A DNA stretch of 64,000 nucleotides from Thermoplasmatota archaeon (lineage in GTDB: Archaea > Thermoplasmatota > E2 > JACPAO01 > JAHFTW01), in NCBI GenBank assembly GCA_038046725.1, contig JBBSVQ010000040.1, positions 9,526-73,525 on the forward strand. The letters are read 5' to 3'. Positions within the stretch are counted from its first letter, which is position 1. Every line of letters starts with the position of its first letter. A program made the position numbers and the translations under genes. This document shows, one piece after another, positions 1 to 64,000 of this stretch. The notes under the pieces are model-generated. The model saw only the letters and a list, made by a program, of their open reading frames with translations, searched no databases and was not told the origin of the DNA.

Positions 1-373
1 CCTGGAGGCCCGCCTTCGTGGCCTTCTCGATGGCTTCAGGGTTCACGACGCCGAGCTGGAACCAGATGGCCTGCGCCTTCACCGCGATGGCAGCGTCCAC
101 GACGGGCACGACCTGGTCGGGGGCGCGAAAGACGTCCACGATGTCAATGGGTCCGCCCTTGGCGGCGGCCGCCAGGTCAGGCACCGTCGGGACCCCTTCC
201 ACGGCAGGCGTCACGGGGTTGACGGGAATCTGGGTGTAGCCGTGGCTGGCCATGTACTTCCAGACCCGGTTGGAGTCGCGGGCGGGATTGTCGGAGGCGC
301 CCACCATGGCGATGCGTGGCTTGCCGGAGAGGAGGCGACGGACCGCGGCGTCGTCGTGCGTGATGTCGGGCAT
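1..373 (-). CDS. CoA-binding domain protein (YccU/YneT-like); C-terminus cut by window edge
   Basis: Own translation from ATG at 371-373: MPDITHDDAAVRRLLSGKPRIAMVGASDNPARDSNRVWKYMASHGYTQIPVNP... This fits the IAxVGAS...PVNP pattern of CoA-binding proteins. Absent from the ORF track because there is no stop inside the window. Confidence 0.75.
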   Translation of the reverse strand, partial: MPDITHDDAAVRRLLSGKPRIAMVGASDNPARDSNRVWKYMASHGYTQIPVNPVTPAVEGVPTVPDLAAAAKGGPIDIVDVFRAPDQVVPVVDAAIAVKAQAIWFQLGVVNPEAIEKATKAGLQ

Positions 374-396
374 GCGACGGGGATTGGCCGCCACGG

Positions 397-402
397 CTTA
401 AG
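397..402. promoter_or_regulatory. CTTAAG TATA-like box between divergent start codons
   Basis: 24 nt from the minus-strand ATG (373) and 31 nt from the plus-strand ATG (433). An AT island in GC-rich DNA. Confidence 0.35.
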
Positions 403-432
403 AGCGCAGGCTGGAATGGCTGCGCGGTCGCG

Positions 433-1020
433 ATGGTCCGCCTGCAGTGCCCGAATTGTGCCAACGTCATTGATGCCCCCGCCGGGACGACGCCCCGCTG
501 CCCCGCCTGCGGCTTCCTGGGAGCCGTGACGATGGGCAATGCCAACCCCTCAACTCACTTCGGTTCCGCGGAGTCTGCGGGGCCGCAGCAACGCCCCGGT
601 TGGGTGCTCGCCGTCGCCATCCTGCAATTCATCAACGGCGGGTTCGCGATTCTCGGCGGCCTCGCCGTCGCCTTCTTCGGAACCCTGTTCGCGGCCATCA
701 TGTCCGCCTTTTTCGGACCGCTCGGGGCCCTGGGCGGCCTGCTGGTCGCCATCGGACTCGTTATCGTGATCTTCGGCGTTCTGTACGTTCTGCTTGCCAT
801 GCAGGTGCTCAAGGGCCGCGACTGGGCCCGCATCACCAGCATCGTCCTGTCCAGCATCTCCGGCGCGTTCGGCCTGCTCAGCCTCATGGGCGGGAACTTC
901 ACGACGCTGTTCTCCCTGGCCTTCGACGTGCTCATCATCGTCGGCCTGTGCCTGCCGGAGAGCCGCGCCTGGTTCGCCCGGCAGTCGACTGGCCAGCGCC
1001 AAGGCTACGCCACCGCCTGA
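433..1020 (+). CDS. Zinc-ribbon membrane protein, function unknown
   Basis: ORF track 433..1020. N-terminal CPNC...CPAC zinc ribbon followed by several long hydrophobic segments. CTTAAG box 31 nt upstream. Confidence 0.6.
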   Translation: MVRLQCPNCANVIDAPAGTTPRCPACGFLGAVTMGNANPSTHFGSAESAGPQQRPGWVLAVAILQFINGGFAILGGLAVAFFGTLFAAIMSAFFGPLGALGGLLVAIGLVIVIFGVLYVLLAMQVLKGRDWARITSIVLSSISGAFGLLSLMGGNFTTLFSLAFDVLIIVGLCLPESRAWFARQSTGQRQGYATA

Positions 1021-1083
1021 CGGCAAGCGCCGTACCGGGGGGCCCCAGGCGGCCGTCGCTCCCTGGATGGCCGACCGTTGAGG

Positions 1084-1089
1084 TTTAAG
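1084..1089 (+). promoter_or_regulatory. TTTAAG TATA-like box upstream of egsA
   Basis: 24 nt upstream of ATG 1113, consistent with a leaderless transcript. Confidence 0.35.
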
Positions 1090-1112
1090 GCGGCGACCCT
1101 GTGGGAGCGTCG

Positions 1113-2171
1113 ATGCCTTCCGACGAGAAGCAGAAGCACATGGTGTTCCCGCGCCACGTCCTGGTGGGCAACGGCGTCCTCGACCGCGTCGGCGAGACCA
1201 TTGCGGACCTCGAGCTCGAGACGAACGGCATCATCGTCGTGGACTCCAACACGCGCAAGCTCGTCGGCGACCGCGTGCAGGCCTCCCTGCGCCAAGCCGG
1301 CCTCGTCGGCCACTTCTACGAGTCCTCCGGCCCCACGATGACCTCCGTGCAAGCCGCCATCAAGGCCGGCCGCAAGGTCGGCGCGCACTGGTACATCGGC
1401 GCCGGCGGCGGCTCCGTCATCGACGTCGCCAAGCTCGCCGCTTTCGAGCACGGCCCGGCCTTCCTCTCGCTGCCCACCTCCGCCAGCCATGACGGCATCT
1501 GCTCGGGTCGCGCCAGCATCAAGGAGACGCGTGGCTCCGTGTCGATGGAGGCCAAGCCCCCGGCGGCCATCGTCGCCGACACGGAAATCATCTCCAAGGC
1601 CCCGTTCCGCATGCTGGCCGCGGGGTCGGCGGACGTCATCAGCAACCTAACGGCCGTCCTCGACTGGAAACTCGCGCACCGCCTCAAGGACGAGGAATAC
1701 TCCTCCTTCGCAGCCGTCCTGGCCAAGACCGCAGCCGACCAGATCCTCGAGAACAAGCAACTCATCCGTCCCGGCATCGAGGAGGCCGCCTGGCTCGTGG
1801 TCAAATCCCTCGTCGTGTCCGGAGTGTCCATGGCCGTCGCGGGCAACTCCCGCCCGGCCTCGGGTGCTGAGCACCTCTTCGGGCACGCCATCGACCGCCT
1901 CGCCCCCGGCCCCATGCACGGCGAGACCGTCGGCGTCGGCACCGTGCTCATGATGCACTTGCACGGCGGCGACTGGCAGATGATCCGCGACGCCCTGCGC
2001 GAGATTGGTGCCCCCACGACGGCGAAGGAGCTCGGCGTGCCGCCGAAGAAGATGATCGAGGCCCTCACGACGTGCCACAGCCTGCGCCCCGAGCGCTACA
2101 CCATCCTGGGCGAGTCGGGGCTGACGAAGGAAGCGGCGCAGAAATTGTGCAAGGCAACTGCCGTGCTCTGA
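1113..2171 (+). CDS. egsA: sn-glycerol-1-phosphate dehydrogenase
   Basis: ORF track 1101..2171. FPRHVLVGNGVL, GAGGGSVIDVAK and SHDGI motifs typical of archaeal G1P dehydrogenase. ATG 1113 preferred because a TTTAAG box lies 24 nt upstream. Confidence 0.9.
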   Translation: MPSDEKQKHMVFPRHVLVGNGVLDRVGETIADLELETNGIIVVDSNTRKLVGDRVQASLRQAGLVGHFYESSGPTMTSVQAAIKAGRKVGAHWYIGAGGGSVIDVAKLAAFEHGPAFLSLPTSASHDGICSGRASIKETRGSVSMEAKPPAAIVADTEIISKAPFRMLAAGSADVISNLTAVLDWKLAHRLKDEEYSSFAAVLAKTAADQILENKQLIRPGIEEAAWLVVKSLVVSGVSMAVAGNSRPASGAEHLFGHAIDRLAPGPMHGETVGVGTVLMMHLHGGDWQMIRDALREIGAPTTAKELGVPPKKMIEALTTCHSLRPERYTILGESGLTKEAAQKLCKATAVL

Positions 2172-2179
2172 CGCCCCAG

Positions 2180-2253
2180 CCACCGATTTGCACGGATTCT
2201 CACCGAACGACCCGTTCGGTGCAACTCGACACGTCAGCAGGTTCAGTGGATTG
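2180..2253. repeat. 9-nt-unit hairpin element, degenerate (CACCGA/CACGGAT units)
   Basis: CCACCGATT-TGCACGGAT-TCTCACCGA, with a perfect inner stem CACCGAACG/CGTTCGGTG and a diverged outer right arm ending TCAGTGGATTG. Confidence 0.5.
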
Positions 2254-2277
2254 CCTGAACGACGGCGTGGATTCAAC

Positions 2278-2475
2278 GGCGCGCGTTCCTCCTCGCACAA
2301 GTCCAACGCCCCTGACGGCGACGTCGGCGTGCTGCTGATGGAACCTCCCTCGAAGCGCGCGCCGAAGGCGCGCGAGGCGGCGCCCCGCGCCGCCTAGCCA
2401 ATCCACCATCGGCTTGTTGCCGTGGCCGTCGTCGTCACAAAGAGGTTGACTTGCGTGGGGCACCGAACGGGCGCC
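2278..2475 (+). mobile_element. MITE-like repeat core, copy A
   Basis: Starts GGCGCGCGTTCC and ends GAACGGGCGCC (imperfect terminal inverted repeat). The interior has GACGTCGGCG, GCGCGCCGAAGGCGCGC and GGCGGCGCCCCGCGCCGCC hairpins shared with the other copies. Confidence 0.65.
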
Positions 2476-2598
2476 GGCTGGGACTCGAAAGGCCAACGAG
2501 CGCTCGATTTCACCCAACCCTCCATTCAGTTTGCATCGAAACAAGGGGTGTTCAGGATTGTTGTCGTCCATCAACAACCTTCATATGGTTGTGCGCTA

Positions 2599-2934
2599 AT
2601 GTCACCTGTGCTATGGAAGGTCATCGAAGTCCAACTCCTGGAAGACCTGCAGGTCACGGCCGAGTTCCTGGTGGACGGCAGGGACGTGCAGGAACTCAAG
2701 GTGGTCCTGCACACGCAATCGGGCGGACCGGTCCAATGGTTGGTCCGGATCGAAACGCACGGCGGGAAACCCCACAAGCACGTCGCGTGGGACGACGAGG
2801 GGGAGCTCCGGCACAAGCAACTCAAGGGATGGCCAAGCGACTACTCCAAAGTGGTCACACGAGCCATCCAGGACCTCAAGATGAACCGAGAGATTTACCA
2901 AGCAAGGTACAAAGCATGGATGGCAAGCAAGTAG
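2599..2934 (+). CDS. Small hypothetical protein, first gene of a two-gene cassette (possible toxin-like partner)
   Basis: Internal ATG of ORF 2422..2934; the upstream part of that ORF is repeat sequence. 111 aa, contains GGKPHKHVAWDDEG. Its 3' end overlaps the next gene by 19 nt. Local GC is lower than the surroundings. Confidence 0.5.
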   Translation: MSPVLWKVIEVQLLEDLQVTAEFLVDGRDVQELKVVLHTQSGGPVQWLVRIETHGGKPHKHVAWDDEGELRHKQLKGWPSDYSKVVTRAIQDLKMNREIYQARYKAWMASK

Positions 2935-3263
2935 CCGACAGGGCACTCGACCTGGCCGAACAGCAAATGCTGGCCCTCCTGGCCAATCCGGCTGGAGCAC
3001 CCGACAGGCTCACCATCATCCCCATTCTGACGATGCTCGGAGGCCCGAACGGATTGACGCCGGCGCGCATCGCGCTGTTCATCGAAATCCGCAGCCACGG
3101 AATCTACGAACAGATTCAGGAGCTGGCGGACGCCATGGGTCGGGACAAGCACGCGGTCAGCAAGGACGTCGACGTCCTGGTGCATCACGGCCTCGTGCAC
3201 AAGCAGAAGAAAGGCCGAACTGTGACCATCGAAGCCGACAAGCGCCCCATCTTCCTCGCATGA
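2916..3263 (+). CDS. Winged-helix DNA-binding protein (possible antitoxin/regulator)
   Basis: In-frame ATG inside ORF 2451..3263. LTPARIALFIEIRSHGIYEQIQELADAMGRDKHAVSKDVDVLVHHGLV reads as helix-turn-helix plus wing, like small archaeal HTH proteins paired with toxin-like genes. Confidence 0.6.
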   Translation: MDGKQVADRALDLAEQQMLALLANPAGAPDRLTIIPILTMLGGPNGLTPARIALFIEIRSHGIYEQIQELADAMGRDKHAVSKDVDVLVHHGLVHKQKKGRTVTIEADKRPIFLA

Positions 3264-3438
3264 AGCGCTGCGGCCGGCGGGCGTGTAGGCGTTCCACCAG
3301 GAGTGGCCGAGAGCCCGCGCCGGGCCGGGTTCTCCCGGGGGCCGAGCGCAGCGAGCGCCCCCGCCGTCGCCCAACGTGCTCGTCCTTCGTTTGAAGGTCG
3401 CCCCACACGTTCTTGACCACCCATCCAGTCCCATCCCT

Positions 3439-4257
3439 GTGAGCGACGAGCGCCCATCCGTCGACCAGTACTTCATGGACATGACGCACCTCGTCAAGGC
3501 GCGCGGCACTTGCCCCCGCCGCCAGGTGGGCGCCGTCATCGTGAAGGACAAGCGCCTGCTCACCACGGGTTACAACGGCGCGCCGCGCAACTTCCCGCAC
3601 CCCATCGACGTCGGCTGCCTGCGTGACGAGCTGCAGGTCCCCAAGGGCATGCTCGCGGACATCTGCCCGTGCCTGCACGCCGAGCAGAACGCCATCCTGC
3701 AAGCCGCCACGACTGGCGTCTCCATCGAGGGCGCCGACCTGTACTGCACCACTCAGCCGTGCACGCAATGCAGCCGCATGCTGGCCAACTGCGGCATCCA
3801 ACGCGTCATCTTCGCGGAAGAGTACCCCGATCCGCTCGCCACCGGCATCCTCACCACGGCCGGCGTCGAGATGTACCATTGGGACCACGCCGCCAACAAG
3901 CTGCACCGCATCAAGGGCAACACCTTCGAGCAGGCGCAGGACCAATTGCGCAAGAAGTGGAAGGCCGGCGAATTCCACGCAGCCCCCGCGCCGGGAGCCG
4001 TCATCGGCAAGCGCCTGCCCGTGGTCCAGGGCGGCGGCGCGCAACCCTCCAACCGTCTGCGATCCGTGCCCCCGTCTGTGCCCGCGCCGCCTCCCCAGCC
4101 GGAGGAGCAATCCGGCGAGGAGGTGCCGGACGACGCATCGGGCCCGTCGGCGCGTGGCGTGCGCAACTTGCGCGACGACCCGAACCGGGCGGAACTCATC
4201 CGCCGCATGGCACAGGAGAAGGCCGAACGGCGCAAGAAGCAGCGCGAAGGCCTCTGA
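3439..4257 (+). CDS. dCMP (deoxycytidylate) deaminase with long C-terminal low-complexity extension
   Basis: ORF track 3376..4257. DQYFMDM...HAEQNA...PCTQC zinc-deaminase motifs. GTG 3439 is preferred because codons 3376-3400 are repeat sequence shared with 30968-30998. The last 130 aa or so are Pro/Ala/Arg/Lys-rich. Confidence 0.85.
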   Translation: MSDERPSVDQYFMDMTHLVKARGTCPRRQVGAVIVKDKRLLTTGYNGAPRNFPHPIDVGCLRDELQVPKGMLADICPCLHAEQNAILQAATTGVSIEGADLYCTTQPCTQCSRMLANCGIQRVIFAEEYPDPLATGILTTAGVEMYHWDHAANKLHRIKGNTFEQAQDQLRKKWKAGEFHAAPAPGAVIGKRLPVVQGGGAQPSNRLRSVPPSVPAPPPQPEEQSGEEVPDDASGPSARGVRNLRDDPNRAELIRRMAQEKAERRKKQREGL

Positions 4258-4273
4258 TCCAATCGACGCCCAG

Positions 4274-4359
4274 CCACGAGCCACGGATTGCACGGATGCG
4301 CACGGACCGTCGTTTCCGCGCCAATCCGTCGTTTCCGCGCCAATCCGTGCAATCCGTGG
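4274..4359. repeat. 9-nt-unit hairpin element, CACGGAT variant, with internal 19-nt tandem duplication
   Basis: CCACGGATT-GCACGGATG-CGCACGGAC ... CCAATCCGT-GCAATCCGTGG. The sequence CCGTCGTTTCCGCGCCAAT occurs twice in tandem (4307-4325, 4326-4344). Confidence 0.7.
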
Positions 4360-4440
4360 CAGGTCGGCGGCGTCGGCGTCGGAAGACGTTGCACCTTCGC
4401 GACCAGGAACCGGCGTGGCCGACGGTGGCCGGGAAGGCGA

Positions 4441-4992
4441 CTACTTCGCCAACCGGTCGAGCAGATGCTCGACCTTCTTGCGGAACTGCGCCAGCGTGCC
4501 GTCGTTGACGACCATCTCGTCCGCCAAGGCAATGGTGCGCGCGATTCCCCAAGTCATCTCGCGTTCATCGCGGGCCTTCAGGACGGCGGGGTCGCTGGAG
4601 TCGTCGGCGCGGCCGCGTTTGACCATGCGGTCGAAGCGGTGCTCCGGGTCCGTGTGGATGGCCACGAGGTCGAATTCGTCGCCCAGCTCCCGGCGGAACG
4701 TGTCGACCTCCTCGTGGCTGCGGATCCCATCGATCAAGACGAGTTTGTGGCCAGGGGCTTCTTCGCGGACGCGGTCGCAGGTGCGCTTGGCCCAGACGTC
4801 CTTGCCGTGCGAGGCCCGCATGGCGTTGGCGACTTCCCCGACGTGCTTGGCGTCGCGTGGCTTGCCTTGGCGTTCGACTTCCTCCCAGATGAGGTCGCCC
4901 ATGCGCACGACGGGGATGCCGCGCGCCTTCGCGACCTCCATGGCCTCCGACTTGCCGGAGCCAGGCATCCCGGTGAAGCCGAGCACGCGCAC
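4441..4992 (-). CDS. P-loop nucleotide kinase (archaeal UPF0200 / dephospho-CoA-kinase-like)
   Basis: ORF track. N-terminus MRVLGFTGMPGSGKSE (Walker A) and overall similarity to archaeal UPF0200 kinases. Confidence 0.7.
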   Translation of the reverse strand: MRVLGFTGMPGSGKSEAMEVAKARGIPVVRMGDLIWEEVERQGKPRDAKHVGEVANAMRASHGKDVWAKRTCDRVREEAPGHKLVLIDGIRSHEEVDTFRRELGDEFDLVAIHTDPEHRFDRMVKRGRADDSSDPAVLKARDEREMTWGIARTIALADEMVVNDGTLAQFRKKVEHLLDRLAK

Positions 4993-5052
4993 ATCGGCCC
5001 TCAGGCCGATGTGTGCTATAAGCAGCGATGCGAGCGCAGAACGCCTTGCGCA

Positions 5053-5385
5053 CTAGCTCTGCGACGTGCGTTGGCCGTCGTCCACGGGTTCCTCGGCGGG
5101 CGGCTCGGGGTCGCCTTGGAACGTGGCGCGCACCGTGAAGGACCCGATGAACGGCCCCGGCTGCCACGTCGGGTCGCCCCAGGCGTCGTCCGAGCGGTTG
5201 AGGCACGCGAACAACTGCCAAGCCCCCTCGAGGTCGATGCCGCCGGGCTCGATGCGCAGGTCCAAGGGCTGGCCGCGCGCGATGCGCGGTGAGTCCACGA
5301 CGCTTTTCATGCCTGGGGCCCGGTAGCCGAGGACCATGGTCGGCTGCGGGTAGTCGGCGTCCGTCCAGTCGAATTGGATGCTCAT
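5053..5385 (-). CDS. Hypothetical protein, probable mature part of a frameshifted lipoprotein
   Basis: ORF track. Its reading frame stays open upstream of the ATG and abuts a lipobox mini-ORF in another frame. Confidence 0.5.
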   Translation of the reverse strand: MSIQFDWTDADYPQPTMVLGYRAPGMKSVVDSPRIARGQPLDLRIEPGGIDLEGAWQLFACLNRSDDAWGDPTWQPGPFIGSFTVRATFQGDPEPPAEEPVDDGQRTSQS

Positions 5386-5489
5386 CGTGCCGTTGCGTGT
5401 GGGTTGTTTGCCGCCAGCCGTCGGGCCGCCGGGGCCGGCCCGGCGCAGCCGGCGAGCAGGAATCCAAACGCCAGCACGGCTGCGCGCAT
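5382..5489 (-). other. Lipoprotein signal-peptide mini-ORF (MRAAVLAFGFLLAGC...) out of frame with the downstream ORF
   Basis: Internal ATG at 5489 of ORF 5382..5576. Classic signal peptide plus LAGC lipobox. It ends in ATGA overlapping the start of 5053..5385. Confidence 0.45.
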
Positions 5490-5511
5490 GGCGAGGAGTT
5501 TGGCGCCCGCC

Positions 5512-6195
5512 TCAAATCCTCTGTGGTGCACGCGTCGATTCCGGCCTGGGCCCCGGAGCAGCGGCGGCGTCCGCACCGGTCAGGACAAGGCCGCCCCAGG
5601 CCCACCCGGCCAGGACGTCGGTTGGCCAGTGGACGCCGCCCAGGACGCGGGCGACGCCGACGGATAGCGCGAGGCCAATCCACAGCCCGACCGCGAACGG
5701 CATGAAGGGTCGCATGCGCGGCCAGCGCTGCACCAACGCGGGCATCACCACGAGCACGATGAGCCCGTAGGCGAACAGGGCGGTGGCGGCGTGGCCGCTT
5801 GGGAACGCGGCGGTTGCCTCCTCAGCGCCGTCCGGGCGGTCGCGACCGACGGCGGCCTTGAGGACCTGCACCGAGGCGGCGAGGAAAACGGCCGACGCAG
5901 CGGCGACGACAGCGCGCCGACGGGCGCCCAGCAACGCACAGGCTACAGCTCCCGCAAGGCCGACGCCGAGGCCGACGAGAGACTCGCCGGGCCAGGAGCC
6001 TTCCTCCCACGCCACGCGGCGCGCGGCGGGCACGTGGTCGAGGACCCAGTCGTGCGCAGCCTCGTCCGGCCCAGGCCAAGCGGTGGCCACCACGAGGAGG
6101 GCCAGGAAGAGGGCAACCAGGGCGGCCGCCAGGAGCGCTGGCCGGGCGGGCGCCCATCCGCGGCGCGGCGGGCTGGCCTGCGCCGCCGTGCTCAT
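5512..6195 (-). CDS. PAP2-family phosphatase (membrane)
   Basis: ORF track. KAAVGRDRP, PSGH and RVLGGVHWPTD match the three PAP2 motifs. Hydrophobic throughout. Start overlaps the fabI stop (ATGA). Confidence 0.85.
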   Translation of the reverse strand: MSTAAQASPPRRGWAPARPALLAAALVALFLALLVVATAWPGPDEAAHDWVLDHVPAARRVAWEEGSWPGESLVGLGVGLAGAVACALLGARRRAVVAAASAVFLAASVQVLKAAVGRDRPDGAEEATAAFPSGHAATALFAYGLIVLVVMPALVQRWPRMRPFMPFAVGLWIGLALSVGVARVLGGVHWPTDVLAGWAWGGLVLTGADAAAAPGPRPESTRAPQRI

Positions 6196-7109
6196 GCCTT
6201 CTTCTGCCCGAAGACCAGCGGGCGCGCAGCGCCCGTTGCGGGGGTGGCGGTGGTGGCGGGCGTGGGCGTGCCTGGGGCCGACGGGTTGACCGGCGCTGAT
6301 GCGCCGCCCAGCACCATCTTGTCAAGGTCCGGGGGGACACCCATGATGGAGTAGCCGCCGTCCACGTACAGGGTCTGGCCCGTCACGCCGGAGCCCAGGT
6401 CCGACAGGAGGAACAGGGCGGACTTTGCGACGTCCTGTTGAGACACGTTGCGGCCCAGGGGCGCGCTGTGCTTCATCCAGTCCAGGATCATGCTGAACCC
6501 CGGCACGCCCGATGCGGCAAGGGTGCGGATGGGTCCGGCGCTGATGGCGTTCACGCGCACGCCCTTCTCGCGGCCGCAAGTGAAGCTCAATTCACGGGTG
6601 AGTTCCTGCAACGCGGCCTTGGCGGCGGACATGACGCGGTAGCCGGGCACGAAGCGGTCGGCGCCAAGGTAGGTCAGGCACACGATGGCGCCATCCTTGT
6701 TCATGTGCGGCATGGCGTGGCGGGTCAGGCGCACGAGGGAGTAGGCGGAGACGCCGAGGGCGGTGTTCCAGTCGGCCTCCGTGGTGCGCACGACTTCGTC
6801 CTGCAGCGCCGAGGCGGGGGCGAAGGCGATGCAGTGCACCATCATGTCGAAGCCGGCCGGGTTCTTGGCGTGGCTTTGCTGGAAGAAGGAGGCAACCGAC
6901 TCCTCGATGGCAGCGTCGCACTCGAACTGCCCTTCAATCCAGGGCTTGTCCTTGAAGAGGCCCATGATGCGCGACAGGAAGCGCTTCTGGTACCCCATGG
7001 TGACCTTGGCGCCGTGGCGGGCGAGTTCCTCGGCGATGGCCCAGGCGATGGAGTCCTCGGAGGCGACCCCGAAGACGACTGCGCGCTTGCCGGCCAGACT
7101 GAACGTCAT
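6192..7109 (-). CDS. fabI: Enoyl-[acyl-carrier-protein] reductase (NADH), FabI-like SDR, with Pro/Thr-rich C-terminal tail
   Basis: ORF 6192..7187 with internal ATG 7109. GKRAVVFGVASEDSIAWAIA and YRVMSAAKAAL (Y-x6-K) are typical of FabI. Confidence 0.85.
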   Translation of the reverse strand: MTFSLAGKRAVVFGVASEDSIAWAIAEELARHGAKVTMGYQKRFLSRIMGLFKDKPWIEGQFECDAAIEESVASFFQQSHAKNPAGFDMMVHCIAFAPASALQDEVVRTTEADWNTALGVSAYSLVRLTRHAMPHMNKDGAIVCLTYLGADRFVPGYRVMSAAKAALQELTRELSFTCGREKGVRVNAISAGPIRTLAASGVPGFSMILDWMKHSAPLGRNVSQQDVAKSALFLLSDLGSGVTGQTLYVDGGYSIMGVPPDLDKMVLGGASAPVNPSAPGTPTPATTATPATGAARPLVFGQKKA

Positions 7110-7149
7110 CGCCTCTGGCCACGGGCGTCGCGGATTGAAGGCTTTCGAC

Positions 7150-8808
7150 CTAGCGGCGCCGCACGAGGGCAACGGCCAACGCCGCAAGGGTCGCCCCGAA
7201 GGCCAGGCCGGGGGTGGATGCGGACCCGGGGGCGTCCGGCGGCGGTGGCGACCAAAGGGGATCCGGTAGCGGTCGTTGCGGAGGATGGACGATCAGGAAA
7301 TCGAGGGCGTTTCCTCCGTTGCCTTGGCGCCCTGCGAAGGCGAGTCGGCCGTCGTCCGCGACGGCGAGGGCCACGTGGTTGTGGAGGTTGCCGAGGTCGA
7401 TGAGCTGGACATCGCCGTCCAACCAGCGGACCCAGGCGTCACCGGTGCTTCCGTATTCGCCCACGACGGCCATGTCCCCGGCGGCCCCAGCGGCCAACTG
7501 CATCTGGAGACAGGGGTTCCCGCCCGGGCACGCCGGCAAGCCGTCGCGCACGGCGCCACCTTCCCGTTCCCAAAGGAAGCGCGGGTCGCGGTCGCCCGCA
7601 TCCCACACGAAGGCCGGGTCGCCCGCCAGGTCAACCGCGAACCCGAAGGAGCCGTCGTCGGAGACGCTGCGGCCCTCCTCATAGACGTCGGCGATGTCCC
7701 GGATCCGCCAATCATCGGCCTCGGAGGCGACGTGCAGCTGGCCGCCCTTGGACCAGGCTGCCTGGACGGTGCCGTCGCCGGCCTGCGCCAGTTCGAGCGA
7801 CGCGGAGCCGCCGATGGCATGAATCTGCGTCCAGTTGCCGGCCTTGCGTTCCAGGATGGCGTGCCCGGTCGCGATGGGCATCGAGAGGACCATGCGCCCC
7901 CCTTCCCAGGAAAGGTCGGCCGCCGTCCCGGCTCGCAGGCTGGTGGCCGTCGGCGACTCCTGACTCCACGCCGTCCCGTTCCAGAGGTGCAATTGCAGGC
8001 GGGTCGCGCTCGTCGCCAGCAGGGCCACTTGGGGCCCCGAGACGGCAATCACCGTGCGGTCGTCTTGACCGCCGGCCTGGGTCGACAGACGCTGCCATGC
8101 CAATCCCGTCTCGTTCTGTTGGGCATACCACAGGCCGGGTTGGGTGGGTCGGTCTGGCATCTCAGGTCCCGTGCCAGTGACCCATGACGCGGCATGCAGG
8201 GGCGCATCTGGGCCGTCACCAAACGCGATGCTGGCGCCGGCAGCCTGGTAGGGTCCAACCAGGCGATCGTCGACGTCCGAGCGCAGGAAAGCGTGGTTGA
8301 TTCCCGTACCTGAGTCCGGCGCGCGGTCTGCGGTGGCGCCAAGCGGTCCGGTGCTGTTGAGCCAGGCGACCGTGTCCACGACGAGGTCCCCCTCGATGAG
8401 GTCCGTCCCCTCGCCCAGCAAGCCCTTGGTGTCAAGCAGGATGTGGAATTCCGAGGCCGTGGGGGAACCGGAGAACTGCAGCCGGTCGCTGATGTCCTGG
8501 CCGTCGCGCAGGAGGCGCAGAACGGTGCCGTCGGCTTCAATGCGGAACGACGTCCGGTTGGCGCCGTGCAGGACGCTGAACGCCATCGTCGACCAGTAGC
8601 GGTCTTGCAGGCCCGGGTTCGGGTCGGGGTCAACGTAGGAGAAATGGTCGAGCAGCACGTTGAGGGTCGTCGGTGCGTCCCGGTACTCAAGCTGGACAAG
8701 GTCCGCCCGCAAATCGATGCCCCCTTGGTCCATCGTCGGGTCGGTGGCCACGACGGTGGCTCCCGCGGTCGGCAACAAGGCAATTGCAAGCCAACACCAC
8801 CCACGCAC
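7150..8808 (-). CDS. Secreted surface (glyco)protein with PGF-CTERM-like anchor
   Basis: ORF track. N-terminal signal peptide, several N-x-S/T sequons. The C-terminus TPGLAFGATLAALAVALVRRR resembles an archaeosortase PGF-CTERM signal. Confidence 0.7.
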   Translation of the reverse strand: MRGWCWLAIALLPTAGATVVATDPTMDQGGIDLRADLVQLEYRDAPTTLNVLLDHFSYVDPDPNPGLQDRYWSTMAFSVLHGANRTSFRIEADGTVLRLLRDGQDISDRLQFSGSPTASEFHILLDTKGLLGEGTDLIEGDLVVDTVAWLNSTGPLGATADRAPDSGTGINHAFLRSDVDDRLVGPYQAAGASIAFGDGPDAPLHAASWVTGTGPEMPDRPTQPGLWYAQQNETGLAWQRLSTQAGGQDDRTVIAVSGPQVALLATSATRLQLHLWNGTAWSQESPTATSLRAGTAADLSWEGGRMVLSMPIATGHAILERKAGNWTQIHAIGGSASLELAQAGDGTVQAAWSKGGQLHVASEADDWRIRDIADVYEEGRSVSDDGSFGFAVDLAGDPAFVWDAGDRDPRFLWEREGGAVRDGLPACPGGNPCLQMQLAAGAAGDMAVVGEYGSTGDAWVRWLDGDVQLIDLGNLHNHVALAVADDGRLAFAGRQGNGGNALDFLIVHPPQRPLPDPLWSPPPPDAPGSASTPGLAFGATLAALAVALVRRR

Positions 8809-8936
8809 GCCATCCGACTTGCCTTCCGGCTCTTGACTGTAACGGGTCCCTGGTTCGGCAGTTGGGAACCGTCGCCGCGTCGCTTTGAGCCGGACCCCCG
8901 ATGCGCCGGCGCCACAATCGTGGCGGAACTCCCAAC

Positions 8937-9155
8937 ATGAAGGCCATCCTGCTTGCCGCCCTCCTGCTCCTGACCGCCCTCGCCGTCGTCCCCGCCGCGG
9001 ACGCCGCCCCGCCTGAGCCGCAGTGCATGCCCGTCTACCAACGCACCGACGTCGGCACCATCAGCATCGTGCGCAAGGACTCCTGCAGCCTGGACGTCTA
9101 CGAATGCCCCTACGAGGGCGCCCCCATCTCGTCCTGCGAGCACCTGCTGCGCTAG
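8937..9155 (+). CDS. Small secreted Cys-rich protein
   Basis: Internal ATG of ORF 8901..9155. MKAILLAALLLLTALAVVPAADA signal peptide, five Cys in the mature part. Confidence 0.55.
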   Translation: MKAILLAALLLLTALAVVPAADAAPPEPQCMPVYQRTDVGTISIVRKDSCSLDVYECPYEGAPISSCEHLLR

Positions 9156-9159
9156 GCGA

Positions 9160-10221
9160 TTACAGCCACCCGCCGATGGTCGGCAAGTCGAGGAACGCGG
9201 AGTCGTAGAAGCGCTCGGCCTCGGCGGGCACGTCCGTCCATGGGATGCCCATGCGGTGCAGGATGTCCGCGCGCAGCGCTAGGTCCGCTGCAATGTCTCC
9301 GAGTTTGATGCCCGTGGCGTCCGCCACCGACACTTCGTACCCCGTGTCATCGACGAAGTAGTGGATGGCGCCCGCCAGGAGGTCCCGCGTCGCAAGGCGG
9401 ACCATGATGGCGTGCAGGCCCTCCTGCACCTCCGGTGGGAGCTTCGGCCAGGCAGGGAACTTGCCGAGCGCCTTGTGCGGCACCAGTCGGCCGTCCTCCG
9501 TCAACGTCTCCGCGACGACCTCGTCGCCCTGCATGCGGAACCCGAACCACGTGAGGTCCGCGGCGAGGTGGTAGGGGCGAACCATGGGGTCCTCGGCGGC
9601 CAGGGGCGCGAGCGCGAGTGCCCAGGCCTCCGAGGGCGAACCCGCTTCTTCGGCGGACCCCGTCGGCGTGGGCGGCCACGATGCCGGCTGGAACCAGCGT
9701 GCGCCGCGTTCGAGATTGGTCTTGATCTCGCGGTCGACGTCGCCCCACATCCCGGACTCGCGCGCGGCTTTCTCGAACATGCGGTTGACCGTGTCGGCGC
9801 GCTCCTGGCCCTTCTGGAGGCGGTACGCGGGCGCCACGCGGCTGACTTGGTCGTCGAATTCCCGTTGCAGGTTGCCTCCTGCGGCCACTTCGACGCCGCG
9901 GCAGCAACGGTTGACGTACACCTCGGTGCGGCGACCGAAGTAGACGTGGAAGGGGAAGTAGCGGCAATGGGCCGGCCGGTCCTCGTACGCCGTGCACCGC
10001 TTGTTCTTCAGGAGGGTGCAGGCGCCGCAGCCACCTTGCGGGGCGAGGAGAACCATCTCTCCGGTGCGCGTGATGGGCAACTGCGGGAACCGGGTCTTGA
10101 GCTTGGCCAATTCCGGCGCCGACGCCTCGGGAGTGAAGGTGCAGCAGAAGCCACAGCCCTCGATGCAGGCATAGCGCAGGCCGTGCAGTTCACGGCGGTC
10201 CATACTGGGCGCGGCAGGCAT
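9160..10221 (-). CDS. YkgJ-family cysteine-cluster (Zn/Fe-chelating CxxCxxCC) protein with C-terminal extension
   Basis: ORF 9160..10416 with internal ATG 10221. CIEGCGFCC...CGACTLL...CTAYEDRPAHCRYFP matches the YkgJ/UPF0153 pattern. The upstream part of the ORF is repeat sequence. Confidence 0.75.
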   Translation of the reverse strand: MPAAPSMDRRELHGLRYACIEGCGFCCTFTPEASAPELAKLKTRFPQLPITRTGEMVLLAPQGGCGACTLLKNKRCTAYEDRPAHCRYFPFHVYFGRRTEVYVNRCCRGVEVAAGGNLQREFDDQVSRVAPAYRLQKGQERADTVNRMFEKAARESGMWGDVDREIKTNLERGARWFQPASWPPTPTGSAEEAGSPSEAWALALAPLAAEDPMVRPYHLAADLTWFGFRMQGDEVVAETLTEDGRLVPHKALGKFPAWPKLPPEVQEGLHAIMVRLATRDLLAGAIHYFVDDTGYEVSVADATGIKLGDIAADLALRADILHRMGIPWTDVPAEAERFYDSAFLDLPTIGGWL

Positions 10222-10282
10222 GGCGGTCGGGATGGGCGCGTCAAGTCGCGGGGTGATGAACCTGCCGCGTCGGGCCGGCCGG

Positions 10283-10346
10283 GCCGCAGAGAAACGTAGA
10301 GCAATCGCGAACCGGTCTCGTCTGCGTCCTCTGCGTTCTCTGCGGC
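10283..10346. repeat. 9-nt-unit hairpin element, GCAGAG variant (left arm degenerate)
   Basis: GCCGCAGAG-AAACGTAGA-GCAATCGCG ... TCTCGTCTG-CGTCCTCTG-CGTTCTCTGCGGC. Confidence 0.55.
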
Positions 10347-10373
10347 TCGTCGAACCCCCTCGGTAGCTTGACC

Positions 10374-10811
10374 TCACGCGAGGGCGAGGTGGAACGCGCG
10401 CGCCGTGTCCGGGCATGCGCCGCGCAACTCCATGGACTGGTGGAGACCAGGCGGCAACGTGTCTTTCTGAACCTCCGTCCAGCCGAGGCGGGCCAACCAG
10501 TCGGGAATCGTCGTCGTCAAGCCGTACGCGTGGCGCAGGCCGGACTTGCGCATCTCCCCCAGGCCGGCGTGCAACAAGGCGGCCCCCAGGCCAGTTCCCC
10601 GTTGCTCAGGGTCCACGATGAGGGAGCGCAGGAGGCCCTTGTCGCCGTAGGCCTCGTACGCGATGGCGCCGACGACGTCGCCGTCGAGGTCCCACACCCA
10701 GAGCCGTTCGCGGTAGTCGTCCAGGCCTTCCAAGGGCAACTTGGCGGCCGAAAGCAGGCGTCGGACCGCCGGGAGGTCGGCGGTGGAGGCTTTCCGAAGC
10801 AAGAGTCGCAC
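10374..10811 (-). CDS. GNAT N-acetyltransferase (possibly ArsN2-like)
   Basis: C-terminal part of ORF 10374..11330. GTG 10811 gives VRLLLRKASTADLPAV... QRGTGLGAALL is the acetyl-CoA binding motif. Confidence 0.75.
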   Translation of the reverse strand: MRLLLRKASTADLPAVRRLLSAAKLPLEGLDDYRERLWVWDLDGDVVGAIAYEAYGDKGLLRSLIVDPEQRGTGLGAALLHAGLGEMRKSGLRHAYGLTTTIPDWLARLGWTEVQKDTLPPGLHQSMELRGACPDTARAFHLALA

Positions 10812-10855
10812 ATTTCGTCTCGGGATTTGACGGCTTCGACCCGCGTGCCGGCGTG

Positions 10856-11593
10856 CTAGCCCTGGGCTTGGAAGCGCAGCCAACTGAGTCCCTTGGCGCT
10901 GGCTGGTTCGTTGTCGTCGTTCTGCGGTTTGTACCCGGCCCGCGCCGAGAACGCCGACGGGCACTCCTCGCTCAGCGGGCACACGCCGCAGCGGGGGCGG
11001 TTCGCGACGCAGACGAGGCGGCCGTGATCGATGACGCGGTGCGTGTAGCTGGGCCACTGCTTGGGCGCCAGCAAGGCTTCCAAGTCGGCGGCGATGGCGT
11101 CGGGGGTCTTGCTGCGCGTCAAGCCGAGAAGGCGGTTGATGCGCACCATGTGGGTGTCCACGGTGACGCCAGCCGCGAGGCCGAAGGCGGTTCCCAGGAC
11201 CGCGGTGGCCGTCTTGCGGCCCACGCCGGGCAGGGAGGTGAGTGCGTCGAGGTCGGCGGGGACTTCGCCGTGGAAGTCGGCCACGAGTCGGCGCGACAAT
11301 TCGCGCACGTTCTTCGCCTTGGCCCGCCACAAGCCGATGCCGCCGATGTGCATGGCGATGGCGCCGTCAGGCGACTGAGCCATGGACTCGGCATCTGGAT
11401 ACTCCTCGAACAAGGCCCGGGTCGCCTTGTTGACGGCGAGGTCCGTGGTCTGTGCCGACAGGACGGTGGCGACGAGGAGTTGGAACGGCGTCTCGTGGAT
11501 GAGGGCGCACGCGGACTCCGGGTAGGCCCCTTCGAGGTGGCGGGCGATGCGGCGGGCGCGCAGCAGTCTCGCCGCCTTCGACTCGCGCGCCAT
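10856..11593 (-). CDS. nth: Endonuclease III
   Basis: ORF 10856..11725 with internal ATG 11593. HhH-GPD motif LPGVGRKTA and Fe-S cluster loop C-x6-C-x2-C-x5-C. The upstream part of the ORF is hairpin repeat. Confidence 0.9.
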   Translation of the reverse strand: MARESKAARLLRARRIARHLEGAYPESACALIHETPFQLLVATVLSAQTTDLAVNKATRALFEEYPDAESMAQSPDGAIAMHIGGIGLWRAKAKNVRELSRRLVADFHGEVPADLDALTSLPGVGRKTATAVLGTAFGLAAGVTVDTHMVRINRLLGLTRSKTPDAIAADLEALLAPKQWPSYTHRVIDHGRLVCVANRPRCGVCPLSEECPSAFSARAGYKPQNDDNEPASAKGLSWLRFQAQG

Positions 11594-11641
11594 GCTCGGG
11601 AGAGGGGGAGGCGGTTCAAGGCCGTGGCGCTCGCCGCCCAA

Positions 11642-11797
11642 CAATCCGCCGATGACGCCGATGAACGATTCCCACATCGGCGGGTTCGGCGTCATCGCGG
11701 GTTCGTCGCTGCATGGCGAACCCATCCACCGATGACACCGATGCCCACCGATGAACGGTCACCGCATCGGTGCCATCGGTGGGAATCGGTGGATCGG
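11642..11797. repeat. Double hairpin composite (CGCCGATG hairpin + CACCGATG hairpin)
   Basis: Its reverse complement aligns by eye along its whole length with 62799-62960. Confidence 0.8.
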
Positions 11798-11812
11798 TTT
11801 GGGCGTCGTGCG

Positions 11813-12094
11813 TCAGGCGATGACCTCACCCGCGGGCAGACGGGACACTCCCAGCCGCCACATGACGCCGCTGGCGCCGACGGCCGCGATGCCGGCCTGC
11901 ATCCCTGCGGCAGTGTCGCGCGCGAAGCCGGATCCCTGCTCGGCGGCGAGGAACGCCGTGGCCAGGGACGAGGTCAGGGGGAGGCCGAAGACGAGGCCGG
12001 CGACGGCGTGGCCCCAACGGCGCTCGATGGCGTAGATGAGGAGGATGACGAGCGGGGTGGCGACGAGCTTGACGGCAAGCAAGGTCGCGTCCAC
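11813..12094 (-). CDS. Small membrane protein (DUF3147-like?)
   Basis: C-terminal part of ORF 11813..12391, from GTG 12094. Three hydrophobic segments. The upstream part of the ORF is the MITE-like repeat. Confidence 0.45.
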   Translation of the reverse strand: MDATLLAVKLVATPLVILLIYAIERRWGHAVAGLVFGLPLTSSLATAFLAAEQGSGFARDTAAGMQAGIAAVGASGVMWRLGVSRLPAGEVIA

Positions 12095-12200
12095 GGGCGG
12101 TCCACCTCGGGAACCCTCATCAGGAAAGCGCTTCCGCACGACCCGACGAGTCCCGGATTTCGCAGAGCGCCGCAGAACGCAACGCCCGCAAATCTCCAGG

Positions 12201-12403
12201 GGCGCGCGTTCCTGGCCCCGCCGTTCCCACGTCTCCCGACGCCGACGTCGGCGACTTGCTCCACAACCATTTCCCGAAGCGCCGCGCGAAGCGCGGCGAG
12301 GCGGCGCCCCGCGCCCGCCCAGGTTTGCATTCATCGGTTTGAGGTCGCGGTCGGAGTCGTCGTCGGAAGGAGGTTGACTGGCGAGGGTCACCGAACGGGC
12401 GCC
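12201..12403 (+). mobile_element. MITE-like repeat core, copy B
   Basis: Same termini and internal hairpins as copy A, aligned by eye. Confidence 0.65.
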
Positions 12404-12575
12404 GTCGGCTGTTCAGAAAGGACGCCGACTTTGGTCGAGAGCCGACGAACTCGAGGCCGAACGCCGCGAGATGCGGCGCGAGGCGGGCCTGCCCAATCGG
12501 CGAGGCGAGCGTTGGAAACGCGAGCCGAGCGCATGGGGGTTCAGGGGGCCCGCAGGGCCCCCTAGCCTAGGTTTC

Positions 12576-12619
12576 GCACGAAACGCGTGAGGCTTCGAAG
12601 AAGCCGATGCGTTTCGTGC
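12576..12619. repeat. Hairpin GCACGAAACGC/GCGTTTCGTGC with nested GGCTTC/GAAGCC stem (CACGAA-related)
   Basis: Perfect 11-bp stem. Overlaps the stop codon of the 12619..12900 gene, so it may act as a terminator-like structure. Confidence 0.5.
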
Positions 12620-12900
12620 TAGTGGACGCTGTCTGGGTGGTGGTGGCGGTCCCAGCCGGCCATCAGGGCCATGACGCCGAAGAGCACGAAGCCGATGCCC
12701 TCGATGAGGAACAGGAACCCGAGGGCAATCCAGTCGCCGCGGACCGCGGTGGCGCCGATGGGGGAGTCGTCGAAGAACCCCGTCATGCTCAGGCCCCACG
12801 TGATGCCCCCGAAGAGGCCAATCAGCAGCCCGAGGCCGATGAAGATCTCGCCGAACAGGCCGGAGGACCCGACGCCTTCCTGGAATTCCTTGACGTGCAC
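12619..12900 (-). CDS. Small membrane protein
   Basis: C-terminal part of ORF 12619..13716, from GTG 12900. Two or three hydrophobic segments, His-rich tail. The rest of the ORF is antisense to the YyaL-like gene. Confidence 0.45.
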
Positions 12901-12959
12901 GAGGACCCGATGGTCGTCCCTCGGGCAAGAACGTTGCGCTTGCCGTGGGGCCGACCGGA

Positions 12960-13015
12960 CCACGACTTGCACGAAGGCCACGAACCAGGCTTCGTGCGGT
13001 TCGTGCAATTCGTGG
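12960..13015. repeat. 9-nt-unit hairpin element, CACGAA variant
   Basis: CCACGACTT-GCACGAAGG-CCACGAACC aggc TTCGTGCGG-TTCGTGCAA-TTCGTGG. Lies between divergent gene starts. Confidence 0.8.
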
Positions 13016-13074
13016 TTGGTGAAGGATGGCGCCCGTGCGAAAAAGGCCTTCACCGACGCCCCCCTGGCCATGGC

Positions 13075-15150
13075 GTGGCGCAACAGGCGACCGGGAAACC
13101 CAACGCGCTCGCTTCCGAGCCGAGCCCGTACCTGCGCCAGCACATGCACAACCCCGTCGACTGGCGGCCCTGGGGCGACGCTGCCTTCGCGGAAGCCCGC
13201 CGCCGCGACGTCCCCGTCTTCGTTTCCATCGGGTACGCCACCTGCCACTGGTGCCACGTCATGGCGCACGAGTCCTTCGAGGACCCCGCCGTGGCCGCCC
13301 TGATGAACGCCGCCTTCGTCAACGTCAAAGTCGATCGCGAGGAGCGCCCCGACATCGACGACTCCTGCATGGCCGTCTGCCAAGCCATGACGGGCTCCGG
13401 CGGATGGCCGCTCACCGTCGTCATGACGCCGGACCGCAAGCCGTTCTTCGCGGGAACGTACTTCCCGAAGCAGTCGCGGCATGGCCGCATCGGCATGCTC
13501 GACCTCGTGCCCAGAATCCAGGAGGCCTGGGTCGGCAAGCGCGCTGAATTGATGGGGCAGGCGCAGGAGATCCTCGACCACGTCGGCCACGAGCACGCCC
13601 GCGAGGCAATCGAGCTTGGCGAGGCGACCCTGGTCGCGGCCGAGCAGGCGATGGCAAAGCGCTACGACGCTGCGCGCGGCGGCTTCGGCGTCGCACCCAA
13701 ATTCCCCTCCCCGCACACGCTGCTCTTCCTTCTTCGGCGCTGGTCACACACGCGGGACGCGGCGACGCTGCGCATGGTGACGCACACGCTGCACGCGATG
13801 GCGGACGGCGGCATCCACGACCACGTCGGCGGCGGCTTCCACCGCTACTCCACCGACGCGCAGTGGCTGCTGCCGCACTTCGAGAAGATGCTGTACGACC
13901 AGGCGATGCTGGCCATGGCGTACACCGAGGCTTGGCAAGCAAGCGGGGACTCGCGCTTCGCCGACGTCGCGCGCGGCATCCTGGACTATGTCTTGCGCGA
14001 CCTGCAAGACCCGGCCGGAGGGTTCCGGTGCGCCGAAGACGCGGACTCCGAAGGCGAGGAGGGCAAGTTCTACGTGTGGGCGCGGCCCGAGCTGAAGGCC
14101 CACCTTGGTCCCGACGCCGACCTCGTGGCTGCGGCGTACGGCGTCGCGACCGAGGGCAATTTCCACGACGAGGCCACGCACCGGCTGACGGGCGCCAACA
14201 TTCTCCACCTGCCGCGACCCCTGGCTGACGTCGCGAAGGCAAACGGCCTCAGCGTGCCTGATCTCGAGGCGCGCCTCGCCGCGGCTCGCGCCAAGCTGCT
14301 CAACGTCCGGTCGAAACGCGTGCGCCCGCAACTCGACGACAAGGTCCTCACCGATTGGAACGGACTCGGCATCGCCGCGTTCGCCAAAGCCGGGCACGCC
14401 TTGCAGGAGCCGCGCTACGTTGCTGCCGCCGTTGCAGCCGCGACGTTCCTTCGCCGCGAGATGCGCGACGGCAACGGTCAATTGCTGCACCGCTGGCATG
14501 CCGGCCGCAAGGACGACCGCAGCTTCCTCGACGAGCACGCCTTTCTGCTGTGGGGCCTCGTCGAGCTGTACGGGGCCACGTTCGACCCCGCTTGGCTCGC
14601 CTGGGCGCAGGACGTGGCAGACCAACTGCTCGAGCGCTTCGGCGACGGGCGCGGCGGCTTCACGCTCAGCCCCAAGAACGCAGAGGAGTTCGGCGTGAAG
14701 CGCCGCGACGCCTACGATGGCGCGCTGCCGTCCGGCAATTCCGCTGCGGCCTACGCCCTCTTGCGCCTGGGCCTGCTGACTGGCGAGGACCGCTGGTCTG
14801 CTGCGGGGCGCGGCGTCCTCGACTCGTTCTCCGCACAAGCGGGGGAGCACCCGCAGGCGTTCACCATGTTGCTGTGCGCGCTGGACCTCGACATCGGCCC
14901 CACCCGCGAACTCGTGGTGGCCGGCGAAGGCCCGGTCGCTCAACGCCTGCTGGACGTCGCGCGGCACGGGTTCCAGCCACGCCTGGCGGTCCTGCATGCG
15001 CGGTCCGGACTGGCCAAGGTGGCCCCCTGGACGGCGGACCACAAGCCGCTGCCCGCCGGCGCGGCAGCCTACCTGTGCGAAGGGCAGGCCTGTCAGGCAC
15101 CGACGTCGGAGGCAGGCTTTCTCGCGAAGCAATTGGCCACCAAACCCTAA
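13075..15150 (+). CDS. Thioredoxin-domain protein YyaL/DUF255 (SPATA20-like)
   Basis: ORF 12607..15150. [18 protein letters not shown]...[16 protein letters not shown] is the family signature. GTG 13075 chosen, start uncertain. Confidence 0.88.
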
Positions 15151-15174
15151 GTCCCGGCCAAGGGGTCGAGCGGC

Positions 15175-15597
15175 GTGCGCACACTGGCCTTGGCCATTTT
15201 CGTCGTTCCCGCGGCCGGCTGCCGCGACACCCTGGGCTTCACGTGGATGGAGGTGCGCGGGGACGTCCTCACGACGCGCATCCACGATGTCAACGGAACC
15301 TTGCTGTTCCAACGGGTCTTCGACCGAGCCGATCCGGCACGCTCCACGGCGATGGAGCCTGGGCAGGCTCAGGCGCGGTTCACGCCACGTTCCTTGAGGA
15401 GAGCCCGGACGCGGTGCTCAATGTCGTCGCGGACGCGGCGGAATTCCGCCAGCGGCTTTCCTTTGGGGTCGTCCAAGTCCCAGTCGAGGAGCGGCTTGCC
15501 GATGAAGGCTGGACAGGCGTCGTCGCCGCAGCCCATGGTGACGACGAGGTCGCAGGCGTCGCGCACCCAGGCCTCATCGAAGCCCTGGCTCGGATGA
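15175..15597 (+). CDS. Putative small lipoprotein, 3' end uncertain
   Basis: ORF track. The GTG start gives VRTLALAIFVVPAAGC (lipobox), and GC3 is high over the first 65 codons or so. The ORF then runs 230 nt antisense into arsC, so the true stop is doubtful. Confidence 0.3.
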   Translation: MRTLALAIFVVPAAGCRDTLGFTWMEVRGDVLTTRIHDVNGTLLFQRVFDRADPARSTAMEPGQAQARFTPRSLRRARTRCSMSSRTRRNSASGFPLGSSKSQSRSGLPMKAGQASSPQPMVTTRSQASRTQASSKPWLG

Positions 15598-15818
15598 CCG
15601 GAGATGTCGATGCCCTTCTCCCGCATGGCCGCGATGGCTTCGGGCAGGACGTACCCCAGGGGCTTGCTGCCGCCGCTGCGCGCCTCCACGCGAACGCCAC
15701 CGAAGGCGCGTGCGAAGCCCTGCGCCATCTGGCTGCGGGCGCTGTTCCCCACGCAGGCGAACAGGACGCGGAACGGCGGCTGGCGGGGACGCTGCGCCGG
15801 TGTGGTCGCCACGCTCAC
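15369..15818 (-). CDS. arsC: Arsenate reductase, LMW-PTP/thioredoxin-coupled type
   Basis: ORF track. CVGNSARS P-loop plus the Cys pair in TMGCGDDACP, equivalent to Cys10/82/89 of the pI258 and B. subtilis ArsC. Confidence 0.9.
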   Translation of the reverse strand: MSVATTPAQRPRQPPFRVLFACVGNSARSQMAQGFARAFGGVRVEARSGGSKPLGYVLPEAIAAMREKGIDISGHPSQGFDEAWVRDACDLVVTMGCGDDACPAFIGKPLLDWDLDDPKGKPLAEFRRVRDDIEHRVRALLKERGVNRA

Positions 15819-16534
15819 TGCGCCCCCGTTGAGTGCAAGTCAATGGGGCCGAGGGCGCCCAGCGTTTCGCCGGGGTGCGGCTTGCGGGCACCGCGCAGCC
15901 ACTCGTACGTCGCCATGGCTGCGCAGGCACCTGCGACGGGCATGGCAAGGTAGAGCCACAGAGCGTCTCCCTGCAGGTCCACGAGGGCGGGGCCGAGCGT
16001 CCGCGCCGGATTGGTGGACGAGCCCGTGAGGGGCCCGGCCCAAACGGAGTTCACGGCGACGGTGAGCCCGATGGCGATGCCGGCGAAGCCCTGCGACGCG
16101 CGCTTGTCGGTGGCGACGCCGATGATGACGAGGCCGAGGAGGAACGACGCCAGGAACTCGACGGCGGCCGCTGCGGGGATGCCGAGTCCGTCACGCAGCG
16201 TCGTCGTGACCGGGCCGACGCCATCGAAGACCCAGTCGAGCAGCACAGCCGCCGCCAAGGCACCAAGAAGTTGCGCAGCCAAGTAAGGGCCGACGCGGCG
16301 CCAGGGGAAGTGGCCCGTCAGAGCGAAGGCGATGGTGATGGCCGGATTGTAGTGTGCGCCGCAAACGTGGCCGAGGGCGTAAATCAAGACGGCGACGGCA
16401 AAGCCGAAGGCGAGGGCGACCGCGAGCGAGCCGGCCCCGTCCAGGATTGCTGCGCCTCCGGCGAGGACGAGGAAAAACACGCCGAGGGCCTCGGCGGCCT
16501 CGGGGCGCAGGTCGGGCACGAACGCGGGACGCAC
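15815..16534 (-). CDS. MIP-family channel (aquaporin/aquaglyceroporin)
   Basis: ORF track. Two NPA boxes (HYNPAITIA, STNPARTLG), six hydrophobic helices. Stop overlaps the arsC start (ATGA). Confidence 0.9.
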   Translation of the reverse strand: MRPAFVPDLRPEAAEALGVFFLVLAGGAAILDGAGSLAVALAFGFAVAVLIYALGHVCGAHYNPAITIAFALTGHFPWRRVGPYLAAQLLGALAAAVLLDWVFDGVGPVTTTLRDGLGIPAAAAVEFLASFLLGLVIIGVATDKRASQGFAGIAIGLTVAVNSVWAGPLTGSSTNPARTLGPALVDLQGDALWLYLAMPVAGACAAMATYEWLRGARKPHPGETLGALGPIDLHSTGAQ

Positions 16535-16581
16535 TCGGGCCCTAAAGGAGCCGCTATGCCCAGAGAGGGTGCACGCGTTGC

Positions 16582-16661
16582 GTCATCGGTGGGCATCGGT
16601 GACATCGGTGGATGGCCTTGCCAGGAGCGGGCCAATCCAGATGACACCGAGGTCACCGATG
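16582..16661. repeat. 9-nt-unit hairpin element, CACCGATG variant (GGATGG/CCAATCC next to loop)
   Basis: GTCATCGGTGG-GCATCGGTG-ACATCGGTGGATGG ... CCAATCCAGATG-ACACCGAGG-TCACCGATG. Confidence 0.8.
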
Positions 16662-16683
16662 CGGTTTCCCTGCGCGCGGAGAA

Positions 16684-17289
16684 TCAGGCCACGGCTTGCG
16701 CGGCCTTGGCCTGCTTGCCCTTGAGGACCTTGGCGAGGCGGTTGATGCGCTTCTCCAGTTCCGCGGCGACGAGGCGGTGGCCTTCCAGGGGGAGGCCGGT
16801 CGGGTCCCACACGTCGTTCCACTCCTCGATGCGTGCGCCCTCGCGCCAGGCATCGGGGATGCGGGCCTCGAAGAGGATGACGCGGTCGAAGGCCCCCAGG
16901 CGGGCGGGGTCGAGCAGCTTCGGCCGAACGCCGGACAGGTCGAAGCCCTTCTCGCTCATGGCCTCGACGACCTCGGTGGGCACCGCGGGCGCGGGCCACG
17001 TGCCGGCGGACTCGGCATACAGGCCGGCCTGGCGCGCGAAGGCCTCCGCCATCTGGCTACGGGCGGCGTTGCCCGTGCAGACGAAGAGGACGCGGGGGTC
17101 CCGGTGCTTCTTGCGGGTGACGGTGCCCGCGGGCGCGACGGCGTCGCTGGACGAGCCCGACATGAAGCGGCGAACCGGCTCCCACAGCTTGTCGAAGCGC
17201 GAGATGCGCTTCGAGCGCCCCTCGGCGGCGGGCGGCGTGTTCGGCTGGGCGGGCGGCGAGGCAGGCGCGGCGCCGGCGGTCTCGTCCAT
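16684..17289 (-). CDS. LMW protein-tyrosine-phosphatase / ArsC-like protein with 60-aa N-terminal extension
   Basis: ORF track. CTGNAARSQMAE P-loop but no second Cys pair. CTTAAAG box 24 nt upstream of the ATG. Confidence 0.75.
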   Translation of the reverse strand: MDETAGAAPASPPAQPNTPPAAEGRSKRISRFDKLWEPVRRFMSGSSSDAVAPAGTVTRKKHRDPRVLFVCTGNAARSQMAEAFARQAGLYAESAGTWPAPAVPTEVVEAMSEKGFDLSGVRPKLLDPARLGAFDRVILFEARIPDAWREGARIEEWNDVWDPTGLPLEGHRLVAAELEKRINRLAKVLKGKQAKAAQAVA

Positions 17290-17312
17290 GGCCGCGCCGA
17301 CCCCATCCAGGG

Positions 17313-17319
17313 CTTAAAG
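17313..17319 (-). promoter_or_regulatory. CTTTAAG TATA-like box upstream of the LMW-PTP gene
   Basis: 24 nt upstream of ATG 17289. Confidence 0.35.
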
Positions 17320-17393
17320 CGTGAGGCCGGCGCGCCGCGAGGATACGACGGACTTGCCACACACCTTTTTGTCTCGGACCCACACCGGGGTGC

Positions 17394-18434
17394 ATGCGCA
17401 ACGCGTTGCCAGCCATCGCCCTGGCCCTTCTCTTGGCAGGCTGCACGAGCCCGTCTGCCGACGACGACGGGACGGGCAGCGTCACGATCATCACGGACCC
17501 CAACCAGGGCCGAACCGACCCGACGATGGGCGCCCACCTGCACGACTACTGGGGGAGCAAGACCGAACTCACGGTGATGGATGGGTCATTCGAGGCGCCC
17601 GGGTATACGTGGACCGGCCCGTCCTTGTCGGTTGCCGAGTTCCGCCCGGAATCCGGCGACGTCGTCCCCCAAGGTGCCGCCAAGGTGCGCGTCACGGTCT
17701 CCTGGACCAACGACGACCCCACGAATCGCTACGACGGCGCCGAGCTTTGGGTCAAGACCGCAGCCGACTCCGCCCCGACGTCAATTGGTGCCGTCGCAAG
17801 CGGCGACACCTTGGAGGTCACGTCCACCAACGAACGCAACGACCTGCCGCACCAACTCCTGTCCGCCTGGGCATTCCAGCTCGTGCTCCTGTCCGACAAC
17901 TCCCTCGGTGGCCTCGACTGGATTGCCTACACCGGCACGGTGACCCTGCAAGCCGTGGCCGTGCGCGGCTTGGACATCCCCTTGTACCCCGGCCACCCCG
18001 ACCAGTGGCAGAACCGCACCGAGATCCAACTCGTGAACCTGGCGGGCGAGGCCCGCTTCATCGGGGAGACGACGACGCAGTCGTGGTCCTGCTTCGGCGG
18101 CGACTGCCCCTTCTTCATCGTCCCCGACAACGGCACGCTCGTTCCCCTCAACGCCGACCACGTCACCATCGTGCTGGAGCGCGAGACCGGCACGACGCCC
18201 ATCCGCTTGGGCGTCAAGGCCCATTCCGCGGTGACGCGCGACTTCGCGGAGCTTGGGACCAAGGACCAGACCGACACCGTGACGACGTACACAATCCCCG
18301 TCGAGGGCGGCGGCGACGGCCCGTATGCCAAGCAAAGCCAGTGGGAGTTCGTCATCTTCATCGACGGCCCCCGGCCGGACTCCGCCGTCGTGGAGACGTG
18401 GCACCTCACGGCCACGGCGTACAAGGACGCCTAG
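17394..18434 (+). CDS. Lipoprotein, function unknown
   Basis: ORF track. MRNALPAIALALLLAGC signal peptide plus lipobox. Confidence 0.7.
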   Translation: MRNALPAIALALLLAGCTSPSADDDGTGSVTIITDPNQGRTDPTMGAHLHDYWGSKTELTVMDGSFEAPGYTWTGPSLSVAEFRPESGDVVPQGAAKVRVTVSWTNDDPTNRYDGAELWVKTAADSAPTSIGAVASGDTLEVTSTNERNDLPHQLLSAWAFQLVLLSDNSLGGLDWIAYTGTVTLQAVAVRGLDIPLYPGHPDQWQNRTEIQLVNLAGEARFIGETTTQSWSCFGGDCPFFIVPDNGTLVPLNADHVTIVLERETGTTPIRLGVKAHSAVTRDFAELGTKDQTDTVTTYTIPVEGGGDGPYAKQSQWEFVIFIDGPRPDSAVVETWHLTATAYKDA

Positions 18435-18616
18435 GAGTCGGGGCGCGGCGCGAGTTCGGCGCGATCGTCCACCGTCACTGGGCCAGCACCGCCGCCGCAG
18501 GCCTGGAAGACGATGCGCATGGGCGAATCGGTCGTCGGCACCTTGCCGCGAATCGCCCGCCCCGATTGGCCGCCGTGGTAGGTCTGCGACGTCTGCGAGC
18601 CTTCGGGCTCGTTTCA

Positions 18617-19939
18617 TCAGTCGACGTACGCCCCGCCCTTGGGGGCACCCATCCATGAGCCATGGTACTCGGCGTCCTCGTTCTGCAGCGCCCACGTCGT
18701 GACGAGCAGTGGCTTGAACGTGTCCACCATGACGGCCAACTCGTCGGCGCGGTCGTGGCCGAAGCTCGCCTCGTAGCGCCCGGGCTGCGGTGCATGCGGG
18801 ATGCCGGCCGGGTGCAAGCTGATGCTGCCGGGGCCGACGCCCTTGCGGGACGCGAAATTGCCCTCCACGTACCACAAGACCTCGTCGCAGTCGACGCTGG
18901 AGTGCGGGTACGGGCACGGAATGGCCTTCTCGTGGTAGTCCACCTTGCGGGGCACGAAGGAGCACACCACGAAGGAGCCCCGCCCGCCGAGGAACGTCGT
19001 GTGGATGGGTGGGGGCAGGTGCACGAGGCCGGTCTTGGGTTGGTAGTCGTGCACGTTGAATGCCACGGGGTAGTTCACGCCGTCCCAGCCGACGACGTCG
19101 AATGGGTGGTGCGGGAGAAGGCGCTCCGTGTACTTGTCGCCCCGCTTGTTGAGCACGACGTAGTGCCCCTGGTCGTCGGCGTCGTCCTCGGACGGCTGCG
19201 ACAGGGTCGCGGGGCGGCGGAAGTCGCGGTGCGAGTACGGCGCATCCATGGTGAGCTGCCCCGTCGGGTTGCGGAAATTGGCGGGGATGTCGAGGCCGCT
19301 GCGGCATTCGATCCACAGAACGTGCGGTGCACGGGGGGCCGTCTCGCCTTGGGTGGTTCCGGCGCCTGGGTCGCCTTTGGCCTTGTTCGATGCCGCTGAT
19401 GCGGCATCGAACCGGATGCGGTGCACGAGGCCGCGCGGAATCCAGACGTAGTCATGCCGGCGCATGGGGAGGTCGCCCAGTTCGGAGTGCAGGACGCCGG
19501 AGCCCTCATGCAGGAACAGGAGCGTGTCGCCGTCGCCGTTTTGCAGCAACCCCGTGTCGAGCACGGTGGGCTCGCTGGTGCCGATGCGGACGTCCTCGTT
19601 GCCGACGAAGATGCGCAACGACTCCCACAGCGTCCCCTTGGCGGCGGCCTTTGGGGTCCTGAAGTGGCGCCGACGCAGCGGGCCGGAATCGACGACCGTG
19701 AAGGAGTCCAGCAGTTTGGAGGCCCGGTAGCCGGCTTCGCGCCCAGGGTTGTTTTTCCGGTACGCAATGGTGTAGGCCCCGTCGAAGCCCTTGCGCGTCA
19801 TGCAATGCTCGTAGTACACCGGGCAGCCGTCGGTCTCGTCACCGGCCGCACGGGGGAACTGGATGTGGTGCTTGGCCGGCACCTGGCCGAGGCGGTGGTA
19901 GTCGAGCATCTCGACGGCGCGACCCGCCCTGGCCTTCAT
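18617..19939 (-). CDS. hmgA: Homogentisate 1,2-dioxygenase
   Basis: ORF 18617..20023. Cupin-like core with HPFDVVGWDG and LHPAGIPHAPQPG resembling the HGD family. ATG 19939 preferred, start uncertain. Confidence 0.8.
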   Translation of the reverse strand: MKARAGRAVEMLDYHRLGQVPAKHHIQFPRAAGDETDGCPVYYEHCMTRKGFDGAYTIAYRKNNPGREAGYRASKLLDSFTVVDSGPLRRRHFRTPKAAAKGTLWESLRIFVGNEDVRIGTSEPTVLDTGLLQNGDGDTLLFLHEGSGVLHSELGDLPMRRHDYVWIPRGLVHRIRFDAASAASNKAKGDPGAGTTQGETAPRAPHVLWIECRSGLDIPANFRNPTGQLTMDAPYSHRDFRRPATLSQPSEDDADDQGHYVVLNKRGDKYTERLLPHHPFDVVGWDGVNYPVAFNVHDYQPKTGLVHLPPPIHTTFLGGRGSFVVCSFVPRKVDYHEKAIPCPYPHSSVDCDEVLWYVEGNFASRKGVGPGSISLHPAGIPHAPQPGRYEASFGHDRADELAVMVDTFKPLLVTTWALQNEDAEYHGSWMGAPKGGAYVD

Positions 19940-20103
19940 AAGGGAACTGCGGGCGGAGACTCCGTTCAGGACGAATCCGGGGGCACCCCACTCCGAGAGG
20001 CGCGGGCCGCCGCGAATTGTCATATTTAAACTCTATGCGGAAAGGGGATGGTCCTACGGCGGCGAAAACCGGCCTCGCCGCCCCGGTGGCGGGAAGAGGA
20101 CTC

Positions 20104-20952
20104 ATGCGAATCCTTGGTGTTTCGGCAATTGTTGCGTTGCTGCTCGGTCTGGGCCTTGCCCCCCTTGCTTCGGCCCAACTGCCCATCGGAGGCGACATCA
20201 CGAACGTCGTCCCGGTCGTCACCAGCGTCACGGTGACCGGTTCGTCGTTCGACCCCACCTCCGGCACCACCACCTCCATCCCGGTCACCACCGTCATCAC
20301 CGACACCAACGGCTGCAACGACCTCACGACCGGAAGCTCCTCCGTAACCGTCGCCGTGTACACGAGTGGCGACGTCGTGCTCGTCTCCCCGGCAGCCCTG
20401 ACCTACGCCTCGTGCAGCCTTGGCGTCGCCGCCACCTTCAGCGGCAACGCCCTGATGCCATTCCATGCAGCCGCCGGCACCTACAAGGTGCGCGTCGCGG
20501 CCACCGACCAGGCCGCGGGAGCCGTCAGCGCGTCCCTCGTCACGGCGCCCACGTTCACCTACGGGAGCCTGGTGGCCATGACCACCGCAGCCAGCTTCAG
20601 CTTCTCCGCGGCAGTCGCGCCCGGCGCCTCCACCGCAGTCAGCCAAGGCATCGACATCACCAACAAAGGCAACGGCGTGATGGACGCCCAGGTCTCCGGG
20701 ACCGCCTTGACCCTGTCCAGCCCCTCGGCAAGCATCGCCGTCAGCAACGTGGCGTACAGCGTCAACAGCGACATGAGCTCAAGCACGGCCCTGTCGGGGT
20801 CCGCCACCAGCCTCGCCGCCTTCGACCTGGCCGCCGGCGCCTCCAGCTCCAAGACCCTGTACCTGCAGTTGACGGCCCCCAGCGCCGCCAGCCAGTACCT
20901 GCCTGCGGGCACCTACTCGGGCACGTTGACCGTCACGGCCGTTTCGGGTTAG
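20104..20952 (+). CDS. Secreted Thr/Ser/Ala-rich beta-rich protein
   Basis: Internal ATG of ORF 20017..20952. MRILGVSAIVALLLGLGLAPLASA signal peptide. No membrane anchor. Confidence 0.65.
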   Translation: MRILGVSAIVALLLGLGLAPLASAQLPIGGDITNVVPVVTSVTVTGSSFDPTSGTTTSIPVTTVITDTNGCNDLTTGSSSVTVAVYTSGDVVLVSPAALTYASCSLGVAATFSGNALMPFHAAAGTYKVRVAATDQAAGAVSASLVTAPTFTYGSLVAMTTAASFSFSAAVAPGASTAVSQGIDITNKGNGVMDAQVSGTALTLSSPSASIAVSNVAYSVNSDMSSSTALSGSATSLAAFDLAAGASSSKTLYLQLTAPSAASQYLPAGTYSGTLTVTAVSG

Positions 20953-21004
20953 GTCCGAGTCGAATCGAGCACAAGGATAACAGCCCGACGCGCGTTGCCA
21001 ACGC

Positions 21005-22177
21005 GTGGCCCGGGCGATGCCTGCCGCACTCGCCCTGCTTCTCATCGGGGCAGCGGCCATCGTCGCCAGTGCCCAGAGCAGCGAGTCCCTCGGCCTCGCC
21101 CCGGGGCGCATCACGATTGCCGACGCCCAGCCCGGGCAGACCTACCGCGCCACCGTGACGCTGCAGAACCAATACGACTCCCCGACGCCGTTCACCGTGG
21201 AGCGCAACGGAACGGTTGGCGCCTGGACGACGGTGGACCCGGGGCCGCAGTTCACGGTGCCGGCCCGCACCAGCCAAACCGTCGCGCTCGCCATTGCGAT
21301 CCCGCAGGACACCGGGCCGGGCAACAAGACGGGGCAGATCTCCTTCCTTGCCGACGTCCGCGGCAGCACGCGGCAAGGCGTCGGCGTCCTGCTCGAGGTC
21401 AGCGTGGGTGGCGAGGGCCGCGTCAAGGTGACGTGGCAGGCCGCCACGGCCGAAGACGCCCAAGTCGGCCATGCCCTCTTCGCCAACGTCACCGCCCGCA
21501 ACGACGGCAACGTGCGCACACGCGCCCAGGCGCACGCCAGCGTGAGTGCGTTCGGCGGAGGCCCGGCGCTTGCCCAAGGCAACGGTTCCGTCGAACTCGA
21601 CCCCGGCCAGACGGGCGACGCCGTGATCAGCCTCGGCTCGACCTTGCCCGTGGGCCAGTACCTCGTGCGCGTCACCTCCACGGATCCGGCGGGGTTCGAG
21701 GTGGACCTCGACGTCAAGGTGACGGTGTCCGGCGACGCCCCGGACGGCCGCCTGCGGGCCATCGTCAACCCCATCCGCGTCCCGGCCGGAAAGCCCGTGA
21801 CAGTCAACGCCTGGTTCGAGAACACGGGCCGCTCCGACATCGGCTCCGCGCGCCTGTCGGCCCAAGTCCTGCGCGACGGCAAGGTCGAAGCCACGCTGGG
21901 CAGCGACGGCCTGGCGGTGGTCGCCGGGGCGCACGCCAACCTGACGGCGATCTGGACGCCGGCGCGTGAAGGAAATTACCGCATCGTCGGTCACGTCGAA
22001 TACGACGGCTTCCGCACGCCGGACTCCGAGGGCCGCATCGAGGTCGGGCCGGGGGGCTTCAATCAGTTCTGGCTCGTCGTCGGCATGCTCGCGGTGGCCC
22101 TGGTGGCCGGCGTTGTCGTGATCGCCCTCATCGTGCGGGGCCGCCGCGCACGGCGGCCAGCACGTCCGCGGTCATGA
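21005..22177 (+). CDS. Surface protein with Ig-like repeats and C-terminal TM anchor (COG1470/NEW3-like)
   Basis: ORF track. Signal peptide, repeated beta-sandwich-like segments, C-terminal hydrophobic helix followed by RGRRARRPARPRS. Confidence 0.65.
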   Translation: MARAMPAALALLLIGAAAIVASAQSSESLGLAPGRITIADAQPGQTYRATVTLQNQYDSPTPFTVERNGTVGAWTTVDPGPQFTVPARTSQTVALAIAIPQDTGPGNKTGQISFLADVRGSTRQGVGVLLEVSVGGEGRVKVTWQAATAEDAQVGHALFANVTARNDGNVRTRAQAHASVSAFGGGPALAQGNGSVELDPGQTGDAVISLGSTLPVGQYLVRVTSTDPAGFEVDLDVKVTVSGDAPDGRLRAIVNPIRVPAGKPVTVNAWFENTGRSDIGSARLSAQVLRDGKVEATLGSDGLAVVAGAHANLTAIWTPAREGNYRIVGHVEYDGFRTPDSEGRIEVGPGGFNQFWLVVGMLAVALVAGVVVIALIVRGRRARRPARPRS

Positions 22178-22730
22178 CGACGGTCGCGAACTCGCCGTGC
22201 AGTTCCGCCAAGGCGAGGTCGTGCGCCAATTGCGCCGCCACCACGTCGCCGCCGAGGAGCTTCTGCGGGAACGTGGCGCAGGCGTCGCCGACGACGAACG
22301 TCTTGTAGCCGAGGTTTCCAGCCATGCGCGCCGTGGAGGCCACGCAGTAATTCGTCTGGATGCCGCACAGGACCAAGGTCTCGCTGCCAGCGCGCTGCAG
22401 GCGCTCCTCCAAGTCGGTTCCGATGAAGGCGGAGTGCACGGCCTTCGTGACGACGGGTTCCCCGGGTTCCGGCCCGGTCTCTGGTTTGAACGCGTTGCCG
22501 GGCAGGCCGAAGCGGAAGACGGAGGCAGGTTCCTCGGAGTTGTGCTTGACGTGCCACAGCGGGCGGCGGGCCTTGCGCCATGCCGCATGCAAAGACGCGA
22601 TGTTGCCTTCGCACTCGGGGTTGTTGCGGTCGGGGAACTGGTCGAAGCCCTTCTGCACGTCGATGGTGAGAAGCACGGCGTCCGCGGGCAGGCGCAAGGC
22701 ATCGGCGGGACGCGAGGCGAGGGTGGCCAT
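22128..22730 (-). CDS. Isochorismatase-family cysteine hydrolase
   Basis: C-terminal 200 aa of ORF 22128..23384, from ATG 22730. LLTIDVQKGF and CGIQTNYCVASTA are family motifs. Confidence 0.85.
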   Translation of the reverse strand: MATLASRPADALRLPADAVLLTIDVQKGFDQFPDRNNPECEGNIASLHAAWRKARRPLWHVKHNSEEPASVFRFGLPGNAFKPETGPEPGEPVVTKAVHSAFIGTDLEERLQRAGSETLVLCGIQTNYCVASTARMAGNLGYKTFVVGDACATFPQKLLGGDVVAAQLAHDLALAELHGEFATVVMTADVLAAVRGGPAR

Positions 22731-23604
22731 CAGCGAGGCTCCGCAGGGCCGAAGGCCTCCATCAAGTCGTCGTCCGGTTCCCCAAGGGAGCAGGAGCCGA
22801 TGGCGAAGGCCGGCAATTGCGCCAGCCGCGCCGCGGCAACGCGGTGGCCATGCCAGGTGATGCCGTCGCGCACGTCGAAGGCCGAGGGGTTGGATTCCGC
22901 GAGGCAGGCCTCGACGTCGTCGAAGGCGGGGCCCTCGGCTTGGCGCAGGCGCAGCGCGGCGAGGAGGCCGAGGAAGCCGTGCGGGAATCCCGGGCGCGGC
23001 ACCGGGTGATGCAGGCCCTGCGTTGCCTTGAACGGAATCGCGGCGTCCGCGGCGGCTCGCACGGCGGCGGCCAAGGCGGGGCGGTCGAGGGCCGTTGGAC
23101 CGGCGCATCGCACCTTGAGGCCGGCACCGCACGCCTTGGCGACGAGGGCGACGTGGCCAACGTGCGTCCGAACGCGGTCGGCGGGCCAGCGCGGCTCGAC
23201 GAAGACGGGGATTCCGTGCGCGGCGGCGACGGTGGCGCGCAGCGCGGCGGCGTCGAGGTCGCCTTCGCAGTGCACTTCGAGGCTGACGACTTGCACGGCC
23301 TCCGGTATGGCGGCCCGGGCCGCAAGCGCCTGCGCGATGGCGGGCCCTTGGGCGCAGGGGACGCCGACGACGGCGACCCGGCACGTGCCCGAGAACCCCG
23401 CGGCCCGCAGGGCGGCGCCGTCGAGTCCGGGCCAGTCTTTCCAGGCGATGACGAGGTCGGCCCCAACGAGGCCGGGGCGACGCAGCGCGGCGGCGAAGCG
23501 GGCGGCGTCGTGCAGGGCGCCGGCCAGGGGTTTGGCTGCCGGGGGGAACATGCCGGCGTGGTCGAACAGGCCACGCAGGGCGGGCTCCGTTCGGCGGTCG
23601 TCCA

Positions 23605-23608
<4 letters not shown>
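22730..23608 (-). CDS. Conserved hypothetical protein
   Basis: ORF track. GLKVRCAG and FKATQGLHHP motifs, which I recall from an uncharacterised family and cannot name. Coupled at both ends: ATGA with the FAH gene, a 1-nt overlap with the isochorismatase start. Confidence 0.6.
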
Positions 23609-24642
<1,034 letters not shown>

Positions 24643-24697
24643 GCGGCGGCCACCGGCGGGCTCGGCATAACCGTGCCGGGCGAGCTGGCTGCGCGAC

Positions 24698-24884
24698 GGC
24701 GCCCGTTCAAGGCATGCCAGTCAACCATCTCCGACGACTCCGACCACCACTTCGAGCCGATGTTGACGTACCTTGTCGGCGGCAGGCGCCGCCTCGCGCG
24801 CCTTCGGCGCGCGCTTTGGGATGCTTGTGCTGCAAGCCGCCGACGCCGGCGTCGGATACGTTGTCATCAGACCAAACGGGCCCC
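24698..24884 (-). mobile_element. MITE-like repeat core, copy C (one end degenerate)
   Basis: Reverse orientation. Starts GGCGCCCGTTC, central GGCGCCGCCTCGCGCGCCTTCGGCGCGCGCTT. The distal end is diverged. Confidence 0.55.
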
Positions 24885-25142
24885 ATGACGTTGCCACGTC
24901 GGCGCGTCGGGCTCGTCCCACTCTTCCAGGACGCGTACAGCGTCGCGTCGCAGCATCATGCTCGGCATGGGGCAGGAATCGGCCACGATTGCCAGGCGAG
25001 CGCGAGCGTCATTCCCGGCTGCTGCGAGGCTTGCGCGGTCGCGCGGAATGGCGGGGTCGAGCGCCGCGATGTCCACGATGTGGTTCTTGCGGACGTGCCC
25101 GAGCCGGGGCCCCAGCCCGGCGTCGAACACGCAGAGTCGCAT
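24867..25142 (-). pseudogene. Remnant of a second FAH-family gene (N-terminal domain only)
   Basis: ORF track. MRLCVFDAGLGPRLGHVRKNHIVDIAAL resembles the FAH-family N-terminal domain. The ORF ends inside MITE-like copy C and no catalytic domain follows. Confidence 0.4.
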
Positions 25143-25187
25143 GCCCGCGCCAGGTTGGGGCAGAATGAAGGGTTTCCGTCGGCGCGG

Positions 25188-25556
25188 TTAGATTCCCTGC
25201 GAGGGGGCCTCGTCGCCTTCCGGCTCCGTCTTCTCGACGTTTCCGGACTCGGTCTCGGCCATGTCGGGCGCCTCGTTGCCCTTGCCGTGCTTGGCTGCGT
25301 CGTCCGGCTTGTGGCCGGCCTTCGCGGGCTTGCCGGTCAGGACCTTGGGCTGCTCGTCGTCGCGCTTCTCGGGGACTTTCTTGTCCTGTTCCTCGTCGCG
25401 CTTGTGGACCTCGCGTTGCAGGGGCTGCGCGTTTGCGTTGGTCTCCGGGCGCTCGGGGCGGGTCTCGCGGGCCCCTTCGTGCTTGCGGTCCTTGGGCTCC
25501 TCCTGCTTGAGGGCGCCGTACTGCTTCTTGTCGTCCTTGTCGAAGCTAGGCTTCAT
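25188..25556 (-). CDS. Highly charged (Lys/Glu/Asp/Pro-rich) small protein, probably disordered
   Basis: C-terminal 122 aa of ORF 25188..25985, from ATG 25556. No hydrophobic core, no family recognised. Confidence 0.5.
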   Translation of the reverse strand: MKPSFDKDDKKQYGALKQEEPKDRKHEGARETRPERPETNANAQPLQREVHKRDEEQDKKVPEKRDDEQPKVLTGKPAKAGHKPDDAAKHGKGNEAPDMAETESGNVEKTEPEGDEAPSQGI

Positions 25557-25662
25557 GCCCTGACTCTCGGCCGGCATTGGCATTGGCCTTGCGCATAGGG
25601 GCAAACGGAAGGCCTTGCGGCCGGGCGCGCAGGTTTTTCCCCGCCGCCCGGCTGCTGGGAGC

Positions 25663-25998
25663 ATGCTGGGGTTCCTTGCGCGCTTCGACCGCATGCTCAT
25701 GCTGACGGCCTGCATCGCTGGCACAGGGGCCTTGCTCGTCATCGCCTTCGGCATCGCGGAGGCCTTCAACGACCCGCCCATGTCCGGCGTCTCGTCCGTC
25801 CAGAGCGTCGAGGCGTACCAGGACCGCGCGCGCTGGTTCCAGGCGATGCAGGACATCGGCCAGGCGGGCATCGCCATCGCCTTGCCGCTCGCCATCCTGA
25901 CCTTCGCCCTCGCCATGCTGCGCCCAAGCGGCTCGGGCGAGGACCGCAGCGCCCCATCGGCTCCGGCCGTTGCGCGCGCTCCCAAGCGTGGCGTCTAG
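25663..25998 (+). CDS. Membrane protein, function unknown
   Basis: Internal ATG of ORF 25615..25998. Two hydrophobic helices. Confidence 0.5.
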   Translation: MLGFLARFDRMLMLTACIAGTGALLVIAFGIAEAFNDPPMSGVSSVQSVEAYQDRARWFQAMQDIGQAGIAIALPLAILTFALAMLRPSGSGEDRSAPSAPAVARAPKRGV

Positions 25999-26033
25999 TC
26001 CCGCTCGCGCCCGTTCTGGGCCGCCGACACGAG

Positions 26034-26210
26034 TTAACCTCTTTCCGACGGTGACGACGCCGACGGCATCAAACTCTTGAAGCCGAGGAGGGACGGCGCG
26101 GGGCGCCGCTGGCGAACCTTCAGGGCGTCCGTCAGCGGGGCGATGCTGAAGAGCGCCGCGGCCATGCCCACCGTGTTCGCGGCGAACGGGACCCAGCGCC
26201 AAAACCTCAT
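26034..26210 (-). CDS. Possible small membrane protein
   Basis: C-terminal 58 aa of ORF 26034..26480, from ATG 26210. One hydrophobic segment, high GC3. Weak call. Confidence 0.3.
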   Translation of the reverse strand: MRFWRWVPFAANTVGMAAALFSIAPLTDALKVRQRRPAPSLLGFKSLMPSASSPSERG

Positions 26211-26244
26211 GCCCGGATGATGGCCGTGCCCGACCTTGAGCCTT

Positions 26245-27468
26245 TCAGTCGACGAGGTACGGGTTCTGGACGGTGCGCACGCCCTTGCCGTGCGCCTCGT
26301 CCCCGCCCTTCTGTTGCTGTTCGATGGACTCGAAGAGGGCCCGGAAGTTGCCTTCCCCGAAGCCCTGCTCGCCGTGGCGCTGGATGACCTCGTAGAAGAA
26401 CGGCCCCGCCGCGGCCTCATTGTACAGGAGTGCGGCTTCCTGCATGAAGATCTGCAGCAGGTAGCGGTGGTCGCGGCCATCGACGAGGATCTTGTTGCGC
26501 TGCAGCTCCTGGATGTCCTCCTTGAGGTTGTCCACGGCGCGCTCGGCGAGGCGCTTGGGCAGCATCGCGTAGTAGGCGTCGGGCGTCTCGAGGAACTTCA
26601 GGCCATCCTTGCGCATCTGCGGGATGACGTCCATGATGGCGCGCGTGGAGAACGCGATGTGCTGCACGCCTGCGCCGTTGTTGTCTTCGACGTACTTGGC
26701 GATCTGGCTGGCGTAGTAGTTCGGGCGCAGCGGCTCATTGGTGGCGAACTTGACGTTCGACTGCGGATCCCACATCACGATGGAGTTCAGGCCGGAGCCG
26801 CCGGCCATGCCGGGGTTCGCGTCGCGGGTGTGGAAGCGGATGTCCCAGAAGTGCTCGAAGCCCAGCACGTCGCGGTACCAGTTCGTCAGGCTGCGCATTT
26901 CGCGCGTGTTCGACGTGACGTGGTCCATGTGGGTGAATTTGTGGCGGTTGCCGCCGCTCATCGCGGACACGACGGGGGACAGGCGTGGGTCGAAGGCGCC
27001 TTGCGTCTTGTTGCCGGGCGATTCCTCGGCCACGAGGGGCCCGTCCTTCTCGAGGAAATGGTACTCGACGTCGCCGAGCGGGGACGCGATGGCGAACCAG
27101 CGGTATCCCGGCTTGCCCTCGACTTCGCCGAGGAAGTTCGCGCCGCGCGACTCCAGCACCTTGCGTGCGGCGTCCACGGAGTCCACGCGGAACGTAACGG
27201 CGCGGATGCCGTCCGGGTGCGCCTTGAGGAACTTGGCGGCGCGCGAATCCTTCTGCGTGGGCGTCGTGCATTGCACGCGGACACGGGCTGCGTCGAAGAC
27301 GACGGCCTTCTCGCCCGTCTCGCGTTCGTATTGCGGGCTTGACGCCGCCACTGCGGCGAAGTCCATGCGGTCGGCGTAGAAGCGCCGGCTGCGCTCGAGG
27401 TCGTTCACGACGAAGTCGACGTGGTCCAGGCCGCGGATGCCGAGGCCGGAGCCTTTGCCTTGCGCCAT
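26245..27468 (-). CDS. hppD: 4-hydroxyphenylpyruvate dioxygenase
   Basis: ORF track. VOC-fold repeats and the C-terminal signature FYEVIQRHGEQGFGEGNFRALFESIE. Confidence 0.93.
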   Translation of the reverse strand: MAQGKGSGLGIRGLDHVDFVVNDLERSRRFYADRMDFAAVAASSPQYERETGEKAVVFDAARVRVQCTTPTQKDSRAAKFLKAHPDGIRAVTFRVDSVDAARKVLESRGANFLGEVEGKPGYRWFAIASPLGDVEYHFLEKDGPLVAEESPGNKTQGAFDPRLSPVVSAMSGGNRHKFTHMDHVTSNTREMRSLTNWYRDVLGFEHFWDIRFHTRDANPGMAGGSGLNSIVMWDPQSNVKFATNEPLRPNYYASQIAKYVEDNNGAGVQHIAFSTRAIMDVIPQMRKDGLKFLETPDAYYAMLPKRLAERAVDNLKEDIQELQRNKILVDGRDHRYLLQIFMQEAALLYNEAAAGPFFYEVIQRHGEQGFGEGNFRALFESIEQQQKGGDEAHGKGVRTVQNPYLVD

Positions 27469-27554
27469 CGAACCCTTCCAGGAGGTGGACCACTTGACCG
27501 TTGCGGAGCGAGGCCTCTGCAGGCCAACGTGGCGCAGTCAGCTGAAGGCAACCT

Positions 27555-27636
27555 CCTCGGTGCCCTCGGTGGGCATCGGTGGATGGTTCAGACTCTTCAC
27601 TCGCCCATCCACCGATGGCACCGATGCCCACCGATG
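27555..27636. repeat. 9-nt-unit hairpin element, CACCGATG variant
   Basis: CCTCGGTGC-CCTCGGTGG-GCATCGGTGGATGG ... CCATCCACCGATG-GCACCGATG-CCCACCGATG. Confidence 0.8.
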
Positions 27637-27699
27637 TCCGGTCGCGCTGACTGGCTGGCCTCGGACCGACGATGGTTCGTTGGCTCCGACCGGACTCCG

Positions 27700-27706
27700 T
27701 TATATG
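27700..27706 (+). promoter_or_regulatory. TTATATG TATA-like box upstream of corA
   Basis: 25 nt upstream of ATG 27731. Confidence 0.4.
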
Positions 27707-27730
27707 CTCCATTCAGACATAGGCGCGGCC

Positions 27731-28690
27731 ATGCGGGTCCTGGCTTTCGAAGGGGGAGCGTGGCGCCAATCCGGCGACCTCGCCCCGGAAGCGGCCCGCG
27801 ACCTGGCCTGGGGCCCGACGCACGTCTGGATCCGCCTCGAGGGATTGGCGCAGTCGAAGCTCGAAGCCTTGGGCGCCGTCTTCGACCTGCACCCGCTGAC
27901 GCTCGAGGATGTGCGCAACCACCGCCAGCGCCCCAAGGTAGAGGACTACCCGAACTTGACCTTCGTGGTCGCCCGGGCGCCGCGCTGGAACACGGAGACC
28001 GAGGAGATGACGTGGCTCACCGTCGGCCTGTTCCTCGGCCCCGACTTCCTCATCACGTGCTGCACGGACCCCGTCGTCGAACTCGACCTCGTCGAGAAAC
28101 GCATTGCCACGACGAAGGCCAGCCCCAAGACGTCAACCATTGACCACGTGTTCTACCAAGTCCTGGACTCCATGGTGGACTCCTACTTCCCCCTCATGGA
28201 CGACCTCGAGGACCGCATCGAGGACCTTGAAGTCGGCGTCGTCGAGTCGCCCGAGCGCCACGAATTGGCGAAGATCATGGAACTCAAGCGCATCATCTCG
28301 CAGACGCGCAAGACGGTGTACCCCATGCGCGAGGCCATGGTGGTGCTGGAGAAGGGTGAGCACCCGAACATCCGCGAGGAGACCTGCATCTACCTGCGCG
28401 ACGTCGCCGACCACATGACGCGCCTCGTCGAACGCCTCGAGCACGTCAAGGAAGTCGCCGTCCTCACGCAAGAAACGTGGAACGCGACGACGCAGAACCA
28501 GACGAACCGCGTCGTCAAGCTGCTCACCGGGTACACCATCGTGCTCACGGTGCCCATGCTCATTGGCACGTTCTTCGGCATGAACCTGCCCCGCGGGTTC
28601 CCGGACTGGAACTTCTGGACCGTCGTCCTCGGCAGCGTGGGGCTCATGATTCCACTCTACCTGATGGCGCGCAAATTCGACTGGTTGTAG
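27731..28690 (+). CDS. corA: Magnesium/cobalt transporter CorA
   Basis: ORF 27437..28690 with internal ATG 27731. YGMN-type motif FFGMNLP before the last TM helix. TTATATG box 25 nt upstream. Confidence 0.9.
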   Translation: MRVLAFEGGAWRQSGDLAPEAARDLAWGPTHVWIRLEGLAQSKLEALGAVFDLHPLTLEDVRNHRQRPKVEDYPNLTFVVARAPRWNTETEEMTWLTVGLFLGPDFLITCCTDPVVELDLVEKRIATTKASPKTSTIDHVFYQVLDSMVDSYFPLMDDLEDRIEDLEVGVVESPERHELAKIMELKRIISQTRKTVYPMREAMVVLEKGEHPNIREETCIYLRDVADHMTRLVERLEHVKEVAVLTQETWNATTQNQTNRVVKLLTGYTIVLTVPMLIGTFFGMNLPRGFPDWNFWTVVLGSVGLMIPLYLMARKFDWL

Positions 28691-28700
28691 CAGGCCCACG

Positions 28701-28893
28701 GGCGCGCGTTCCTCCTCGCACCCGTTCAACGACTTCCGACGCCGACGCCGGCGACTTGCCCTAGAAACAGCGTTCGAAGCGCCGCGCGAAGCGCGGCGGG
28801 CGGCGCCCGGCGCCGCCAGGGATGGCTAGGACTTGCTGGCCGTTCCCGTCGGCGTCACGAGGAGGTTGACCCGTGGGGCGATGAACGGGCGCG
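28701..28893 (+). mobile_element. MITE-like repeat core, copy D
   Basis: Same termini and internal hairpins. Begins 11 nt after the corA stop. Confidence 0.65.
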
Positions 28894-29055
28894 GTCTGGA
28901 ATCTGCAAACTTGTTTGCGTCCTGCAGGCGACGTGGGTTGGCCGCCGGCTCGCGAAGCGGCCGGCGCCGATCCGGGTTCTCCCGGGGGCCGAGCGAAGCG
29001 AGCGCCCCCGCTAGGCAATCTGCGGAATCCGGGCTTCAATCCGTGAATCGCGCCT

Positions 29056-29439
29056 TCAGGCGCTGAACGACTTGCCGCAACCGCAGCCGCCGGTGGCGTT
29101 GGGGTTGCCGATCTTGAAGCCGCCGCCCATGAGCTCGTCGACGAAGTCGATGGAGATGCCGTTGAGCATGCTGGCGTGCATCGGGTGCACGAAGAGCTTG
29201 ACGCCGTTGGCGTTCAGGGTGACTTCGCCGGACTCGGGGGTCTCGGCGAATTCCATGCCGTAGCTGGCGCCGGAGCAGCCGCCGGCCTGGACCGAGATGC
29301 GGACGCCGACGGCGGACAGGGGCTTGTCGCCGAGGAATTCCTGCAGCTTGCGGCGGGCGATGTCCGTGACGGACATGGTGAGGGTGGATTCGATCTTGAC
29401 GGACCCCTCAGGGGCGCCGGTCGTCTGGGCCTGGCTCAT
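29056..29439 (-). CDS. Iron-sulfur cluster assembly A-type carrier (IscA/HesB)
   Basis: C-terminal 127 aa of ORF 29056..29538. GGCSG ... CGCGKSF motifs. CTTAAG box 25 nt upstream of ATG 29439. Confidence 0.88.
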   Translation of the reverse strand: MSQAQTTGAPEGSVKIESTLTMSVTDIARRKLQEFLGDKPLSAVGVRISVQAGGCSGASYGMEFAETPESGEVTLNANGVKLFVHPMHASMLNGISIDFVDELMGGGFKIGNPNATGGCGCGKSFSA

Positions 29440-29463
29440 GCGTCCCCCTGTGCCGTCCACGCC

Positions 29464-29469
29464 CTTAAG
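29464..29469 (-). promoter_or_regulatory. CTTAAG TATA-like box upstream of the IscA-like gene
   Basis: 25 nt upstream of ATG 29439. Confidence 0.35.
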
Positions 29470-29564
29470 CGTGGCGATGGTGGCGAATGGACTCAACCTC
29501 CACGTGGCGGGCAAGTCACCCCCGAGGGCAGGCTTCATCCGCCCGGATGGGCAAACTGGCAGTC

Positions 29565-29816
29565 ATGAATGAGCACAGCAACAAGCTCGTCGGCAAATCG
29601 AAGCAGGCCGTCGGCGCGGCCCTTGGCAACGAAGACCTCGTGCGTGAAGGCAAGATTCAGGAAGGCACCGGCGAGATCCAAGGCGGCGTGAAAGAGGCTG
29701 GCAAGAAGGTCCAGGATGCCCTTGGAAAGATGGGCGACAAACTGGCCGCCAAGCGCCGGCAGCGCGCTGGGCAGCGCCCCGAGCGAGCCCGCCGCGACCT
29801 CGACCGCGAGTACTGA
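29565..29816 (+). CDS. CsbD-like stress protein
   Basis: Internal ATG of ORF 29487..29816. KLVGKSKQAVGAALGNEDLVREGKIQEGTGEIQ matches the CsbD repeat. Confidence 0.75.
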   Translation: MNEHSNKLVGKSKQAVGAALGNEDLVREGKIQEGTGEIQGGVKEAGKKVQDALGKMGDKLAAKRRQRAGQRPERARRDLDREY

Positions 29817-29856
29817 ACCAAGAAATTGGGCTTTTGAGCGACACGCGAGGACTTCT

Positions 29857-29937
29857 TCATCGGTGGGCATCGGTGACATCGGTGGATGGGCCTGGCATGG
29901 GTCTGACCATCCACCGATGACACCGATGTCACCGATG
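29857..29937. repeat. 9-nt-unit hairpin element, CACCGATG variant
   Basis: TCATCGGTGG-GCATCGGTG-ACATCGGTGGATGG ... CCATCCACCGATG-ACACCGATG-TCACCGATG. Confidence 0.85.
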
Positions 29938-29963
29938 TGGCACTTGGTCCCGCCTAGGCCACT

Positions 29964-30929
29964 TCAGTGACCTTGCGTGAGCTTCGCCACGATGGCCTTG
30001 AAGGCCTGGGATGTGGGGGTCTCCCCGGCGGCCAGGGAGAACGGCTTGCCTTCGTCGCCGCCGTGCATGATGTTGATGTCGAGCGGCACCGCGCCGAGGA
30101 AGGGCACGTTGAGCTTCTCCGCCATGGCCCTGCCGCCGCCGCGCTTGAAGACGTCCACGACGACGGTGAAGTCGCCTTTGTCGTCCGCGGTGGCGACGAT
30201 GGCCTCGTGGCCCGTGTCCAGGGTGACGGGGGCCCGCGGCGTGGTCTTGCCGCGCAGCGTCATGCCGGACATGTTCTCGATGACGCCGACGATGGGCAAT
30301 TGCAGCTTCTCGACGAAGTGGGCCGACTTGCGCACGTCGCCCACGGCGACCTCCTGCGGCGTCGTGACCAGGATGACGCCGTCGGCGTCCGGGATGTTCT
30401 GCGCCACCGAAAGGGGTTCGTCCGAGGTGCCCGGGGGCAGGTCGATGACGAGGTAGTCCAGGTCGCCCCAGGCCACGTCGCCGAGGAACTGGCCAATGAT
30501 CTGCATCTTGATGGGGCCGCGCCAGATGACCGCCTGGTCCGGGTCGGAGAGGAGGAACTGCATGCTGATGCAGGCCAGGTTCGGCGTGACTTGCACGGGC
30601 ACGAGGCCGTCGGGGCCCTCAATCATGACGCCGGCCTTGACGCCGAGCATGAGGGGCACGTTGGGGCCGGTGAGGTCCATGTCGAGGATGCCCACCTTGT
30701 GGCCCGCCGCCGCCAGCGTCGCGGCGAGGTTCGTGGCCACCGTGGACTTGCCCACGCCGCCCTTGCCGGAGGCGACGATGAGCTTGTGCTTGATGCGCTT
30801 CATGTTCTGGATGATGCGCAGGCGACGCTTGAGACGCTCAGCGGCCCTCGGGTCGGCGGGGCCGCCCATGCCCTCGCCCATGGGGGCACCGGGGCCGGCG
30901 AGGGGGAGGGGTTTCGGGACGTCGCTCAT
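29964..30929 (-). CDS. Mrp/NBP35 (ApbC) Fe-S cluster carrier ATPase
   Basis: ORF 29964..30992 with internal ATG 30929. Deviant Walker A SGKGGVGKST. Codons upstream of 30929 are repeat-derived. CTTTTTC box 24 nt upstream. Confidence 0.9.
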   Translation of the reverse strand: MSDVPKPLPLAGPGAPMGEGMGGPADPRAAERLKRRLRIIQNMKRIKHKLIVASGKGGVGKSTVATNLAATLAAAGHKVGILDMDLTGPNVPLMLGVKAGVMIEGPDGLVPVQVTPNLACISMQFLLSDPDQAVIWRGPIKMQIIGQFLGDVAWGDLDYLVIDLPPGTSDEPLSVAQNIPDADGVILVTTPQEVAVGDVRKSAHFVEKLQLPIVGVIENMSGMTLRGKTTPRAPVTLDTGHEAIVATADDKGDFTVVVDVFKRGGGRAMAEKLNVPFLGAVPLDINIMHGGDEGKPFSLAAGETPTSQAFKAIVAKLTQGH

Positions 30930-30952
30930 GTGGCTGCCCACAGGAGGCGTCG

Positions 30953-30959
30953 GAAAAAG
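30953..30959 (-). promoter_or_regulatory. CTTTTTC T-rich box upstream of the Mrp/NBP35 gene
   Basis: 24 nt upstream of ATG 30929. Confidence 0.3.
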
Positions 30960-31106
30960 GTTGGGTCCGACCTTCAAACGAAGGTCGATCACGTTCGGCT
31001 GGCGCGGAGGGGCTTCGCTGCGGTCCGCCCCTCGATTCCAGGCGGAAGGCCCCTTCGCGCTTCGGCGCGGGGGCCGATTCCGGGGGCCTCCCTGACACGC
31101 TCAGCA

Positions 31107-31283
31107 GCGCCCGTTCCTGGCCCTACAAGTCAACCTCCTTGTGGCGCCGACTCCGACGACGAGGTCAAGCCGCTGAAGGCATGTCTTGGCGGCGCGGGGC
31201 GCCGCCTCGACGCATGATGCCTGGGCAAGTCGCCGCCGTCGGCGTCGGAAGGCGTTGGGTGGTCCCGAGGAGGAACGCGCGCC
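31107..31283 (-). mobile_element. MITE-like repeat core, copy E
   Basis: Reverse orientation. Ends GGAACGCGCGCC. Part of a composite spanning about 30968-31337. Confidence 0.6.
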
Positions 31284-31360
31284 GTCACGTCTTGCGCACG
31301 GAGCCCGGGCATCTGCGGGACTCTGCGAAATCCGTGGCTCGTCGGGGGTTGGGTCGCGCT

Positions 31361-32203
31361 CTAGAACTGTGCCAGGCTTTCGTACCGCGCAATCCACAGC
31401 AAATCGTAGCCATGCAGGAACGCCGCCGTGAGGATGAAGAGAAGGTGTGCCCCGGCGGCGGCGATGCAGCGGTCACGCGCTGGCGTGCGCGGCTGATGCA
31501 GGAGGCGCCTGGCAAGGGCGACTTGCGCGGACAGGGCCATGAAGAGCACGACGGGGGGCAACAAGGCGAATGCCAGGGCAGCCACGCCGCGGCTGCCAGC
31601 GGCCAGGCTCCACAGTTGCGGGGGCCATTGCAGGAGGCTGAAGGGGGCCCAGAACGGCTCGAGCAGGAGCGCCCAGACGACGAGCATGGCGGCCACGCCG
31701 ACGAGCAGGGTGTCGCGGCGACGCAGCTTCGGGTCGCCTTCGTGCAAATCGGATTGGCGCGGCCAAACGGCCCCGTGGCGGCCGGCGCGCAGGTACAGGA
31801 TGGGCACGAGCAGGACGACGAAGAGGAACACGGTGGCGAGGCGCACGACCCACTGCTGCGGCACGAGGCCGACGAGGGGGTTGAGGTGCGGGATGCCGTA
31901 GGCCCCTAGGAAGAGGCGCGGCAGGAGCAGGACGACGGCCACGGCAAGCCAGGGGATGCGGGCGAGAATGTGGCGCCATTCGCCAGCCTCGGCGAGGGTC
32001 AGGGCTCGTTCCTGCGCGGCAAGGCCTTCGCGCGGCAGCGTGCACAGCCCCGTGACGAGCAAGGTGAGGGCGGGGATGGTGAATAGCCAGCGGGGGAACG
32101 TGGCCGGAAGGGCTGGCTCCAGCATGGCGGCCACGAGCAGGAGGGCGGTGCCGAGCAGGAGGCCACGGGTCCCCTCGATGGCGTCGGGGATGCCGGCCCT
32201 CAC
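31361..32203 (-). CDS. Polytopic membrane protein, function unknown
   Basis: C-terminal part of ORF 31361..32380. GTG 32203 overlaps the stop of the upstream gene (GTGA). About 8 hydrophobic segments. Confidence 0.6.
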   Translation of the reverse strand: MRAGIPDAIEGTRGLLLGTALLLVAAMLEPALPATFPRWLFTIPALTLLVTGLCTLPREGLAAQERALTLAEAGEWRHILARIPWLAVAVVLLLPRLFLGAYGIPHLNPLVGLVPQQWVVRLATVFLFVVLLVPILYLRAGRHGAVWPRQSDLHEGDPKLRRRDTLLVGVAAMLVVWALLLEPFWAPFSLLQWPPQLWSLAAGSRGVAALAFALLPPVVLFMALSAQVALARRLLHQPRTPARDRCIAAAGAHLLFILTAAFLHGYDLLWIARYESLAQF

Positions 32204-33864
32204 GGGATCCTCCCGTACAGCGCCTCGAGGTCGTCGGATCCTGCGCTGCGCAGGCCGGCCTGCCACCACAGGGGATCCGTGAAGGGGTACCGGAAGTCGT
32301 GCTGCAATAGAGGGCGGGCGGACGTGCCGAGGTCGCGCGTGTAGCGCGTGGTCGGCCCCCACTTGTAGCCGGCGTGCCACGCTTGGTCGCCGAGGAATTC
32401 CAACGAGTAGTTGCCCGGGTCCAAGACCATGCCCTTGCCGTCGAAACGGTCGAAGATGGAGGTGATCGAGGAACGCAGGCGGCGATCGTCGCCGGGGGAG
32501 GGATAGGTGGCGTGGCTTCCGCGGGCGATGTACACGTTGAAGCCACCGTCCAAAGGCGCAGCCCCCGGCTGCGGATCATCCAGGCGCAGGCCTTCGTAGT
32601 GCTGGCTGAATGCGATGGCCGCGGGCGTCCCGTTGCTTGCCGCCTCCCAGCCATCGAAGGTCATCTGCAGGAATTCGCGGTCGCCCTTGTGCTGCAGTTT
32701 CTCGATGTCGGCGCCGGAGTCGTCGAGGACGAAGTTGTAGAAGTACAGGAACCAGAATTGCACCACGACCTGGTCGTCCGTCGTCACGCCGACTTGGGCG
32801 TAGACCGTGGGCGCCGTGGGGTCGTTGGGCACGCAGGGATTCCCCGAAACCAATCCGCACACCAGGGCGTCGGAGAGTTGCTTGGCGTCGCTGTGGCCCG
32901 TGCGGCCGTCGCCATCGAAGTCGGCAAGGAAGAGCCGGTATCCGTCGCGGCCCGCGTTGAAGTCGAAGCTCCAGGTGCGCAAGTCCACGTCGTCCGGTCC
33001 GCGGCGCGTGAAGCCATGGAAACTTTCGAGCAAGTCGCCGCGCACCGGGACGAATGCCTCCTCGGAGTCGAGGAGCAGCGTAGGCGCCCACCTTGCCGCG
33101 ATGGCTTCGAGCGTGGCCCGCGGCGGCCCTGCGGAGGCTTTGACCTGGACGGCGAGGCGCGAGTCCCCCTCCTCGAGAGTCAGATTGGCGGGCAGGGGAC
33201 TCCAGGGCTCCTCGCCCACGCGGGCGAGGCCGAGGTCCAAGTCGACGGCGATGGCCCAGGTCCCGCGAAGCGTGTGCGGGTCGTCGGAGCTGTCGCGCAA
33301 TTCGACGTCCAGGGTGACCAGCGCCCGGTCGTCGCGCACGTTGGCCCACATCGTCTGCGGCCAATGCGCCCCGGACACGCCTGCCGCGCCCAGCGAGCCG
33401 GTTTCGGCGATGGCGATGTCGAGGCCATCCCCTGGCCGGCTCATCCACCACGCGCCGGTGCGCAGGACGTCGCGCTGCCAAGCGGGGCTTCCGGCCTTGC
33501 GGCCGAGCGAATCCGGGTCCACGACGTGCGTCCACTCCAGTTCCGCGCCGGCCCCGTTGCGCCACTGGTCGTCCTCGGTCCCGAGCAGGACGTACGGTTC
33601 GGCATTCCGGCCTGGCACCTCCAGTTCGAGGAGGCGGACACCGACTTGCAAGTCGCCGTCGGCGCGGTCGACTGCATCGGAGTAGGAGTCGCGGTCAGCG
33701 TCCTCGCCAGGACCTGGAAGGGGAATCGCGGTTGCCGCCAAGACCGAACCATGCTCGCCGGCCACGCTTGTGACCGGCATGGCCATCGAGAGAGCCCCCG
33801 CGACGACGGTCAGCGCCAGGAACGCTCCCACGGTGGGACTGTGGAAGTGCAGCCACTCGCGCAC
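32200..33864 (-). CDS. Secreted protein with Vps62/DUF946-like C-terminal domain
   Basis: ORF track. N-terminal signal/anchor helix. VVVQFWFLYFYNFV...HKGDREFLQMTF resembles the YWxFYxxN...GDWE core of Vps62-family domains. Confidence 0.6.
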   Translation of the reverse strand: MREWLHFHSPTVGAFLALTVVAGALSMAMPVTSVAGEHGSVLAATAIPLPGPGEDADRDSYSDAVDRADGDLQVGVRLLELEVPGRNAEPYVLLGTEDDQWRNGAGAELEWTHVVDPDSLGRKAGSPAWQRDVLRTGAWWMSRPGDGLDIAIAETGSLGAAGVSGAHWPQTMWANVRDDRALVTLDVELRDSSDDPHTLRGTWAIAVDLDLGLARVGEEPWSPLPANLTLEEGDSRLAVQVKASAGPPRATLEAIAARWAPTLLLDSEEAFVPVRGDLLESFHGFTRRGPDDVDLRTWSFDFNAGRDGYRLFLADFDGDGRTGHSDAKQLSDALVCGLVSGNPCVPNDPTAPTVYAQVGVTTDDQVVVQFWFLYFYNFVLDDSGADIEKLQHKGDREFLQMTFDGWEAASNGTPAAIAFSQHYEGLRLDDPQPGAAPLDGGFNVYIARGSHATYPSPGDDRRLRSSITSIFDRFDGKGMVLDPGNYSLEFLGDQAWHAGYKWGPTTRYTRDLGTSARPLLQHDFRYPFTDPLWWQAGLRSAGSDDLEALYGRIP

Positions 33865-33944
33865 GGGCCCGCGAGCACGCGGGGCCGTGATGAGGTTGGT
33901 GGGTGGAGTCCTCGCTCAGTTTGGCTCCGAATTGTAGGGTCCAG

Positions 33945-35054
33945 TTAATCCTGCAACTGCAGCCAGGCCCGGATGCCGCCGTGCAGGTTCACGGCCTCGA
34001 CGCCGTTGCGGCGCAGGAACTCGGTCGCCCGGGCGCTGCGGCCGCCGACGGCGCAGTACACGACGACTTGCCGGTCCTTGGGGACCTCGGCAACGCGGCG
34101 CTGGAGGGAGCCGAGGGGAATCAGGTGAGAGCCAGGGATGGCCTGCTCCTCGTGCTCGTCGGGCTCGCGCACGTCGAGCAGGAAGACTTCGCTTTCGTGG
34201 CCGGTGAGGGCCTGGGCCAGGACGACGGGGACCTCGGGGGCGGCCCACGGCAGGGGGCAGGCCACGGGGGTTCCTTCGGCGGGGAGGTCGTACGTGGGCT
34301 TCTCCATGGTGCATTCGCACCCGGCCCGCTTCTTCAGGGTGATGGTGCGCGCAAGCCCAGACCGAGCATCGACGAGGTGCAGCGAGCCAGCGAGGCTGGA
34401 GCCAAGGCCGGCGAGGAGTTTGATGGCCTCCTGCGCCTGCAGGGCCCCGAGTTGGCCGACGAGTGGGCCGAGGACGCCGACGTCGGAGCACGATGCCCCA
34501 GGTGCGGGGTTTGGGAAGGCGCAGAAGTAGCAGGGGGTGCGCGGCGGGTCGAAGACGGCGACGATGCCTTCCCAGCCGGCAGCGGCGCCGTGCACGAGGG
34601 GGATGCCGGCCTGGGCGCAGGCGCGGGCGAGGGCAAGTTTGGCTCCCAGGTCATCGGTGCAGTCGAGGACGACGTCATGCCCCGCGACGAGTTCGGCGGC
34701 GTTGCGAGCGTCGAGGGCGACGGGCTTGACGTCGATGTCCAGGCTGGCGTCCAGGGCGAGCAGGCGTCGGCGAGCAACTTCGGCCTTGGGCTTGTCCACG
34801 TCAGCGGACGTGAAGAGGATCTGGCGGTGCAGGTTTGATGGCGCGATGAGGTCGGGGTCGACGAGTGTGAGGTGGCCGACGCCGGCGCCGGCGAGGTACA
34901 TGGCCGCGGGGCAACCGAGGCCACCGACGCCGACGACGAGGACGCGACCCTCACGGATGCGGGCCTGGCCGCTGACGCCGATGCCGTCGAGGCGAGTCTG
35001 GCGGTCATGCCGGTCCACGACGTGCCCACTCGGCGACTTGCCTTGAAGGTTCAT
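33945..35054 (-). CDS. MoeB/ThiF/UbaA-type E1-like adenylyltransferase with C-terminal rhodanese domain
   Basis: C-terminal 369 aa of ORF 33945..35576, from ATG 35054. VVGVGGLGCPAAMYLAGAGVG nucleotide loop, CxxC pairs, rhodanese CAVGGRS. Confidence 0.88.
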   Translation of the reverse strand: MNLQGKSPSGHVVDRHDRQTRLDGIGVSGQARIREGRVLVVGVGGLGCPAAMYLAGAGVGHLTLVDPDLIAPSNLHRQILFTSADVDKPKAEVARRRLLALDASLDIDVKPVALDARNAAELVAGHDVVLDCTDDLGAKLALARACAQAGIPLVHGAAAGWEGIVAVFDPPRTPCYFCAFPNPAPGASCSDVGVLGPLVGQLGALQAQEAIKLLAGLGSSLAGSLHLVDARSGLARTITLKKRAGCECTMEKPTYDLPAEGTPVACPLPWAAPEVPVVLAQALTGHESEVFLLDVREPDEHEEQAIPGSHLIPLGSLQRRVAEVPKDRQVVVYCAVGGRSARATEFLRRNGVEAVNLHGGIRAWLQLQD

Positions 35055-35072
35055 GTGGGCGCCCGCAAACCA

Positions 35073-35154
35073 CATCGGTGACATCGGTGTCATCGGTGGA
35101 TGGTCTGGCGCGTTGGCGGGCCCATCCACCGATGCGCACCGATACCCACCGATG
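35073..35154. repeat. 9-nt-unit hairpin element, CACCGATG variant
   Basis: CATCGGTG-ACATCGGTG-TCATCGGTGGATGG ... CCATCCACCGATG-CGCACCGAT-ACCCACCGATG. Lies between the ABC-F stop and the moeB-like start. Confidence 0.85.
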
Positions 35155-35170
35155 ACGTTGTTCGGTCTGC

Positions 35171-36970
<1,800 letters not shown>

Positions 36971-37166
36971 GGGCAGGTTTGCCGACACGGGTCCCCTAGA
37001 TGGGCGTGCCGACGCGGGCCTGCGCCCAGCCGCAGGCCTCCGAGGAACCCGGGGAAACAGGGAAACCGAATTGGCCAGTTTCCTCGGGTTCCCCGCGTTT
37101 GCCCGGAGACTCGCCGGCACGCGGGCGGCGGGTTCAAGGGCTCGGAGCGCTGATGCTCTCCAAGCC

Positions 37167-37622
37167 ATGATGCGCGTCCCCGTGAAGCTGGGTCCGAGCA
37201 AGATTCACGGCCTGGGCCTGCACGCAGCGGAGCCCATTCCGGCGGGCACCGTCGTCTGGGACTACGACCCGCCCATCGACCAGATCATCCCCGTGACGCA
37301 GCTGCCGAATCTGGCGCCACACGTGCGGAAATACATCGCCGTGTACGGGTACCGCGAAGACGACCAAATCGTCTTGTGCGGCGACGATGCGCGTTACTTC
37401 AACCACTCCAAGGCGCCCAACTGCAAGAGCGGGCACGGAACCCAGACCGTCGCCATCCGTACCATCGCCGTCGGCGAGGAACTCACGGACGATTACGAGG
37501 GCTTCGACGACGACTTCCCACTGTACGGGCACCTGCTGAAGACGAGCACGGTCCCGGATGCGCGGCGGGCGGCGGCGAAGGAGCGCAAGGTCAAGGACGC
37601 CAAGACGGGCAAGAAGCGCTAG
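37167..37622 (+). CDS. SET-domain protein (putative lysine methyltransferase)
   Basis: Internal ATG of ORF 36939..37622. GLGLHAAEPIPAG, NHSKAPNC and ELTDDY motifs. Confidence 0.8.
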   Translation: MMRVPVKLGPSKIHGLGLHAAEPIPAGTVVWDYDPPIDQIIPVTQLPNLAPHVRKYIAVYGYREDDQIVLCGDDARYFNHSKAPNCKSGHGTQTVAIRTIAVGEELTDDYEGFDDDFPLYGHLLKTSTVPDARRAAAKERKVKDAKTGKKR

Positions 37623-37638
37623 CACCGGCACGAAACAA

Positions 37639-37717
37639 CATCGGCGTCGTCGGCGACATCGGCGGATGGTTGGCCCATTGGGTGACCAATCCGCCGATGG
37701 CGCCGAACGCGCCGATG
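37639..37717. repeat. 9-nt-unit hairpin element, CGCCGATG variant
   Basis: CATCGGCG-TCGTCGGCG-ACATCGGCGGATGG ... CCAATCCGCCGATG-GCGCCGAAC-GCGCCGATG. Confidence 0.8.
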
Positions 37718-37730
37718 TGGGTTCCTGGCG

Positions 37731-39422
37731 CTAGGGTTCCGGCGTGCCGAACTTGCCGGCCAGGCGGGAGCCCTTCGGCCAGCCACCGGACGTCGCCTGC
37801 ACCTCGAGGCCGGGCCGGATGGCGCCCGTCGGGCACGCATCGAAGCAGGCGCCGTCGGCGATGCACAAGTCGCGATCCACGCGGGCCATGTCGGTGACGA
37901 TGGCGGCGTCCGTGGGGCATGCGGCTTGGCAGCCGTTGCACACGATGCAGTCCGCGGCGAGCACCCAGGCCTTCTTCTCCTCCGGGAGGGTCTTGGCGAA
38001 GGCCTTCACTGCGGGAACGTCCTTCGGGTTGCCAGTGAACTTGCCACCGACAGCCTCGGGCGCGACAACCGCCGCGGGGCTCGACGCGGGCGTGGGCGGA
38101 GCCGGCGTGGCCGCGGGGGCCTTCGCCTGCTTGGGCGCCTCGTGCACGACGGGCGATGCCGCCTGCGGCACAGAGCCCACAGAGGACACCGAGTCAGACT
38201 TCTGCGCGCTCTGTGCCTTGGGGAGCGGGGTAGCCGCGGTCCCCGGCGGGGGCACGGCGGCCGGCTTGGTTCCCGACTTCACCGCGCGCTCGGCGGCGGC
38301 CTGACGGTCGGCGTCGAGGGTGTCCTTCGTGGGCACCATCCACTTGGCGGTGGCGAGCTTGCGTTTGTTGGCCTCCGCGATGAGGGCGTCCACGTGGCCC
38401 TTCCAGTCGCCGACGAGGCCGAGATCGGAGTACTGGAAGATGGCGGCGCTCGGGTCGGAGTTGATGGCGATGATGGTGCCCGACTCCTTCATGCCCTCGA
38501 TGTGCTGGATGGCGCCGGAGATGCCGACGGCGATGTACAGCTTGGGACGGACCGAGATGCCGGTCTGGCCGACTTGGCGGCCGCGCTCCATCCAGCCCTT
38601 GTCGGCGACGGGGCGCGAGCAGGCGACTTGGCCTCCCAGGGCCTGGGCGAGCTCCTCGAGCTTGGCGAAGCCTTCCGGGCCGCCGATGCCGACGCCGCCG
38701 GCGACGAGGACGTCGGCCTTCGTGATGTCGGCCTTGACGTCATCGACGACGTAGGAGATGACTTGGGCGGCGTACGTCTTGCCGTCGAGCCACTTCGTGT
38801 CGGCGTTGTGCACCTTGCCCGACCGCTTGGTGTCGGGGTGGAGGGGCTTGAAGATGCCGGGGCGCGCCGTGGCCATCTGGGGGCGGTGGCGGTCGCAGCG
38901 AATGGTGGCGAGCATTTTGCCGCCGAAGGCCGGGCGGCGGGCGAGGAGTTCGCCGTTGACGGCGTCGACGTCGAGTTCCGTGCAGTCGGCCGTCATGCCG
39001 GCGTCAAGGGTCGCGGCCACGCGGGACGAGATGTCGCGGCCGGTGTGCGTGGCGCCGATGAGGACGATGTTGGGCTTGTGTTGCTCGATGAGGGCGTTCA
39101 GGACGTCCGTCGAGGGGCGGGCCAGGGGGGTCTTCAGGACAGGGTGCTGCGCCAGGATGACTTCGTCGGCGCCCGCGTGCAGGCACTGGGCGGCGAGGTC
39201 GGTGACTTGGTGGCCAAGGATGACGGCGGTGACCTTGTGGTGCAGCTTCTCCGCCATGGGGCGCGCGGCGCCGAGCAGTTCGAGGGTGACCGGGCGCAGT
39301 TGGCCGTCGCGGTGCTCCACGATGACCCAGACGCCCTTCCAGTCCGCGAAGGAGTCGCAGGGTTTGCAGGCGCGGAACTGGATGGCGTCGTAGCGGCTCC
39401 CCTTGCGACGGGACCGATCCAC
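37731..39422 (-). CDS. etfA: Electron transfer flavoprotein alpha subunit fused to a C-terminal 2x[4Fe-4S] ferredoxin domain
   Basis: ORF 37731..39512. EtfA core (AVGISGAIQHIEGMKESGTIIAIN), then a 110-aa Ala/Pro-rich linker or so, then CIVCNGCQAACP...CIADGACFDACP. GTG 39422 chosen, start uncertain; upstream codons are hairpin repeat. Confidence 0.85.
   Translation of the reverse strand: MDRSRRKGSRYDAIQFRACKPCDSFADWKGVWVIVEHRDGQLRPVTLELLGAARPMAEKLHHKVTAVILGHQVTDLAAQCLHAGADEVILAQHPVLKTPLARPSTDVLNALIEQHKPNIVLIGATHTGRDISSRVAATLDAGMTADCTELDVDAVNGELLARRPAFGGKMLATIRCDRHRPQMATARPGIFKPLHPDTKRSGKVHNADTKWLDGKTYAAQVISYVVDDVKADITKADVLVAGGVGIGGPEGFAKLEELAQALGGQVACSRPVADKGWMERGRQVGQTGISVRPKLYIAVGISGAIQHIEGMKESGTIIAINSDPSAAIFQYSDLGLVGDWKGHVDALIAEANKRKLATAKWMVPTKDTLDADRQAAAERAVKSGTKPAAVPPPGTAATPLPKAQSAQKSDSVSSVGSVPQAASPVVHEAPKQAKAPAATPAPPTPASSPAAVVAPEAVGGKFTGNPKDVPAVKAFAKTLPEEKKAWVLAADCIVCNGCQAACPTDAAIVTDMARVDRDLCIADGACFDACPTGAIRPGLEVQATSGGWPKGSRLAGKFGTPEP
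38167..38217. repeat. 9-nt-unit hairpin element, GCAGAG/CACAGAG variant, inside the etfA linker coding region
   Basis: GGCACAGAG-CCCACAGAG-GACACCGAG tcag ACTTCTGCG-CGCTCTGTGCC. Translated on the minus strand as KAQSAQKSDSVSSVGSVPQ. Confidence 0.7.
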
Positions 39423-39490
39423 CGATGACACCGATGTCACCGATGCGGTTGCCGTGCCGGCCATCGGTGTCATCGGTGACATCGGTGGAT
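39416..39490. repeat. 9-nt-unit hairpin element, CACCGATG variant (ATCC ends distal)
   Basis: ATCCACCGATG-ACACCGATG-TCACCGATG cggttgccgtgccggc CATCGGTG-TCATCGGTG-ACATCGGTGGAT. Lies between etfB and etfA. Confidence 0.9.
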
Positions 39491-39508
39491 TCGTTTCGTG
39501 GGCGGGAG

Positions 39509-40414
39509 TCACTGGCCCACGCTCCCGCGTGTGAACAGTTCATTGACGAGTTCGCCGGCGTTACCGAGTTTCTTTGCGTGGCGCTCGAAACCGCTCGAGA
39601 TATCGACCTTGCCGACGATGGTGGGGCTGCCCTTGAGGCCGACCCAGGAAGGGTCCTTGATGTCGGTCAGGTCCGCGAGGCTCCAGACGACGAGTTGCGT
39701 CTGGGCGCCCTTGACTTTGCCGTTGAGGGTGGCGATGCGCGGCGTGTTGATCTTCAACTCGCACGTCAAGGCGACGGGCAGCGGGAGGCGGAGGGTCTCG
39801 TGGCCGCCGCCGATGGAACGGACCGCGGTCACGGTCTCGGACACCGGGTCGAACTCGGCGCTGTGGATGTAGGTCGCCTGCTCGGTGTCGAGTTGGCCTG
39901 CGACGCCGGGGCCGACTTGGCCCGTGGAGGCGTCCGTGGTCTCCTCGCCGAAGAGGATGATGTCGACGTCGCCCCAGGTCTTGCTGATCTTCTTGATGCC
40001 GGCCGAGAGCGTCATGCTCGTCGGCCAAGTGTCGGCGCCGGCAAAGGCACGGTCCGTGATGAGCACGCCGCGGTCGGCGCCGCGGGCGACGCATTCGCGC
40101 AGCATGATGTCGAAGAACGGGGGGCCCATGGTGACCACAGAGACCTGGGCGCCGAAGCGGTCCTTGAACTGCAAGGCCATCTCGAAGGCGTTCTCGTCGG
40201 GGGGGTTGATGATGTTCTTGACCTTGGTGCGGTCGAGCGTCTTCTTGACGGGATCGATGGTCAAGTCGGTGGCGTCCGGCGTCATCTTCATGCAGACGAC
40301 GACGTGCAGCGGGCGGCCGAGCGAAGGGATGTTGACGGGCTGCGAGACCCTGCGGCTGGCGGCCTGCGGGGTTCCCTTTTGGGCTCCGTTGCTCGACGGG
40401 GGGACCGAAGTCAT
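39509..40414 (-). CDS. etfB: Electron transfer flavoprotein beta subunit
   Basis: ORF track. VVVCMKMTPD...NPPDENAFEMAL...DIILFGEETTD, typical EtfB. N-terminal extension of about 35 aa. Confidence 0.9.
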   Translation of the reverse strand: MTSVPPSSNGAQKGTPQAASRRVSQPVNIPSLGRPLHVVVCMKMTPDATDLTIDPVKKTLDRTKVKNIINPPDENAFEMALQFKDRFGAQVSVVTMGPPFFDIMLRECVARGADRGVLITDRAFAGADTWPTSMTLSAGIKKISKTWGDVDIILFGEETTDASTGQVGPGVAGQLDTEQATYIHSAEFDPVSETVTAVRSIGGGHETLRLPLPVALTCELKINTPRIATLNGKVKGAQTQLVVWSLADLTDIKDPSWVGLKGSPTIVGKVDISSGFERHAKKLGNAGELVNELFTRGSVGQ

Positions 40415-40507
40415 GGCTGCACCGGTTGGGCCTGGCCCCGGCTCAACGCTGGAACCGGCCCTGGCTGCGCCGACTTGGGGGGGTCATTTAAGCGGTGCGA
40501 CCCCGGC

Positions 40508-40798
40508 CTAGGGCAGGCCGTTGAGGTAGTCGGCGATGACTTGGCCATGGCAGGGCTTTGGCACACAGAAGCAACCCAGGCGCTTGCCCTTGAGGGCGAG
40601 CACCTTCGCTTTGAACACGGGATCCTCGGCGAGGCGCTTGTGGAAGTAGCCGCGGTACTGCTCAATGACCTGCAGGCGAATCTCCTCGCGGTTGACCCAG
40701 TAGGGGTTTCCGAAGGTGCCGTCCTGCCCCGGCCGCGGCTTGCCGATGTACACGTCGTACGGCGCGGTCCGCAGGTTCACGACCGTCGTGGCGGACAT
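40508..40798 (-). CDS. DUF4326-like small protein
   Basis: ORF track. VYIGKPRPG...GNPY...RLGCFCVPKPCHGQVI resembles DUF4326. Confidence 0.6.
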   Translation of the reverse strand: MSATTVVNLRTAPYDVYIGKPRPGQDGTFGNPYWVNREEIRLQVIEQYRGYFHKRLAEDPVFKAKVLALKGKRLGCFCVPKPCHGQVIADYLNGLP

Positions 40799-40807
40799 GC
40801 GGGGCCG

Positions 40808-41191
40808 CTACCCGTAGCGGTAGTTGACGCCGAAACTGGCCCGGGGGTTATTCCACTTCACGGAGCCCGGCGTGCACACGATGTCGCAGGTGCCGCATTC
40901 GACGCAGTCCTCGTACGTGAACTGCATCTTGTCATTGACGAATTCGAAGCACTTCGCCGGGCACGAGTTGACGCACATCGTGTGCGGGCACGTCTCGCAG
41001 ATCTCCGGGTCCACGGTGATGTGTTGGTACTCGTGCGCGTCCGTGACGAACTTGGAGGTGCCGAGTCGGGCCTTGACGTCCAAGATGGGCAGTTTGGCCA
41101 GGATGGAGGGCTCGCCGGCTGCGAAACGCGGCTTCGGGGCCGTGGTCGGGCCAGTCTGGGCGGGCGCGTGCGCTGCGGGGGCGTGCGACAT
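40808..41191 (-). CDS. fixX: Ferredoxin-like protein FixX
   Basis: C-terminal 127 aa of ORF 40808..41587. CETCPHTMCVNSCPAKC...CVECGTCDIVC. Start overlaps the fixC stop. Confidence 0.85.
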   Translation of the reverse strand: MSHAPAAHAPAQTGPTTAPKPRFAAGEPSILAKLPILDVKARLGTSKFVTDAHEYQHITVDPEICETCPHTMCVNSCPAKCFEFVNDKMQFTYEDCVECGTCDIVCTPGSVKWNNPRASFGVNYRYG

Positions 41192-42504
41192 TAGAGGTTC
41201 ACTCCCGCGCTGAGGCCGTCGGCGGCCAAGTCGGTGGCCTTGATGCCGTGCTTCTTCATGGCGCCGCGCAAGTGGTCGCGCAGTTTCTTCTTCGGGCCCT
41301 CGGCGGCCAGCATCGACTTGAAGGTCGAGGCCAGGAAGTCCGGGTACTTCTGGAAGAGGCGCGGGTTCCACATGAATTTCCCGACGTTCTTGAAGCGCTC
41401 GAAGTCGGATACGACGCCGTCCTTCTCGAGGATGCGCTCGTAGGCCTGCAGGGTGACGGCCGTGAAGTCGCCCTTGCCGATGGCGTGCACGCAGGCGTCG
41501 GCGGCGGCGATGCCGCTGCGCACGGCGTAGTTCATGCCCTGGATGACGATGCCATTGCTGAAGCAGAATCCCGCCGCGTCGCCGCACACGAGGACACCGT
41601 CCTGGTAGAACTCGGAGAAGCTGGCGTAGCCGCCCTCGGGAACGAGGTGCGCGCCGTACTCGACCATCTCCGCACCCTTGACGAGTTGCTGGATGTACGG
41701 GTGGTTGCGGAACTGCTCGATGATGTGGTGCGTGGTCAATTCGCCCTGGCCCTTCATCGTCTTGAGGTTGATGACGACGCCCAGCGAGAGCGTGTCCGCG
41801 TTCGTGTACAGGAAGCCGCCGGCCATGACGCCGTCACTGCGGCCGAGGACGAATTCGCCCGCCATGCCGCCGTCGGCGCCGACGTGGAAGCGGTCCTCGA
41901 TGACGTTGCGCGGGAGCTTGAGGACTTCCTTGACGCCGAGGGCGTAGTGGTCCATGTCGAGCTTCTTGTCGCCGTGGCGCAAGTCGCCCTGGAGCGTGAG
42001 GCGGGAGTTTGCCCCGTCGGCGACGATGACGACGTTGGCGCGCGTGACTTCGCCGGATTGGATGACGCCGACGACGTGGCCGTTCTCGCGGTGCAGGCCC
42101 TCGACGTTGACGCCCGAGATGACCGTCGCGCCGGCTTTGCGGGCCTGGTCGACGAGCCACTTGTCGGTCTTGGCGCGCAGGACGGCGACGCCGACGCCTT
42201 CGGCCTTCATGCCGGCGTCGTGGTAGTCGATGACGAAGGCCGGGCCCTTCTCCGAGAGGAAGCCGACCTTCTTGTTCGTGACCGGGCGCTCGGAGGGGAA
42301 CGTGGCCTTCCAGTCGGGCAGGATCCTCGCGAGGTCGTTGCCCCACAGGATGCCGCCGGACAGGTTCTTGGCGCCGCCTTCGTCGGCGCGTTCGACGAGG
42401 AGGACCTTGACGCCTTTCTGGGCGAGGCGGATGGCGGCCGAGCATCCGGCGAAGCCGGCGCCGACGACGATGACCTGGAAGCCTTGGTTGGAGGTCGTGC
42501 TCAC
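41191..42504 (-). CDS. fixC: FAD-dependent oxidoreductase FixC (ETF-quinone oxidoreductase-like)
   Basis: ORF track. VIVVGAGFAGCSAAIRLAQKG FAD fold and overall FixC/EtfX-partner architecture. Confidence 0.88.
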   Translation of the reverse strand: MSTTSNQGFQVIVVGAGFAGCSAAIRLAQKGVKVLLVERADEGGAKNLSGGILWGNDLARILPDWKATFPSERPVTNKKVGFLSEKGPAFVIDYHDAGMKAEGVGVAVLRAKTDKWLVDQARKAGATVISGVNVEGLHRENGHVVGVIQSGEVTRANVVIVADGANSRLTLQGDLRHGDKKLDMDHYALGVKEVLKLPRNVIEDRFHVGADGGMAGEFVLGRSDGVMAGGFLYTNADTLSLGVVINLKTMKGQGELTTHHIIEQFRNHPYIQQLVKGAEMVEYGAHLVPEGGYASFSEFYQDGVLVCGDAAGFCFSNGIVIQGMNYAVRSGIAAADACVHAIGKGDFTAVTLQAYERILEKDGVVSDFERFKNVGKFMWNPRLFQKYPDFLASTFKSMLAAEGPKKKLRDHLRGAMKKHGIKATDLAADGLSAGVNL

Positions 42505-42608
42505 GTGCGCCCTTCCTTGGCGGCGCGACAGAGGGGCGGTTTATGAGGAAAGCGGGGCGGCCTAGCCCACATCCAGGACGCGGTCAAGCAACATGCTCAT
42601 GGTCTGCC

Positions 42609-42796
42609 CGCGCGCGCTCCTGGCCCCAACCGTGCAACAGCTTCCGACGCCGACGGCGGCGGTTTGCACCACCAAGACTCGAAGCAGCGCGCGAAGCGCG
42701 CCGAGGCGGCGCCCCGCGCCGCGGCCAATCTCTGGCTTGTGAGCGTCGTCGGAGTCGTCACAAGGAGGTTGAATTCTGTGGCAATGAACGGGCGCC
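42609..42796 (+). mobile_element. MITE-like repeat core, copy F
   Basis: Left end GCGCGCGCTCC (diverged), right end GAACGGGCGCC, central hairpins conserved. Confidence 0.6.
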
Positions 42797-42877
42797 GGCA
42801 TGACGTTTGGGGGGATTGGCGAAAGGCGCGGCAAGACGGCGGTTCTTGCCGATGCCGGCCCCTTTAGGCGTTCGTCG

Positions 42878-43648
42878 TCACTCGTCGTGGCCTTCGCCGG
42901 GCGGGTGGTTGTGGAACTCGTGCCCCGGCTCGTCCGGCATCACGGGGAACGTCTCCACGAACTTGATGGCCTTGCCCTTGCCCGTGGCGCGGCGCACGTC
43001 GGCGACGACGCGGAACTTCGCCATCGCCCAGTTCTGGTCGAACGTGACCTGGGCGGGGACCTCGATGGTGACTGCGTCCTTGCTGACCTCGAATTTGTAG
43101 GAGTCCTTCGGGAACAAGTTGTCCAGGACCGCAGTGAGCTTCTCCTTCTCATCCGTGACGATGCTGCGGATGGTGTACTCGTAGGTGAGGTCCTTGCCGG
43201 CGAGGTCGTGGTTCGTGTCCACGCGCACGCGGCCGCCCGCGACCTGGGTCACGACGCCACGCTCGTTGCCGAGGTTGAGCTGCATGCCCACCTGCGGCTC
43301 GACCTTCTGCGACTTGAACTTGGCCATGGGGATGGTTTGGACCTTCTTCGGGTCGCGGGCGCCGTAGGCGTCCTCGGCCTTGATGTCGGTCTTGACGGCG
43401 GCACCAGTCTTGCCGTGCGAGCGGATGTGCGACTCGAGGCCCTTGATGATCTGCGAGGCGCCGAGGGTGACGGTGATGGGCTTGTAGCCGCGGCCCTCGC
43501 GGTGGATGTTGTTCGCCTTGGCGACGTCCTCCTGCGAGGTTTCGACGAGCTTGCCGTCGACCCAGAGCGTGTAGTCGAAGCGGATCACGTCGCCGTCCTT
43601 CAGTCCGGCGGGGGCGGTCTGCGTGGTGGCGGCATCCTTGGAGGCCAT
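42878..43648 (-). CDS. FKBP-type peptidyl-prolyl isomerase (long archaeal type)
   Basis: C-terminal 256 aa of ORF 42878..43879, from ATG 43648. DGDVIRFDYTLWVDGKLVETS...GASQIIKGLE...HDLAGKDLTYEYTI. TTTTTGTA box 23 nt upstream. Confidence 0.85.
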   Translation of the reverse strand: MASKDAATTQTAPAGLKDGDVIRFDYTLWVDGKLVETSQEDVAKANNIHREGRGYKPITVTLGASQIIKGLESHIRSHGKTGAAVKTDIKAEDAYGARDPKKVQTIPMAKFKSQKVEPQVGMQLNLGNERGVVTQVAGGRVRVDTNHDLAGKDLTYEYTIRSIVTDEKEKLTAVLDNLFPKDSYKFEVSKDAVTIEVPAQVTFDQNWAMAKFRVVADVRRATGKGKAIKFVETFPVMPDEPGHEFHNHPPGEGHDE

Positions 43649-43670
43649 GGCTGCGGCGACAAGGGGCGGG

Positions 43671-43678
43671 TACAAAAA
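43671..43678 (-). promoter_or_regulatory. TTTTTGTA TATA-like box upstream of the FKBP gene
   Basis: 23 nt upstream of ATG 43648. Confidence 0.35.
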
Positions 43679-43713
43679 CCCGGTTCCGCGGGCACCTGAC
43701 GACTCCCGAACCG

Positions 43714-43786
43714 GGATTGCGGTGATGACGGTGACGCCGGCCCTGGCTCGGCGCACCCCATCACTGGGCATCACCGGAATCACTGG
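43714..43786. repeat. 9-nt-unit hairpin element, GGTGAT/ATCACY variant
   Basis: GGATTGCGGTGATG-ACGGTGACG ... CCATCACTG-GGCATCACC-GGAATCACTGG. About 18 of 24 positions are complementary by eye. Confidence 0.6.
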
Positions 43787-43808
43787 TTGGGTGGTCGAGG
43801 GCGGGAGC

Positions 43809-44120
43809 CTACCATTTCCCTTGGTACTTGAGCCAAGCCGCCACCAGGAGGATGGCGGCGACGAAGACCGTGAGGGCATTGAGGATGATGACCGTCTCCA
43901 GCAAGCCCGCCACGAGAAGCATCAGGCCGAGGGCCGCGATGCCCAGGCCAAGCACGCGGTTTCCGCGCGGGCGAGCCACGGCCAGCACCAAGCCGACGAA
44001 GAGAAGGCCGATGGCGACCGCCGTGTCAATCCAAGGCACAGGCAACAGACCGGCGAAGACGGCGACGCCAAGGACGAGGAGAAGCCGCGCAACGGTGCCT
44101 TCAGAGAGCTCCTGCGTCAA
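43809..44120 (-). CDS. Small membrane protein
   Basis: ORF track. Three or four hydrophobic helices. Confidence 0.55.
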   Translation of the reverse strand: MTQELSEGTVARLLLVLGVAVFAGLLPVPWIDTAVAIGLLFVGLVLAVARPRGNRVLGLGIAALGLMLLVAGLLETVIILNALTVFVAAILLVAAWLKYQGKW

Positions 44121-44131
44121 GCGTCAGCGCC

Positions 44132-44440
44132 CTACATCTTTCCGACGAGCTTCAGGACGCCGACGACGATGAGGATGATGGCGACGATGGTGATGAGCAT
44201 GTTCGCAATGCCGTCGAGGAAGTTCAATCCGAGACTCGCGAGGATCGCGATCGCGCCGAGCACGATGAGTGTCCACGCCAACCAGGAGGCGCCGGAGACC
44301 TTGCCCGTCAGGATCAGAATCCCCACCACGAGCAGCAAGACGCCCAGGATCAACGTCAAGTACGGGATGTTGAGCCAGCCCAGCAGGAGAAGGGCGCCGA
44401 CGACGATGAGGACGATTCCGAGGATCTTGTTGTTTTCCAC
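44132..44440 (-). CDS. Small membrane protein
   Basis: ORF track. Four hydrophobic helices, GTG start. TTTAAT box 24 nt upstream. Confidence 0.55.
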   Translation of the reverse strand: MENNKILGIVLIVVGALLLLGWLNIPYLTLILGVLLLVVGILILTGKVSGASWLAWTLIVLGAIAILASLGLNFLDGIANMLITIVAIILIVVGVLKLVGKM

Positions 44441-44463
44441 GGCCTTGACAATTGCCGGGCCCC

Positions 44464-44469
44464 ATTAAA
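44464..44469 (-). promoter_or_regulatory. TTTAAT TATA-like box upstream of the small membrane protein gene
   Basis: 24 nt upstream of GTG 44440. Confidence 0.3.
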
Positions 44470-44503
44470 CCGTTGCAACTTGCGCCGGAGCCTCGCGCAG
44501 CCG

Positions 44504-44968
44504 TCAGCAGGGCCCGGTCTTGGAGTCGTAGATGCAGTCCCCGCCCTCGGATTCGTACAGCGTCGTCCGCTGCGTGCGGATGCGGTACTCCACGAAGTTG
44601 CCCGGCTCGAGGAGGAGGCACTGCGTGACGGGGATGCCGCGCACCGTGTGTTCGAGGCCAAACTGCTTCGTCCGCACCGTGACCTCCAGAACGTCGCAAC
44701 GCGTGTCCTCGACGGTGGCGTCCACCTTGTAGTCCGCGACGTAGAGCAGGGCCCCGAGGATGGCGACGAGGAACAGGACCGAAAACAGGAAGCCCGCGAC
44801 CCGGCCGAGCACCTTTCGGGGCCCCCGCTTGCCAACCGGCCGGGCGGGAACGGCTTCAGGCGTCGGCGACTGCTCGTCGGCGTCGACCACCCCGCCCTCG
44901 GCGCTTGCTTGCCCCGGCTCGGGGTCGGCGTCGAACCCGCCGACGTCTTCAGGCGTCTTCCGGGGCAT
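44504..44968 (-). CDS. Membrane-anchored protein, function unknown
   Basis: ORF track. Disordered N-terminus, one TM helix, Cys-containing C-terminal domain. Start overlaps the ABCE1 3' end by 20 nt. Confidence 0.55.
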   Translation of the reverse strand: MPRKTPEDVGGFDADPEPGQASAEGGVVDADEQSPTPEAVPARPVGKRGPRKVLGRVAGFLFSVLFLVAILGALLYVADYKVDATVEDTRCDVLEVTVRTKQFGLEHTVRGIPVTQCLLLEPGNFVEYRIRTQRTTLYESEGGDCIYDSKTGPC

Positions 44969-46733
44969 AGTAGTACTCCCCAGCCTGCCGTTGCTCGCGG
45001 TCGAGTCGGGAATCGGTCTTGTTGATGCGCGGCCGCCGCGTCTCGTTGTCCCGGCGGAACGTCACGCCGACGTCCTTCAGGAACCGGTTCATGCCGTTGC
45101 GCAGCGTGTGCGGGCCGGTGGCGTGCCCCTTCTTTCCCGGCTCCCCGCCGAAGACCATCATGGAGTCCGAGACGAGGTCGAGGAAGTACACGTCGTGGTC
45201 CACGATGAGGGCGCTGCGGCCCTTCTTCTCCATGACGCGCCGGATGGTCTTGGCGGCATTGATGCGCTGGTTGACGTCCAGGTACGCTGACGGCTCGTCG
45301 AGCAAGTACATGTCCGCATCGCGGTAGAGGGCGAGCGAAACGGCAACGCGCTGCAGTTCGCCACCGGACAGGCGGCTGACGTCCTTGTCGAGGAGGGTCT
45401 TCAGGGTCATGGGGCGGAAAATCTCGCTCTGGTAGAACCCCGACGTCATCAGTTCGGGGGCCTGGGCCGCAATCATCTCGCGCACCGTGCCGTCGAATTC
45501 CGCCTTGATGTACTGCGGCTTGTACGCCACCGACACCTTGCCCAATTTGGTGCCGCCGTCCGGCTCCATGACGCCGGCGAGAATCTTGACGAACGTCGTC
45601 TTGCCCGTCCCGTTGGGACCGACGACGCCCACGACCTCCGCGCGGTGGATGGTGCCCGCGTCGGCCGAGAGCTGGAAGCCGCCAAGGTCCTTCGTGATGG
45701 CCGGGAAGTCCAGGAGATCCATCAATTCATGCGCCTGCTTGGGCGGATGAGCCTCGAAGCGGATGGCCTCCTCGCGCACCCGAATGTTCTCCTCGTGCAG
45801 GAACCCCTCCAGGTACGTGTTGATGCCGTGGCGCACGTTGCGCGCCTCCGTGATCACGCCGTACGTGCCCTCCTCGCCGTACACAAGGTGAACCTGCTCC
45901 GTGAGGAAATCGAGGACGGCAAGGTCATGCTCGATGACGATGACGCGCTTCTTCGTGGCCAGGTCCTGGATGACCTGGGCGACGCGCAAGCGCTCATGGA
46001 TGTCGAGGTACGACGACGGCTCGTCGAAGAAGTACACGTCCGCGTCCTTCAGCAGCGTCGCCGCAATGGCGATGCGCTGCAATTCGCCGCCCGACACCTG
46101 GTCCATCTGGCGGTCGAGGACCCCCGAGATGTTGAGCCGGGGCACGACGAGGTCCCAGCGGCCATCCGTATCGGTCTTCTTCAGGAGCTCGCGCACGCTC
46201 CCCTTGAAGGCCTTCGGGAGCTGGTCCACGTACTGCGGCTTGCGGGCGGTGCGCACGCCCTTGTCGACGACCATCTTGAGGTAGTCGCCGAGTTCGGTGC
46301 CCTTGTACTTCGCGAGGATGCCGTCCCACGTGGCCTCGGCCTCCCAGTTGCCCATGTTGGGAATCTCTTCGCCGGCCAGGATGCGGATGGCCGTCGTCTT
46401 GCCCATGCCGTTGGGGCCCAGGATGCCGGTCGCGGCGCCGAGACGGGGCACGGGGAGTTGGAAGAGACGGAAGCCATTCTTGCCGTACTGGTGCACGAGG
46501 TCGTCGCCGAGCTGCTCGGGCAGGCCGATGATGCGGATGGCATCGAAGGGGCACTTGTTGACGCAGATGCCGCACCCGATGCACAGCTCCTCCGAGATGA
46601 CGGGCTTGCCCTTCTCCGGGTCCATCTTGATGGTGTCCACCACCCCCGACCGCACGGGCGGGCAGAACCGGATGCACTCCTGCTGGCACTTCTTCGGTTG
46701 GCACCGGTCGGCCAGAAGGACAGCAATGCGCAC
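44949..46733 (-). CDS. ABCE1 / RNase L inhibitor (ribosome recycling ATPase)
   Basis: ORF track. N-terminal Fe-S domain CQPKKCQQECIRFCP...CIGCGICVNKCP plus two ABC domains. Confidence 0.95.
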   Translation of the reverse strand: MRIAVLLADRCQPKKCQQECIRFCPPVRSGVVDTIKMDPEKGKPVISEELCIGCGICVNKCPFDAIRIIGLPEQLGDDLVHQYGKNGFRLFQLPVPRLGAATGILGPNGMGKTTAIRILAGEEIPNMGNWEAEATWDGILAKYKGTELGDYLKMVVDKGVRTARKPQYVDQLPKAFKGSVRELLKKTDTDGRWDLVVPRLNISGVLDRQMDQVSGGELQRIAIAATLLKDADVYFFDEPSSYLDIHERLRVAQVIQDLATKKRVIVIEHDLAVLDFLTEQVHLVYGEEGTYGVITEARNVRHGINTYLEGFLHEENIRVREEAIRFEAHPPKQAHELMDLLDFPAITKDLGGFQLSADAGTIHRAEVVGVVGPNGTGKTTFVKILAGVMEPDGGTKLGKVSVAYKPQYIKAEFDGTVREMIAAQAPELMTSGFYQSEIFRPMTLKTLLDKDVSRLSGGELQRVAVSLALYRDADMYLLDEPSAYLDVNQRINAAKTIRRVMEKKGRSALIVDHDVYFLDLVSDSMMVFGGEPGKKGHATGPHTLRNGMNRFLKDVGVTFRRDNETRRPRINKTDSRLDREQRQAGEYYYAPEDA

Positions 46734-46785
46734 AGGTTGGCCAGGTGCCCTCTGATTTCAAGGGTTCGATGGGTGGCGGCACGAC

Positions 46786-46985
46786 GGCGCGCGTTCCAAC
46801 TTGCGACCGAATGGCGCTTTCTCCGCCGACGGTGGCGGCTTGCCCAGGGATGCGTTGGCGAAGCGGCGCGCGTAGCGCGCCGAGGCGACGCCCCGCGCCG
46901 CCAAGGGACGTCATCAGAGGCTTGACGGCGGCGTCGGCGTCGCCGTCAGAAGGAGGTTGACTGGCGTGGCGCCCGAACGGGCGCG
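46786..46985 (+). mobile_element. MITE-like repeat core, copy G
   Basis: GGCGCGCGTTCC ... GAACGGGCGCG. Lies between the ABCE1 start and the MBL hydrolase. Confidence 0.65.
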
Positions 46986-46990
46986 GTCGA

Positions 46991-47998
46991 TTGAGGGATG
47001 AGCCTGAAGCGCAAGGTCTCGCAGGCAAAGACCTAACCCGGACGCGCCGCTGGCCCCGTGCCGTGCCCGAACGTCAATGGCCGAAGGACTTCAAGGACCG
47101 CCTCACGACGCCCCTGCCCGGCCGCTCGCACATGTGGCGCATCCTGCGCGAAGGGGGCTTCCGCGGTGACGGCAACGCCGTCCGCGACGCCGCCCTGGTC
47201 CCGCGCGGCGACCGCAAGCTCCCCGACCTGAAGCCAAGCCAATCCAGTGTCACCTGGATTGGGCACGCAACGTTCCTCATCCGCACCGGCGGCCTCAACA
47301 TCCTCGCCGACCCCGTCTGGTCCCCCAAACTCCCCGCCCGCTCCCGCCGCATGACGGAACCCGGCCTCCCCTGGGAGGACCTGCCGCGCATCGACGCCGT
47401 CGTGATCAGCCACAACCACTACGACCACCAAGACAAGCCCACCCTGCTTCGCCTGCCCAAGACGACACCAATGCTTGTCCCCGGCGCATCCGCCACATGG
47501 TTCCGCGCCCTCGGCTTCACCGACGTCCGCGAACTCGACTGGTGGGAATCCACCGAGCTCCAGGGCGTCAAGTTCGACTTCGTCCCCAGCCACCACTGGA
47601 GCCGCCGCGGCCTGCTCGACACCTGCCGCCACCTCTGGGGCGGATGGATCATCACATCGAAGGAGCACCGCCTGTACCACGCCGGCGACACCGGATACGG
47701 CCACTTCTTCACGGAAATCGGCAAACGCTACCCCCGCATCGACGTCGCCATGCTCCCCATCGGCGCCTACGCCCCCCGCTGGTTCATGAAACCCGTCCAC
47801 ACCGACCCCGACGAAGCCATCCAAGCCCTGAAGGACGTCGGCGGCAAAGCCATGGCCTGCATGCATTGGGGAACGTTCGTGCTCACCGCCGAGCCGTTGC
47901 TGGAACCCCTCCACCGGACCCGCGACGCCTGGGCGAAGACGGGGCGCCGCCGCGAGGACCTGTGGGACCTTGGCCTCGGCGAGACGCGGATTCTCTGA
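46991..47998 (+). CDS. MBL-fold metallo-hydrolase (NAPE-PLD-like)
   Basis: ORF track. WIGHATFLI, SHNHYDH and HWGTF motifs. Start uncertain: TTG 46991 lies 6 nt after MITE-like copy G, and ATG 47132 is the alternative. Confidence 0.8.
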   Translation: MRDEPEAQGLAGKDLTRTRRWPRAVPERQWPKDFKDRLTTPLPGRSHMWRILREGGFRGDGNAVRDAALVPRGDRKLPDLKPSQSSVTWIGHATFLIRTGGLNILADPVWSPKLPARSRRMTEPGLPWEDLPRIDAVVISHNHYDHQDKPTLLRLPKTTPMLVPGASATWFRALGFTDVRELDWWESTELQGVKFDFVPSHHWSRRGLLDTCRHLWGGWIITSKEHRLYHAGDTGYGHFFTEIGKRYPRIDVAMLPIGAYAPRWFMKPVHTDPDEAIQALKDVGGKAMACMHWGTFVLTAEPLLEPLHRTRDAWAKTGRRREDLWDLGLGETRIL

Positions 47999-48070
47999 CA
48001 GTTCCGGGGAACGCAGCCCATTCACCGACCTCGCCGTAGGTTCCTCGAGGAGCCTCGTGTTTCCTCAGCC

Positions 48071-48268
48071 ATGGTCCGAACCCGTGACGCCACAACCATC
48101 GAACTCTCCGTGGTCCTGCGCGACCGTCTCCTGCGGTTGAAGGTCCACGAGCGTCAGGCCTGCCACGAAGTCATCGAGGAGGCCCTCGACGTCTATGAGG
48201 ACCTCCTTCGTGAGGGGACGCCGCGGGCCGAAGTCTTATCGGCTTCCTCCGAGTCGGCGCCGACGTGA
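48071..48268 (+). CDS. Small ribbon-helix-helix-like protein
   Basis: ORF track. The TTIELSVVLRDRLLRLKV...HEVIEEALDVYE pattern is compatible with the strand-helix-helix of CopG/RHH. Stop overlaps the lipA GTG (GTGA). Confidence 0.45.
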   Translation: MVRTRDATTIELSVVLRDRLLRLKVHERQACHEVIEEALDVYEDLLREGTPRAEVLSASSESAPT

Positions 48269-49224
48269 CGGGACTGCCGAACCTTCCTTTGGCTGGGGCG
48301 AGCCCGTTGCCCGGAAGTGGTCGTCCGAGGTTGCCGGAGTGGTTCAAGGTCAAGGCGCCCAGCGGGCAGGCTTACACGGAGATTAAGCAGGCGTTGCGCG
48401 AGCGCGGCTTGTCGACGGTGTGTGAGGAGGCGCGTTGTCCCAACCTTGCGGAATGCTGGTCGGGGGGGAAGTCGGGGAAGGGGACGGCGACCATCATGGT
48501 GATGGGTGGCGTGTGCACCCGGGGGTGCCGGTTCTGCTCCGTTCCGACGGGCAAACCGGGCCCTCTCGACGTGGAGGAGCCGAGGAAGGCCGCGGAGACG
48601 GTGGGCATCATGGGGGTCGGGTACGTCGTCATCACGAGTGTGGACCGCGACGACCTGCCGGACCGCGGTGCCGACCACTTTGCGAAGGTCATCGAGCGCT
48701 GCAAGGCTGACCACCCGGAGGTCCTCGTCGAAGTGCTGACGCCGGACTTCGCCGGCAACCCGGACGGGCCCCGCCGCATCGTGGCGGCCAAGCCGGACGT
48801 CGTCGCGCACAACATCGAGTCGGTGCGCCGCCTCACGCCGCTCGTGCGCGATCGCCGGGCCGCTTACGAGCAGAGCCTTGCCGTGCTGCGGGCCTACAAG
48901 GCCGCCGGGGCGAAGTACACGAAGACGAGCATCATGGTCGGCTTTGGCGAAGCCGAAGCGGAGGTCCTCGAGACTCTCAAGGACTTGCGCGCCGCCGGCG
49001 TCGACATCGTGACTTTCGGTCAGTACCTGCGCCCGACGCAGGAGGCCCGTCATCTGCCGGTCACGGAATTCGTTCACCCGGACCAGTTCGCGAAGTACCA
49101 GCGCATGGCCGAGTCGTTGGGGTTCCTCTACGTGGCGTCGGGGCCGCTCGTGCGTTCATCGTACAAGGCGGGCGAGTTGTTCCTTGAAGGCATGATTCGC
49201 GGCGCGAACCCGAAGGTGGCGTGA
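48265..49224 (+). CDS. lipA: Lipoyl synthase
   Basis: ORF track. CEEARCPNLAECW and radical-SAM CTRGCRFC motifs. Confidence 0.95.
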   Translation: MTGLPNLPLAGASPLPGSGRPRLPEWFKVKAPSGQAYTEIKQALRERGLSTVCEEARCPNLAECWSGGKSGKGTATIMVMGGVCTRGCRFCSVPTGKPGPLDVEEPRKAAETVGIMGVGYVVITSVDRDDLPDRGADHFAKVIERCKADHPEVLVEVLTPDFAGNPDGPRRIVAAKPDVVAHNIESVRRLTPLVRDRRAAYEQSLAVLRAYKAAGAKYTKTSIMVGFGEAEAEVLETLKDLRAAGVDIVTFGQYLRPTQEARHLPVTEFVHPDQFAKYQRMAESLGFLYVASGPLVRSSYKAGELFLEGMIRGANPKVA

Positions 49225-49727
49225 TGGAGCCCACCGAACTGCTGCCCTACTTCCAGCTCGTGGGACAGATTGCCCTCGTCGTCGGCGCCGGCGTGGCCGT
49301 CTACCAGCTGATGCAGTTGCGCCAGTCGCGCCATTCGGAGGCGGCGCTGCAAGTCATTACGAGTCTGCAGACGCAGGAGTTCCGCGACGCCTTCAACCTC
49401 GTCAATGAATTGCCGCTCGGGGCGACGGCGGACCAGGTGCGCGCCGACCCGCGCGTCGAGACTGCGGCGGGCACCATCATGATGACGTTCGAGACGCTCG
49501 GTGTTCTCGTGCATTCGCGCATCGTTCCCATTGAACTCGTGGACCAGGTCATCGGCGGGTTCCTGCGCGAGTCCTGGCGCCGCCTGGAGCCGTACACGAT
49601 GTGGAAGCGCAAGGCCATCGGCTCCGCGCGTTGGGGCGAGTGGTACCAGTGGCTCTTCGAGCACCTGGCCGTGAACCCGAGGCGCCAGCAAGGTGCGTAC
49701 GAGGTCTTCCGCGAGTGGAAGGCCTGA
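49224..49727 (+). CDS. Hypothetical protein with N-terminal TM helix (DUF4760-like?)
   Basis: ORF track 49221..49727. ATG 49224 overlaps the lipA stop (TGATG). Family assignment is from memory only. Confidence 0.5.
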   Translation: MEPTELLPYFQLVGQIALVVGAGVAVYQLMQLRQSRHSEAALQVITSLQTQEFRDAFNLVNELPLGATADQVRADPRVETAAGTIMMTFETLGVLVHSRIVPIELVDQVIGGFLRESWRRLEPYTMWKRKAIGSARWGEWYQWLFEHLAVNPRRQQGAYEVFREWKA

Positions 49728-49729
49728 CC

Positions 49730-49924
49730 GCGCCCGTTCGGTGCCCACGCGCAACCAACGTCTTGTGACGCCGACCCCGACGCCGAGGTCAAGCCAGTGA
49801 TTTCTTGGCGGCGCGGGGCGCCGCCTCGCGCGCCTTCGGCGCGCGCTTCGGCACCTGTTGCGTGTGCAAGTCCCCGTCGTCGGCGTCGGAAGGCGTTGGA
49901 CTCGTGCGAGGAGGAATGCGCGCC
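49730..49924 (-). mobile_element. MITE-like repeat core, copy H
   Basis: Reverse orientation. Starts 3 nt after the stop of 49224..49727. Its reverse complement aligns almost end to end with copy A. Confidence 0.65.
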
Positions 49925-50012
49925 GTCATGGCGCGTTGCGGTTGGTGGGGCGCATGAGTCTTGACTTGCACCGGTCCAAGCCGACGCGCTGGACCGTGGG
50001 GGCGGGTCGCCC

Positions 50013-50465
50013 TTAGGCGACCGTGAAGGTCTGCTCGTCGCTCCAGTAGTGGTGCATCTGCTGGTCCTCGTCCATCATGCGGGTGTGGGCGCGCATGTGG
50101 TACGTGCCGGCCTGCATCGGTGCGGTGCAACGCGCCGTGAACGTGCCGGGGACTTCGCCGCTGGTGTGGACGCAGCCCGTCGAGGCCGTGAAGGCCGCCG
50201 TCGGGTCGGATTGGGTGTTGTTCCAGAAGTGGGCGCCGATGTGGTCGCTCATCATGCCGTGCATGTTCTGGTGTTCGGCCGTCGACCGGACCGTGACGTT
50301 GAACATGCCTCCCGGCGCCATCGGCGCCATCGGCACGCCGGACAACTCCATGTGGTAGCTGTCGGTGCCCATCGGCATGTTGCCGTCGTCCCCGGCCGTG
50401 TCGCCGCAGCCGGCAAGCAGGAGGGTCAGGAGGGAGGCGGTGAGGAGGCTGGCGAGGGTTCGCAT
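50013..50465 (-). CDS. Met/His-rich lipoprotein (possible metal binding)
   Basis: ORF track. MRTLASLLTASLLTLLLAGC lipobox. The mature part has many Met and His (MPMGTDSYHM, HQNMHGMMSDH, MMDEDQQMHHY). Confidence 0.65.
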   Translation of the reverse strand: MRTLASLLTASLLTLLLAGCGDTAGDDGNMPMGTDSYHMELSGVPMAPMAPGGMFNVTVRSTAEHQNMHGMMSDHIGAHFWNNTQSDPTAAFTASTGCVHTSGEVPGTFTARCTAPMQAGTYHMRAHTRMMDEDQQMHHYWSDEQTFTVA

Positions 50466-50594
50466 GACCTTGGCATCGGGCCGGCAGCGTTCAACCTTGC
50501 CGGTCGGCTGCTTCTAGGGCGTGCACCTGGAACCTGAACGTTTTCCAGCGTTGTGCCACACACATGATTGGCTGTTCATCTTTGGACGCTCACC

Positions 50595-50601
50595 CTTAAA
50601 G
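50595..50601 (+). promoter_or_regulatory. CTTAAAG TATA-like box upstream of the E1alpha operon
   Basis: 36 nt upstream of ATG 50637, with GAGGAG between the box and the ATG. Confidence 0.35.
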
Positions 50602-50636
50602 GAACCCCCGACTTCGCGCCGCTTGCGAGGAGTGGA

Positions 50637-51731
50637 ATGGCCGACAAGCCGCTTTCGATCCTGGAGTCCAAGAAGAAGTCCGACCTCGAGTTGGACCTCA
50701 GCGACGCCGACCTGCGCCACCTGTACACGACGATGGTGCGCGTGCGCCGCATGGACGAGAAGCTCATCCTGCTGCAGCGCCAGGGCCGCATCGGCTTCTA
50801 CCTCTCCTGCCTCGGGCAAGAGGCCTGCCACATCGGCGCCGCCTACGCCCTCAACGAGGACGACTGGATCTACCCCCACTACCGCAACCCCGGCACCCCG
50901 CTCCTTCGCGGCGTCTCCATGTTGCGCATGGTGAACCAGTGCTTCGGCAACGCCGCCGACGAAATCAAGGGCCGCCAGATGCCCGTGCACTACTCGTTCA
51001 AGGACATCAATTTCTTCAGCATCAGCTCCCCGCTGGGCACGCAGATCATCCAGGCCGCCGGCACGGCGTACGCCATGAAGCTGAAGGGCACGAAGCAGGT
51101 CGCCATGACCTCCTTCGGCGACGGCTCGTCCTCGGAGATTGACTTCCATTCCGGCATGAATTTCGCGGCGGTCACGAAGTCGCCCACCATCTTCATGCTC
51201 GAGAACAACCAGTGGGCCATCTCGGTCCCCACGAGCAAGCAGAGCGCGTCGGAGTCGTACGCCATCAAGGCAGCCGCGTACGGCATGCCCGGCATCCAGG
51301 TGGACGGCAACGACATCCTCGCCGTCTACAAGGTCACGAAGGACGCCGTGGAACGCGCCCGCAACGGCGAGGGCCCGACGCTCATCGAGCTCGTCACCTT
51401 CCGCATGGGCGCCCACTCGACGTCGGACGACCCGAGCCGCTACTGCCCGCCCGAGCAACTGAAGGAGTGGGCCGCGAAGGACCCGCTCAAGCGCTTCGAG
51501 GCGTACCTGCTCAAGACGAAGGTCATCGACGCCAAACTCATCGAGAAGACGAGCGCCGACGCCGTCGCCGAAGTGGACGCCGCCATCAAGGCCGCGGAGA
51601 AGAACGGCCCGATGCCGCCCGTCGAGACGATGTTCGACGACGTCTACGAGCACCTGCCTGACCTGCTCAAGGACCAGAAGGAGCAGATGCTGCGCGACTA
51701 CAAGGAACACGGAATCCCAGGGGCGCACTGA
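50637..51731 (+). CDS. 2-oxoacid dehydrogenase E1 component alpha subunit
   Basis: ORF 50568..51731 with internal ATG 50637. ThDP motif GDGSSSE...ENNQWAISVP. Confidence 0.92.
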   Translation: MADKPLSILESKKKSDLELDLSDADLRHLYTTMVRVRRMDEKLILLQRQGRIGFYLSCLGQEACHIGAAYALNEDDWIYPHYRNPGTPLLRGVSMLRMVNQCFGNAADEIKGRQMPVHYSFKDINFFSISSPLGTQIIQAAGTAYAMKLKGTKQVAMTSFGDGSSSEIDFHSGMNFAAVTKSPTIFMLENNQWAISVPTSKQSASESYAIKAAAYGMPGIQVDGNDILAVYKVTKDAVERARNGEGPTLIELVTFRMGAHSTSDDPSRYCPPEQLKEWAAKDPLKRFEAYLLKTKVIDAKLIEKTSADAVAEVDAAIKAAEKNGPMPPVETMFDDVYEHLPDLLKDQKEQMLRDYKEHGIPGAH

Positions 51732-51928
51732 TGCTGACCACCAACGAATGGGTGCGCGTCTTGATCTGCATCTTCGGCCCGCCGATGGTCCTTGGACTTG
51801 TGCACGTGACGACGAATTTCTTCCAAGTCATGACGCTCGCCGAGGTCATTCTCTTGGGCCTCGTCGCCGGAATTGCAGGCTCTTTTGGCATTTGGAGCAA
51901 GCGCAAATCGCGCGAGGAAGTGGCCTGA
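51731..51928 (+). CDS. Small 2-TM membrane protein (65 aa)
   Basis: ORF track. TGATG overlap with the E1alpha stop. GAGGAA Shine-Dalgarno-like sequence near its own 3' end, ahead of the next ORF. Confidence 0.55.
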   Translation: MLTTNEWVRVLICIFGPPMVLGLVHVTTNFFQVMTLAEVILLGLVAGIAGSFGIWSKRKSREEVA

Positions 51929-52015
51929 ATGGCCGGCTCCACCATCCTCTACCTCCTCCTCACAGGCGCCGGCTGCTGTGTAGCCGGGGCCTGCTTCGTC
52001 CTCGGAGGCAACTGA
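51929..52015 (+). CDS. Micro-ORF, 28 aa hydrophobic Cys-rich peptide (MAGSTILYLLLTGAGCCVAGACFVLGGN)
   Basis: Own translation; too short for the ORF track. The ATG abuts the preceding TGA (TGAATG). GGAGG lies 8 nt before the next ATG. Confidence 0.4.
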   Translation: MAGSTILYLLLTGAGCCVAGACFVLGGN

Positions 52016-52016
52016 G

Positions 52017-52274
52017 ATGCCAGCAACCCTTGAGGAAAACGCCTTGCTCGCCTACGTGAAGGACCGCAAGCAGACGACGGCCAGCCGCGACGCGCGGCTC
52101 CGGACTTACGGGTCCACCGCCATGGAATCTTTGGGAATTGCGATGCTGATTGCGGGCTTCGCGATCGGCCTGTCTGCGACCTTCTTCAGCCCCCTTGTCG
52201 CCATGGCCCTGTTGGCAGCTGCGTGCACGGCAGTCATCCTCATCATCCGGTCCAACAAGAAGGAGGCCGCCTGA
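52017..52274 (+). CDS. Small 2-TM membrane protein (85 aa)
   Basis: ORF track. Starts 1 nt after the micro-ORF stop. AGGAGG in its last codons, ahead of the next ATG. Confidence 0.55.
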   Translation: MPATLEENALLAYVKDRKQTTASRDARLRTYGSTAMESLGIAMLIAGFAIGLSATFFSPLVAMALLAAACTAVILIIRSNKKEAA

Positions 52275-52469
52275 ATGGACACGGAGGTCACTTGGCGGAC
52301 CATTTGGCAGGCCGTGACGTTCATCCTGGTCACCCTCGCCATCGCCTCCCTCGTCGGCAGCATCTTCCCGTTCGGCCAGGTCTTCGTGTTCCTGTTCGCC
52401 GGCTTGATCGCCTACCTCAACGCGCGCTTCTCTCCCTTCACCACGCCGCAGCAGGAGGTCGCCAACTAA
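52275..52469 (+). CDS. Small 2-TM membrane protein (64 aa)
   Basis: ORF track. The ATG abuts the preceding TGA. AGGAGG in its last codons. TAATG overlap with the E1beta start. Confidence 0.55.
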   Translation: MDTEVTWRTIWQAVTFILVTLAIASLVGSIFPFGQVFVFLFAGLIAYLNARFSPFTTPQQEVAN

Positions 52470-53443
52470 TGCCCGTCATGACACTCATCCAGGCCGTCAC
52501 GCACACCCTCGACCAAGCCATGGGCAAGGACGACAACGTCGTCATCCTCGGCGAGGATGTCGGCAAGAACGGCGGCGTCTTCCGCGCCACCGACGGCTTG
52601 TGGGCCAAGTACGGCGACGCCCGCGTGCTCGACACGCCGCTCAACGAGTCCCTCATCATCGGTGCTGCGATTGGCATGGCCACGTACGGCCTGCGCCCTG
52701 TGCCGGAGATCCAGTTCCAGGACTTCATCTTCCCCGGCTTCGACCAGATCGTGTCCGAGGCCGCGAAGATCCGCTACCGCAGCGGCGGCCAGTACTCCGT
52801 CCCGATGGTCATCCGCACGCCGTACGGCGGCGGCATCCGCGGCGGCCACTACCACTCGCAATCCGGCGAGGCGTACTTCGCGCACACGCCCGGCATCACC
52901 GTCGTCATCCCGTCGACGCCGTACGACGCCAAGGGCCTCCTGCACGCCTCCATCGCCTCCAATGACCCCGTGATGTTCATGGAGCCGAAGAAGATTTACC
53001 GCGCCGCCAAGGGCGAGGTCCCCGAGGAGTACTACACCGTCCCCCTCGGCAAGGCCAAGGTCACCCGCGAAGGCACCGACGTCACCCTCGTCTCCTACGG
53101 CGCCATGCTCCCCCTGTGCGAGCAGGCCGCCATCGCCGCCGAGAAATCGAAGATCAGCTGCGAAGTCATCGACCTGCGCACCATCAACCCCTGGGACCGC
53201 AAGACCGTCCTCGACTCCGTCAAGAAGACCGGCCGCGCCGTCATCGTCAACGAAGCCCCCCTCACCGGCGGCTTCGCCAGCGAAGTCTCGGCCACCATCG
53301 CGGAGAACTGCATCGAGCACCTCGAGGCCCCCATCAAGCGCGTCACCGGCTACGACACGCCGTTCCCGTACACGCTGGAGAACCTGTACATGCCCAACGC
53401 CAACAAGGTCGTCCAGGCCATCGAGGACGTCATCAACTTCTGA
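52469..53443 (+). CDS. 2-oxoacid dehydrogenase E1 component beta subunit
   Basis: ORF 52223..53443 with internal ATG 52469. MPVMTLIQAVTHTLDQAM...GEDVGKNGGVFRAT is typical of E1beta. Confidence 0.92.
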   Translation: MPVMTLIQAVTHTLDQAMGKDDNVVILGEDVGKNGGVFRATDGLWAKYGDARVLDTPLNESLIIGAAIGMATYGLRPVPEIQFQDFIFPGFDQIVSEAAKIRYRSGGQYSVPMVIRTPYGGGIRGGHYHSQSGEAYFAHTPGITVVIPSTPYDAKGLLHASIASNDPVMFMEPKKIYRAAKGEVPEEYYTVPLGKAKVTREGTDVTLVSYGAMLPLCEQAAIAAEKSKISCEVIDLRTINPWDRKTVLDSVKKTGRAVIVNEAPLTGGFASEVSATIAENCIEHLEAPIKRVTGYDTPFPYTLENLYMPNANKVVQAIEDVINF

Positions 53444-53476
53444 GGCTGGCTATGCTCTCCCACATGTTCGCCCGCC

Positions 53477-53546
53477 GAACCACGAAACCCACGAAGCGCA
53501 CGAACGAGAGCGCAGCGCTTCGTGCGTTTCGTGCAATTCGTGGTTC
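53477..53546. repeat. 9-nt-unit hairpin element, CACGAA variant
   Basis: GAACCACGAAA-CCCACGAAG-CGCACGAAC ... CTTCGTGCG-TTTCGTGCA-ATTCGTGGTTC. Lies between E1beta and E2. Confidence 0.85.
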
Positions 53547-53563
53547 TAGCGGAGGCGCCTGAC

Positions 53564-55000
53564 ATGACATTCCAATTCAAGCTGCCCGACATCGGCGAAG
53601 GAATCCAAGAGGGCGAAATCGTCCGCTGGATCAAGAACGAGGGCGACGCCGTCAAGGAAGACGAGCCCATCGTCGAAGTCATGACGGACAAGGCCACCGT
53701 CGAGTTGACCAGCCCGCGCAAGGGCGTCATCAAGAAGTGCCACTTCGCCGAGGGCGACATGGCGAAGGTCGGCCAAGTCATCGTCGAGATCGAGGAAGGC
53801 GCGACTGCCAATCCGACGGAGCCACAGAGCGCGCAGAGTCCGCAGACAACGTCTTCTGCGACCTCTGCGGGCTCTGCGGCCCCGGCGAAGTCCGCCGCCA
53901 AGGACGCCAAGGCCGAGTCCAAACCCGAGGCCAAGAAGGAGGAAAAGGAGGAAAAGACCCTCTTCGAGCTCCCCAAGGAGATGGCCGCAGCGACGAAGGT
54001 CATCAACCGGCGCGGAGCCGCCCCGTCGGCCCCGGCCCAGCCCTCCGCGCCCACCAAGCCGGCTGTGCCATCCGGCTACAAGGCCACGGCCGCGCCCGCC
54101 GTGCGCCGCTACGCCCGCGAGAAGGGCATCGACCTCAACCAGGTCCTCGGCACCGGCCAAAATGGCCGCGTGACCCGGGAAGACCTCGACGCGTTCCAGT
54201 CGGGCGGCGCCCGCGCGCCGCAGGACGCCCCCGCCCCGATGGCCGTCGGCGGTGCCCGCTTTGGGTACACCGACGTCAAGTACAGCACGAACCCGGCCCT
54301 CGAGGAGCGCGTGCCGCTGCGCGGCCTGCGCCGCACCATCTCGAAGGCGATGGAGCGCTCGAAGTTCACGGCGACGCACTTCACGTACGTCGCGGAAGTG
54401 GACTGCGACAACCTCGTTCGCCTGCGCGACTCCGCCAAGAAGGTCGCCGATGAGCGCGGCGTGAAGCTCACCTTCATGCCGTTCTTCGTCAAGGCCGCCG
54501 TCGCGGCGCTCAAGCGCCACCCGGACGTCAACGTCGCCTTCGACGAGAACACCTCCGAGATTGTCAAGAAGAAGTACTGGCACATCGGCGTCGCCACGGC
54601 CACGGACGCGGGCCTCATCGTTCCCGTCGTGAAGGACGCGGACCGCAAGGGCGTCCTCGACATCGCCCGCGAAGTGGCGGACCTGTCGGAGCGAACCAAG
54701 GCCGGCAAGGCCAAGCTCGAGGAGCTCACCGGCTCGACGTTCAGCATCACGAGCCTCGGCAAGCTCGGTGGTGTCCTGGCCACGCCCATCCTGAACTACC
54801 CCGAGGTCGCCATCATGGGCGTCCACGAGATGAAGCAGGTCCCCGTCGTCAAGGAGGGCCAACTTGCCATCGGTTGGCGCATGAACCTGAGCTTCACCTT
54901 CGACCACCGCATCGTCGACGGCTACAACGGCGCCATGTTCGCCAACACCCTCGTCTCCTACCTCGAGGACCCCCAGCTCCTCCTGCTGGAGAGTCTCTGA
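53564..55000 (+). CDS. Dihydrolipoamide acyltransferase E2
   Basis: ORF 53522..55000 with internal ATG 53564, GGAGG 9 nt upstream. Lipoyl domain ([11 protein letters not shown]), PSBD ([14 protein letters not shown]), catalytic DHRIVDG. Confidence 0.93.
53808..53880. repeat. 9-nt-unit hairpin element, GCAGAG variant, inside the E2 linker coding region
   Basis: CCAATCC...GCCACAGAG-CGCGCAGAG-TCCGCAGAC aacg TCTTCTGCG-ACCTCTGCG-GGCTCTGCGGC. Translated as [20 protein letters not shown]. Confidence 0.8.
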
Positions 55001-55001
55001 G

Positions 55002-56480
55002 ATGGGCGTCGTGGAGCAGATGCCGCAGGCGCGCGACGAGAAGCGGGACACCAAGGCCACGGACGGGACATACGACGTCGCCATCATCGGCGCCGGGCCG
55101 GGCGGCTACGTCGCGGCCATCCGCGCCGGGCAACTCGGTTTGCGCACCGTCATCATCGAGGAGACGAAACTCGGCGGCGTCTGCCTCAACGTCGGCTGCA
55201 TCCCCTCCAAGGCCATCATTTCGGCCGCGAAGGACTTCAAGCACGCCGCCGCAGCCGCGGACAAGGGCATCACCTTCGCCGACCCCATCGTCGAGATGCC
55301 GAAGCTCGTCAAGTGGAAGCAAGGCGTCGTGGACAAGCTCACCTCCGGCGTCGCGGGTCTCCTCAAGGCCAACAAGGTCGAGGTCCTCAACGGCCGCGCC
55401 ACCCTGGTTGCCAAGGACCTCGTCGAAGTCAACGGACCGATGGGCAAGCGCACCATCAACGCCCGCAACGTCATCGTGGCCACGGGGTCGTCAACCATCG
55501 AGATTCCCGGATTCAAGTTCGACGAGAAGCGCATCCTGTCCTCGACGGGCGCACTCGAGATCCAATCCGTTCCGAAGCACCTCGTCGTCATCGGCGGAGG
55601 CGTCATCGGCCTGGAACTGGGCTGCGCCTACGCCAACCTGGGCTCCGAGGTCACCGTCGTCGAGATGATGGACCAACTCGTGCCCGGCGTGGACGCCGAC
55701 ATCGCCAAGGGCTTGGAGCGCATCCTCAAGCGCAAGGGCTTCGCCATCCACCTCAAGGCGCGCGCCAAGGAAGCCAAGGCGAGCGCCAGCGGCGTCAAGG
55801 TCACCTTCGAGGCCAACGGCTCCGAGCAAGTCGTCGAGGCCGACTACGTCCTCGTCAGCGTCGGCCGCCGCCCGAACACGAAGGGACTCGGCTTGGAGAA
55901 GGTCGGCGTCAAGCTCGACGAGCGCGGGTTCGTGCCGACGGACCTGCAGCGCCGCAGCAACGTGCCGCACATCTATGCCATCGGCGACATCACGCATGGC
56001 CCCATGCTCGCCCACAAGGCCAGCAAGGAAGGCATCGTCGTCGCCGAAACCATCGCGGCCTCAATCAAGGGAACGAAGTCCAGCGCCGCGGCCGATTGGG
56101 CGACCATCCCCGGCGTCATCTTCACCGACCCCGAGATTGCCACCGCGGGCCTCACCGAGGCGCAGGCGAAGGCCGCCGGGCATGAAGTCAAGGTCGGCAC
56201 GTTCCCCGTCGCCGCTCTCGGACGCGCCCTCGCCGCCAGCGAACCCGATGGCTCCTACAAGGTCATCGCGGACGCCAAGACGGACCGCCTGCTCGGCGTG
56301 CACATCCTGGGCGCCAACGCGTCGGACCTCATCTCGGAGGCAGTCCTTGCCCTCGAGATGGGAGCCACGGCCGAGGACCTCGCACTCACCGTGCACCCGC
56401 ATCCAACGATGTCGGAAGGCATCATGGAAGCCGCCGAGGCGCTGCACGGCAAAGCCATCCACGCGCTCAACCGGTCCTAG
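55002..56480 (+). CDS. lpdA: Dihydrolipoamide dehydrogenase E3
   Basis: ORF track. GAGPGGY FAD loop, redox-active GGVCLNVGCIPSK, C-terminal HPHPTMSE. Confidence 0.95.
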   Translation: MGVVEQMPQARDEKRDTKATDGTYDVAIIGAGPGGYVAAIRAGQLGLRTVIIEETKLGGVCLNVGCIPSKAIISAAKDFKHAAAAADKGITFADPIVEMPKLVKWKQGVVDKLTSGVAGLLKANKVEVLNGRATLVAKDLVEVNGPMGKRTINARNVIVATGSSTIEIPGFKFDEKRILSSTGALEIQSVPKHLVVIGGGVIGLELGCAYANLGSEVTVVEMMDQLVPGVDADIAKGLERILKRKGFAIHLKARAKEAKASASGVKVTFEANGSEQVVEADYVLVSVGRRPNTKGLGLEKVGVKLDERGFVPTDLQRRSNVPHIYAIGDITHGPMLAHKASKEGIVVAETIAASIKGTKSSAAADWATIPGVIFTDPEIATAGLTEAQAKAAGHEVKVGTFPVAALGRALAASEPDGSYKVIADAKTDRLLGVHILGANASDLISEAVLALEMGATAEDLALTVHPHPTMSEGIMEAAEALHGKAIHALNRS

Positions 56481-56503
56481 CCCGGCCGCAGGCAACCGAG
56501 CGC

Positions 56504-56510
56504 TCATATG
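56504..56510 (+). promoter_or_regulatory. TCATATG TATA-like box upstream of the lipoprotein gene
   Basis: 22 nt upstream of ATG 56532. Confidence 0.3.
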
Positions 56511-56531
56511 CGGAATCCCCGATGCCGTGCC

Positions 56532-57158
56532 ATGCGCTTCGCACGAGCCTTGGCCCTCGTCGTTCCTCTCCTGGCAAGCGGCTGCTTCCAGGACACCCCA
56601 AATCAGGTGCCGACCACGGAGGACCCTGCCCCCGACTTGGCCATGCCGGAGACGACACCAACGACCTGGTACTTGCATCATGCCCCGACAGGAACGAGCC
56701 CCAGCGGCCAGCCCAGTTGCGGAACCGTGGACCCTTACATGGATCTGCAGGACACGGCCGGCGACTGCGGCGCCCACGGCCGCCGCTTCAATCTGTCTCC
56801 GCTGGGCGAGACACCATGCGCCGACCTGTGCTTCGTGGCCCGCAACGCGACGACCCCGACTTATGCCCTCGAAGCCCCCGTCGAGGTCCTGCTCTACTTG
56901 ACGGCCGATGCCGTGGACCAGGCCGACATCTGGGTCCAACTCCTAGCCGATGGGACGGAGGTTGGCGTGGCCGAGGCGACCGACGTGGTCGTCTTCGGGA
57001 CTGGCGGCGCAACCTTCCAGGAGGTCCCCGTGACCTTCCTGCTCACGGCTGCCATTCCTGCAGGAGCAGAGCTTGAGCTCCACGTGGAAATCAAGGCCAT
57101 CGAATCCTATTTCGTTGGGTACGAGGGCGCCAGCGCAAGCCGGTTCACCATCGGCTAG
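56532..57158 (+). CDS. Lipoprotein, function unknown
   Basis: Internal ATG of ORF 56508..57158. MRFARALALVVPLLASGC lipobox. TCATATG box 22 nt upstream. Confidence 0.6.
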   Translation: MRFARALALVVPLLASGCFQDTPNQVPTTEDPAPDLAMPETTPTTWYLHHAPTGTSPSGQPSCGTVDPYMDLQDTAGDCGAHGRRFNLSPLGETPCADLCFVARNATTPTYALEAPVEVLLYLTADAVDQADIWVQLLADGTEVGVAEATDVVVFGTGGATFQEVPVTFLLTAAIPAGAELELHVEIKAIESYFVGYEGASASRFTIG

Positions 57159-57164
57159 CCGAAC

Positions 57165-58100
57165 GTGTTCTCGCCCGGCCTGGACGGCGGGGTCGCATCC
57201 GTGAAGGCCTGGTTGCGACCGGTGCCCCAGGCGCAGTGTTTTCCCTGGCCGGACCACTGCCTTGCCGTGCCCCACCCGCGACACGCGCTCGTCATCGAGG
57301 GCGGCGGCATGAAGGGCGCCTACGCCTCGGGGGTCCTCGCGGCCTTCGAGGAACACGGGCACCATCCATTCGACGCCGTGTACGGCACCTCGGCTGGCGG
57401 CGCCTTGGGGGCATGGTTCTCGGCCGGGCAGGCGCGCTTCGCCCAGCGCACGTGGGACTACGCCGCCGATCGGCGCATCGTGTCGTACCGGCGATTCGCC
57501 CGCGGCGGCCCCCTGCTCGACCACGAGGCCCTGCTCGACATCGTCTACGTCCAGGAGGCCCCCATCGACCAGGAGGCCATCCTGCGATGCCGCCACCCGG
57601 TCGTCGTCACCGCCGTCGACATCCACACCGGCGAGACGGTCTACCACGACCTGCGCGAAGGCGACATCATCCCGTGGCTCAAGGCAACGGGGCGGCTGCC
57701 GTTCGGCGCGGGCACGCCCGTCACCATCGGGTCGCGCACGCTGCTCGACGGCGGCATCTTCGATCCCATCCCGGTGCGCAAGGCGGTCGCGGACGGAGCT
57801 CGCAAGTTGACCGTCGTCCTCAACACGCCGCCCAACGCGACGGCGCGCGACAGCCGCATCGCAAGCGCCCTTGTGGCGCGCCGCTATCCGCCGCTGCGGC
57901 ACGGGATCATCAACCACCACCACATCAAGGAGGAAGCCATCGCGTATGCGAGCTCGCCGCCGCTGGGCGTGCAGGCGACCGTAATCAGGCCAAGCAAGGC
58001 AACTGGCTTGAGTCGCTTGACGCGGGACTTGGACAAGATCCGGCGAACCCTCGAGCAGGGACGGGCCGACGGGGCAGCGCACGTGGCCCGCGCCGATTGA
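57165..58100 (+). CDS. Patatin-like phospholipase
   Basis: ORF track. GGGMKGAY oxyanion loop, GTSAG serine motif, DGG aspartate motif. Confidence 0.88.
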   Translation: MFSPGLDGGVASVKAWLRPVPQAQCFPWPDHCLAVPHPRHALVIEGGGMKGAYASGVLAAFEEHGHHPFDAVYGTSAGGALGAWFSAGQARFAQRTWDYAADRRIVSYRRFARGGPLLDHEALLDIVYVQEAPIDQEAILRCRHPVVVTAVDIHTGETVYHDLREGDIIPWLKATGRLPFGAGTPVTIGSRTLLDGGIFDPIPVRKAVADGARKLTVVLNTPPNATARDSRIASALVARRYPPLRHGIINHHHIKEEAIAYASSPPLGVQATVIRPSKATGLSRLTRDLDKIRRTLEQGRADGAAHVARAD

Positions 58101-58192
58101 CGGGGCCCGATTCGCACGCCCAGCCCTCGCTGGGCACGCATGTCCCATTCCAGACACGTGTGCCCAGACCTGTTCCCACGTCGTCATCGACC

Positions 58193-58199
58193 CTATAAG
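58193..58199 (+). promoter_or_regulatory. CTATAAG TATA-like box upstream of argC
   Basis: 34 nt upstream of ATG 58233. Confidence 0.35.
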
Positions 58200-58232
58200 T
58201 GGAAGGGACGAGTGTTGTTGCGTCATTTGGCA

Positions 58233-59237
58233 ATGGTCAACGTCGCCGTCATCGGAGCCCGGGGCTATCTCGGCCGGGAATGCGTCCGGATCCTCCTCGC
58301 CCACCCGCAAGTCGCCTCAATCACGCCCGTGAGCAACACCGAGGCCGGCAAGGCCTACGGCGACCTCGTCCCCGGGTTCCGCGGACGCCCCCTGACCTTC
58401 GCGCCCTCCAACGACCCAAAGGTCGCCGCCGCCGACGTGCTCTTCCTCGCCACGGACGCCGAGGAGGCCAAGAAGGCCGTCGCCGCCGCGAAGGACGGCC
58501 AACTCGTCATCGACCTCAGCCGCGCCCACCGCCACCAAGGCTTCGAGGCCGGCTCGCAGTGGGTGTACGGCCAACCCGAACTCCTGCCCGTCGCCAAGGG
58601 TGCCAAGCGCATCGCGAACCCAGGCTGCTACCCCACGGCCACGATGCTCGCTGCCGCCCCGGCCCTGGCCGCCGGCCTGGTCGCCGACGGCGTGCTCATC
58701 AGCGACGGCATCAGCGGCGTCAGCGGCGCCGGCGCCACTCCACGCGGGGACCTGCACTTCCCGGAAGCCAACGAGGCCGTTCGCGCCTACAAAGTCCTCG
58801 GCCACGACCACCTGGCGGAGATCCGCCTGGCCGCCGCCGCAGTCGAACACAAGGCCGGCTCGCGCACCGCCGCTCAGGCACCGCGCGCCGTGCGCTTCAC
58901 GCCGCACCTGGCGCCCTTCAACCGCGGACTGCTTGCCACCGTGTACCTTCCCCTCAAGTCCGGCGTCACGGCCGAGCAGGTCAAGGCCGCCTACGCAGCG
59001 CACTACGCGAACACGCCCTTCGTGCACGTCGTCGCCGAGGCAGACACCGCCAACGTGCGCGGCAGCAACCGCGCCGAAGTCGCCGTGGACGTCGACTTGG
59101 ATGCCGGCCTCATCGTCGCGCGCTGCGCCATCGACAACCTCATCAAAGGCGGCTCCGGAAACGCGGTGCAGAACATGAACCGCGCACTCGGCCTTGCCGA
59201 GGGCGCTGGCCTGCCGACCCTCGGAGGCGGTCCTTAG
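58233..59237 (+). CDS. argC: N-acetyl-gamma-glutamyl-phosphate reductase
   Basis: ORF 58140..59237 with internal ATG 58233. VIGARGYLG NAD loop and active site NPGCYPTA. CTATAAG box 34 nt upstream. Confidence 0.9.
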   Translation: MVNVAVIGARGYLGRECVRILLAHPQVASITPVSNTEAGKAYGDLVPGFRGRPLTFAPSNDPKVAAADVLFLATDAEEAKKAVAAAKDGQLVIDLSRAHRHQGFEAGSQWVYGQPELLPVAKGAKRIANPGCYPTATMLAAAPALAAGLVADGVLISDGISGVSGAGATPRGDLHFPEANEAVRAYKVLGHDHLAEIRLAAAAVEHKAGSRTAAQAPRAVRFTPHLAPFNRGLLATVYLPLKSGVTAEQVKAAYAAHYANTPFVHVVAEADTANVRGSNRAEVAVDVDLDAGLIVARCAIDNLIKGGSGNAVQNMNRALGLAEGAGLPTLGGGP

Positions 59238-60556
59238 TGCTCCTTGGATGGCGGCGCACCGTCGCCAAGCTTCAAGGCACCGCGCCGGAGTCGCCGGGCG
59301 TGCCCACGGCCAACGGCCAGTCCACCAGCGCCTACACCGTCACCATCGTTGCGGACAAGCACCTCAACCACGTCCCCGGCTTCAAGGCCCAAGGCGTCTG
59401 GGCGCAGATCAAGAAGAAATCCAAGGACGTCTGCCTGATCGTCAGCGACCGCCCCTCCAAAGGCGCGGCCGTCTTCACGCAGAACGCCTTCTGCGCCGCT
59501 CCCGTCATCGTCTCGCGCGAGAACGTCGAGAACGGCGACATCCGCGCCATCGTTTGCAACGCCGGCAACGCCAACGCCGTCACCGGTGAGCAGGGCCTGA
59601 AGGACGCCCGCGAGATGGCGGAGGTCGCGGGCAAGGCCCTCAAGCTCCAGCCGGACCAATTCATCGTCTGCTCCACGGGCATCATCGGACGCCCCATGCC
59701 GATGGACAAAGTCCGCGCCGGCATCGTCGAGGCAGCACGCACCCTGGGCGACGCCACCGGCGGCGAGGCTGCCGAAGCCATCACGACCACGGACAGCCAC
59801 CCCAAGCATGTCTTCGTCGAGGTCAAGGTCGCCGGGCGCACCTTCAACATCGCAGGCATCGCCAAGGGCGCCGGCATGATCCACCCCAACATGGCGACCA
59901 TGCTGTCGTTCCTCGTCACCGACGCCCCAATCACGACGACGTTCCTGCAGGCGAACCTGAAGGAGGCCGTGAACGCCACCTTCAACATGATCACCATCGA
60001 CGGCGACCAGTCCACGAACGACACATGCGCCCTGATTGCCAACGGCGCCGCCGGCGGAGCGAACCTCCGCAAGGGCACCCCCGAAGCCGAAGCCTTCCAG
60101 GCCGGCCTGCGCCTCGCCTGCAAGGTCCTCGCCAAGCACATCGCCGGCGACGGCGAAGGCGCCACCTCGGTCCTCGAGGTCCGTGTCGAAGGGGCCAGCA
60201 CCCTCGACGACGCCCGCACCATCGCGCGCGCCGTGGCGAAGTCGAACCTCGTCAAGAGCGCCCTGCACGGCAAGGACCCCAACTGGGGCCGCATCGTCGC
60301 CGCCGTCGGCGCATGCGGAGCCAACGTGGACCCCAACCGCGTCAGCGTCCGCTTCGAGTCCAGCCTTGGCTCCGTCCCCGTCCTCGACAACGGCGAACCC
60401 CTGGGCGCAACCGAACTCAAGGCCGCCAACGCCGTCCTGCAGACGCGCGAAGTCCGAATCCTGGTCACCCTCGGCCTCGGCCCCCACATGGCGGAAGCCT
60501 GGGGCTGCGACCTGAGCGAAGAGTACGTCACCTTCAACAGTGCGTACTCGACGTGA
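59237..60556 (+). CDS. argJ: Bifunctional ornithine acetyltransferase / N-acetylglutamate synthase
   Basis: C-terminal part of ORF 58199..60556. Autoprocessing site NMATMLSF. GTG 59237 overlaps the argC TAG and has GGAGG 10 nt upstream; the alternative GTG is 59300. Confidence 0.88.
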   Translation: MLLGWRRTVAKLQGTAPESPGVPTANGQSTSAYTVTIVADKHLNHVPGFKAQGVWAQIKKKSKDVCLIVSDRPSKGAAVFTQNAFCAAPVIVSRENVENGDIRAIVCNAGNANAVTGEQGLKDAREMAEVAGKALKLQPDQFIVCSTGIIGRPMPMDKVRAGIVEAARTLGDATGGEAAEAITTTDSHPKHVFVEVKVAGRTFNIAGIAKGAGMIHPNMATMLSFLVTDAPITTTFLQANLKEAVNATFNMITIDGDQSTNDTCALIANGAAGGANLRKGTPEAEAFQAGLRLACKVLAKHIAGDGEGATSVLEVRVEGASTLDDARTIARAVAKSNLVKSALHGKDPNWGRIVAAVGACGANVDPNRVSVRFESSLGSVPVLDNGEPLGATELKAANAVLQTREVRILVTLGLGPHMAEAWGCDLSEEYVTFNSAYST

Positions 60557-60580
60557 GGCCTGGTCAGTCCATGGACAGGC

Positions 60581-60646
60581 GAACCACGAATTGCACGAAG
60601 GCCACGAACCGCGACGGTTTCGTGCATTTCGTGCCATTCGTGGTTC
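60581..60646. repeat. 9-nt-unit hairpin element, CACGAA variant
   Basis: GAACCACGAAT-TGCACGAAG-GCCACGAAC cgcgacgg TTTCGTGCA-TTTCGTGCC-ATTCGTGGTTC. Lies between argJ and argB. Confidence 0.9.
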
Positions 60647-60700
60647 CGCTGCCGCCCAACCTCGGCTTGATACCCTCCCCCCGCGTCCGGTGAACTGCCC

Positions 60701-61489
60701 ATGCCCACAATCGTCCTCAAGCTCGGCGGAGCCATCTGCCTCGATCCGTCCCAAGTGGACGCCGTCGCGGGGGAAGTCAAGGCCCTGCAAGCCGCCGGCC
60801 ACCAAGTGGTGCTCGTGCATGGCGGCGGGCCGCAACTCGACGCCGCAATCGCGGACCTGGGCGAAGCGGCCGTCAAGATTGATGGCCTGCGCGTCACCAG
60901 CAAGGCGGCCGCCAAGGTCGTCCTCGACGTCATGGACGCCATCGGCAAGCAGCTCACCAGTCAGCTCGGCGCGGCCGGCGTCAAGTCTCACCACGTGCCC
61001 GGCGTCGCGGAGGGCTTCCAGGCGTCCGTGAAGAGGTCGGACAAGGGCGACCTCGGCCGCGTCGGGACCGTGCAGCGCTTCACGGCGCAGCACCGCATCC
61101 ATGGCGCCGCTGAACTGGCCGTCGTGACTCCCGTCGGCTTCGATGCGCAGGGTCCGCTCAACATCAACGCCGACGAGGGGGCCGCCTCGGTCGCCACCGC
61201 CTTGCGGGCGAAGTGGCTCATCCTCGGCACCGACGTCGCCGCGGTCCGGGGCGCCGAAGGCGAACCCCTGTCCCGCCTGACGCCGCGCTCGGCGCGCAAG
61301 CTCATCCAGGAGAACACCGCCGTCGGCGGCATGATTCCCAAGCTCACCTCGGCGGTCAACGCGCTGTCCGGCGGTGTGTCCAAGGTCATCGTGACGAAAG
61401 TGCAGCCGGGCCTCCTGGTGGATGCCATCCTGCGCGGCAAAGTGCAGGGAACGCTCGTCGAGAACGACGCCGTCATGGGGCTGGCCTGA
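60701..61489 (+). CDS. argB: Acetylglutamate kinase
   Basis: ORF track. VLKLGGA, VLVHGGGPQ and NINADEGA motifs. Confidence 0.9.
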   Translation: MPTIVLKLGGAICLDPSQVDAVAGEVKALQAAGHQVVLVHGGGPQLDAAIADLGEAAVKIDGLRVTSKAAAKVVLDVMDAIGKQLTSQLGAAGVKSHHVPGVAEGFQASVKRSDKGDLGRVGTVQRFTAQHRIHGAAELAVVTPVGFDAQGPLNINADEGAASVATALRAKWLILGTDVAAVRGAEGEPLSRLTPRSARKLIQENTAVGGMIPKLTSAVNALSGGVSKVIVTKVQPGLLVDAILRGKVQGTLVENDAVMGLA

Positions 61490-61503
61490 TGCACGCCCGC
61501 CCA

Positions 61504-61562
61504 GCCGCGAATTTCGCGAAGGACCGCGAAGCCCTGTTCGCGCTTTTCGCGCAATTCGCGGC
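61504..61562. repeat. 9-nt-unit hairpin element, CGCGAA variant
   Basis: GCCGCGAAT-TTCGCGAAG-GACCGCGAAG ccctg TTCGCGCTT-TTCGCGCAA-TTCGCGGC. Lies between argB and argD. Confidence 0.85.
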
Positions 61563-61583
61563 TTCGTCGTCGGGGGTCGCCGC

Positions 61584-62795
61584 ATGACGTACTCCGCGAA
61601 ACGCTGGGAGACCGCGATGGCGCCCAACTACACGACGCCCGCCATCCAGCTCCTGTCGGGAACCGGCAGCCGCGTCACGGACGCCGACGGCAAGGAATAC
61701 CTCGACCTGCTCGCCGGCATCGCCGTCAACATCCTCGGCCATGCGCACCCGGCCATCGTGAAGGCCGTGACGACGCAGGTCGGCCTGCTTGCGCACACGT
61801 CGAACCTCTACGCCAACGCGCCTTCGCTGCGGCTGGCCGAGCGACTGCAGGAACGCACAGCTGGCTTCGCCCCTGGCGGATACAAGACCATCTTCCAGAA
61901 CTCGGGGACGGAAGCCAACGAGGGCGCGCTCAAGCTGCTGCGCCGCCATGCCCACGCGCAGGGAATGCCCGAAGCCGTCGTCGTCGCCTTCGAGAATTCC
62001 TTCCACGGCCGCACGACTGGCGCCGTCAAACTGACGGGCCAGAAATCGTACCAGGAAGGCTTCGACCCGCTGCCGACGCAGATCGTGCACGTGCCCTTCA
62101 ACGACCCCGCCGCCCTCGAGCGCGTCTTTGCGCAGAACAAGGTTGCCGGCGTCTTCTTCGAGTCCGTCCAAGGCGAAGGCGGCGTGCTGCCCATGGACGC
62201 CGACACCGCGTGGGCGCTGCGCAAACTCAGCCAAGCCAACGGAGCCCTCCTCGTCGCCGACGAAGTCCAGACCGGCGTCGGCCGCACGGGCAAATTCTTC
62301 GGCTTCCAACACGACGGCCTCACCCCGGACGTCATCACGCTCGCCAAGGGCCTGGGCGGCGGCCTGCCCATTGGAGCCATCCTCATCCACCCGAAGGCTG
62401 CGACCCTGTTCGCCCCCGGCGCCCACGGAACGACGTTCGGAGGCAACGCCGTGGCCTGCGCCGCTGGCAACGCCGTCCTCGACGTCCTCGAGCGCGATTC
62501 CCTCGTGCCCCGCGCCGGCAGCCTCGGCGAACAGTTCATGGCGGAGTTGGCTGAGCAGGGCTTGCCTGCCCGCGGCCGCGGTTTGCTCGTCGGCGTCCCG
62601 CTCGACGGCCCCAAGGCCCCCGACGTCGTGACCGCCTTGCGCGGCAAGGGCATCCTCGTCGGCCAGGCGGGCAAGTCGGTGCTTCGCATCGCGCCGGCCC
62701 TCAACATCAAGGAAGCGGACCTCGTGGGCGCAATCCCGGCCATCGTCGACGCCATCGCGTCGGTGAAACCCGCGGCGACGGCTACCGCGCACTAG
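61584..62795 (+). CDS. argD: Acetylornithine aminotransferase (class III PLP)
   Basis: ORF 61422..62795 with internal ATG 61584. NSGTEANE, DEVQTGVGRTG and TLAKGLGGG (PLP lysine) motifs. Confidence 0.9.
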   Translation: MTYSAKRWETAMAPNYTTPAIQLLSGTGSRVTDADGKEYLDLLAGIAVNILGHAHPAIVKAVTTQVGLLAHTSNLYANAPSLRLAERLQERTAGFAPGGYKTIFQNSGTEANEGALKLLRRHAHAQGMPEAVVVAFENSFHGRTTGAVKLTGQKSYQEGFDPLPTQIVHVPFNDPAALERVFAQNKVAGVFFESVQGEGGVLPMDADTAWALRKLSQANGALLVADEVQTGVGRTGKFFGFQHDGLTPDVITLAKGLGGGLPIGAILIHPKAATLFAPGAHGTTFGGNAVACAAGNAVLDVLERDSLVPRAGSLGEQFMAELAEQGLPARGRGLLVGVPLDGPKAPDVVTALRGKGILVGQAGKSVLRIAPALNIKEADLVGAIPAIVDAIASVKPAATATAH

Positions 62796-62798
62796 CCG

Positions 62799-62960
62799 CA
62801 ATCCACCGATGCCCACCGATGGCACCGATGCGGTTCCCCATCGGTGGAAATCGGTGTCATCCGTGGATGGGTCCGTCGTGCCGCGACAATCCGCCGATGA
62901 CGCCGAACCCGCCGATGCAGGAATCGTTCATCGGCGATATCGGCGTCATCGGCGGATTGG
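62799..62960. repeat. Double hairpin composite (CACCGATG hairpin + CGCCGATG hairpin)
   Basis: CAATCCACCGATG-CCCACCGATG-GCACCGATG ... GGATGG, then CAATCCGCCGATG-ACGCCGAAC-CCGCCGATG ... CATCGGCGGATTGG. It is the inverted counterpart of 11642-11797. Confidence 0.85.
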
Positions 62961-62980
62961 GTCGGCTGGTCGCGACGCGC

Positions 62981-64000
62981 CTACAACTTGTAGCGCAGAA
63001 GGGCAACGATGCCGCCGAAGGCGCGGTCGAGGATGCCGCCTTCTTCGCTGGCTGGGCTGACGATGTGCACTTCGCCGCCGGAGCCTTCCGCGAGGTCGGA
63101 GAGTTCTTCGATGAGGTCCTTGCGTTCGACTTCGGTCTGGTTGCCGCCCCACTTCTTCGACATCTCGCTGATGGCGGCGTCGGTGGCCTCGCCGCGTGGC
63201 ACCGACTTGGCGACCACTTCGCCGGTCTGGCGGTTGGTGAAGACGAGGCGTTCCTTGCGCAGGTTCTCGGACAGCAGCAAGTGCTGGACGGCGGCCGCGT
63301 CGAGGGCCTTGCGCACTTCGTTCTCACCGTACGTGCCGAGGCCGGCGTCGGGTTTGGCCGTCTCGCGCAGGAATTGCTGCATGAGCTTGCGGTCCTGCAT
63401 GCGCCCGATCTCCTCGATGGCGGCGCCGGCGTTCTCGACCATCTCCTTGAGGCCCTGGTCGTCGTCGGTGTAGCCGGTGTCGAAGAACTGCGGGTAGAGC
63501 TTCTTGCGAATCTCGTGGTGCAGGTACTCCTCGCGTGCGAAGAACTCCTTCGTCGGGCCGGGTCCCCCCAGGAGGAGGGCCTTGATGTCGGCGTTGAGGA
63601 AGATCTCCGTCGCCTTCTCGGCGCACTGCGTGAACCACTCGTGCGCGGCGATCTCGATGAGGCGCTCGAAGCGTTGCGCCGATTGACCGCCGCGGCCGTG
63701 CTTGGACGGCACGAGGGAGCCGCGGTTGTAGACGGGGACGATGGTCTTGCCGCGCAGGAAGCCCATGGAACACTCCTTGCGGTCGAGGATGATGAGGCCG
63801 TACTGCTCCTCGACGGCGCCGATGGCCTTCAGCGGCTCGAGGTTGAACGTGGACTCGCAGCGGTACTGGTACGTGTTGACCGGCGCGGGAGGCTCGATGA
63901 GGTGGGCGACGCTCATCGTCTTGTTGGCGCCGATGTTGACATCGCCGACGAAGATGGCGAGGCCGTTCTTGGGGGTCTCGCGGTAGTTCTTCAATCGCGC
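62981..64000 (-). CDS. prf1: Peptide chain release factor aRF1; N-terminus beyond window edge
   Basis: ORF 62981..63994 remains open to the window end. GGQ motif in HGRGGQSAQRFERL and overall aRF1/eRF1 similarity. Confidence 0.93.
   Translation of the reverse strand, partial: ARLKNYRETPKNGLAIFVGDVNIGANKTMSVAHLIEPPAPVNTYQYRCESTFNLEPLKAIGAVEEQYGLIILDRKECSMGFLRGKTIVPVYNRGSLVPSKHGRGGQSAQRFERLIEIAAHEWFTQCAEKATEIFLNADIKALLLGGPGPTKEFFAREEYLHHEIRKKLYPQFFDTGYTDDDQGLKEMVENAGAAIEEIGRMQDRKLMQQFLRETAKPDAGLGTYGENEVRKALDAAAVQHLLLSENLRKERLVFTNRQTGEVVAKSVPRGEATDAAISEMSKKWGGNQTEVERKDLIEELSDLAEGSGGEVHIVSPASEEGGILDRAFGGIVALLRYKL

Follow-up and report, generated by a model that had tools for sequence, protein, structure and literature searches.

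Repetitive extragenic palindromes (REPs) are the closest described counterparts of the elements reported here, and their monomers form head–head (HH) and tail–tail (TT) dimers and larger mosaics (PMC3733652). A second group of high-copy, structured repeats, which carry a CnGA 'foot', is associated with Class 3 TnpA_Y1 in Solibacter and Planctomycetes and is known in Acidobacteria, Planctomycetes and Proteobacteria (PMC6006769). The window analysed here, a 64-kb stretch of a Candidatus Thermoplasmatota MAG (68% GC), contains 20 hairpin loci, a density of about one palindrome of 60–85 bases per 3 kb at the gene boundaries of an archaeal genome. A first-pass annotation had described about 20 loci with three-unit arms; all of them were recovered at or near the places it gave, and its counts for each core variant agree with our catalogue. 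We consider it about an even bet that the loci form a REP/BIME/REPIN-like family of interspersed palindromes whose action and concerted evolution take place at the level of DNA.

Each palindrome arm consists of three units of about 9 bases. The basic part is a module of about 30 nt, composed of a head (NNCC) and three C[A/G]C-xxxx units, in which the head is fused to the first unit (for example, ATCC-AC..., GAACC-AC... or GCC-AC...). Each iteron (~9 nt) comprises C[A/G]C, 3–5 family-specific bases and a linker of 1–3 nt. The units are periodic, as had been proposed, with a period of 9–10 nt in the window loci rather than strictly 9; reading that period as three codons is unsupported, because linker length ranges over 1–3 nt and bacterial modules have a 10-nt period. 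Modules are paired either head-out, with the ATCC head distal, or head-in (GGATGG-loop-CCATCC), and both of the arrangements originally noted were found. In this genome, modules occur invariably as inverted pairs around a spacer of 6–27 nt, such that either strand is able to form a three-helix hairpin. Both arms carry the same core at essentially all loci, as first claimed; the exceptions at the unit level are one CACGGATG unit in the locus at 62801 and the mixed locus at 2180.

Twenty-six arms contain an exact hexamer three times at 9–10-nt spacing, compared with an expectation of 0.05 (triplet shuffles) to 0.09 (mean of third-order Markov simulations), the maximum being 1 in 100 of each. An inverted partner lies no more than 110 nt away for 20 of the 26, and the same count returned no triples at spacings of 6–8, 11–15 or 18 nt. 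The proposal of a real repeat family with a fixed architecture and variable cores, more frequent than in composition-matched random sequence, is thus borne out. Twelve loci folded as single-stranded DNA had z values between −3.4 and −9.2, a stability that none of 200 shuffles reached. Independent assemblies are 100% identical across hairpins (L115 and L131, GCA_964365265.1; L132, Logan run ERR3858122), which excludes an assembly artefact.

Seven loci carry the CACCGATG core. Three are head-out: 11723..11795, the second half of a composite at 11625–11810; 39417..39490 in the etfB/etfA gap, the example chosen in the first-pass annotation (z −8.8); and 62801..62868, 5 nt past the argD stop codon in a composite at 62790–62975. 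Four are head-in: 16584..16662, with GGATGG at the loop and a decayed right arm, between co-directional aquaporin and LMW-PTP genes; 27557..27636, between divergent VOC and CorA genes; 29858..29937, 26 nt from an Mrp/NUBPL gene (z −7.1), the arms of which are two differing module variants; and 35073..35153, 17 nt past an ABC-F stop codon. The CGCCGATG core occurs at three loci: 11641..11706, a head-out part of the composite at 11625–11810, located at the 5′ end of the gene for endonuclease III; 37638..37718, head-in, which fills the gap between convergent SET and EtfA-Fer4 genes (z −9.2) within an inverted repeat that reaches 37626–37730 and takes in both stop codons; and 62887..62959, a head-out inverted duplicate of 11641–11706, loop included (z −8.9). 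Three head-out loci have CACGAA cores: 12959..13016, with an AACCAC head, upstream of a DUF255 domain gene (z −5.6); 53477..53546, with a GAACCAC head, in the E1beta/E2 gap (z −6.5); and 60579..60648 in the argJ/argB gap (z −5.9). The single CGCGAA locus, also head-out, occupies the argB/argD gap (61503..61563; z −4.9).

Of the remaining cores, CACGGAT is found head-out at 4280..4360, between two convergent genes, one deaminase-like and the other for an AAA_17 kinase (z −6.6), where the right side has a 19-nt tandem duplication (CCGTCGTTTCCGCGCCAAT twice), and again in the decayed hairpin at 2180..2252 (cores CACCGAT, CACGGAT and CACCGAA), 8 nt past an Fe-ADH stop codon. The GGTGAT/CAGTGAT core is represented by one head-out CGGTGAT/CAGTGAT hairpin with an AACCAG head (43705..43791; z −4.9), flanked by FKBP and a small gene of the same orientation. 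GCAGAG/CACAGAG cores occur at three loci. The head-out GCAGAG hairpin at 10280..10349 lies at the 5′ end of a CxxCxxCC-domain gene, within the longest ORF yet upstream of the Pfam domain. The other two are in frame: a CACAGAG hairpin (38167..38217, − strand) in the Ala/Pro-rich linker that leads from ETF_alpha to the 4Fe–4S domain of an EtfA–ferredoxin fusion, and a GCAGAG/CACAGAG hairpin (53817..53884, + strand; z −6.3) in the E2 linker from the lipoyl to the E3-binding domain. That the loci at 38167 and 53817 lie inside genes is a correction to the earlier annotation.

The other 18 of the 20 loci are intergenic, and most hairpins lie 5–50 nt from stop or start codons. The gene contexts originally assigned were correct where checked (etfB/etfA, E1beta/E2, argJ/argB, argB/argD, PTP/aquaporin and the FKBP neighbour). 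Hairpins are flanked by co-directional genes, many of them within operons, and by convergent and divergent pairs. Several hairpins between co-directional genes share an architecture while differing in sequence, as would attC-like sites of an integron-type system, which are structure-conserved, sequence-variable palindromes; integrons have been described in archaeal MAGs. Such sites are very improbable here, since the flanks are core operons (arg, etf and 2-oxoacid dehydrogenase) with conserved synteny and not cassettes, hairpins also lie between convergent or divergent genes and within genes, the element ends do not match RYYYAAC...GTTRRRY, and the window contains no integrase.

To assess the claim of compensatory change between arms, seven members from three genomes were aligned. 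Paired cells amount to 94.3%, compared with 86.3% in shuffles (0 of 500), and 18 cells are changed on both sides, compared with 7.6 (0 of 500); slid controls were 28–46% paired. The claim therefore holds. This covariation, with its G·U-type intermediates, could reflect selection on RNA pairing if the hairpins were host RNA elements in operon mRNAs that stabilize 3′ ends, mark processing sites, terminate transcription or modulate translational coupling. The proximity of most hairpins to stop and start codons, many of them inside operons, fits such a role, as do the Shine–Dalgarno-like GGAGG/GGGGG stretches between hairpin and downstream ATG at argD and E2 and the retention of the argB/argD hairpin in three diverged lineages (below). 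We nevertheless regard host RNA elements as unlikely. On the sense strand, G·U pairs are not in excess (36 G·T and 37 A·C mismatches), no hairpin is followed by a 3′ T-tract, some hairpins separate divergent genes, and two mirror arrangements occur. Moreover, pairing alone needs neither three identical helices per stem nor exactly three units. The mismatch balance, the convergent and divergent placement and the lack of orientation bias in bacteria (below) favour the DNA level over the RNA level.

Comparison of orthologous junctions showed that the presence of hairpins is lineage-specific. In relatives with 75–84% identical flanking proteins, many or most hairpins are missing, a high turnover that also argues against a host RNA function. 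The etfB/etfA hairpin is present in the window, L116 and L117, whereas in L118, L119 and L120 (75–82% identity) etfB and etfA overlap (TGATG) with no hairpin; the EtfA-linker and EtfA 3′-end hairpins are absent in L118 and L119, and those at argJ/argB and argB/argD are absent in L138. Among near-identical genomes, no recent presence/absence polymorphism was seen, the single apparent case being a run of N.

Relatives that share a hairpin at the same junction differ in every unit at once (CACCGATG/CGCCGATG; CACGAA/CGCGAA/CACGGA), and G·T intermediates occur. The etfB/etfA hairpin of L116 has a 16-nt loop identical to that of the window, and each of its six units is of the CGCC type rather than CACCGATG, with a further substitution in two. 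At argB/argD, where the three lineages have homologous inner flanks, the window has six CGCGAA units, L139 has CGCGAAA/CACGAAA cores with CGC on one arm opposite GTG (G·T), and L133 has CACGGA/CGCGGA cores. This architecture, kept in three diverged lineages with ~80% identical ArgB, could equally reflect host function.

The unit that recurs between loci is the single arm (module) and not the whole hairpin. Identical 29–32-nt module variants are found at separate loci with unrelated loops (for example, 29906/35104/39414 and 16616/29890), the odd middle unit CGCCGAAC is common to 11641, 37638 and 62887, and the linkers of the CACGAA family are retained in the CGCGAA locus. These shared features indicate that the copies are related by descent and did not arise anew at each site. 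Except for one composite duplicate, no whole element (arm, loop and arm) was found as an identical copy, making simple MITE transposition a poor fit.

Modules built to this design, repeating every 10 nt and in most cases three units long, are also present in Acidobacteriota, Planctomycetota, Verrucomicrobiota, Leptospiraceae and others, and in Myxococcota-like groundwater MAGs. The family thus extends beyond archaea, to many bacterial phyla. Among the bacterial 10-nt-period arrays, three units are by far the commonest number, nearly all have a CCAC head, and the additional cores include CACNGATG (with all four bases at N), CACAAAG and CACGGAG. The bacterial relatives are often lone arms that face either way with respect to genes, with no orientation bias, a further point against host RNA elements. 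Single arms would suit double-stranded binding arrays, in which a module is three iterons about one helical turn apart and an inverted pair is two arrays rather than a hairpin, bound by a nucleoid or chromatin organizer, a partition-like protein or a regulator of the ribbon-helix-helix type. Tandem 7–11-bp sites of this kind, direct or inverted, include MetJ metboxes, omega heptads and ParR iterons. The 9–10-bp period and fixed three units across both domains, the orientation independence of the modules and the head-out and head-in pairs with variable spacers are consistent with such arrays. Yet at least seven distinct cores coexist within 64 kb, so one protein would be unable to read all of them; cores at a single locus vary between relatives; strict matching between arms is unneeded for two independent arrays; and the archaeal modules are invariably in inverted pairs. 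Binding arrays are therefore rather improbable.

The elements are also associated with a rearrangement. In L133, L134, L135 and L138, ArgD is followed by EndoIII, CxxCxxCC and on to Fe-ADH, whereas in the window the ArgD block and the EndoIII-to-Fe-ADH block are 51 kb apart and inverted relative to these genomes. The ~51-kb inverted segment is bounded by inverted copies of one two-hairpin composite, at its left end (11625..11810) and right end (62790..62975); reverse-complemented, the right copy matches the left one at 88% identity. As dispersed inverted homologies, the elements would also drive rearrangement.

For REP-like palindromes evolving as DNA, we infer the following course. Modules would spread in this lineage to gene boundaries, including former overlapping stop/start junctions and flexible protein linkers, and a settled element would be able to persist for long while its iterons change in every unit of the two arms, usually one transition at a time by way of G·T intermediates. 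One putative cause is copying, between units by replication slippage among the tandem repeats and between arms by template switching or mismatch correction in an extruded hairpin or cruciform, probably GC-biased. Cores are homogenized and linkers are not, a pattern that pure conversion does not predict. A second possible cause is a constraint that keeps all units of one element alike, because a putative protein of the transposase, recombinase or binding type, acting in trans, works on triple-iteron modules by reading their sequence. Several observations count against this reading: neither the window nor the fetched flanks yielded a transposase or HUH/Y1 gene, no target-site duplication could be defined, near-identical genomes showed no recent presence/absence polymorphism, and RAYTs (classes other than IS200-type) are reported absent from archaea (PMC6006769).

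Of the proposal that the family is an undescribed archaeal one, the first part is supported and the restriction to archaea is not. The window and 18 related loci gave no Rfam match at the gathering score, the sub-threshold matches at E ≤ 5 being generic miRNA-hairpin families only, and no description of the motif was found in the literature searched. Arrays bound by ribbon-helix-helix proteins (MetJ metboxes, omega heptads and ParR/parC) likewise have contiguous 7–11-bp units, direct or inverted, with 2–10 units per array, but a replicon has only a few such regulatory sites, all of one fixed sequence, rather than dispersed copies by the hundred with many different cores. C-N-G-A is found in the cores here (CCGA, CGGA and CAGA), as it is in the CnGA foot of the Class 3 TnpA_Y1 repeats, the published motif of which is C[CAG]GAGCCGCGACCGTAAGGGAGCGG without tandem iterons (PMC6006769, Table S1). 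Prokaryotic MITEs (Correia/NEMIS, ERIC, RUP and Nezha, and those of Sulfolobus and haloarchaea) are also small, non-coding and intergenic, have terminal inverted repeats, and are tolerated within operons, sometimes with in-frame read-through. By contrast, the elements here have merely a 6–27-nt spacer as internal region, a head-in arrangement foreign to MITE topology and no target-site duplication or parent IS that could be found, and their copies have arms, not whole elements, in common.

The analogies first suggested, REP/BIME and Rickettsia palindromic elements (RPEs), are the apt ones, given the head-out/head-in dimers, the differing sequences at conserved positions and the in-frame copies. 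Like RPEs, the palindromes here enter tolerant protein regions in frame (the E2 and EtfA–ferredoxin linkers), although RPEs are 100–150 bp, mostly intragenic, without iterated sub-units and confined to Rickettsiales. Relative to REPs, the window elements lack the 5′ GT[AG]G or CGTC tag, and their monomer is three tandem ~9–10-nt iterons that form no stem-loop alone; all units of a locus share one core and change in concert, the host is an archaeon with no RAYT seen, and the module design spans many phyla of both domains. What they share with the RAYT/TnpA_REP-mobilized REP/BIME/REPIN elements of Proteobacteria is that both are short GC-rich palindromes, dense in intergenic DNA and frequently inside operons just past stop codons; both form lineage-specific families whose sequence differs between relatives at one gene junction; both occur as singlets and doublets and act as rearrangement substrates; and the head-out and head-in pairs parallel the HH and TT dimers of REPs (PMC3733652).

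Inverted-repeat, period-9 and triple-hexamer scans of the window, whose GC content is 66–71% along its length, recovered 20 hairpin loci. RNAfold and DNA folding alike drew each locus as an extended hairpin whose stem is made up of three short helices with small internal loops between them; DNA-fold z-scores were −3.4 to −9.2. An exact hexamer repeated three times at a spacing of 9–10 nt was found in 26 arms, 20 of which had an inverted partner within 110 nt, and triple hexamers were present in the window at none of the other spacings tested. Such arms are expected 0.09 times on average in Markov-3 simulations and 0.05 times in triplet shuffles. The first-pass annotation's core families and counts were all exact: CACCGATG (7), CGCCGATG (3), CACGAA (3), CGCGAA (1), CACGGAT (1–2), GCAGAG/CACAGAG (3) and GGTGAT (1); both of the arm arrangements it described are present among the loci. 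Because three independent assemblies (L115 and L131 from GCA_964365265.1, and L132 from Logan ERR3858122) are 100% identical to the window across the hairpin-bearing stretches, the elements are not assembly artefacts.

On its C[A/G]C strand, each arm reads as a module, in which a head (CC plus one or two bases ahead of the first unit) is followed by three units with 6–8-nt cores, joined by linkers of 1–3 nt. The heads, shown with the start of the first unit, are ATCC-ACCGATG, (G)AACC-ACGAA, GCC-ACGGAT, GCC-GCAGAG and AACC-AGTGAT. Modules are paired heads-out at 13 loci, with spacers of ~6–27 nt, and heads-in (GGATGG-spacer-CCATCC) at five loci of the CACC (CACCGATG core) and CGCC (CGCCGATG core) families, with spacers of ~17–25 nt. 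The inverted arms measure 17–52 nt and show 73–100% complementarity. They pair through their cores, with the linkers often unpaired and those of the CACGAA family forming 3×3 internal loops. Self-pairing within a single arm is possible only for CATCGGTG units, via G·T; CACGAA and GCAGAG arms cannot do so. Just outside two CACC/CGCC-type hairpins, at 39491–39502 and 37626–37637, lies a lone CACGAAAC unit, in the contexts CCCACGAAACGA|ATCC... and GGCACGAAACAA|CATCGG..., which hints at mosaics that mix units of different families.

The recurring entity is the module rather than the whole hairpin, as the loci have arms in common and not loops. Identical 29–32-nt module variants, linkers included, stand at separate loci with unrelated spacers and different partner variants; for example, the module ATCCACCGATG-A-CACCGATG-T-CACCGATG is found at 29906, 35104 and 39414, and a T/CC variant at 16616 and 29890. 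At three loci of the CGCC family the middle unit is an odd one, CGCCGAAC, and the lone CGCGAA locus retains the CACGAA-family linkers TTN...CAA and GGMC...CNT. Because module variants, linkers and the odd unit are common to several loci, the copies are related by descent and did not originate independently at each site. Local slippage has left a sign inside the CACGGAT hairpin, where 19 nt are duplicated in tandem (CCGTCGTTTCCGCGCCAAT ×2; 4307–4345); as the sole, per-site origin of the arrays it was rejected, since idiosyncratic linkers and variant units recur at several loci. A coding meaning of the 9-nt period was also rejected, because the linkers vary, the bacterial counterparts described below have a period of 10 nt and most copies lie outside coding sequence. 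Each arm has exactly three units in both domains, and the cores are homogenised, the linkers not.

Pfam scans and precomputed gene tables placed 18 of the 20 loci between genes, typically 5–50 nt from a stop or start codon, and upheld the neighbours named at first pass: etfB|etfA, E1beta|E2, argJ|argB, argB|argD, aquaporin|LMW-PTP and small gene|FKBP. Hairpins also lie between convergent (deaminase|kinase, SET|EtfA, argD|aRF1) and divergent (EndoIII|DUF255, VOC|CorA) pairs. The remaining two are in frame inside genes, both in flexible linkers. One (53817–53884) lies in E2 between the lipoyl and E3-binding domains, at a linker that holds a different hairpin in the relative L139. The other (38167–38217) separates the ETF_alpha and 4Fe-4S domains of an EtfA-ferredoxin fusion (37731–39428, minus strand), in which a variable Ala/Pro-rich linker joins EtfA to a C-terminal 4Fe-4S ferredoxin domain. 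The relatives L118 and L119 also have this fusion; the hairpins of the EtfA linker and the EtfA 3′ end are missing from both. Hairpins in frame insert extra peptide segments into protein linkers. The longest-ORF or database starts of the EndoIII, etfA, CorA, DUF255 and CxxCxxCC proteins lie in or upstream of hairpins (10856–11725, 39428–39512, 27437–27560, 12607–13020 and 10280–10416). The Pfam domains of these ORFs begin well downstream of the called starts, and the EndoIII ORF is 289 aa long versus 279 aa in databases. These start codons are probably over-extended or miscalled, and hairpins into which ORFs extend, as for EndoIII, etfA, CorA and DUF255, can mislead start-codon calling.

The same junctions were then compared in related genomes. 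Between etfB and etfA, the window has six CACCGATG units. In L116, whose flanking genes are ~90% identical in nucleotide sequence, the same 16-nt spacer is surrounded by six CGCC-type units (four CGCCGATG, one CGCCAATG and one CGCCGACG), and in L117 (92% protein identity) the site contains a CACAGAG hairpin whose spacer is related and whose right flank is homologous. The more distant L118, L119 and L120 (75–82% identity) are without a hairpin and have a TGATG stop/start overlap. Downstream of EtfA, L119 (77% EtfB identity) carries the short arrays CGCGGATG ×2 and ATCCACAGAA-CACACAGAA (4400–4470). At argB|argD, the six CGCGAA units of the window correspond to a CGCGAAA arm opposite a CACGAAA (GTG) arm in L139 (ArgB 79% identity), which creates G·T pairs, and to mixed CACGGA and CGCGGA units in L133 (82% identity); L138 (84% identity) has a TGATG overlap and no hairpin. 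Because the argD-side inner flanks (GG.GGTCGCYGC-ATGA) are homologous in all three filled sites, the alignments argue for one old insertion whose cores would have diverged afterwards. The argJ|argB junction contains a CACGAA hairpin in the window, a CTGGGAT-type hairpin with a GTGTGGG head in L133 and no hairpin in L138 or L139. Three units per arm are kept in all relatives. The concerted change that had been noted between loci at first pass therefore also takes place within one locus over time, by single transitions.

To assess covariation between arms, seven CACGAA/CGCGAA/CACGGA hairpins, drawn from three genomes, were aligned. RNAalifold returned a three-helix stem in which both sides have changed in 9 of 23 pairs, with A-U/G-C switches at the corresponding site in every helix and, in one column, three G·U cells. 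Paired cells made up 94.3% of the alignment (86.3% after shuffling), 18 cells had changed on both sides (7.6 after shuffling) and the covariation score was 0.36 (0.19 after shuffling); none of 500 shuffles reached the observed value of any of these measures. When the partner arm was slid by 1–3 columns, just 28–46% of cells were paired. Both controls support covariation of the arms. Concerted evolution over tens of bases is clearly seen in this architecture, with three identical units per arm, matching arms, and cores that vary from locus to locus and switch at one locus between relatives; in archaea, it may offer a model for conversion through hairpins or cruciforms, for slippage and for GC-biased repair.

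If selection acted on RNA, G·U would be expected to exceed A·C on the transcribed strand. Across 23 hairpins with a known direction of transcription, the sense strand has 36 G·T and 37 A·C mismatches in an ungapped alignment, a rough test, and an RNA-type strand asymmetry was accordingly rejected. Hairpins between divergent genes, the mirror-image arrangements and bacterial single modules, which stand in either orientation relative to adjacent genes, lead us to favour a strand-symmetric property of the DNA.

The module is not confined to the window. A scan of one genome per GTDB species for three copies of CACCGATG-N1-2 yielded at least 114 stretches (L001–L114), some of which represent tandem repeats in coding sequence, of the GGCACCGAT type, as do most of ten viral hits described below. 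Among the matches listed, ~70 arrays have a 10-nt period, nearly all of the form NNC-CACCGATG-RA-CACCGATG-RA-CACCGAT(G), with heads of AAC, AGC or GGC plus C and with three units as by far the commonest count. Carriers of this 10-nt module include Holophagaceae, Geothrix and other Acidobacteriota; Phycisphaerae, Tepidisphaerales and other Planctomycetota; Verrucomicrobiota and Lentisphaeraceae (Lentisphaerota); Leptospiraceae, Latescibacterota, Hydrogenedentota and Nitrospiraceae; and groundwater ‘Deltaproteobacteria’ MAGs of 71–72% GC, in which many contigs within one genome bear it. The 9-nt period with an ATCC head was found in a Thermoplasmata MAG (L111) and in an archaeal MAG labelled Halobacteriales (L031, L048, L078, L114). 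In behaviour the bacterial loci resemble the archaeal ones. Bacterial modules occur as single arms, head-out pairs and head-in pairs, and those of the window archaeon as inverted pairs only. Further bacterial cores are CACGGATG, CACAGATG, CACTGATG, CACAAAG and CACGGAG. Two Acidobacteria (L004 and L050) have different cores at orthologous intergenic sites, and the apparently orthologous loci L089 and L098, with near-identical flanks, have 10 and 6 units, respectively. The head GGAACCAC is common to the groundwater deltaproteobacterial modules and the CACGAA family of the window. We regard the archaeal and bacterial modules as the same kind of element; their common descent is likely, though not proven. 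In the Holophagaceae MAG L004, successive co-oriented three-unit arrays lie upstream of genes (1–150 and 2740–2900); they comprise ATCACCG ×3, ATCAGTG ×3 and CTCCGTG ×3–5, and the run ends in GTGGTGAA ~20 nt before a start codon.

The presence of one module across many bacterial phyla suggests a common factor. All-against-all BLASTP of 3453 ORFs from the 114 loci found no gene family recurring beside the bacterial arrays. BLAST searches of plasmid and phage collections returned no match, although their low-complexity filter may mask repeats. Ten hits to the pattern came from viral contigs, with no inverted partner within the 60-nt flanks of any array. Nine of these hits are in-phase 9-nt tandem arrays of the GCACCGATG or a similar type, and the GCACCGATG-type arrays are probably coding and collagen-like; the remaining hit, L125, has CCCACCGATG ×3 at a 10-nt period with CCCCCACGG(A) units on its flanks.

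The hairpins also coincide with a rearrangement. The gene order ArgD, EndoIII, CxxCxxCC, adh_short, AAA_17, deaminase, Fe-ADH is found in the relatives L133, L134, L135 and L138. The window has the end of ArgD at 62.8 kb (plus strand) and, on the minus strand, the block from EndoIII to Fe-ADH extending from 11.7 down to 1.1 kb, which corresponds to an inversion of ~51 kb relative to these four contigs. Inverted copies of a composite of two adjacent hairpins, one CGCC and one CACC, lie at both breakpoints (11625–11810 and 62790–62975) and are 88% identical, spacers included. Either homologous recombination between pre-existing inverted copies or replicative duplication of one copy would give this outcome. 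Repeats also break assemblies, as the L116 contig terminates within its etfB|etfA hairpin and L115 has a run of 100 N (7794–7893) opposite window positions 42522–42874. The latter mimics a presence–absence polymorphism between the window and L115, which was rejected since the apparent indel of 354 versus 100 nt is this scaffold gap.

The 354 nt opposite the gap hold one copy of a second, unrelated dispersed repeat of ~190–200 nt, whose copies are 75–82% identical. Seven lie in the window (2276–2474, 12201–12409, 28701–28896, 31107–31287, 42632–42795, 46856–46988 and 49726–49926) and one in L131 (9491–9680). The repeat has terminal inverted repeats (CGGCGCGCGTTCC ... GGAACGGGCGCCG), its centre is a GC-rich palindrome, and CACAAGGAGGTTGAC is conserved close to one of its ends. 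It resembles a MITE or a small-RNA gene and has no Rfam match at gathering score.

Three processes could each account for some features of the hairpin modules. Conversion via slipped or extruded hairpins would match the arms and produce G·T intermediates; slippage would keep units homogeneous and vary their number, as in bacteria; and a putative trans-acting reader of triple iterons would fix the unit number and the discrete set of cores. Tentatively, and with less than even confidence, we propose that the triple-iteron module (~30 nt; a CCAC head and three C[A/G]C-N units) represents an unrecognised class of prokaryotic interspersed element, in archaea and at least eight bacterial phyla, that is neither REP/RAYT nor a classical MITE. 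A putative enzyme or binding factor would read the three tandem units, and the sequence of a locus would change jointly in all its units, so that the element would be a palindromic ‘mini-satellite’ that homogenises itself, spreads, stays in place at gene junctions and reshapes chromosomes.

Several known systems were considered. The lack of recognition of a described family at first pass agrees with Rfam, which gave no match at gathering score in the window and 18 related loci; a known RNA family was rejected on this ground, and a permissive scan (E ≤ 5) returned just generic miRNA-hairpin look-alikes far below threshold. A tRNA-derived element was rejected as no tRNA or tmRNA genes were found. 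Literature searches by motif sequence returned no relevant paper, and those by concept only general REP, RAYT and MITE papers. Unlike integron attC sites, the ends do not fit RYYYAAC...GTTRRRY boxes, the flanking genes are syntenic core operons rather than cassettes, and there is no integrase within the window. A CTAG insertion target was rejected, because the 5 of 29 CTAG sites near hairpins are merely TAG stop codons. The resemblance to MITEs is partial. Terminal inverted repeats are present, but whole-element copies are limited to the composite at 11625–11810 and 62790–62975, and no parent or related autonomous IS was seen. The sole repeat distinguishing filled from empty argB|argD sites is ATG, which the downstream gene requires regardless, and no consistent target-site duplication was seen at other loci.

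REP/BIME/REPIN systems, an analogy drawn at first pass, come nearest in behaviour, which they share in density, operon junctions, HH/TT dimers, mosaics, recombination and lineage-specific sequence at conserved positions, with inverted dimers at high copy number in intergenic DNA (20 loci per 64 kb, 18 intergenic). The features that define REPs were not seen. The stem-loop foot has no 5′ tetranucleotide tag (GT[AG]G or CGTC): in the heads, ATCC, AACC or GCC is joined to C[A/G]C, and GTGG/CCAC occurs only inside the paired stem; the REP monomer is a 20–40-nt imperfect palindrome, whereas a single arm here is three direct repeats; and no RAYT (Y1 HUH) gene was found among ~40 window ORFs by Pfam or in the Pfam lists of L115, L116, L131, L133, L138 and L139. 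Y1 classes other than IS200 are reported in bacteria only (PMC6006769). Repeats of class 3 TnpA_Y1, described as C[CAG]GAGCCGCGACCGTAAGGGAGCGG with a CnGA foot (PMC6006769, Table S1), match in phyla and were rejected because this published motif differs. We therefore file the family as a new form of interspersed palindromic repeats, outside any named family. Some bacteria are characterised by dense REP-like repeat systems, and we know of none described in archaea; here, such a system takes up a large part of the DNA between genes in a Thermoplasmatota genome and stands at both ends of a 51-kb inversion.

Follow-up and report, generated by a model that had tools for sequence, protein, structure and literature searches.

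We analysed a 64,000-nt stretch of DNA (the window; GC 67.8%) from a Candidatus Thermoplasmatota MAG, in which two small genes lie in a repeat-filled gap between the housekeeping genes egsA (5' side) and dcd, encoding dCMP deaminase (3' side). On the forward strand, an array of three 9-nt units (CCACCGATTT, GCACGGATT and CTCACCGAA; 2180-2209), read from the sequence, starts 9 nt past the egsA stop codon. It is followed by a palindromic MITE-like core (2276-2481) with terminal inverted repeats (GGCGCGCGTTCC...GAACGGGCGCC) and two apical GC hairpins. A unique, AT-richer spacer (2482-2559; 45-53% GC), for which neither the window nor relatives offered a homologue, leads to the cassette promoter with its putative operator (2560-2607). 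Gene 1 (2599-2934) encodes a DUF7718 protein, a putative toxin-like effector, and gene 2 (2916-3263) an HVO_A0114-family winged-helix protein, a putative antitoxin or autorepressor. A GC-rich spacer of host-like composition (~82% GC; 3264-3312) begins exactly at the gene 2 stop codon. A G5/C5 hairpin module (3313-3365) and a palindrome module (AACGTGCTCGTCCTTCGTTTGAAGGTCG; 3372-3400) come next, and the latter ends 40 nt upstream of the dCMP deaminase start codon. Rfam gave no family at gathering score in the whole window, or at E<=1 in 2100-3500.

A preliminary description of this DNA had noted a lower-GC insert between the core and the G5/C5 module, and this was borne out. From about 2490 the GC content drops to 45-55%, and at 3264 it exceeds 80% again, which delimits an insert of about 780 bp with the core on one side and the GC hairpin on the other. 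The cassette has a GC content of 58-61% and a GC3 of 0.78, compared with 68% and 0.87-0.95 in host genes. The composition of the cassette is foreign, whereas that of the repeat modules is genome-like.

The core (~205 bp) matched seven or more other copies in BLAST searches at 70-78% identity (E 1e-15 to 1e-36). The 64 kb hold seven full copies, comprising that at 2276, four others (12196-12407, 28696-28899, 42604-42799 and 46776-46989) and two inverted ones (31107-31287 and 49723-49941, minus strand), together with three partial copies (24694-24856, 25994-26127 and 4352-4418). The core consensus folds back, and the alignments contain compensatory changes in an apical hairpin. Short, non-coding, multi-copy and bounded by terminal inverted repeats, the core has the defining features of a MITE, and it resembles both MITEs and REP/BIME-type repeats in being strictly intergenic, with at least 10 copies in 64 kb. 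It differs from MITEs in that its copies are old and that neither a target-site duplication nor a cognate transposase was identified in the 64-kb window; the core alignments gave no consistent flanking duplications. MITEs are by definition gene-free, and the genes here lie beside the core, not within it. Inside the core, the window and the MAG contig disagree, which was attributed to an N-gap scaffolding artefact and not to biology.

Two further sites combine the core with other modules. At 28696-29011, the core (28696-28899) is followed by a hairpin module (28960-29011). An inverted composite at 30968-31337 (minus strand) holds 9-nt units, the core (31287-31107), hairpins (~31090-31005) and the palindrome (30996-30968), and ends 37 nt ahead of the start of an Mrp/ApbC-like gene at 30930. 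The hairpin module at 3313-3364 is identical to 28960-29011 at 48 of 52 positions (92%, E=5e-16), and 3338-3400 matches the reverse complement of 31031-30968 at 81% over 64 nt (E=1e-10). The local-alignment scores of these matches were 84 and 70, respectively, whereas shuffled sequences reached at most 28. Allowing up to 3 mismatches, we counted three occurrences of the palindrome ACCTTCGTTTGAAGGT where 0.24 would be expected. Folding of the hairpins was not better than that of GC-matched shuffles (z = -1.5, +0.3 and -1.8). Bracketing of the genes by four modules, as first described, was upheld for the core, hairpin and palindrome, which are homologous to the 28.7-kb and 31-kb copies, but is marginal for the "half-arm", the array at 2180-2209. 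The latter matches the 31-kb flank at 14 of 16 nt, at motif level only, and 14 of 500 shuffles scored as high.

The locus is a synteny breakpoint. In four relatives (L010-L013), a UPF0179-like gene comes after egsA and the pair is absent. Neither of the two findings that would have refuted the preliminary description was made, as the flanks are homologous and the relatives lack the pair at this locus. A simple inversion between the two inverted composites was set aside as the cause of the break, because the Mrp-like gene, and not the relatives' UPF0179-like gene, would then adjoin egsA. A core also comes after egsA in L011. Its orthology with the window core was not established, because the flanks could not be aligned and the L011 core is no nearer to the copy at 2276 than other copies are.

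Gene 1 encodes 111 aa counted from the ATG at 2599, which is present only in this genome and in L005, or 108 aa from the GTG at 2608, the start conserved across relatives. Residues 13-108 matched PF24839 (DUF7718) with 37.9 bits (cut-off 25), and all 11 relatives matched as well. The family alignment contains an invariant R-x-E-T-H-G-G...H-x-H motif. In the AF2 model (pLDDT 88), five or six strands are followed by two C-terminal helices. PDB sequence search and Foldseek of the model against PDB and BFVD gave no match, and scans of NCBIfam, PADLOC and PHROGs gave nothing. An exhaustive phmmer search of 1.84 billion representatives returned only 9 matches. The distribution is patchy, and only 24 clusters were found among 5.8 billion proteins. 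Neither DUF7718, an HVO_A0114-like relative nor the palindrome was found in viral contigs, and tblastn against plasmids gave no match for either window protein. A literature search found DUF7718 and HVO_A0114 mentioned in no paper.

Gene 2 (115 aa) overlaps gene 1 by 19 nt. Its product matched PF25212 (HVO_A0114) with 42.5 bits (cut-off 27.6), and hhalign aligned it with H. volcanii HVO_A0114 at a probability of 85.5% (E=5.7e-6). It also gave ArsR/SmtB matches by sequence. Foldseek of the AF2 model (pLDDT 85) returned ArsR/MarR winged helix-turn-helix (wHTH) proteins with an rmsd of 1.4-2.1 A across about 60 residues, which agrees with the earlier reading of the second, overlapping ORF as a winged helix. 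Only generic wHTH matches were obtained from NCBIfam, PADLOC and PHROGs. In the promoter, the half-sites GTTGT (2560-2564) and ACAAC (2574-2578), separated by 9 nt, precede a TATA-like TTCATAT (2580-2586), and GGTTGT (2587-2592) and a degenerate fourth half-site, GTCACC (2601-2606), follow it. This operator-TATA-operator layout is kept in 9 loci, and the half-sites covary T/C and A/G. The conservation suggests that the GTTGY/RCAAC inverted repeats flanking the TATA box are putative operators, presumably bound by the gene 2 protein.

The same two genes were found in the same order, with an overlap of 19-28 nt, in 10 of 10 genomic contexts (named contexts: the window, L005, L006, L007/8, L015, L016, L017/18, L028 and L029). 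DNA homology between the loci extends from about 2557 of the window to the gene 2 stop codon, and the neighbouring genes vary from context to context. In L028, a tRNA-Met gene is followed by a tyrosine integrase gene and then the pair; in L006, the pair lies within an integrase island; in L029, it lies amid PIN (VapC), HicB/HicA and PemK genes, which form a toxin-antitoxin (TA) island. Core, hairpin and palindrome are absent beside the pair in all nine other loci. As a search with the tyrosine integrases of L006 and L028 found no integrase remnant in the window, we can only infer the route of delivery. Small, co-directional, coupled genes with their own promoter and putative palindromic operators, a patchy distribution and an association with mobile elements are together what is expected of type II TA systems in general. 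Judged from the Pfam matches and these contexts, the pair behaves as a conserved, selfish, mobile two-gene module of TA type, in line with the suggestion of the preliminary description.

That description had likened the pair to the DUF6516/TumE type. TumE-TumA has been validated by experiment as a TA system that targets translation, and TumE has an alpha+beta fold in which two helices pack on a seven-stranded antiparallel sheet; it likewise lacked a PDB match (Durairaj et al. 2023, PMC10584680). On haloarchaeal plasmids, the source of the TumE sequences compared here, 9 of 9 loci have an HVO_A0114 regulator after TumE (PF20126/DUF6516) and share the layout of the window pair, and DUF7718 therefore holds the TumE slot. 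In pairs such as HVO_RS02390/HVO_RS02385 of H. volcanii pHV4, the second gene is likewise an overlapping HVO_A0114-family wHTH gene, and both kinds of pair lie on mobile DNA. DUF7718 and haloarchaeal TumE proteins are both of about 100-110 aa, beta-strand-rich and with C-terminal helices, and share a conserved h-h-R-[YI]-[DE]-[NT]...H...H-x-H motif, which occupies an equivalent place in each. As in TumE-TumA, the bicistronic arrangement with a small DNA-binding-type partner is conserved (10/10 contexts).

The partner gene thus fits the TumE assignment, but the small protein belongs to DUF7718 and not to PF20126. The TumE HMM gave no match at E<=10 among 11 DUF7718 members, and 8 haloarchaeal TumE proteins did not match the DUF7718 HMM. 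The hhalign alignment of the two families spans only 21 columns (E=0.045, probability 1%), is not significant, and takes in just the motifs LVRYETHGG.aHKH and ilRYDNa.h..g.HhrH. These profile comparisons do not demonstrate homology of DUF7718 to TumE. In addition, the wHTH protein of the window has 115 aa, compared with 134-175 aa in the haloarchaeal pairs, and no acidic N-terminal extension. The experimentally tested bacterial TumE pairs differ from the window pair in having the reverse gene order and unrelated antitoxins.

Other known systems share parts of this organisation. As in the toxin-first type II systems HigBA, MqsRA and HicAB, the putative toxin gene lies 5' of a putative HTH antitoxin gene, the genes overlap or are coupled, and the promoter carries putative palindromic operators. 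However, gene 1 resembles those toxins neither in sequence nor in structure, and the promoter is of the archaeal TATA type. Chromosomal TA modules of Photorhabdus, a bacterium, have been described as autonomous selfish elements that arrived on mobile genetic elements and stayed behind where turnover is high (Belot et al. 2026, PMC13617665). Like them, the pair is patchy, integrase-associated, clustered with other TA pairs and without lasting linkage to its neighbours (PMC13617665). It differs in that its host is a Thermoplasmatota archaeon and that its TA function is a prediction.

Taken together, we consider it probable that 2560-3263 is a self-contained, horizontally acquired type II TA-like module that landed among unrelated repeats, which would be its neighbours and not its vehicle. 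Under the mechanism we propose, a short or leaderless bicistronic transcript would start about 25 nt 3' of the TATA-like box, near the conserved GTG at 2608. Gene 1 would encode an effector with the invariant Arg/Glu/His cluster; the analogy with TumE suggests a toxin that probably acts on translation or on RNA. The gene 2 product would be an HVO_A0114-type winged-helix dimer whose N-terminal helical region may neutralise gene 1, and whose winged helix may bind the inverted repeats that flank the TATA box and repress the operon. The module would travel on integrase-bearing elements and accumulate in TA islands. The window copy most likely outlasted, on its own, either the decay of its element or a recombination event. 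Its landing site would be a synteny-breakpoint spacer that already held unrelated intergenic repeats, namely the 9-nt array and MITE-like core at the 3' end of egsA, and the hairpin and palindrome at the 5' end of the dCMP deaminase gene.

Alternatively, the 9-nt array, core, hairpin and palindrome may form one non-autonomous composite that captured the pair between core and hairpin and can move the module along. Core, hairpin and palindrome are ordered and oriented as at 31337-30968, with the insert exactly between core and hairpin, which could be more than coincidence; core and hairpin also occur together at 28696-29011. Moreover, each of the window's three hairpins has a core on the same side of it, and the low GC begins no more than about 10 nt from the end of the core, stopping about 50 nt short of the hairpin. 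However, five of the seven full cores have neither hairpin nor palindrome, and in L005, L030 and L031 the palindrome stands free of any core, whether or not the hairpin is present. The core at 2276 is only 70-72% identical to those at 28696 and 31287, no nearer than to other copies, while the adjoining hairpin is 92% identical to the 28.9-kb copy, and the 28.9-kb and 31-kb hairpins have little mutual resemblance. The spacer at 2482-2557 is unlike its counterparts in the 28.7-kb and 31-kb composites. No target-site duplication was found, nor any direct or inverted repeats of at least 8 nt across the two insert junctions. The marginal half-arm and the synteny breakpoint also speak against capture, as does the cassette's occurrence elsewhere without these modules; no other cargo-bearing copy was found among the loci examined. 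On these alignments, the flanking modules have separate histories and occur independently. A cargo composite has the same element with a shared history at both ends, and here a different module lies on each side.

MITE-bracketed units and integron cassettes resemble the locus in that short structured repeats adjoin a small gene cassette. In MITE-bracketed mobilisation units, however, the cargo lies between two copies of one element; the window differs from integrons in having no integron integrase or attC-type architecture, and its cassette has its own conserved promoter. Capture by a composite repeat, one of the two origins first proposed, is unproven because the four modules do not behave as one unit, and we regard it as unlikely. 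An ordinary selfish pair surrounded by unrelated repeats is better supported by the evidence than a cargo-carrying repeat element.

A further possibility is that hairpin and palindrome form an att-like site, and that the cassette was left or delivered by a tyrosine-recombinase element integrated there. The palindrome has arms of 7-8 bp around a centre of 4-6 nt, and in relatives the unit adjoins tRNA genes: in L030 it lies directly 3' of tRNA-Arg, and in L031 tRNA-Thr is followed by two and a half units of 84 nt in tandem, each opening with the last 8 nt of the tRNA. The closest relatives of the cassette adjoin tyrosine integrases, next to tRNA-Met in L028. However, the tRNA-proximal junction of L028 has no hairpin or palindrome, the window has no integrase homologue or tRNA gene, and the module was not found in viral contigs. 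In addition, three unrelated genes of the window and L005 have the palindrome at a constant 37-40 nt before the start codon, which suits a promoter-proximal operator at least equally well. This origin appears quite doubtful. A broader proposal, which we advance as speculation with little expectation that it holds, is that the hairpin-palindrome unit, with or without the core, is a recombination substrate for small cassettes in an archaeal att-type system with tyrosine recombinases acting in trans, and that DUF7718 is a new clade of TumE-superfamily toxins.

It is improbable that the pair is a frequently transferred regulatory unit, a wHTH repressor with a small ligand- or signal-binding co-factor, instead of a TA module. 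Profile, PDB and hhalign comparisons detected no characterised toxin similar to DUF7718, and a downstream position is the less common one for a putative antitoxin gene. Nevertheless, the pair co-locates with canonical TA pairs and integrases, is strictly paired and patchily distributed, and has a self-contained promoter of autoregulatory style, and the validated TumE toxin family shares its partner family and layout in haloarchaea. The reading of the gene-bearing copy as the autonomous parent of the short MITE-like copies, also raised in the preliminary description, has in its favour that this copy alone has coding capacity between the repeat modules. It was rejected as very improbable because neither protein is a transposase, as that description had also judged (profile scans gave no transposase- or recombinase-like match), the homologous cassettes in the nine other loci are free of these repeats, the core is a complete fold-back on one gene flank and is not split into two termini, and cassette and repeats differ in GC.

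Should gene 1 prove toxic and be neutralised by gene 2, DUF7718 would be a new toxin family that extends the TumE-TumA superfamily, either as a highly divergent branch or through a partner swap with the HVO_A0114 antitoxin family. To our knowledge, almost no TA biology has been described in uncultured, GC-rich Thermoplasmatota. The conserved operator-TATA-operator layout would provide a testable example of putative archaeal TA autoregulation. The locus also calls for caution in annotation, as a dense mosaic of intergenic repeats can mimic a cargo-bearing element around an ordinary insertion. Finally, the hairpin and palindrome beside tRNA genes in relatives offer a small thread to follow on recombination or promoter elements in this lineage.

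Two overlapping genes lie within a Candidatus Thermoplasmatota MAG sequence that is GC-rich (67.8%). Open reading frames at 2599-2934 (gene 1) and 2916-3263 (gene 2) exist as described in the preliminary description, with an overlap of 19 nt. Both proteins are identical to AABY18_09365/09370 and to those encoded on contig CAYIPJ010000015 of GCA_964365265.1. Together with the surrounding repeats, this cassette fills a 1.27-kb gap that separates two housekeeping genes, egsA for glycerol-1-phosphate dehydrogenase upstream (1101-2171; NF002022, E=1e-138) and the dCMP deaminase gene dcd downstream (~3441-4257). The interval between the core, a MITE-like repeat, and the G5/C5 hairpin module is compositionally distinct. 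Its GC content is 45-55% from ~2490 and exceeds 80% at 3264, a jump that coincides exactly with the end of the gene 2 stop codon. The cassette has a GC content of 58-61% and a GC3 of 0.78, and the host genes lie well above this, at GC3 0.87-0.95.

Gene 1 was assigned to DUF7718 (PF24839; 37.9 bits, cut-off 25) and gene 2 to the HVO_A0114 family (PF25212; 42.5 bits, cut-off 27.6). DUF7718 is a tiny family. Even a profile query brought up just 24 clusters among 5.8 billion proteins, and an exhaustive phmmer search found only nine representatives among 1.84 billion. In the family alignment, the invariant residues form the motif L-V-R-[IY]-E-T-H-G-G-x-[PA]-H-[KR]-H-x-x-W-D-D...R-H. The AlphaFold2 model of gene 1 was confident (pLDDT 88, pTM 0.81) and predicted 5-6 antiparallel strands followed by two C-terminal helices; no resembling structure was found among solved or viral predicted structures. 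The gene 2 protein is predicted to combine a long helix at its N terminus with an ArsR/MarR-type winged helix at its C terminus. Neither protein was identified as a recombinase, in agreement with the earlier remark that neither resembles a transposase.

The DUF7718/HVO_A0114 pair is a conserved, mobile module. When the contigs encoding nine relatives were looked up, every DUF7718 gene had an HVO_A0114 gene directly behind and overlapping it, across ten contexts whose neighbouring genes were unrelated. The closest relative of the cassette (L028, 83% nucleotide identity) has the order tRNA-Met, tyrosine integrase, pair. In L006, the pair lies inside an integrase island of small ORFs, and in L029 it stands in a row with a PIN-domain gene, HicB/HicA and a PemK toxin, bounded by a 1045-aa protein and a PMT-type glycosyltransferase. 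The same flanking genes are present in L005, with fewer TA genes. Nucleotide homology between cassettes extends from ~40 nt 5' of the start codon to the gene 2 stop codon. The view of the pair as selfish and TA-like was supported, and the pair is linked to TumE through the partner.

The upstream layout was kept in 9/9 loci and consists of GTTGY-N9-RCAACC, a TATA-like box (variants TTTAAGA, TTTAATAT and TTCATAT), GGTTGY, and a fourth RCAAC half-site immediately preceding a conserved GTG. In three loci, GTTGT/ACAAC is changed to GTTGC/GCAAC and the symmetry is kept. The putative promoter/operator elements of the window span 2560-2606, and the TATA-like box (2580-2586) is centred ~25 nt upstream of the GTG at 2608, a spacing that would fit a leaderless or near-leaderless archaeal transcript. 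The ATG at 2599 is present only in the window and L005.

Durairaj et al. defined and validated TumE-TumA, showing that six gammaproteobacterial TumE toxins stopped E. coli growth, that their partners neutralised them, and that one of the tested toxins inhibited translation (PMC10584680). The predominant gene order reported for bacterial TumE-TumA is the reverse of toxin-first. H. volcanii pHV4 encodes a DUF6516 protein (PF20126, E=5e-18) whose gene overlaps that of the regulator HVO_A0114 itself, the namesake of the family (PF25212, E=3e-34), and the gene order is that of the window. This arrangement is repeated on eight more haloarchaeal plasmids, with TumE directly followed by HVO_A0114 in 9/9 loci examined (L019-L027). 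Since the winged-helix partner family is common to both, the cassette is linked to archaeal TumE systems, with DUF7718 in the TumE position. In HMM cross-searches, no DUF7718 member matched the TumE HMM and no haloarchaeal TumE protein matched DUF7718. A profile-profile comparison aligned the signature motifs alone (LVRYETHGG.aHKH with ilRYDNa.h..g.HhrH; E=0.045, probability 1%). The predicted DUF7718 fold appears compatible with the published TumE description. The DUF6516/TumE-type pairing suggested earlier held for the HVO_A0114 partner, which follows TumE in haloarchaea, but not for the small protein, which is a DUF7718 protein without an HMM match to TumE. As direct homology between DUF7718 and TumE is not demonstrable, we treat the cassette as TumE-TumA-like and not as a demonstrated member; it would work like TumE-TumA, as a partner-swapped version or a very divergent branch. 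The cassette is an uncharacterised newcomer to a known kind of system, within a repeat mosaic. Its significance would grow if DUF7718 were experimentally confirmed as a toxin, or if the recombination-site idea considered below were.

The repeats around the cassette were examined by sensitive BLAST of 2150-3450 against the window, reciprocal searches, and local alignments with shuffle controls. A four-module composite had been described at 2180-3400. Homology of the core, hairpin and terminal palindrome was confirmed, but the match of the half-arm, an array of 9-nt units at 2180-2209, was marginal: it has 14/16 nt in common with the flank of the composite at 31 kb, and 14/500 shuffles scored as well. 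Unlike this half-arm, the sequences flanking the cores at 31 kb and 12 kb have a clear common block of 35 nt. The hairpin module (3313-3364) has 92% identity to 28960-29011, and 3338-3400, comprising the hairpin 3' half together with the palindrome, matches 31031-30968 on the other strand at 81% identity. The hairpins at 28.9 kb and 31 kb have little in common, so that 3313-3400 is itself a mosaic.

The palindrome is over-represented within the window (3 matches vs 0.24 expected). In the window and L005, it ends 37-40 nt, a near-constant distance, upstream of start codons that belong to three unrelated genes, namely dcd, a gene for an Mrp/ApbC-like ATPase, and one for an unknown 301-aa protein (L005; 39 nt). 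On the dcd side, this constant distance points to a promoter-proximal role, and the palindrome may be a shared promoter-proximal operator. Copies of the palindrome CGNCCTTCGTTYGAAGGTCG were seen at 3372-3400 and 30968-30996 in the window and at 8895-8923 in L005, with T-rich or TATA-like sequence directly downstream.

Seven full cores (2276-2481, 12196-12407, 28696-28899, 31107-31287, 42604-42799, 46776-46989, and 49723-49941) and three partial ones (4352-4418, 24694-24856, and 25994-26127) were found in 64 kb, a very high density of about one copy per 6-9 kb. The element is ~205 bp long, and its copies have 67-78% mutual identity. It folds back on itself, having terminal inverted repeats GGCGCGCGTTCC ... 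GAACGGGCGCC, imperfect long arms and a pair of apical GC hairpins; compensatory double changes are seen in one of these hairpins in 2-3 copies. The core is strictly intergenic and was found in convergent, divergent and tandem spacers. No Rfam family matched it, nor did the material examined reveal a transposase partner. In its behaviour it resembles an old MITE or REP-type repeat. The public MAG contig (L003/L001 1071-1225, corresponding to ~2372 in the window) contains an N run and low-complexity G/C junk inside the core; a real 155-bp difference was rejected in favour of a scaffolding artefact at a repeat.

We consider it unlikely that the hairpin/palindrome is an att-like recombination site by which the cassette arrived. 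In L030, tRNA-Arg(ccg) is directly followed by a hairpin-plus-palindrome unit (5570-5703, minus strand), and in L031 two and a half tandem 84-nt units lie 3' of tRNA-Thr(ggt) (366-596, minus strand), each beginning with the last 8 nt of that tRNA (CCAGCGGC). These units look att-like, or like a tRNA-linked repeat; the shape of the palindrome, with 7-8-bp arms and a short centre, would also allow this reading, as would the integrases that adjoin the closest cassette relatives. However, the tRNA-Met junction of L028 is without such a unit, neither an integrase homologue nor a tRNA was found in the window, and the unit was not found in the viral contigs searched.

Capture of the pair as cargo of a composite repeat, proposed in the preliminary description, was unsupported, the counter-arguments being judged stronger. 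The core, hairpin and palindrome do have the order and orientation of the 31-kb composite, the hairpin is found on the same side of a core in 3/3 of its window copies, and foreign DNA fits into the core-hairpin interval. However, the modules are separable, since five of the seven full cores are without hairpin or palindrome, and the palindrome, with or without the hairpin, was found without a core in L005, L030 and L031. The core at 2276 is closest (78%) to the one at 49941, which is without a hairpin, and has 72% and 70% identity to those at 31287 and 28696. The hairpin adjoining it is 92% identical to the 28.9-kb copy vs 70% for the cores, so their histories differ. A search of both junctions showed that the insert is not bracketed by direct or inverted repeats of at least 8 nt and thus has no insertion signature. 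The left spacer (2482-2559) has no counterpart in other composites, and no other cassette locus has the core, hairpin or palindrome. Furthermore, synteny breaks at this locus. Four relatives (L010, L011, L012, and L013; EgsA identity 51-88%) have a UPF0179-like gene after egsA, with neither the pair nor dcd nearby. The UPF0179-like gene is absent from the whole 64-kb window, where egsA is followed by the cassette and then dcd (2171-3441). In the related MAG of L011 (EgsA identity 88%), a core copy (4039-4250) lies ~80 nt past egsA, so the core side probably goes with egsA. The idea that this copy is the parent element of the short copies has no support: the pair includes no recombinase, and the core, instead of supplying two termini around the genes, is an unbroken fold-back located to one side of them. 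The simplest reading is that two pre-existing sets of intergenic elements were brought together around an acquired cassette.

The composites at 2180-3400 (plus strand) and 30968-31337 (minus strand) are mutually inverted, with palindromes facing inward 27.5 kb apart; they could not be tied to the synteny break. Another G5/C5-type hairpin, GGGGGCCCGCAGGGCCCCC, lies at 12540-12580, ~140 nt past the core at 12196. It is unrelated in sequence to the 3313 module, and such GC hairpins therefore recur independently. Between the ~1050-aa protein and the PMT-type glycosyltransferase, flanking genes common to the two divergent genomes, lies a variable TA island (L029 3635-6746; L005 3615-5058) containing a PIN-domain gene with an upstream ORF, HicB/HicA, the DUF7718 pair, and a PemK toxin with an upstream ORF. 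A second abundant class of intergenic repeats in the window consists of triplets of 9-nt units of the CATCGGTGN, ATCCGTG and TTCGTGC types. One set lies at 11647-11753, 16583-16673, 27588-27643, 29856-29949, 35073-35142, 37626-37730, 39414-39506, and 62809-62964, and another at 12989-13017, 53517-53545, 60617-60645, and 61535-61563. These triplets often form inverted pairs, and several are located directly after stop codons.

Follow-up and report, generated by a model that had tools for sequence, protein, structure and literature searches.

The 64-kb stretch of DNA analysed here, referred to throughout as the window, carries ten copies of a non-coding unit of ~200 bp, all of them intergenic and present in both orientations, which are probably MITE-like, non-autonomous foldback mobile elements of an old family restricted to one lineage, here a high-GC species of soil Thermoplasmatota. 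The proteins identify the host as an archaeon: the closest relatives of the window's proteins come from Thermoplasmatota MAGs, its RLI/ABCE1 protein is identical to MEK6976583.1 from a Candidatus Thermoplasmatota MAG, and the genome of this soil species has a GC content of 68%. A haloarchaeal host, to which the GC content and an HVO_A0114-type domain had pointed, was rejected in view of these closest proteins. The family is new, its density is unusually high and the customary insertion footprint is missing; its general kind is common. Mobile elements have received almost no study in uncultured Thermoplasmatota. A full-text literature search returned no paper containing both MITEs and Thermoplasmat*, and the terminus strings of the family likewise gave no paper when searched as text.

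The eight main copies, 177-203 bp in length, align over their full length after c3, c5 and c8 are reverse-complemented. They are recovered with E-values of 1e-42 to 1e-52 by a profile HMM and with 147-192 bits by a covariance model (R1), in agreement with the positions and the five + and three - orientations reported in the sequence-only reading. The search for further copies suggested there yielded two more within the window, both decayed and on the - strand (26002-26204 and 4313-4421), so that the density, earlier put at about one copy per 8 kb, rises to ~1 per 6.4 kb. In order of position, the copies are as follows.

2278..2475, + strand: c1, intact; R1 182.6 bits; 106 nt downstream of the Fe-ADH stop (gene 1101-2171)
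4313..4421, - strand: internally deleted copy of ~109 nt; HMM positions 9-67, E 3e-8; R1 36.9 bits, E 1.5e-4
12201..12403, + strand: c2, intact, top-scoring copy; R1 191.7 bits
24698..24884, - strand: c3, 5' end degenerate; R1 147.1 bits; 56 nt upstream of the FAA-hydrolase start (24642)
26002..26204, - strand: degenerate full-length copy; HMM E 1.6e-12; R1 76.5 bits over model positions 1-208
28701..28893, + strand: c4; R1 174.9 bits; starts 10 nt past the CorA stop (28690), between convergent genes
31107..31283, - strand: c5, hairpin P2 deleted; R1 171.2 bits; 115 nt upstream of the ParA/Mrp-type ATPase start (30992)
42609..42796, + strand: c6; R1 161.2 bits; flanked by the FKBP stop (42878) and ETF-QO start (42504)
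46786..46985, + strand: c7; R1 170.8 bits; divergent region that separates RLI (start 46733) from a metallo-beta-lactamase-fold gene
49730..49924, - strand: c8; R1 178.8 bits; starts 2 nt past the DUF4760 stop (49727), between convergent genes

The two added members illustrate decay in different ways. The copy at 4313-4421, located between convergent genes for a deaminase (stop 4257) and an AAA_17 kinase (stop 4441), retains both ends and has lost its middle, while that at 26002-26204 preserves its 3' half well, including GAACGGGCGC, and is decayed in its 5' half. Pairwise identity among copies is 56-77% (mean 69%) with a star-like pattern, which gives no sign of recent activity.

Since GC-rich palindromes are common in a genome of this composition, it had to be considered that GC-rich intergenic stretches might look alike by chance or through base composition, with no real family behind them. 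The termini taken by themselves are indeed prone to such matches: when a genome collection was scanned for both termini separated by a gap of variable length, more than 106 loci across all phyla came back; none of them matched the family HMM, and they were set aside as chance. For the copies in the window, this explanation is already refuted by the full-length alignment scores and by the terminus counts. The string GAACGGGCGC has nine exact matches in the window, all within copies, a nine-fold excess over the 0.99 predicted by dinucleotide shuffling, in which none of 100 randomised sequences attains nine.

This string forms the 3' terminus in 8/8 main copies. The 5' end, GGCGCGCGTTCC, is exact in five of them and differs at a single base in c8; in c3 and c6 it is degenerate. 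The two ends are complementary at 11 of 12 bases and extendable to 15 nt, and the corresponding helix 1 is paired at 94.4% across copies. The true inverted termini are probably the 15-nt sequences GACGGCGCGCGTTCC and GGAACGGGCGCCGTC, with a conserved central G.G mismatch. Neither a solo terminus nor an autonomous relative is present in the window. Pairing of the two arms generates one long imperfect stem capped by two GC-rich hairpins, P2 and P3, as exemplified by c2.

12201..12212, + strand: 5' terminal inverted repeat of c2, GGCGCGCGTTCC
12280..12298, + strand: apical hairpin P2 of c2, CGCCGCGC-GAA-GCGCGGCG
12300..12319, + strand: apical hairpin P3 of c2, GGCGGCGCCCCGCGCCCGCC, column identity 0.90
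12393..12406, + strand: 3' terminal inverted repeat of c2, GAACGGGCGCCGTC

The ORFs flanking the copies exhibit coding-type GC3 and Pfam support, which places every copy between genes, as had been claimed; the described abutment of stop codons is likewise borne out by c4 and c8. In the two divergent regions, c2 lies between an HhH-GPD glycosylase (start 11725) and a DUF255 thioredoxin-like gene (start 12607), and c7 ends ~20 nt upstream of a conserved RLI promoter-like motif. The copies share no coding capacity. Consistent with the earlier statement that the window holds no transposase, no transposase domain was detected in the ~40 window ORFs scanned, nor in the ~73 kb read for the species, which comprise the window and its 8.8-kb left-end extension (L137); the latter contains two N gaps and no family copy.

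Comparison with relatives indicates when the family may have spread. Eight loci (L107-L110, L134-L136, L141; ~90 kb), whose RLI proteins are 86-97.5% identical at the amino acid level, contain no copy, though the density in the window predicts more than ten. The sites orthologous to c5, c6, c7 and c8 are either short or filled by unrelated sequence: that of c5 is only 40 nt long in L109, that of c6 is empty in L109, L110 and L134, that of c7 is empty in L109, L134 and L141, and that of c8 is empty in L109, where the two flanking genes overlap. In the relatives with these empty sites, coding DNA is 83-90% identical and intergenic DNA is not alignable across the exact junctions, even at 97.5% RLI protein identity. 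The lack of copies in the relatives' loci, together with the short or otherwise filled sites, indicates that the family is lineage-specific.

Within the species, the sole other genome (L111, with a 99.9% identical contig) carries c7 and c8 and shows a 100-N gap at c6. The apparent absence of c6 was therefore rejected as an insertion polymorphism, being a run of 100 N from an assembly gap, and no filled-versus-empty polymorphism was found between genomes similar enough for the junction to be aligned. Further copies came from scanning metagenomes with a 3' pattern that contains AT: of the 22 loci returned, only two, the contigs L118 and L121, proved true. Both contigs end inside a copy. Along with the 100-N gap at c6 (GCA_964365265.1), they demonstrate that the copies disrupt independent assemblies in the manner of repeats; a family that visibly fragments the assemblies of its species matters for the quality of metagenome-binned genomes in this lineage. 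Scans of IMG/VR and blastn searches against plasmids and phages gave no family match.

Prokaryotic MITEs, among them the Sulfolobus SM elements and those of Halobacterium and Haloquadratum (PMC10969869), are 50-800 bp long, possess inverted termini of at least 10-15 bp and carry no transposase gene (PMC11602168). The present family resembles them in size (177-203 bp), inverted termini, absence of a transposase gene, numerous dispersed intergenic copies, stem-loop folding and restriction to one taxon (PMC11602168, PMC10969869). It differs in being GC-rich and not AT-rich, in having no known parent insertion sequence, and in keeping its central hairpins by compensated changes. The MITE-like reading put forward earlier is thus supported by dispersed non-coding units of ~200 bp with inverted termini, intergenic location, decayed members and absence in relatives, and is opposed by the target sites. 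Target-site duplications, for which that reading had called, were not found at any length from 2 to 10 bp or at any of 81 boundary offsets (0-8 nt outward); depending on repeat length, matched fractions peak at 0.36-0.56, which is not above the level for flanks paired from different copies, in a test that still allows for erosion of very short duplications. The flanks share no common motif. The missing duplication suggests that the mobilising enzyme is probably not a typical staggered-cut DDE transposase.

Under the preferred explanation of a MITE-like family, a transposase encoded elsewhere in the genome would have recognised the termini, and probably the hairpins as well, and would have placed the unit in intergenic DNA by copying or by moving it. 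Selection would have purged insertions within genes, and the remaining copies would then have decayed in place. The spread would postdate the split from the sampled relatives.

In the interior of the unit, the three palindromes and the AAGGAGGTTGA segment described earlier are both present. Conservation is uneven and peaks in P3, at a column identity of 0.90, compared with 0.84-0.86 for the termini and 0.66 for the spacers. The stem sequence of P2 (helix 5) varies among copies in three versions with pairing kept, and six of its eight pairs are changed on both sides. Over the whole structure, pairing holds in 92.9% of cells, versus 86.6% in shuffles, and 11 pairs are changed on both sides, versus 6.3 (0 of 500 shuffles reach the observed value); this covariation derives mostly from the one helix with three versions, and the shuffle control ignores the relatedness of the copies. 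Furthermore, G-U pairs outnumber A-C pairs by 25 to 8 (union of the pairs predicted for both strands), and the folding energy of the + strand is the lower one in seven of nine copies. The compensated substitutions and the strand bias indicate that the structure of the interior hairpins is under some constraint, which a plain decaying MITE would not predict.

The uneven conservation and the upkeep of P2 in three versions could mean that the copies are retained by the host for a function and are not parasites. They would then be structured RNAs or RNA/DNA motifs, such as transcript-end stabilisers or protein-binding sites, selected at their sites and not, or no longer, mobile. All the structural features listed above, from the pairing and the double-sided changes to the strand asymmetry and the contrast between P3 and the spacers, are consistent with this, as is the sense orientation of four of the five copies located between same-direction genes. 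Orientation also speaks the other way, since c6 is antisense to both its neighbours and c8 to the gene that it abuts. No site is conserved, copies being missing at the orthologous sites in all relatives sampled; an A/T-rich promoter-like box or a T-run is not found inside the unit when read from the sequence; the + strand folding z-scores are modest (-0.9 to -4.9); and the covariation, coming mostly from one helix, may be inherited from a few source copies. A match in Rfam, which the sequence-only reading had named as the sign of a structured RNA family, was not obtained for the window at the gathering threshold, and the E-value mode on c2 returned only CRISPR-DR29 at a chance-level E = 5.3. 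Taken as a whole, host function without mobility is distinctly unlikely. A role in ribosome binding was also considered for the AAGGAGGTTGA segment, which is more likely just stem sequence: its pairing partner is the other arm, and at c7 at least 46 nt separate it from a plausible start codon.

The missing target duplication would also fit a REPIN- or PATE-like element that travels in single-stranded form with the help of an HUH/Y1 transposase (RAYT or IS200/IS605 TnpA type), an enzyme that would read hairpin shape and not sequence and would insert without duplicating its target. IS200/IS605-type elements are common in archaea. The maintenance of P2 by compensated changes in three versions is in line with this route, and the G-U excess together with the + strand energy advantage would be expected if one strand were active. 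However, IS200/IS605 derivatives are devoid of inverted termini and insert beside a fixed tetra- or pentanucleotide, whereas the flanks here have no shared motif. The conserved hairpins are central in the unit and not beside its ends, no Y1 transposase was seen in the ~73 kb read, and REPINs are usually ~70-110 nt and known from bacteria; mobilisation by such an enzyme is therefore regarded as unlikely. PATEs, non-autonomous derivatives of IS200/IS605 in haloarchaea, lack terminal inverted repeats and have hairpins beside their ends. They share with the present family an archaeal host, non-coding and palindrome-bearing units and the absence of a target duplication, and differ in both the inverted-repeat ends and the central hairpins found here; an IS200/IS605-derived element of this type was rejected on the grounds of these two features and the flanks without a common motif.

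The likeness to bacterial REP/REPIN elements with RAYT transposases (cf. PMC2817692) lies in GC-rich extragenic palindromes, inverted halves forming a long hairpin, the absence of a target duplication and the precedence of shape over sequence. The unit here is two to three times longer and resides in an archaeon; the REP-type conserved tetranucleotide head was not found in the family, and no RAYT is present in the window. An archaeal counterpart of REPINs, in which ~200-nt units would spread in single-stranded form through a hairpin-recognising enzyme, with selection on the termini and apical hairpins (in line with the compensated stems and the favoured strand) and perhaps a host role, is unlikely. 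If it were true, the copies could serve the host as RNA/DNA hairpins between genes.

ERIC and Correia elements are comparable in being imperfect palindromes over their entire 100-200 bp and in being placed between genes in either orientation; they have no sequence similarity to the family and occur in bacteria, and a TA duplication accompanies Correia elements. Integron attC sites open with RYYYAAC (5') and close with GTTRRRY (3') and stand in same-direction arrays between cassettes. This candidate was discarded: in the present unit GTT precedes AAC whichever strand is read, and the copies are scattered between housekeeping genes, some in one orientation and some in the other. A CRISPR repeat, the class of the chance-level Rfam hit on c2, and a tRNA-derived origin were also rejected.

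The density of this single family, 125-156 per Mb when extrapolated from one 64-kb window, can be set beside the highest archaeal MITE densities for all families together, 100-146 per Mb (PMC11602168); locally, and subject to the same extrapolation, one family equals or exceeds the top all-family values. At more than 100 copies per Mb, it would account for roughly 3% of this genome region. Given the combination of no target duplication with structure-preserving changes, the family may offer a way into an as yet unknown mode of transposition in archaea; aside from that interest, it looks like an ordinary genomic parasite.

Apart from the family, triple-heptamer hairpins in the same window constitute a separate class that may merit its own study.

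The eight stretches that the sequence-only reading had grouped as a MITE-like family (MITEs being small non-autonomous mobile elements) do form one family, since they align end to end once c3, c5 and c8 are reverse-complemented. A profile HMM built from them recovers each at E = 1e-42 to 1e-52, and their covariance model scores range from 147 to 192 bits. HMM and covariance searches of the window add two decayed members, giving ten copies per 64 kb, or about 2.9% of the sequence.

Copies of the repeat family in the window
2278-2475, intact copy c1
12201-12403, intact copy c2
24698-24884, intact copy c3
28701-28893, intact copy c4
31107-31283, intact copy c5
42609-42796, intact copy c6
46786-46985, intact copy c7
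49730-49924, intact copy c8
26002-26204, minus strand, degenerate copy of full length, 5' half degenerate, 76.5 bits
4313-4421, minus strand, shortened copy, middle lost, 36.9 bits

The 3' terminus, GAACGGGCGC, has nine exact matches in the window, all within copies, against 0.99 expected, and the 5' terminus is looser. Once the flanks are read, the inverted termini reach about 15 nt (GACGGCGCGCGTTCC and GGAACGGGCGCCGTC); almost every copy retains the G.G mismatch at their centre. The window holds neither a longer relative nor a solo terminus of the family. Pairwise identity among the copies is 56-77%, without close pairs, which indicates an old spread; divergence from their consensus is about 15%. 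Target-site duplications, which the sequence-only reading had suggested looking for, do not emerge: direct repeats of 2-10 bp, sought with either boundary moved outward by every step of 0-8 nt, give nothing above a control in which one copy's left flank is paired with another copy's right flank. A duplication of at least 4 bp is probably truly absent, because at about 15% divergence it should remain visible in several copies. Compared with published MITE criteria (PMC11602168; PMC10969869), the family agrees in size, inverted termini, non-coding character, copy number and intergenic position but differs in the target duplication; for this reason, and with a view to the parent element that also belongs to those criteria, it is called MITE-like rather than a MITE. 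Extrapolated from this one window, its density comes to 125 per Mb when only intact copies are counted and to 156 per Mb with the decayed ones included, so that, on the same extrapolation, this single family equals or exceeds the highest archaeal MITE density over all families, 100-146 per Mb (PMC11602168). A literature search returned no paper naming MITEs and Thermoplasmat* together, and none containing the terminus strings.

The chromosome itself is archaeal, as had been guessed: the RLI of the window is identical to MEK6976583.1 from a Candidatus Thermoplasmatota MAG, and the next-best matches are all Thermoplasmata or Thermoplasmatota MAGs, which rules out a haloarchaeal host. GC content is 64-72% throughout. 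Housekeeping genes include RLI/ABCE1, a 2-oxoacid dehydrogenase complex, ETF, ETF-QO, lipoyl synthase, ArgJ, CorA and an Mrp/ParA ATPase; no tRNA is found in the window. GC3 frame analysis and Pfam place all ten copies between genes, in agreement with their description as intergenic (divergent regions hold two, convergent gene pairs three and gene pairs of one direction five); c4 starts 10 nt and c8 only 2 nt past a stop codon. The reported lack of a transposase also holds, a transposase or integrase domain occurring in none of the roughly 40 ORFs scanned.

In another assembly of this species, GCA_964365265.1, locus L111 matches 18.6 kb of the window at 99.9-100% identity and carries c7 and c8; at 13782-13881 of this locus a 100-N gap stands in place of 354 nt including c6. 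Two more 100-N gaps of that assembly, at 6340-6439 and 8707-8806 of locus L137, may hide further copies, and assemblies of this species seem to break at the repeats. In eight loci from relatives (RLI protein identity 86-97.5%, coding DNA identity 83-90%), about 90 kb together, neither the HMM nor the covariance model detects a copy, whereas the window density would predict more than 10. In one of these loci, L109, four sites can be compared, the orthology of the neighbouring gene having been checked for c5.

Sites of intact copies in the window and in L109
MBL-RLI gap: 257 nt in the window, containing c7; 81 nt in L109
FKBP/ETF-QO gap: 373 nt in the window, containing c6; 55 nt in L109
DUF4760 gene and convergent neighbour: 285 nt in the window, containing c8; overlapping in L109
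Gap upstream of the Mrp/ParA gene: 368 nt in the window, containing c5; 40 nt in L109

Promoter-like motifs adjoining c6 and c7 (CTCATAAACC and GAACCCTTGAAATCAG) recur in conserved form in the relatives; since both sit immediately beyond the unit boundaries, they were spared by the insertions. A JGI metagenome scan adds just two copies, each at the end of a contig, and IMG/VR, plasmid and phage collections yield none. The best reading of the family, and a rather likely one, is a non-autonomous foldback mobile element in the generic sense; it accounts for dispersal in both orientations, strictly intergenic location, absence at orthologous sites, truncated and degenerate members, and assembly breaks. 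The element would have spread within the lineage after its split from the sampled relatives, its copies decaying since.

Between the MBL-fold gene and RLI, relatives (L107 7734-7949, L108 3270-3485, L136 1304-1498) have a small gene encoding 64-71 aa with a hydrophobic N-terminus and several Cys; it is missing from L134, L109 and the window, where c7 occupies the place. The metagenome contig L121, with a full element copy, carries two paralogous small zinc-ribbon genes (79-273 and 521-727; 64-68 aa, motif CxxC...RPVYCRDCF, Gly-rich N-terminus).

The arms of the unit pair mutually into a single long imperfect stem, with two 8-bp GC hairpins, P2 (GAA loop) and P3, at the centre. In a 12-row alignment, standard pairs fill 92.9% of cells, vs 86.6% in column shuffles and 26-48% in a slid-partner control. 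Eleven pairs are changed on both sides, six of them in P2, whose three sequence versions all pair: GCGCGCC/GGCGCGC, GCCGCGC/GCGCGGC and, with its CC step shifted, GCGCGC/GCGCGC. Column conservation is 0.84-0.86 in the termini, 0.90 in P3, about 0.75 in the arms and 0.66 in the spacers. Because any equally GC-rich sequence folds strongly, the z-scores of folding reach only a modest -0.9 to -4.9. Most simply, the compensated P2 stem and conserved termini reflect constraints on source copies, i.e. the needs of the mobilising enzyme. A non-mobile RNA or host motif is unlikely. A purely host-functional RNA family is less likely than a mobile element, given that relatives share none of the sites, that the copies point either way with respect to the genes beside them and that no internal promoter-like or T-rich signal is present. 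The Rfam match by which a structured RNA family would have been recognised is absent from the window, Rfam having no model for the family, and this too counts against such a function.

When the pairs predicted for the two strands are pooled, G-U cells number 25 and A-C cells 8, and folding energy is lower on the plus strand in 7/9 copies. The preference for one strand is suggestive only, since two ancestral positions supply about 11 of the 25 G-U cells. This mild bias and the missing target duplication leave some room for single-strand, hairpin-recognising (HUH-type) mobilisation, an unlikely mechanism overall; a standard IS200/IS605 derivative is opposed by the inverted termini, by hairpins that are central and not near-terminal, and by flanks without a common motif.

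The window also has two candidate gene clusters. Near-adjacent homogentisate dioxygenase-like, fumarylacetoacetate hydrolase and two-domain glyoxalase/dioxygenase (4-HPPD-like) genes (18617-20023, 23605-24642, 26245-27468) suggest tyrosine/homogentisate degradation in this Thermoplasmatota; c3 and the degenerate copy 26002-26204 lie inside this putative cluster. At 15369-17289, two genes of the low-molecular-weight phosphatase/arsenate-reductase type (LMWPc) stand on either side of a MIP-family channel gene, an arrangement that has the look of an arsenic-resistance-like cluster.

A separate class comprises near-perfect hairpins of 65-105 nt, directly past stop codons or between operon genes. 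Each arm consists of three heptamers at a 9-nt period, ATCGG[T/C]G or TTCGTG[C/G], in the layouts CATCGGTG x3 ... CACCGATG x3 or CACGAA x3 ... TTCGTG x3. The window has 18 period-9 triples, vs 0-1 at periods 8, 10, 11 and 12.

Heptamer hairpins
ATCGGYG class, window: 11647-11760, 16583-16673, 27566-27643, 29856-29949, 35072-35142, 37626-37730, 39414-39506, 62809-62964
TTCGTG class, window: 12989-13017, 53480-53545, 60584-60645, 61535-61563
Outside the window: L134 7721; L135 8377-8443; L137 2023-2095

Their folding z-scores are -6 to -7.6, and they have no Rfam match. Could they be terminator-like, processing sites or protein-binding sites? They may merit separate analysis. Both heptamers also occur in relatives, including L135 at the orthologous ETF-beta/alpha junction, and the hairpins show stronger cross-species conservation than the MITE-like family.
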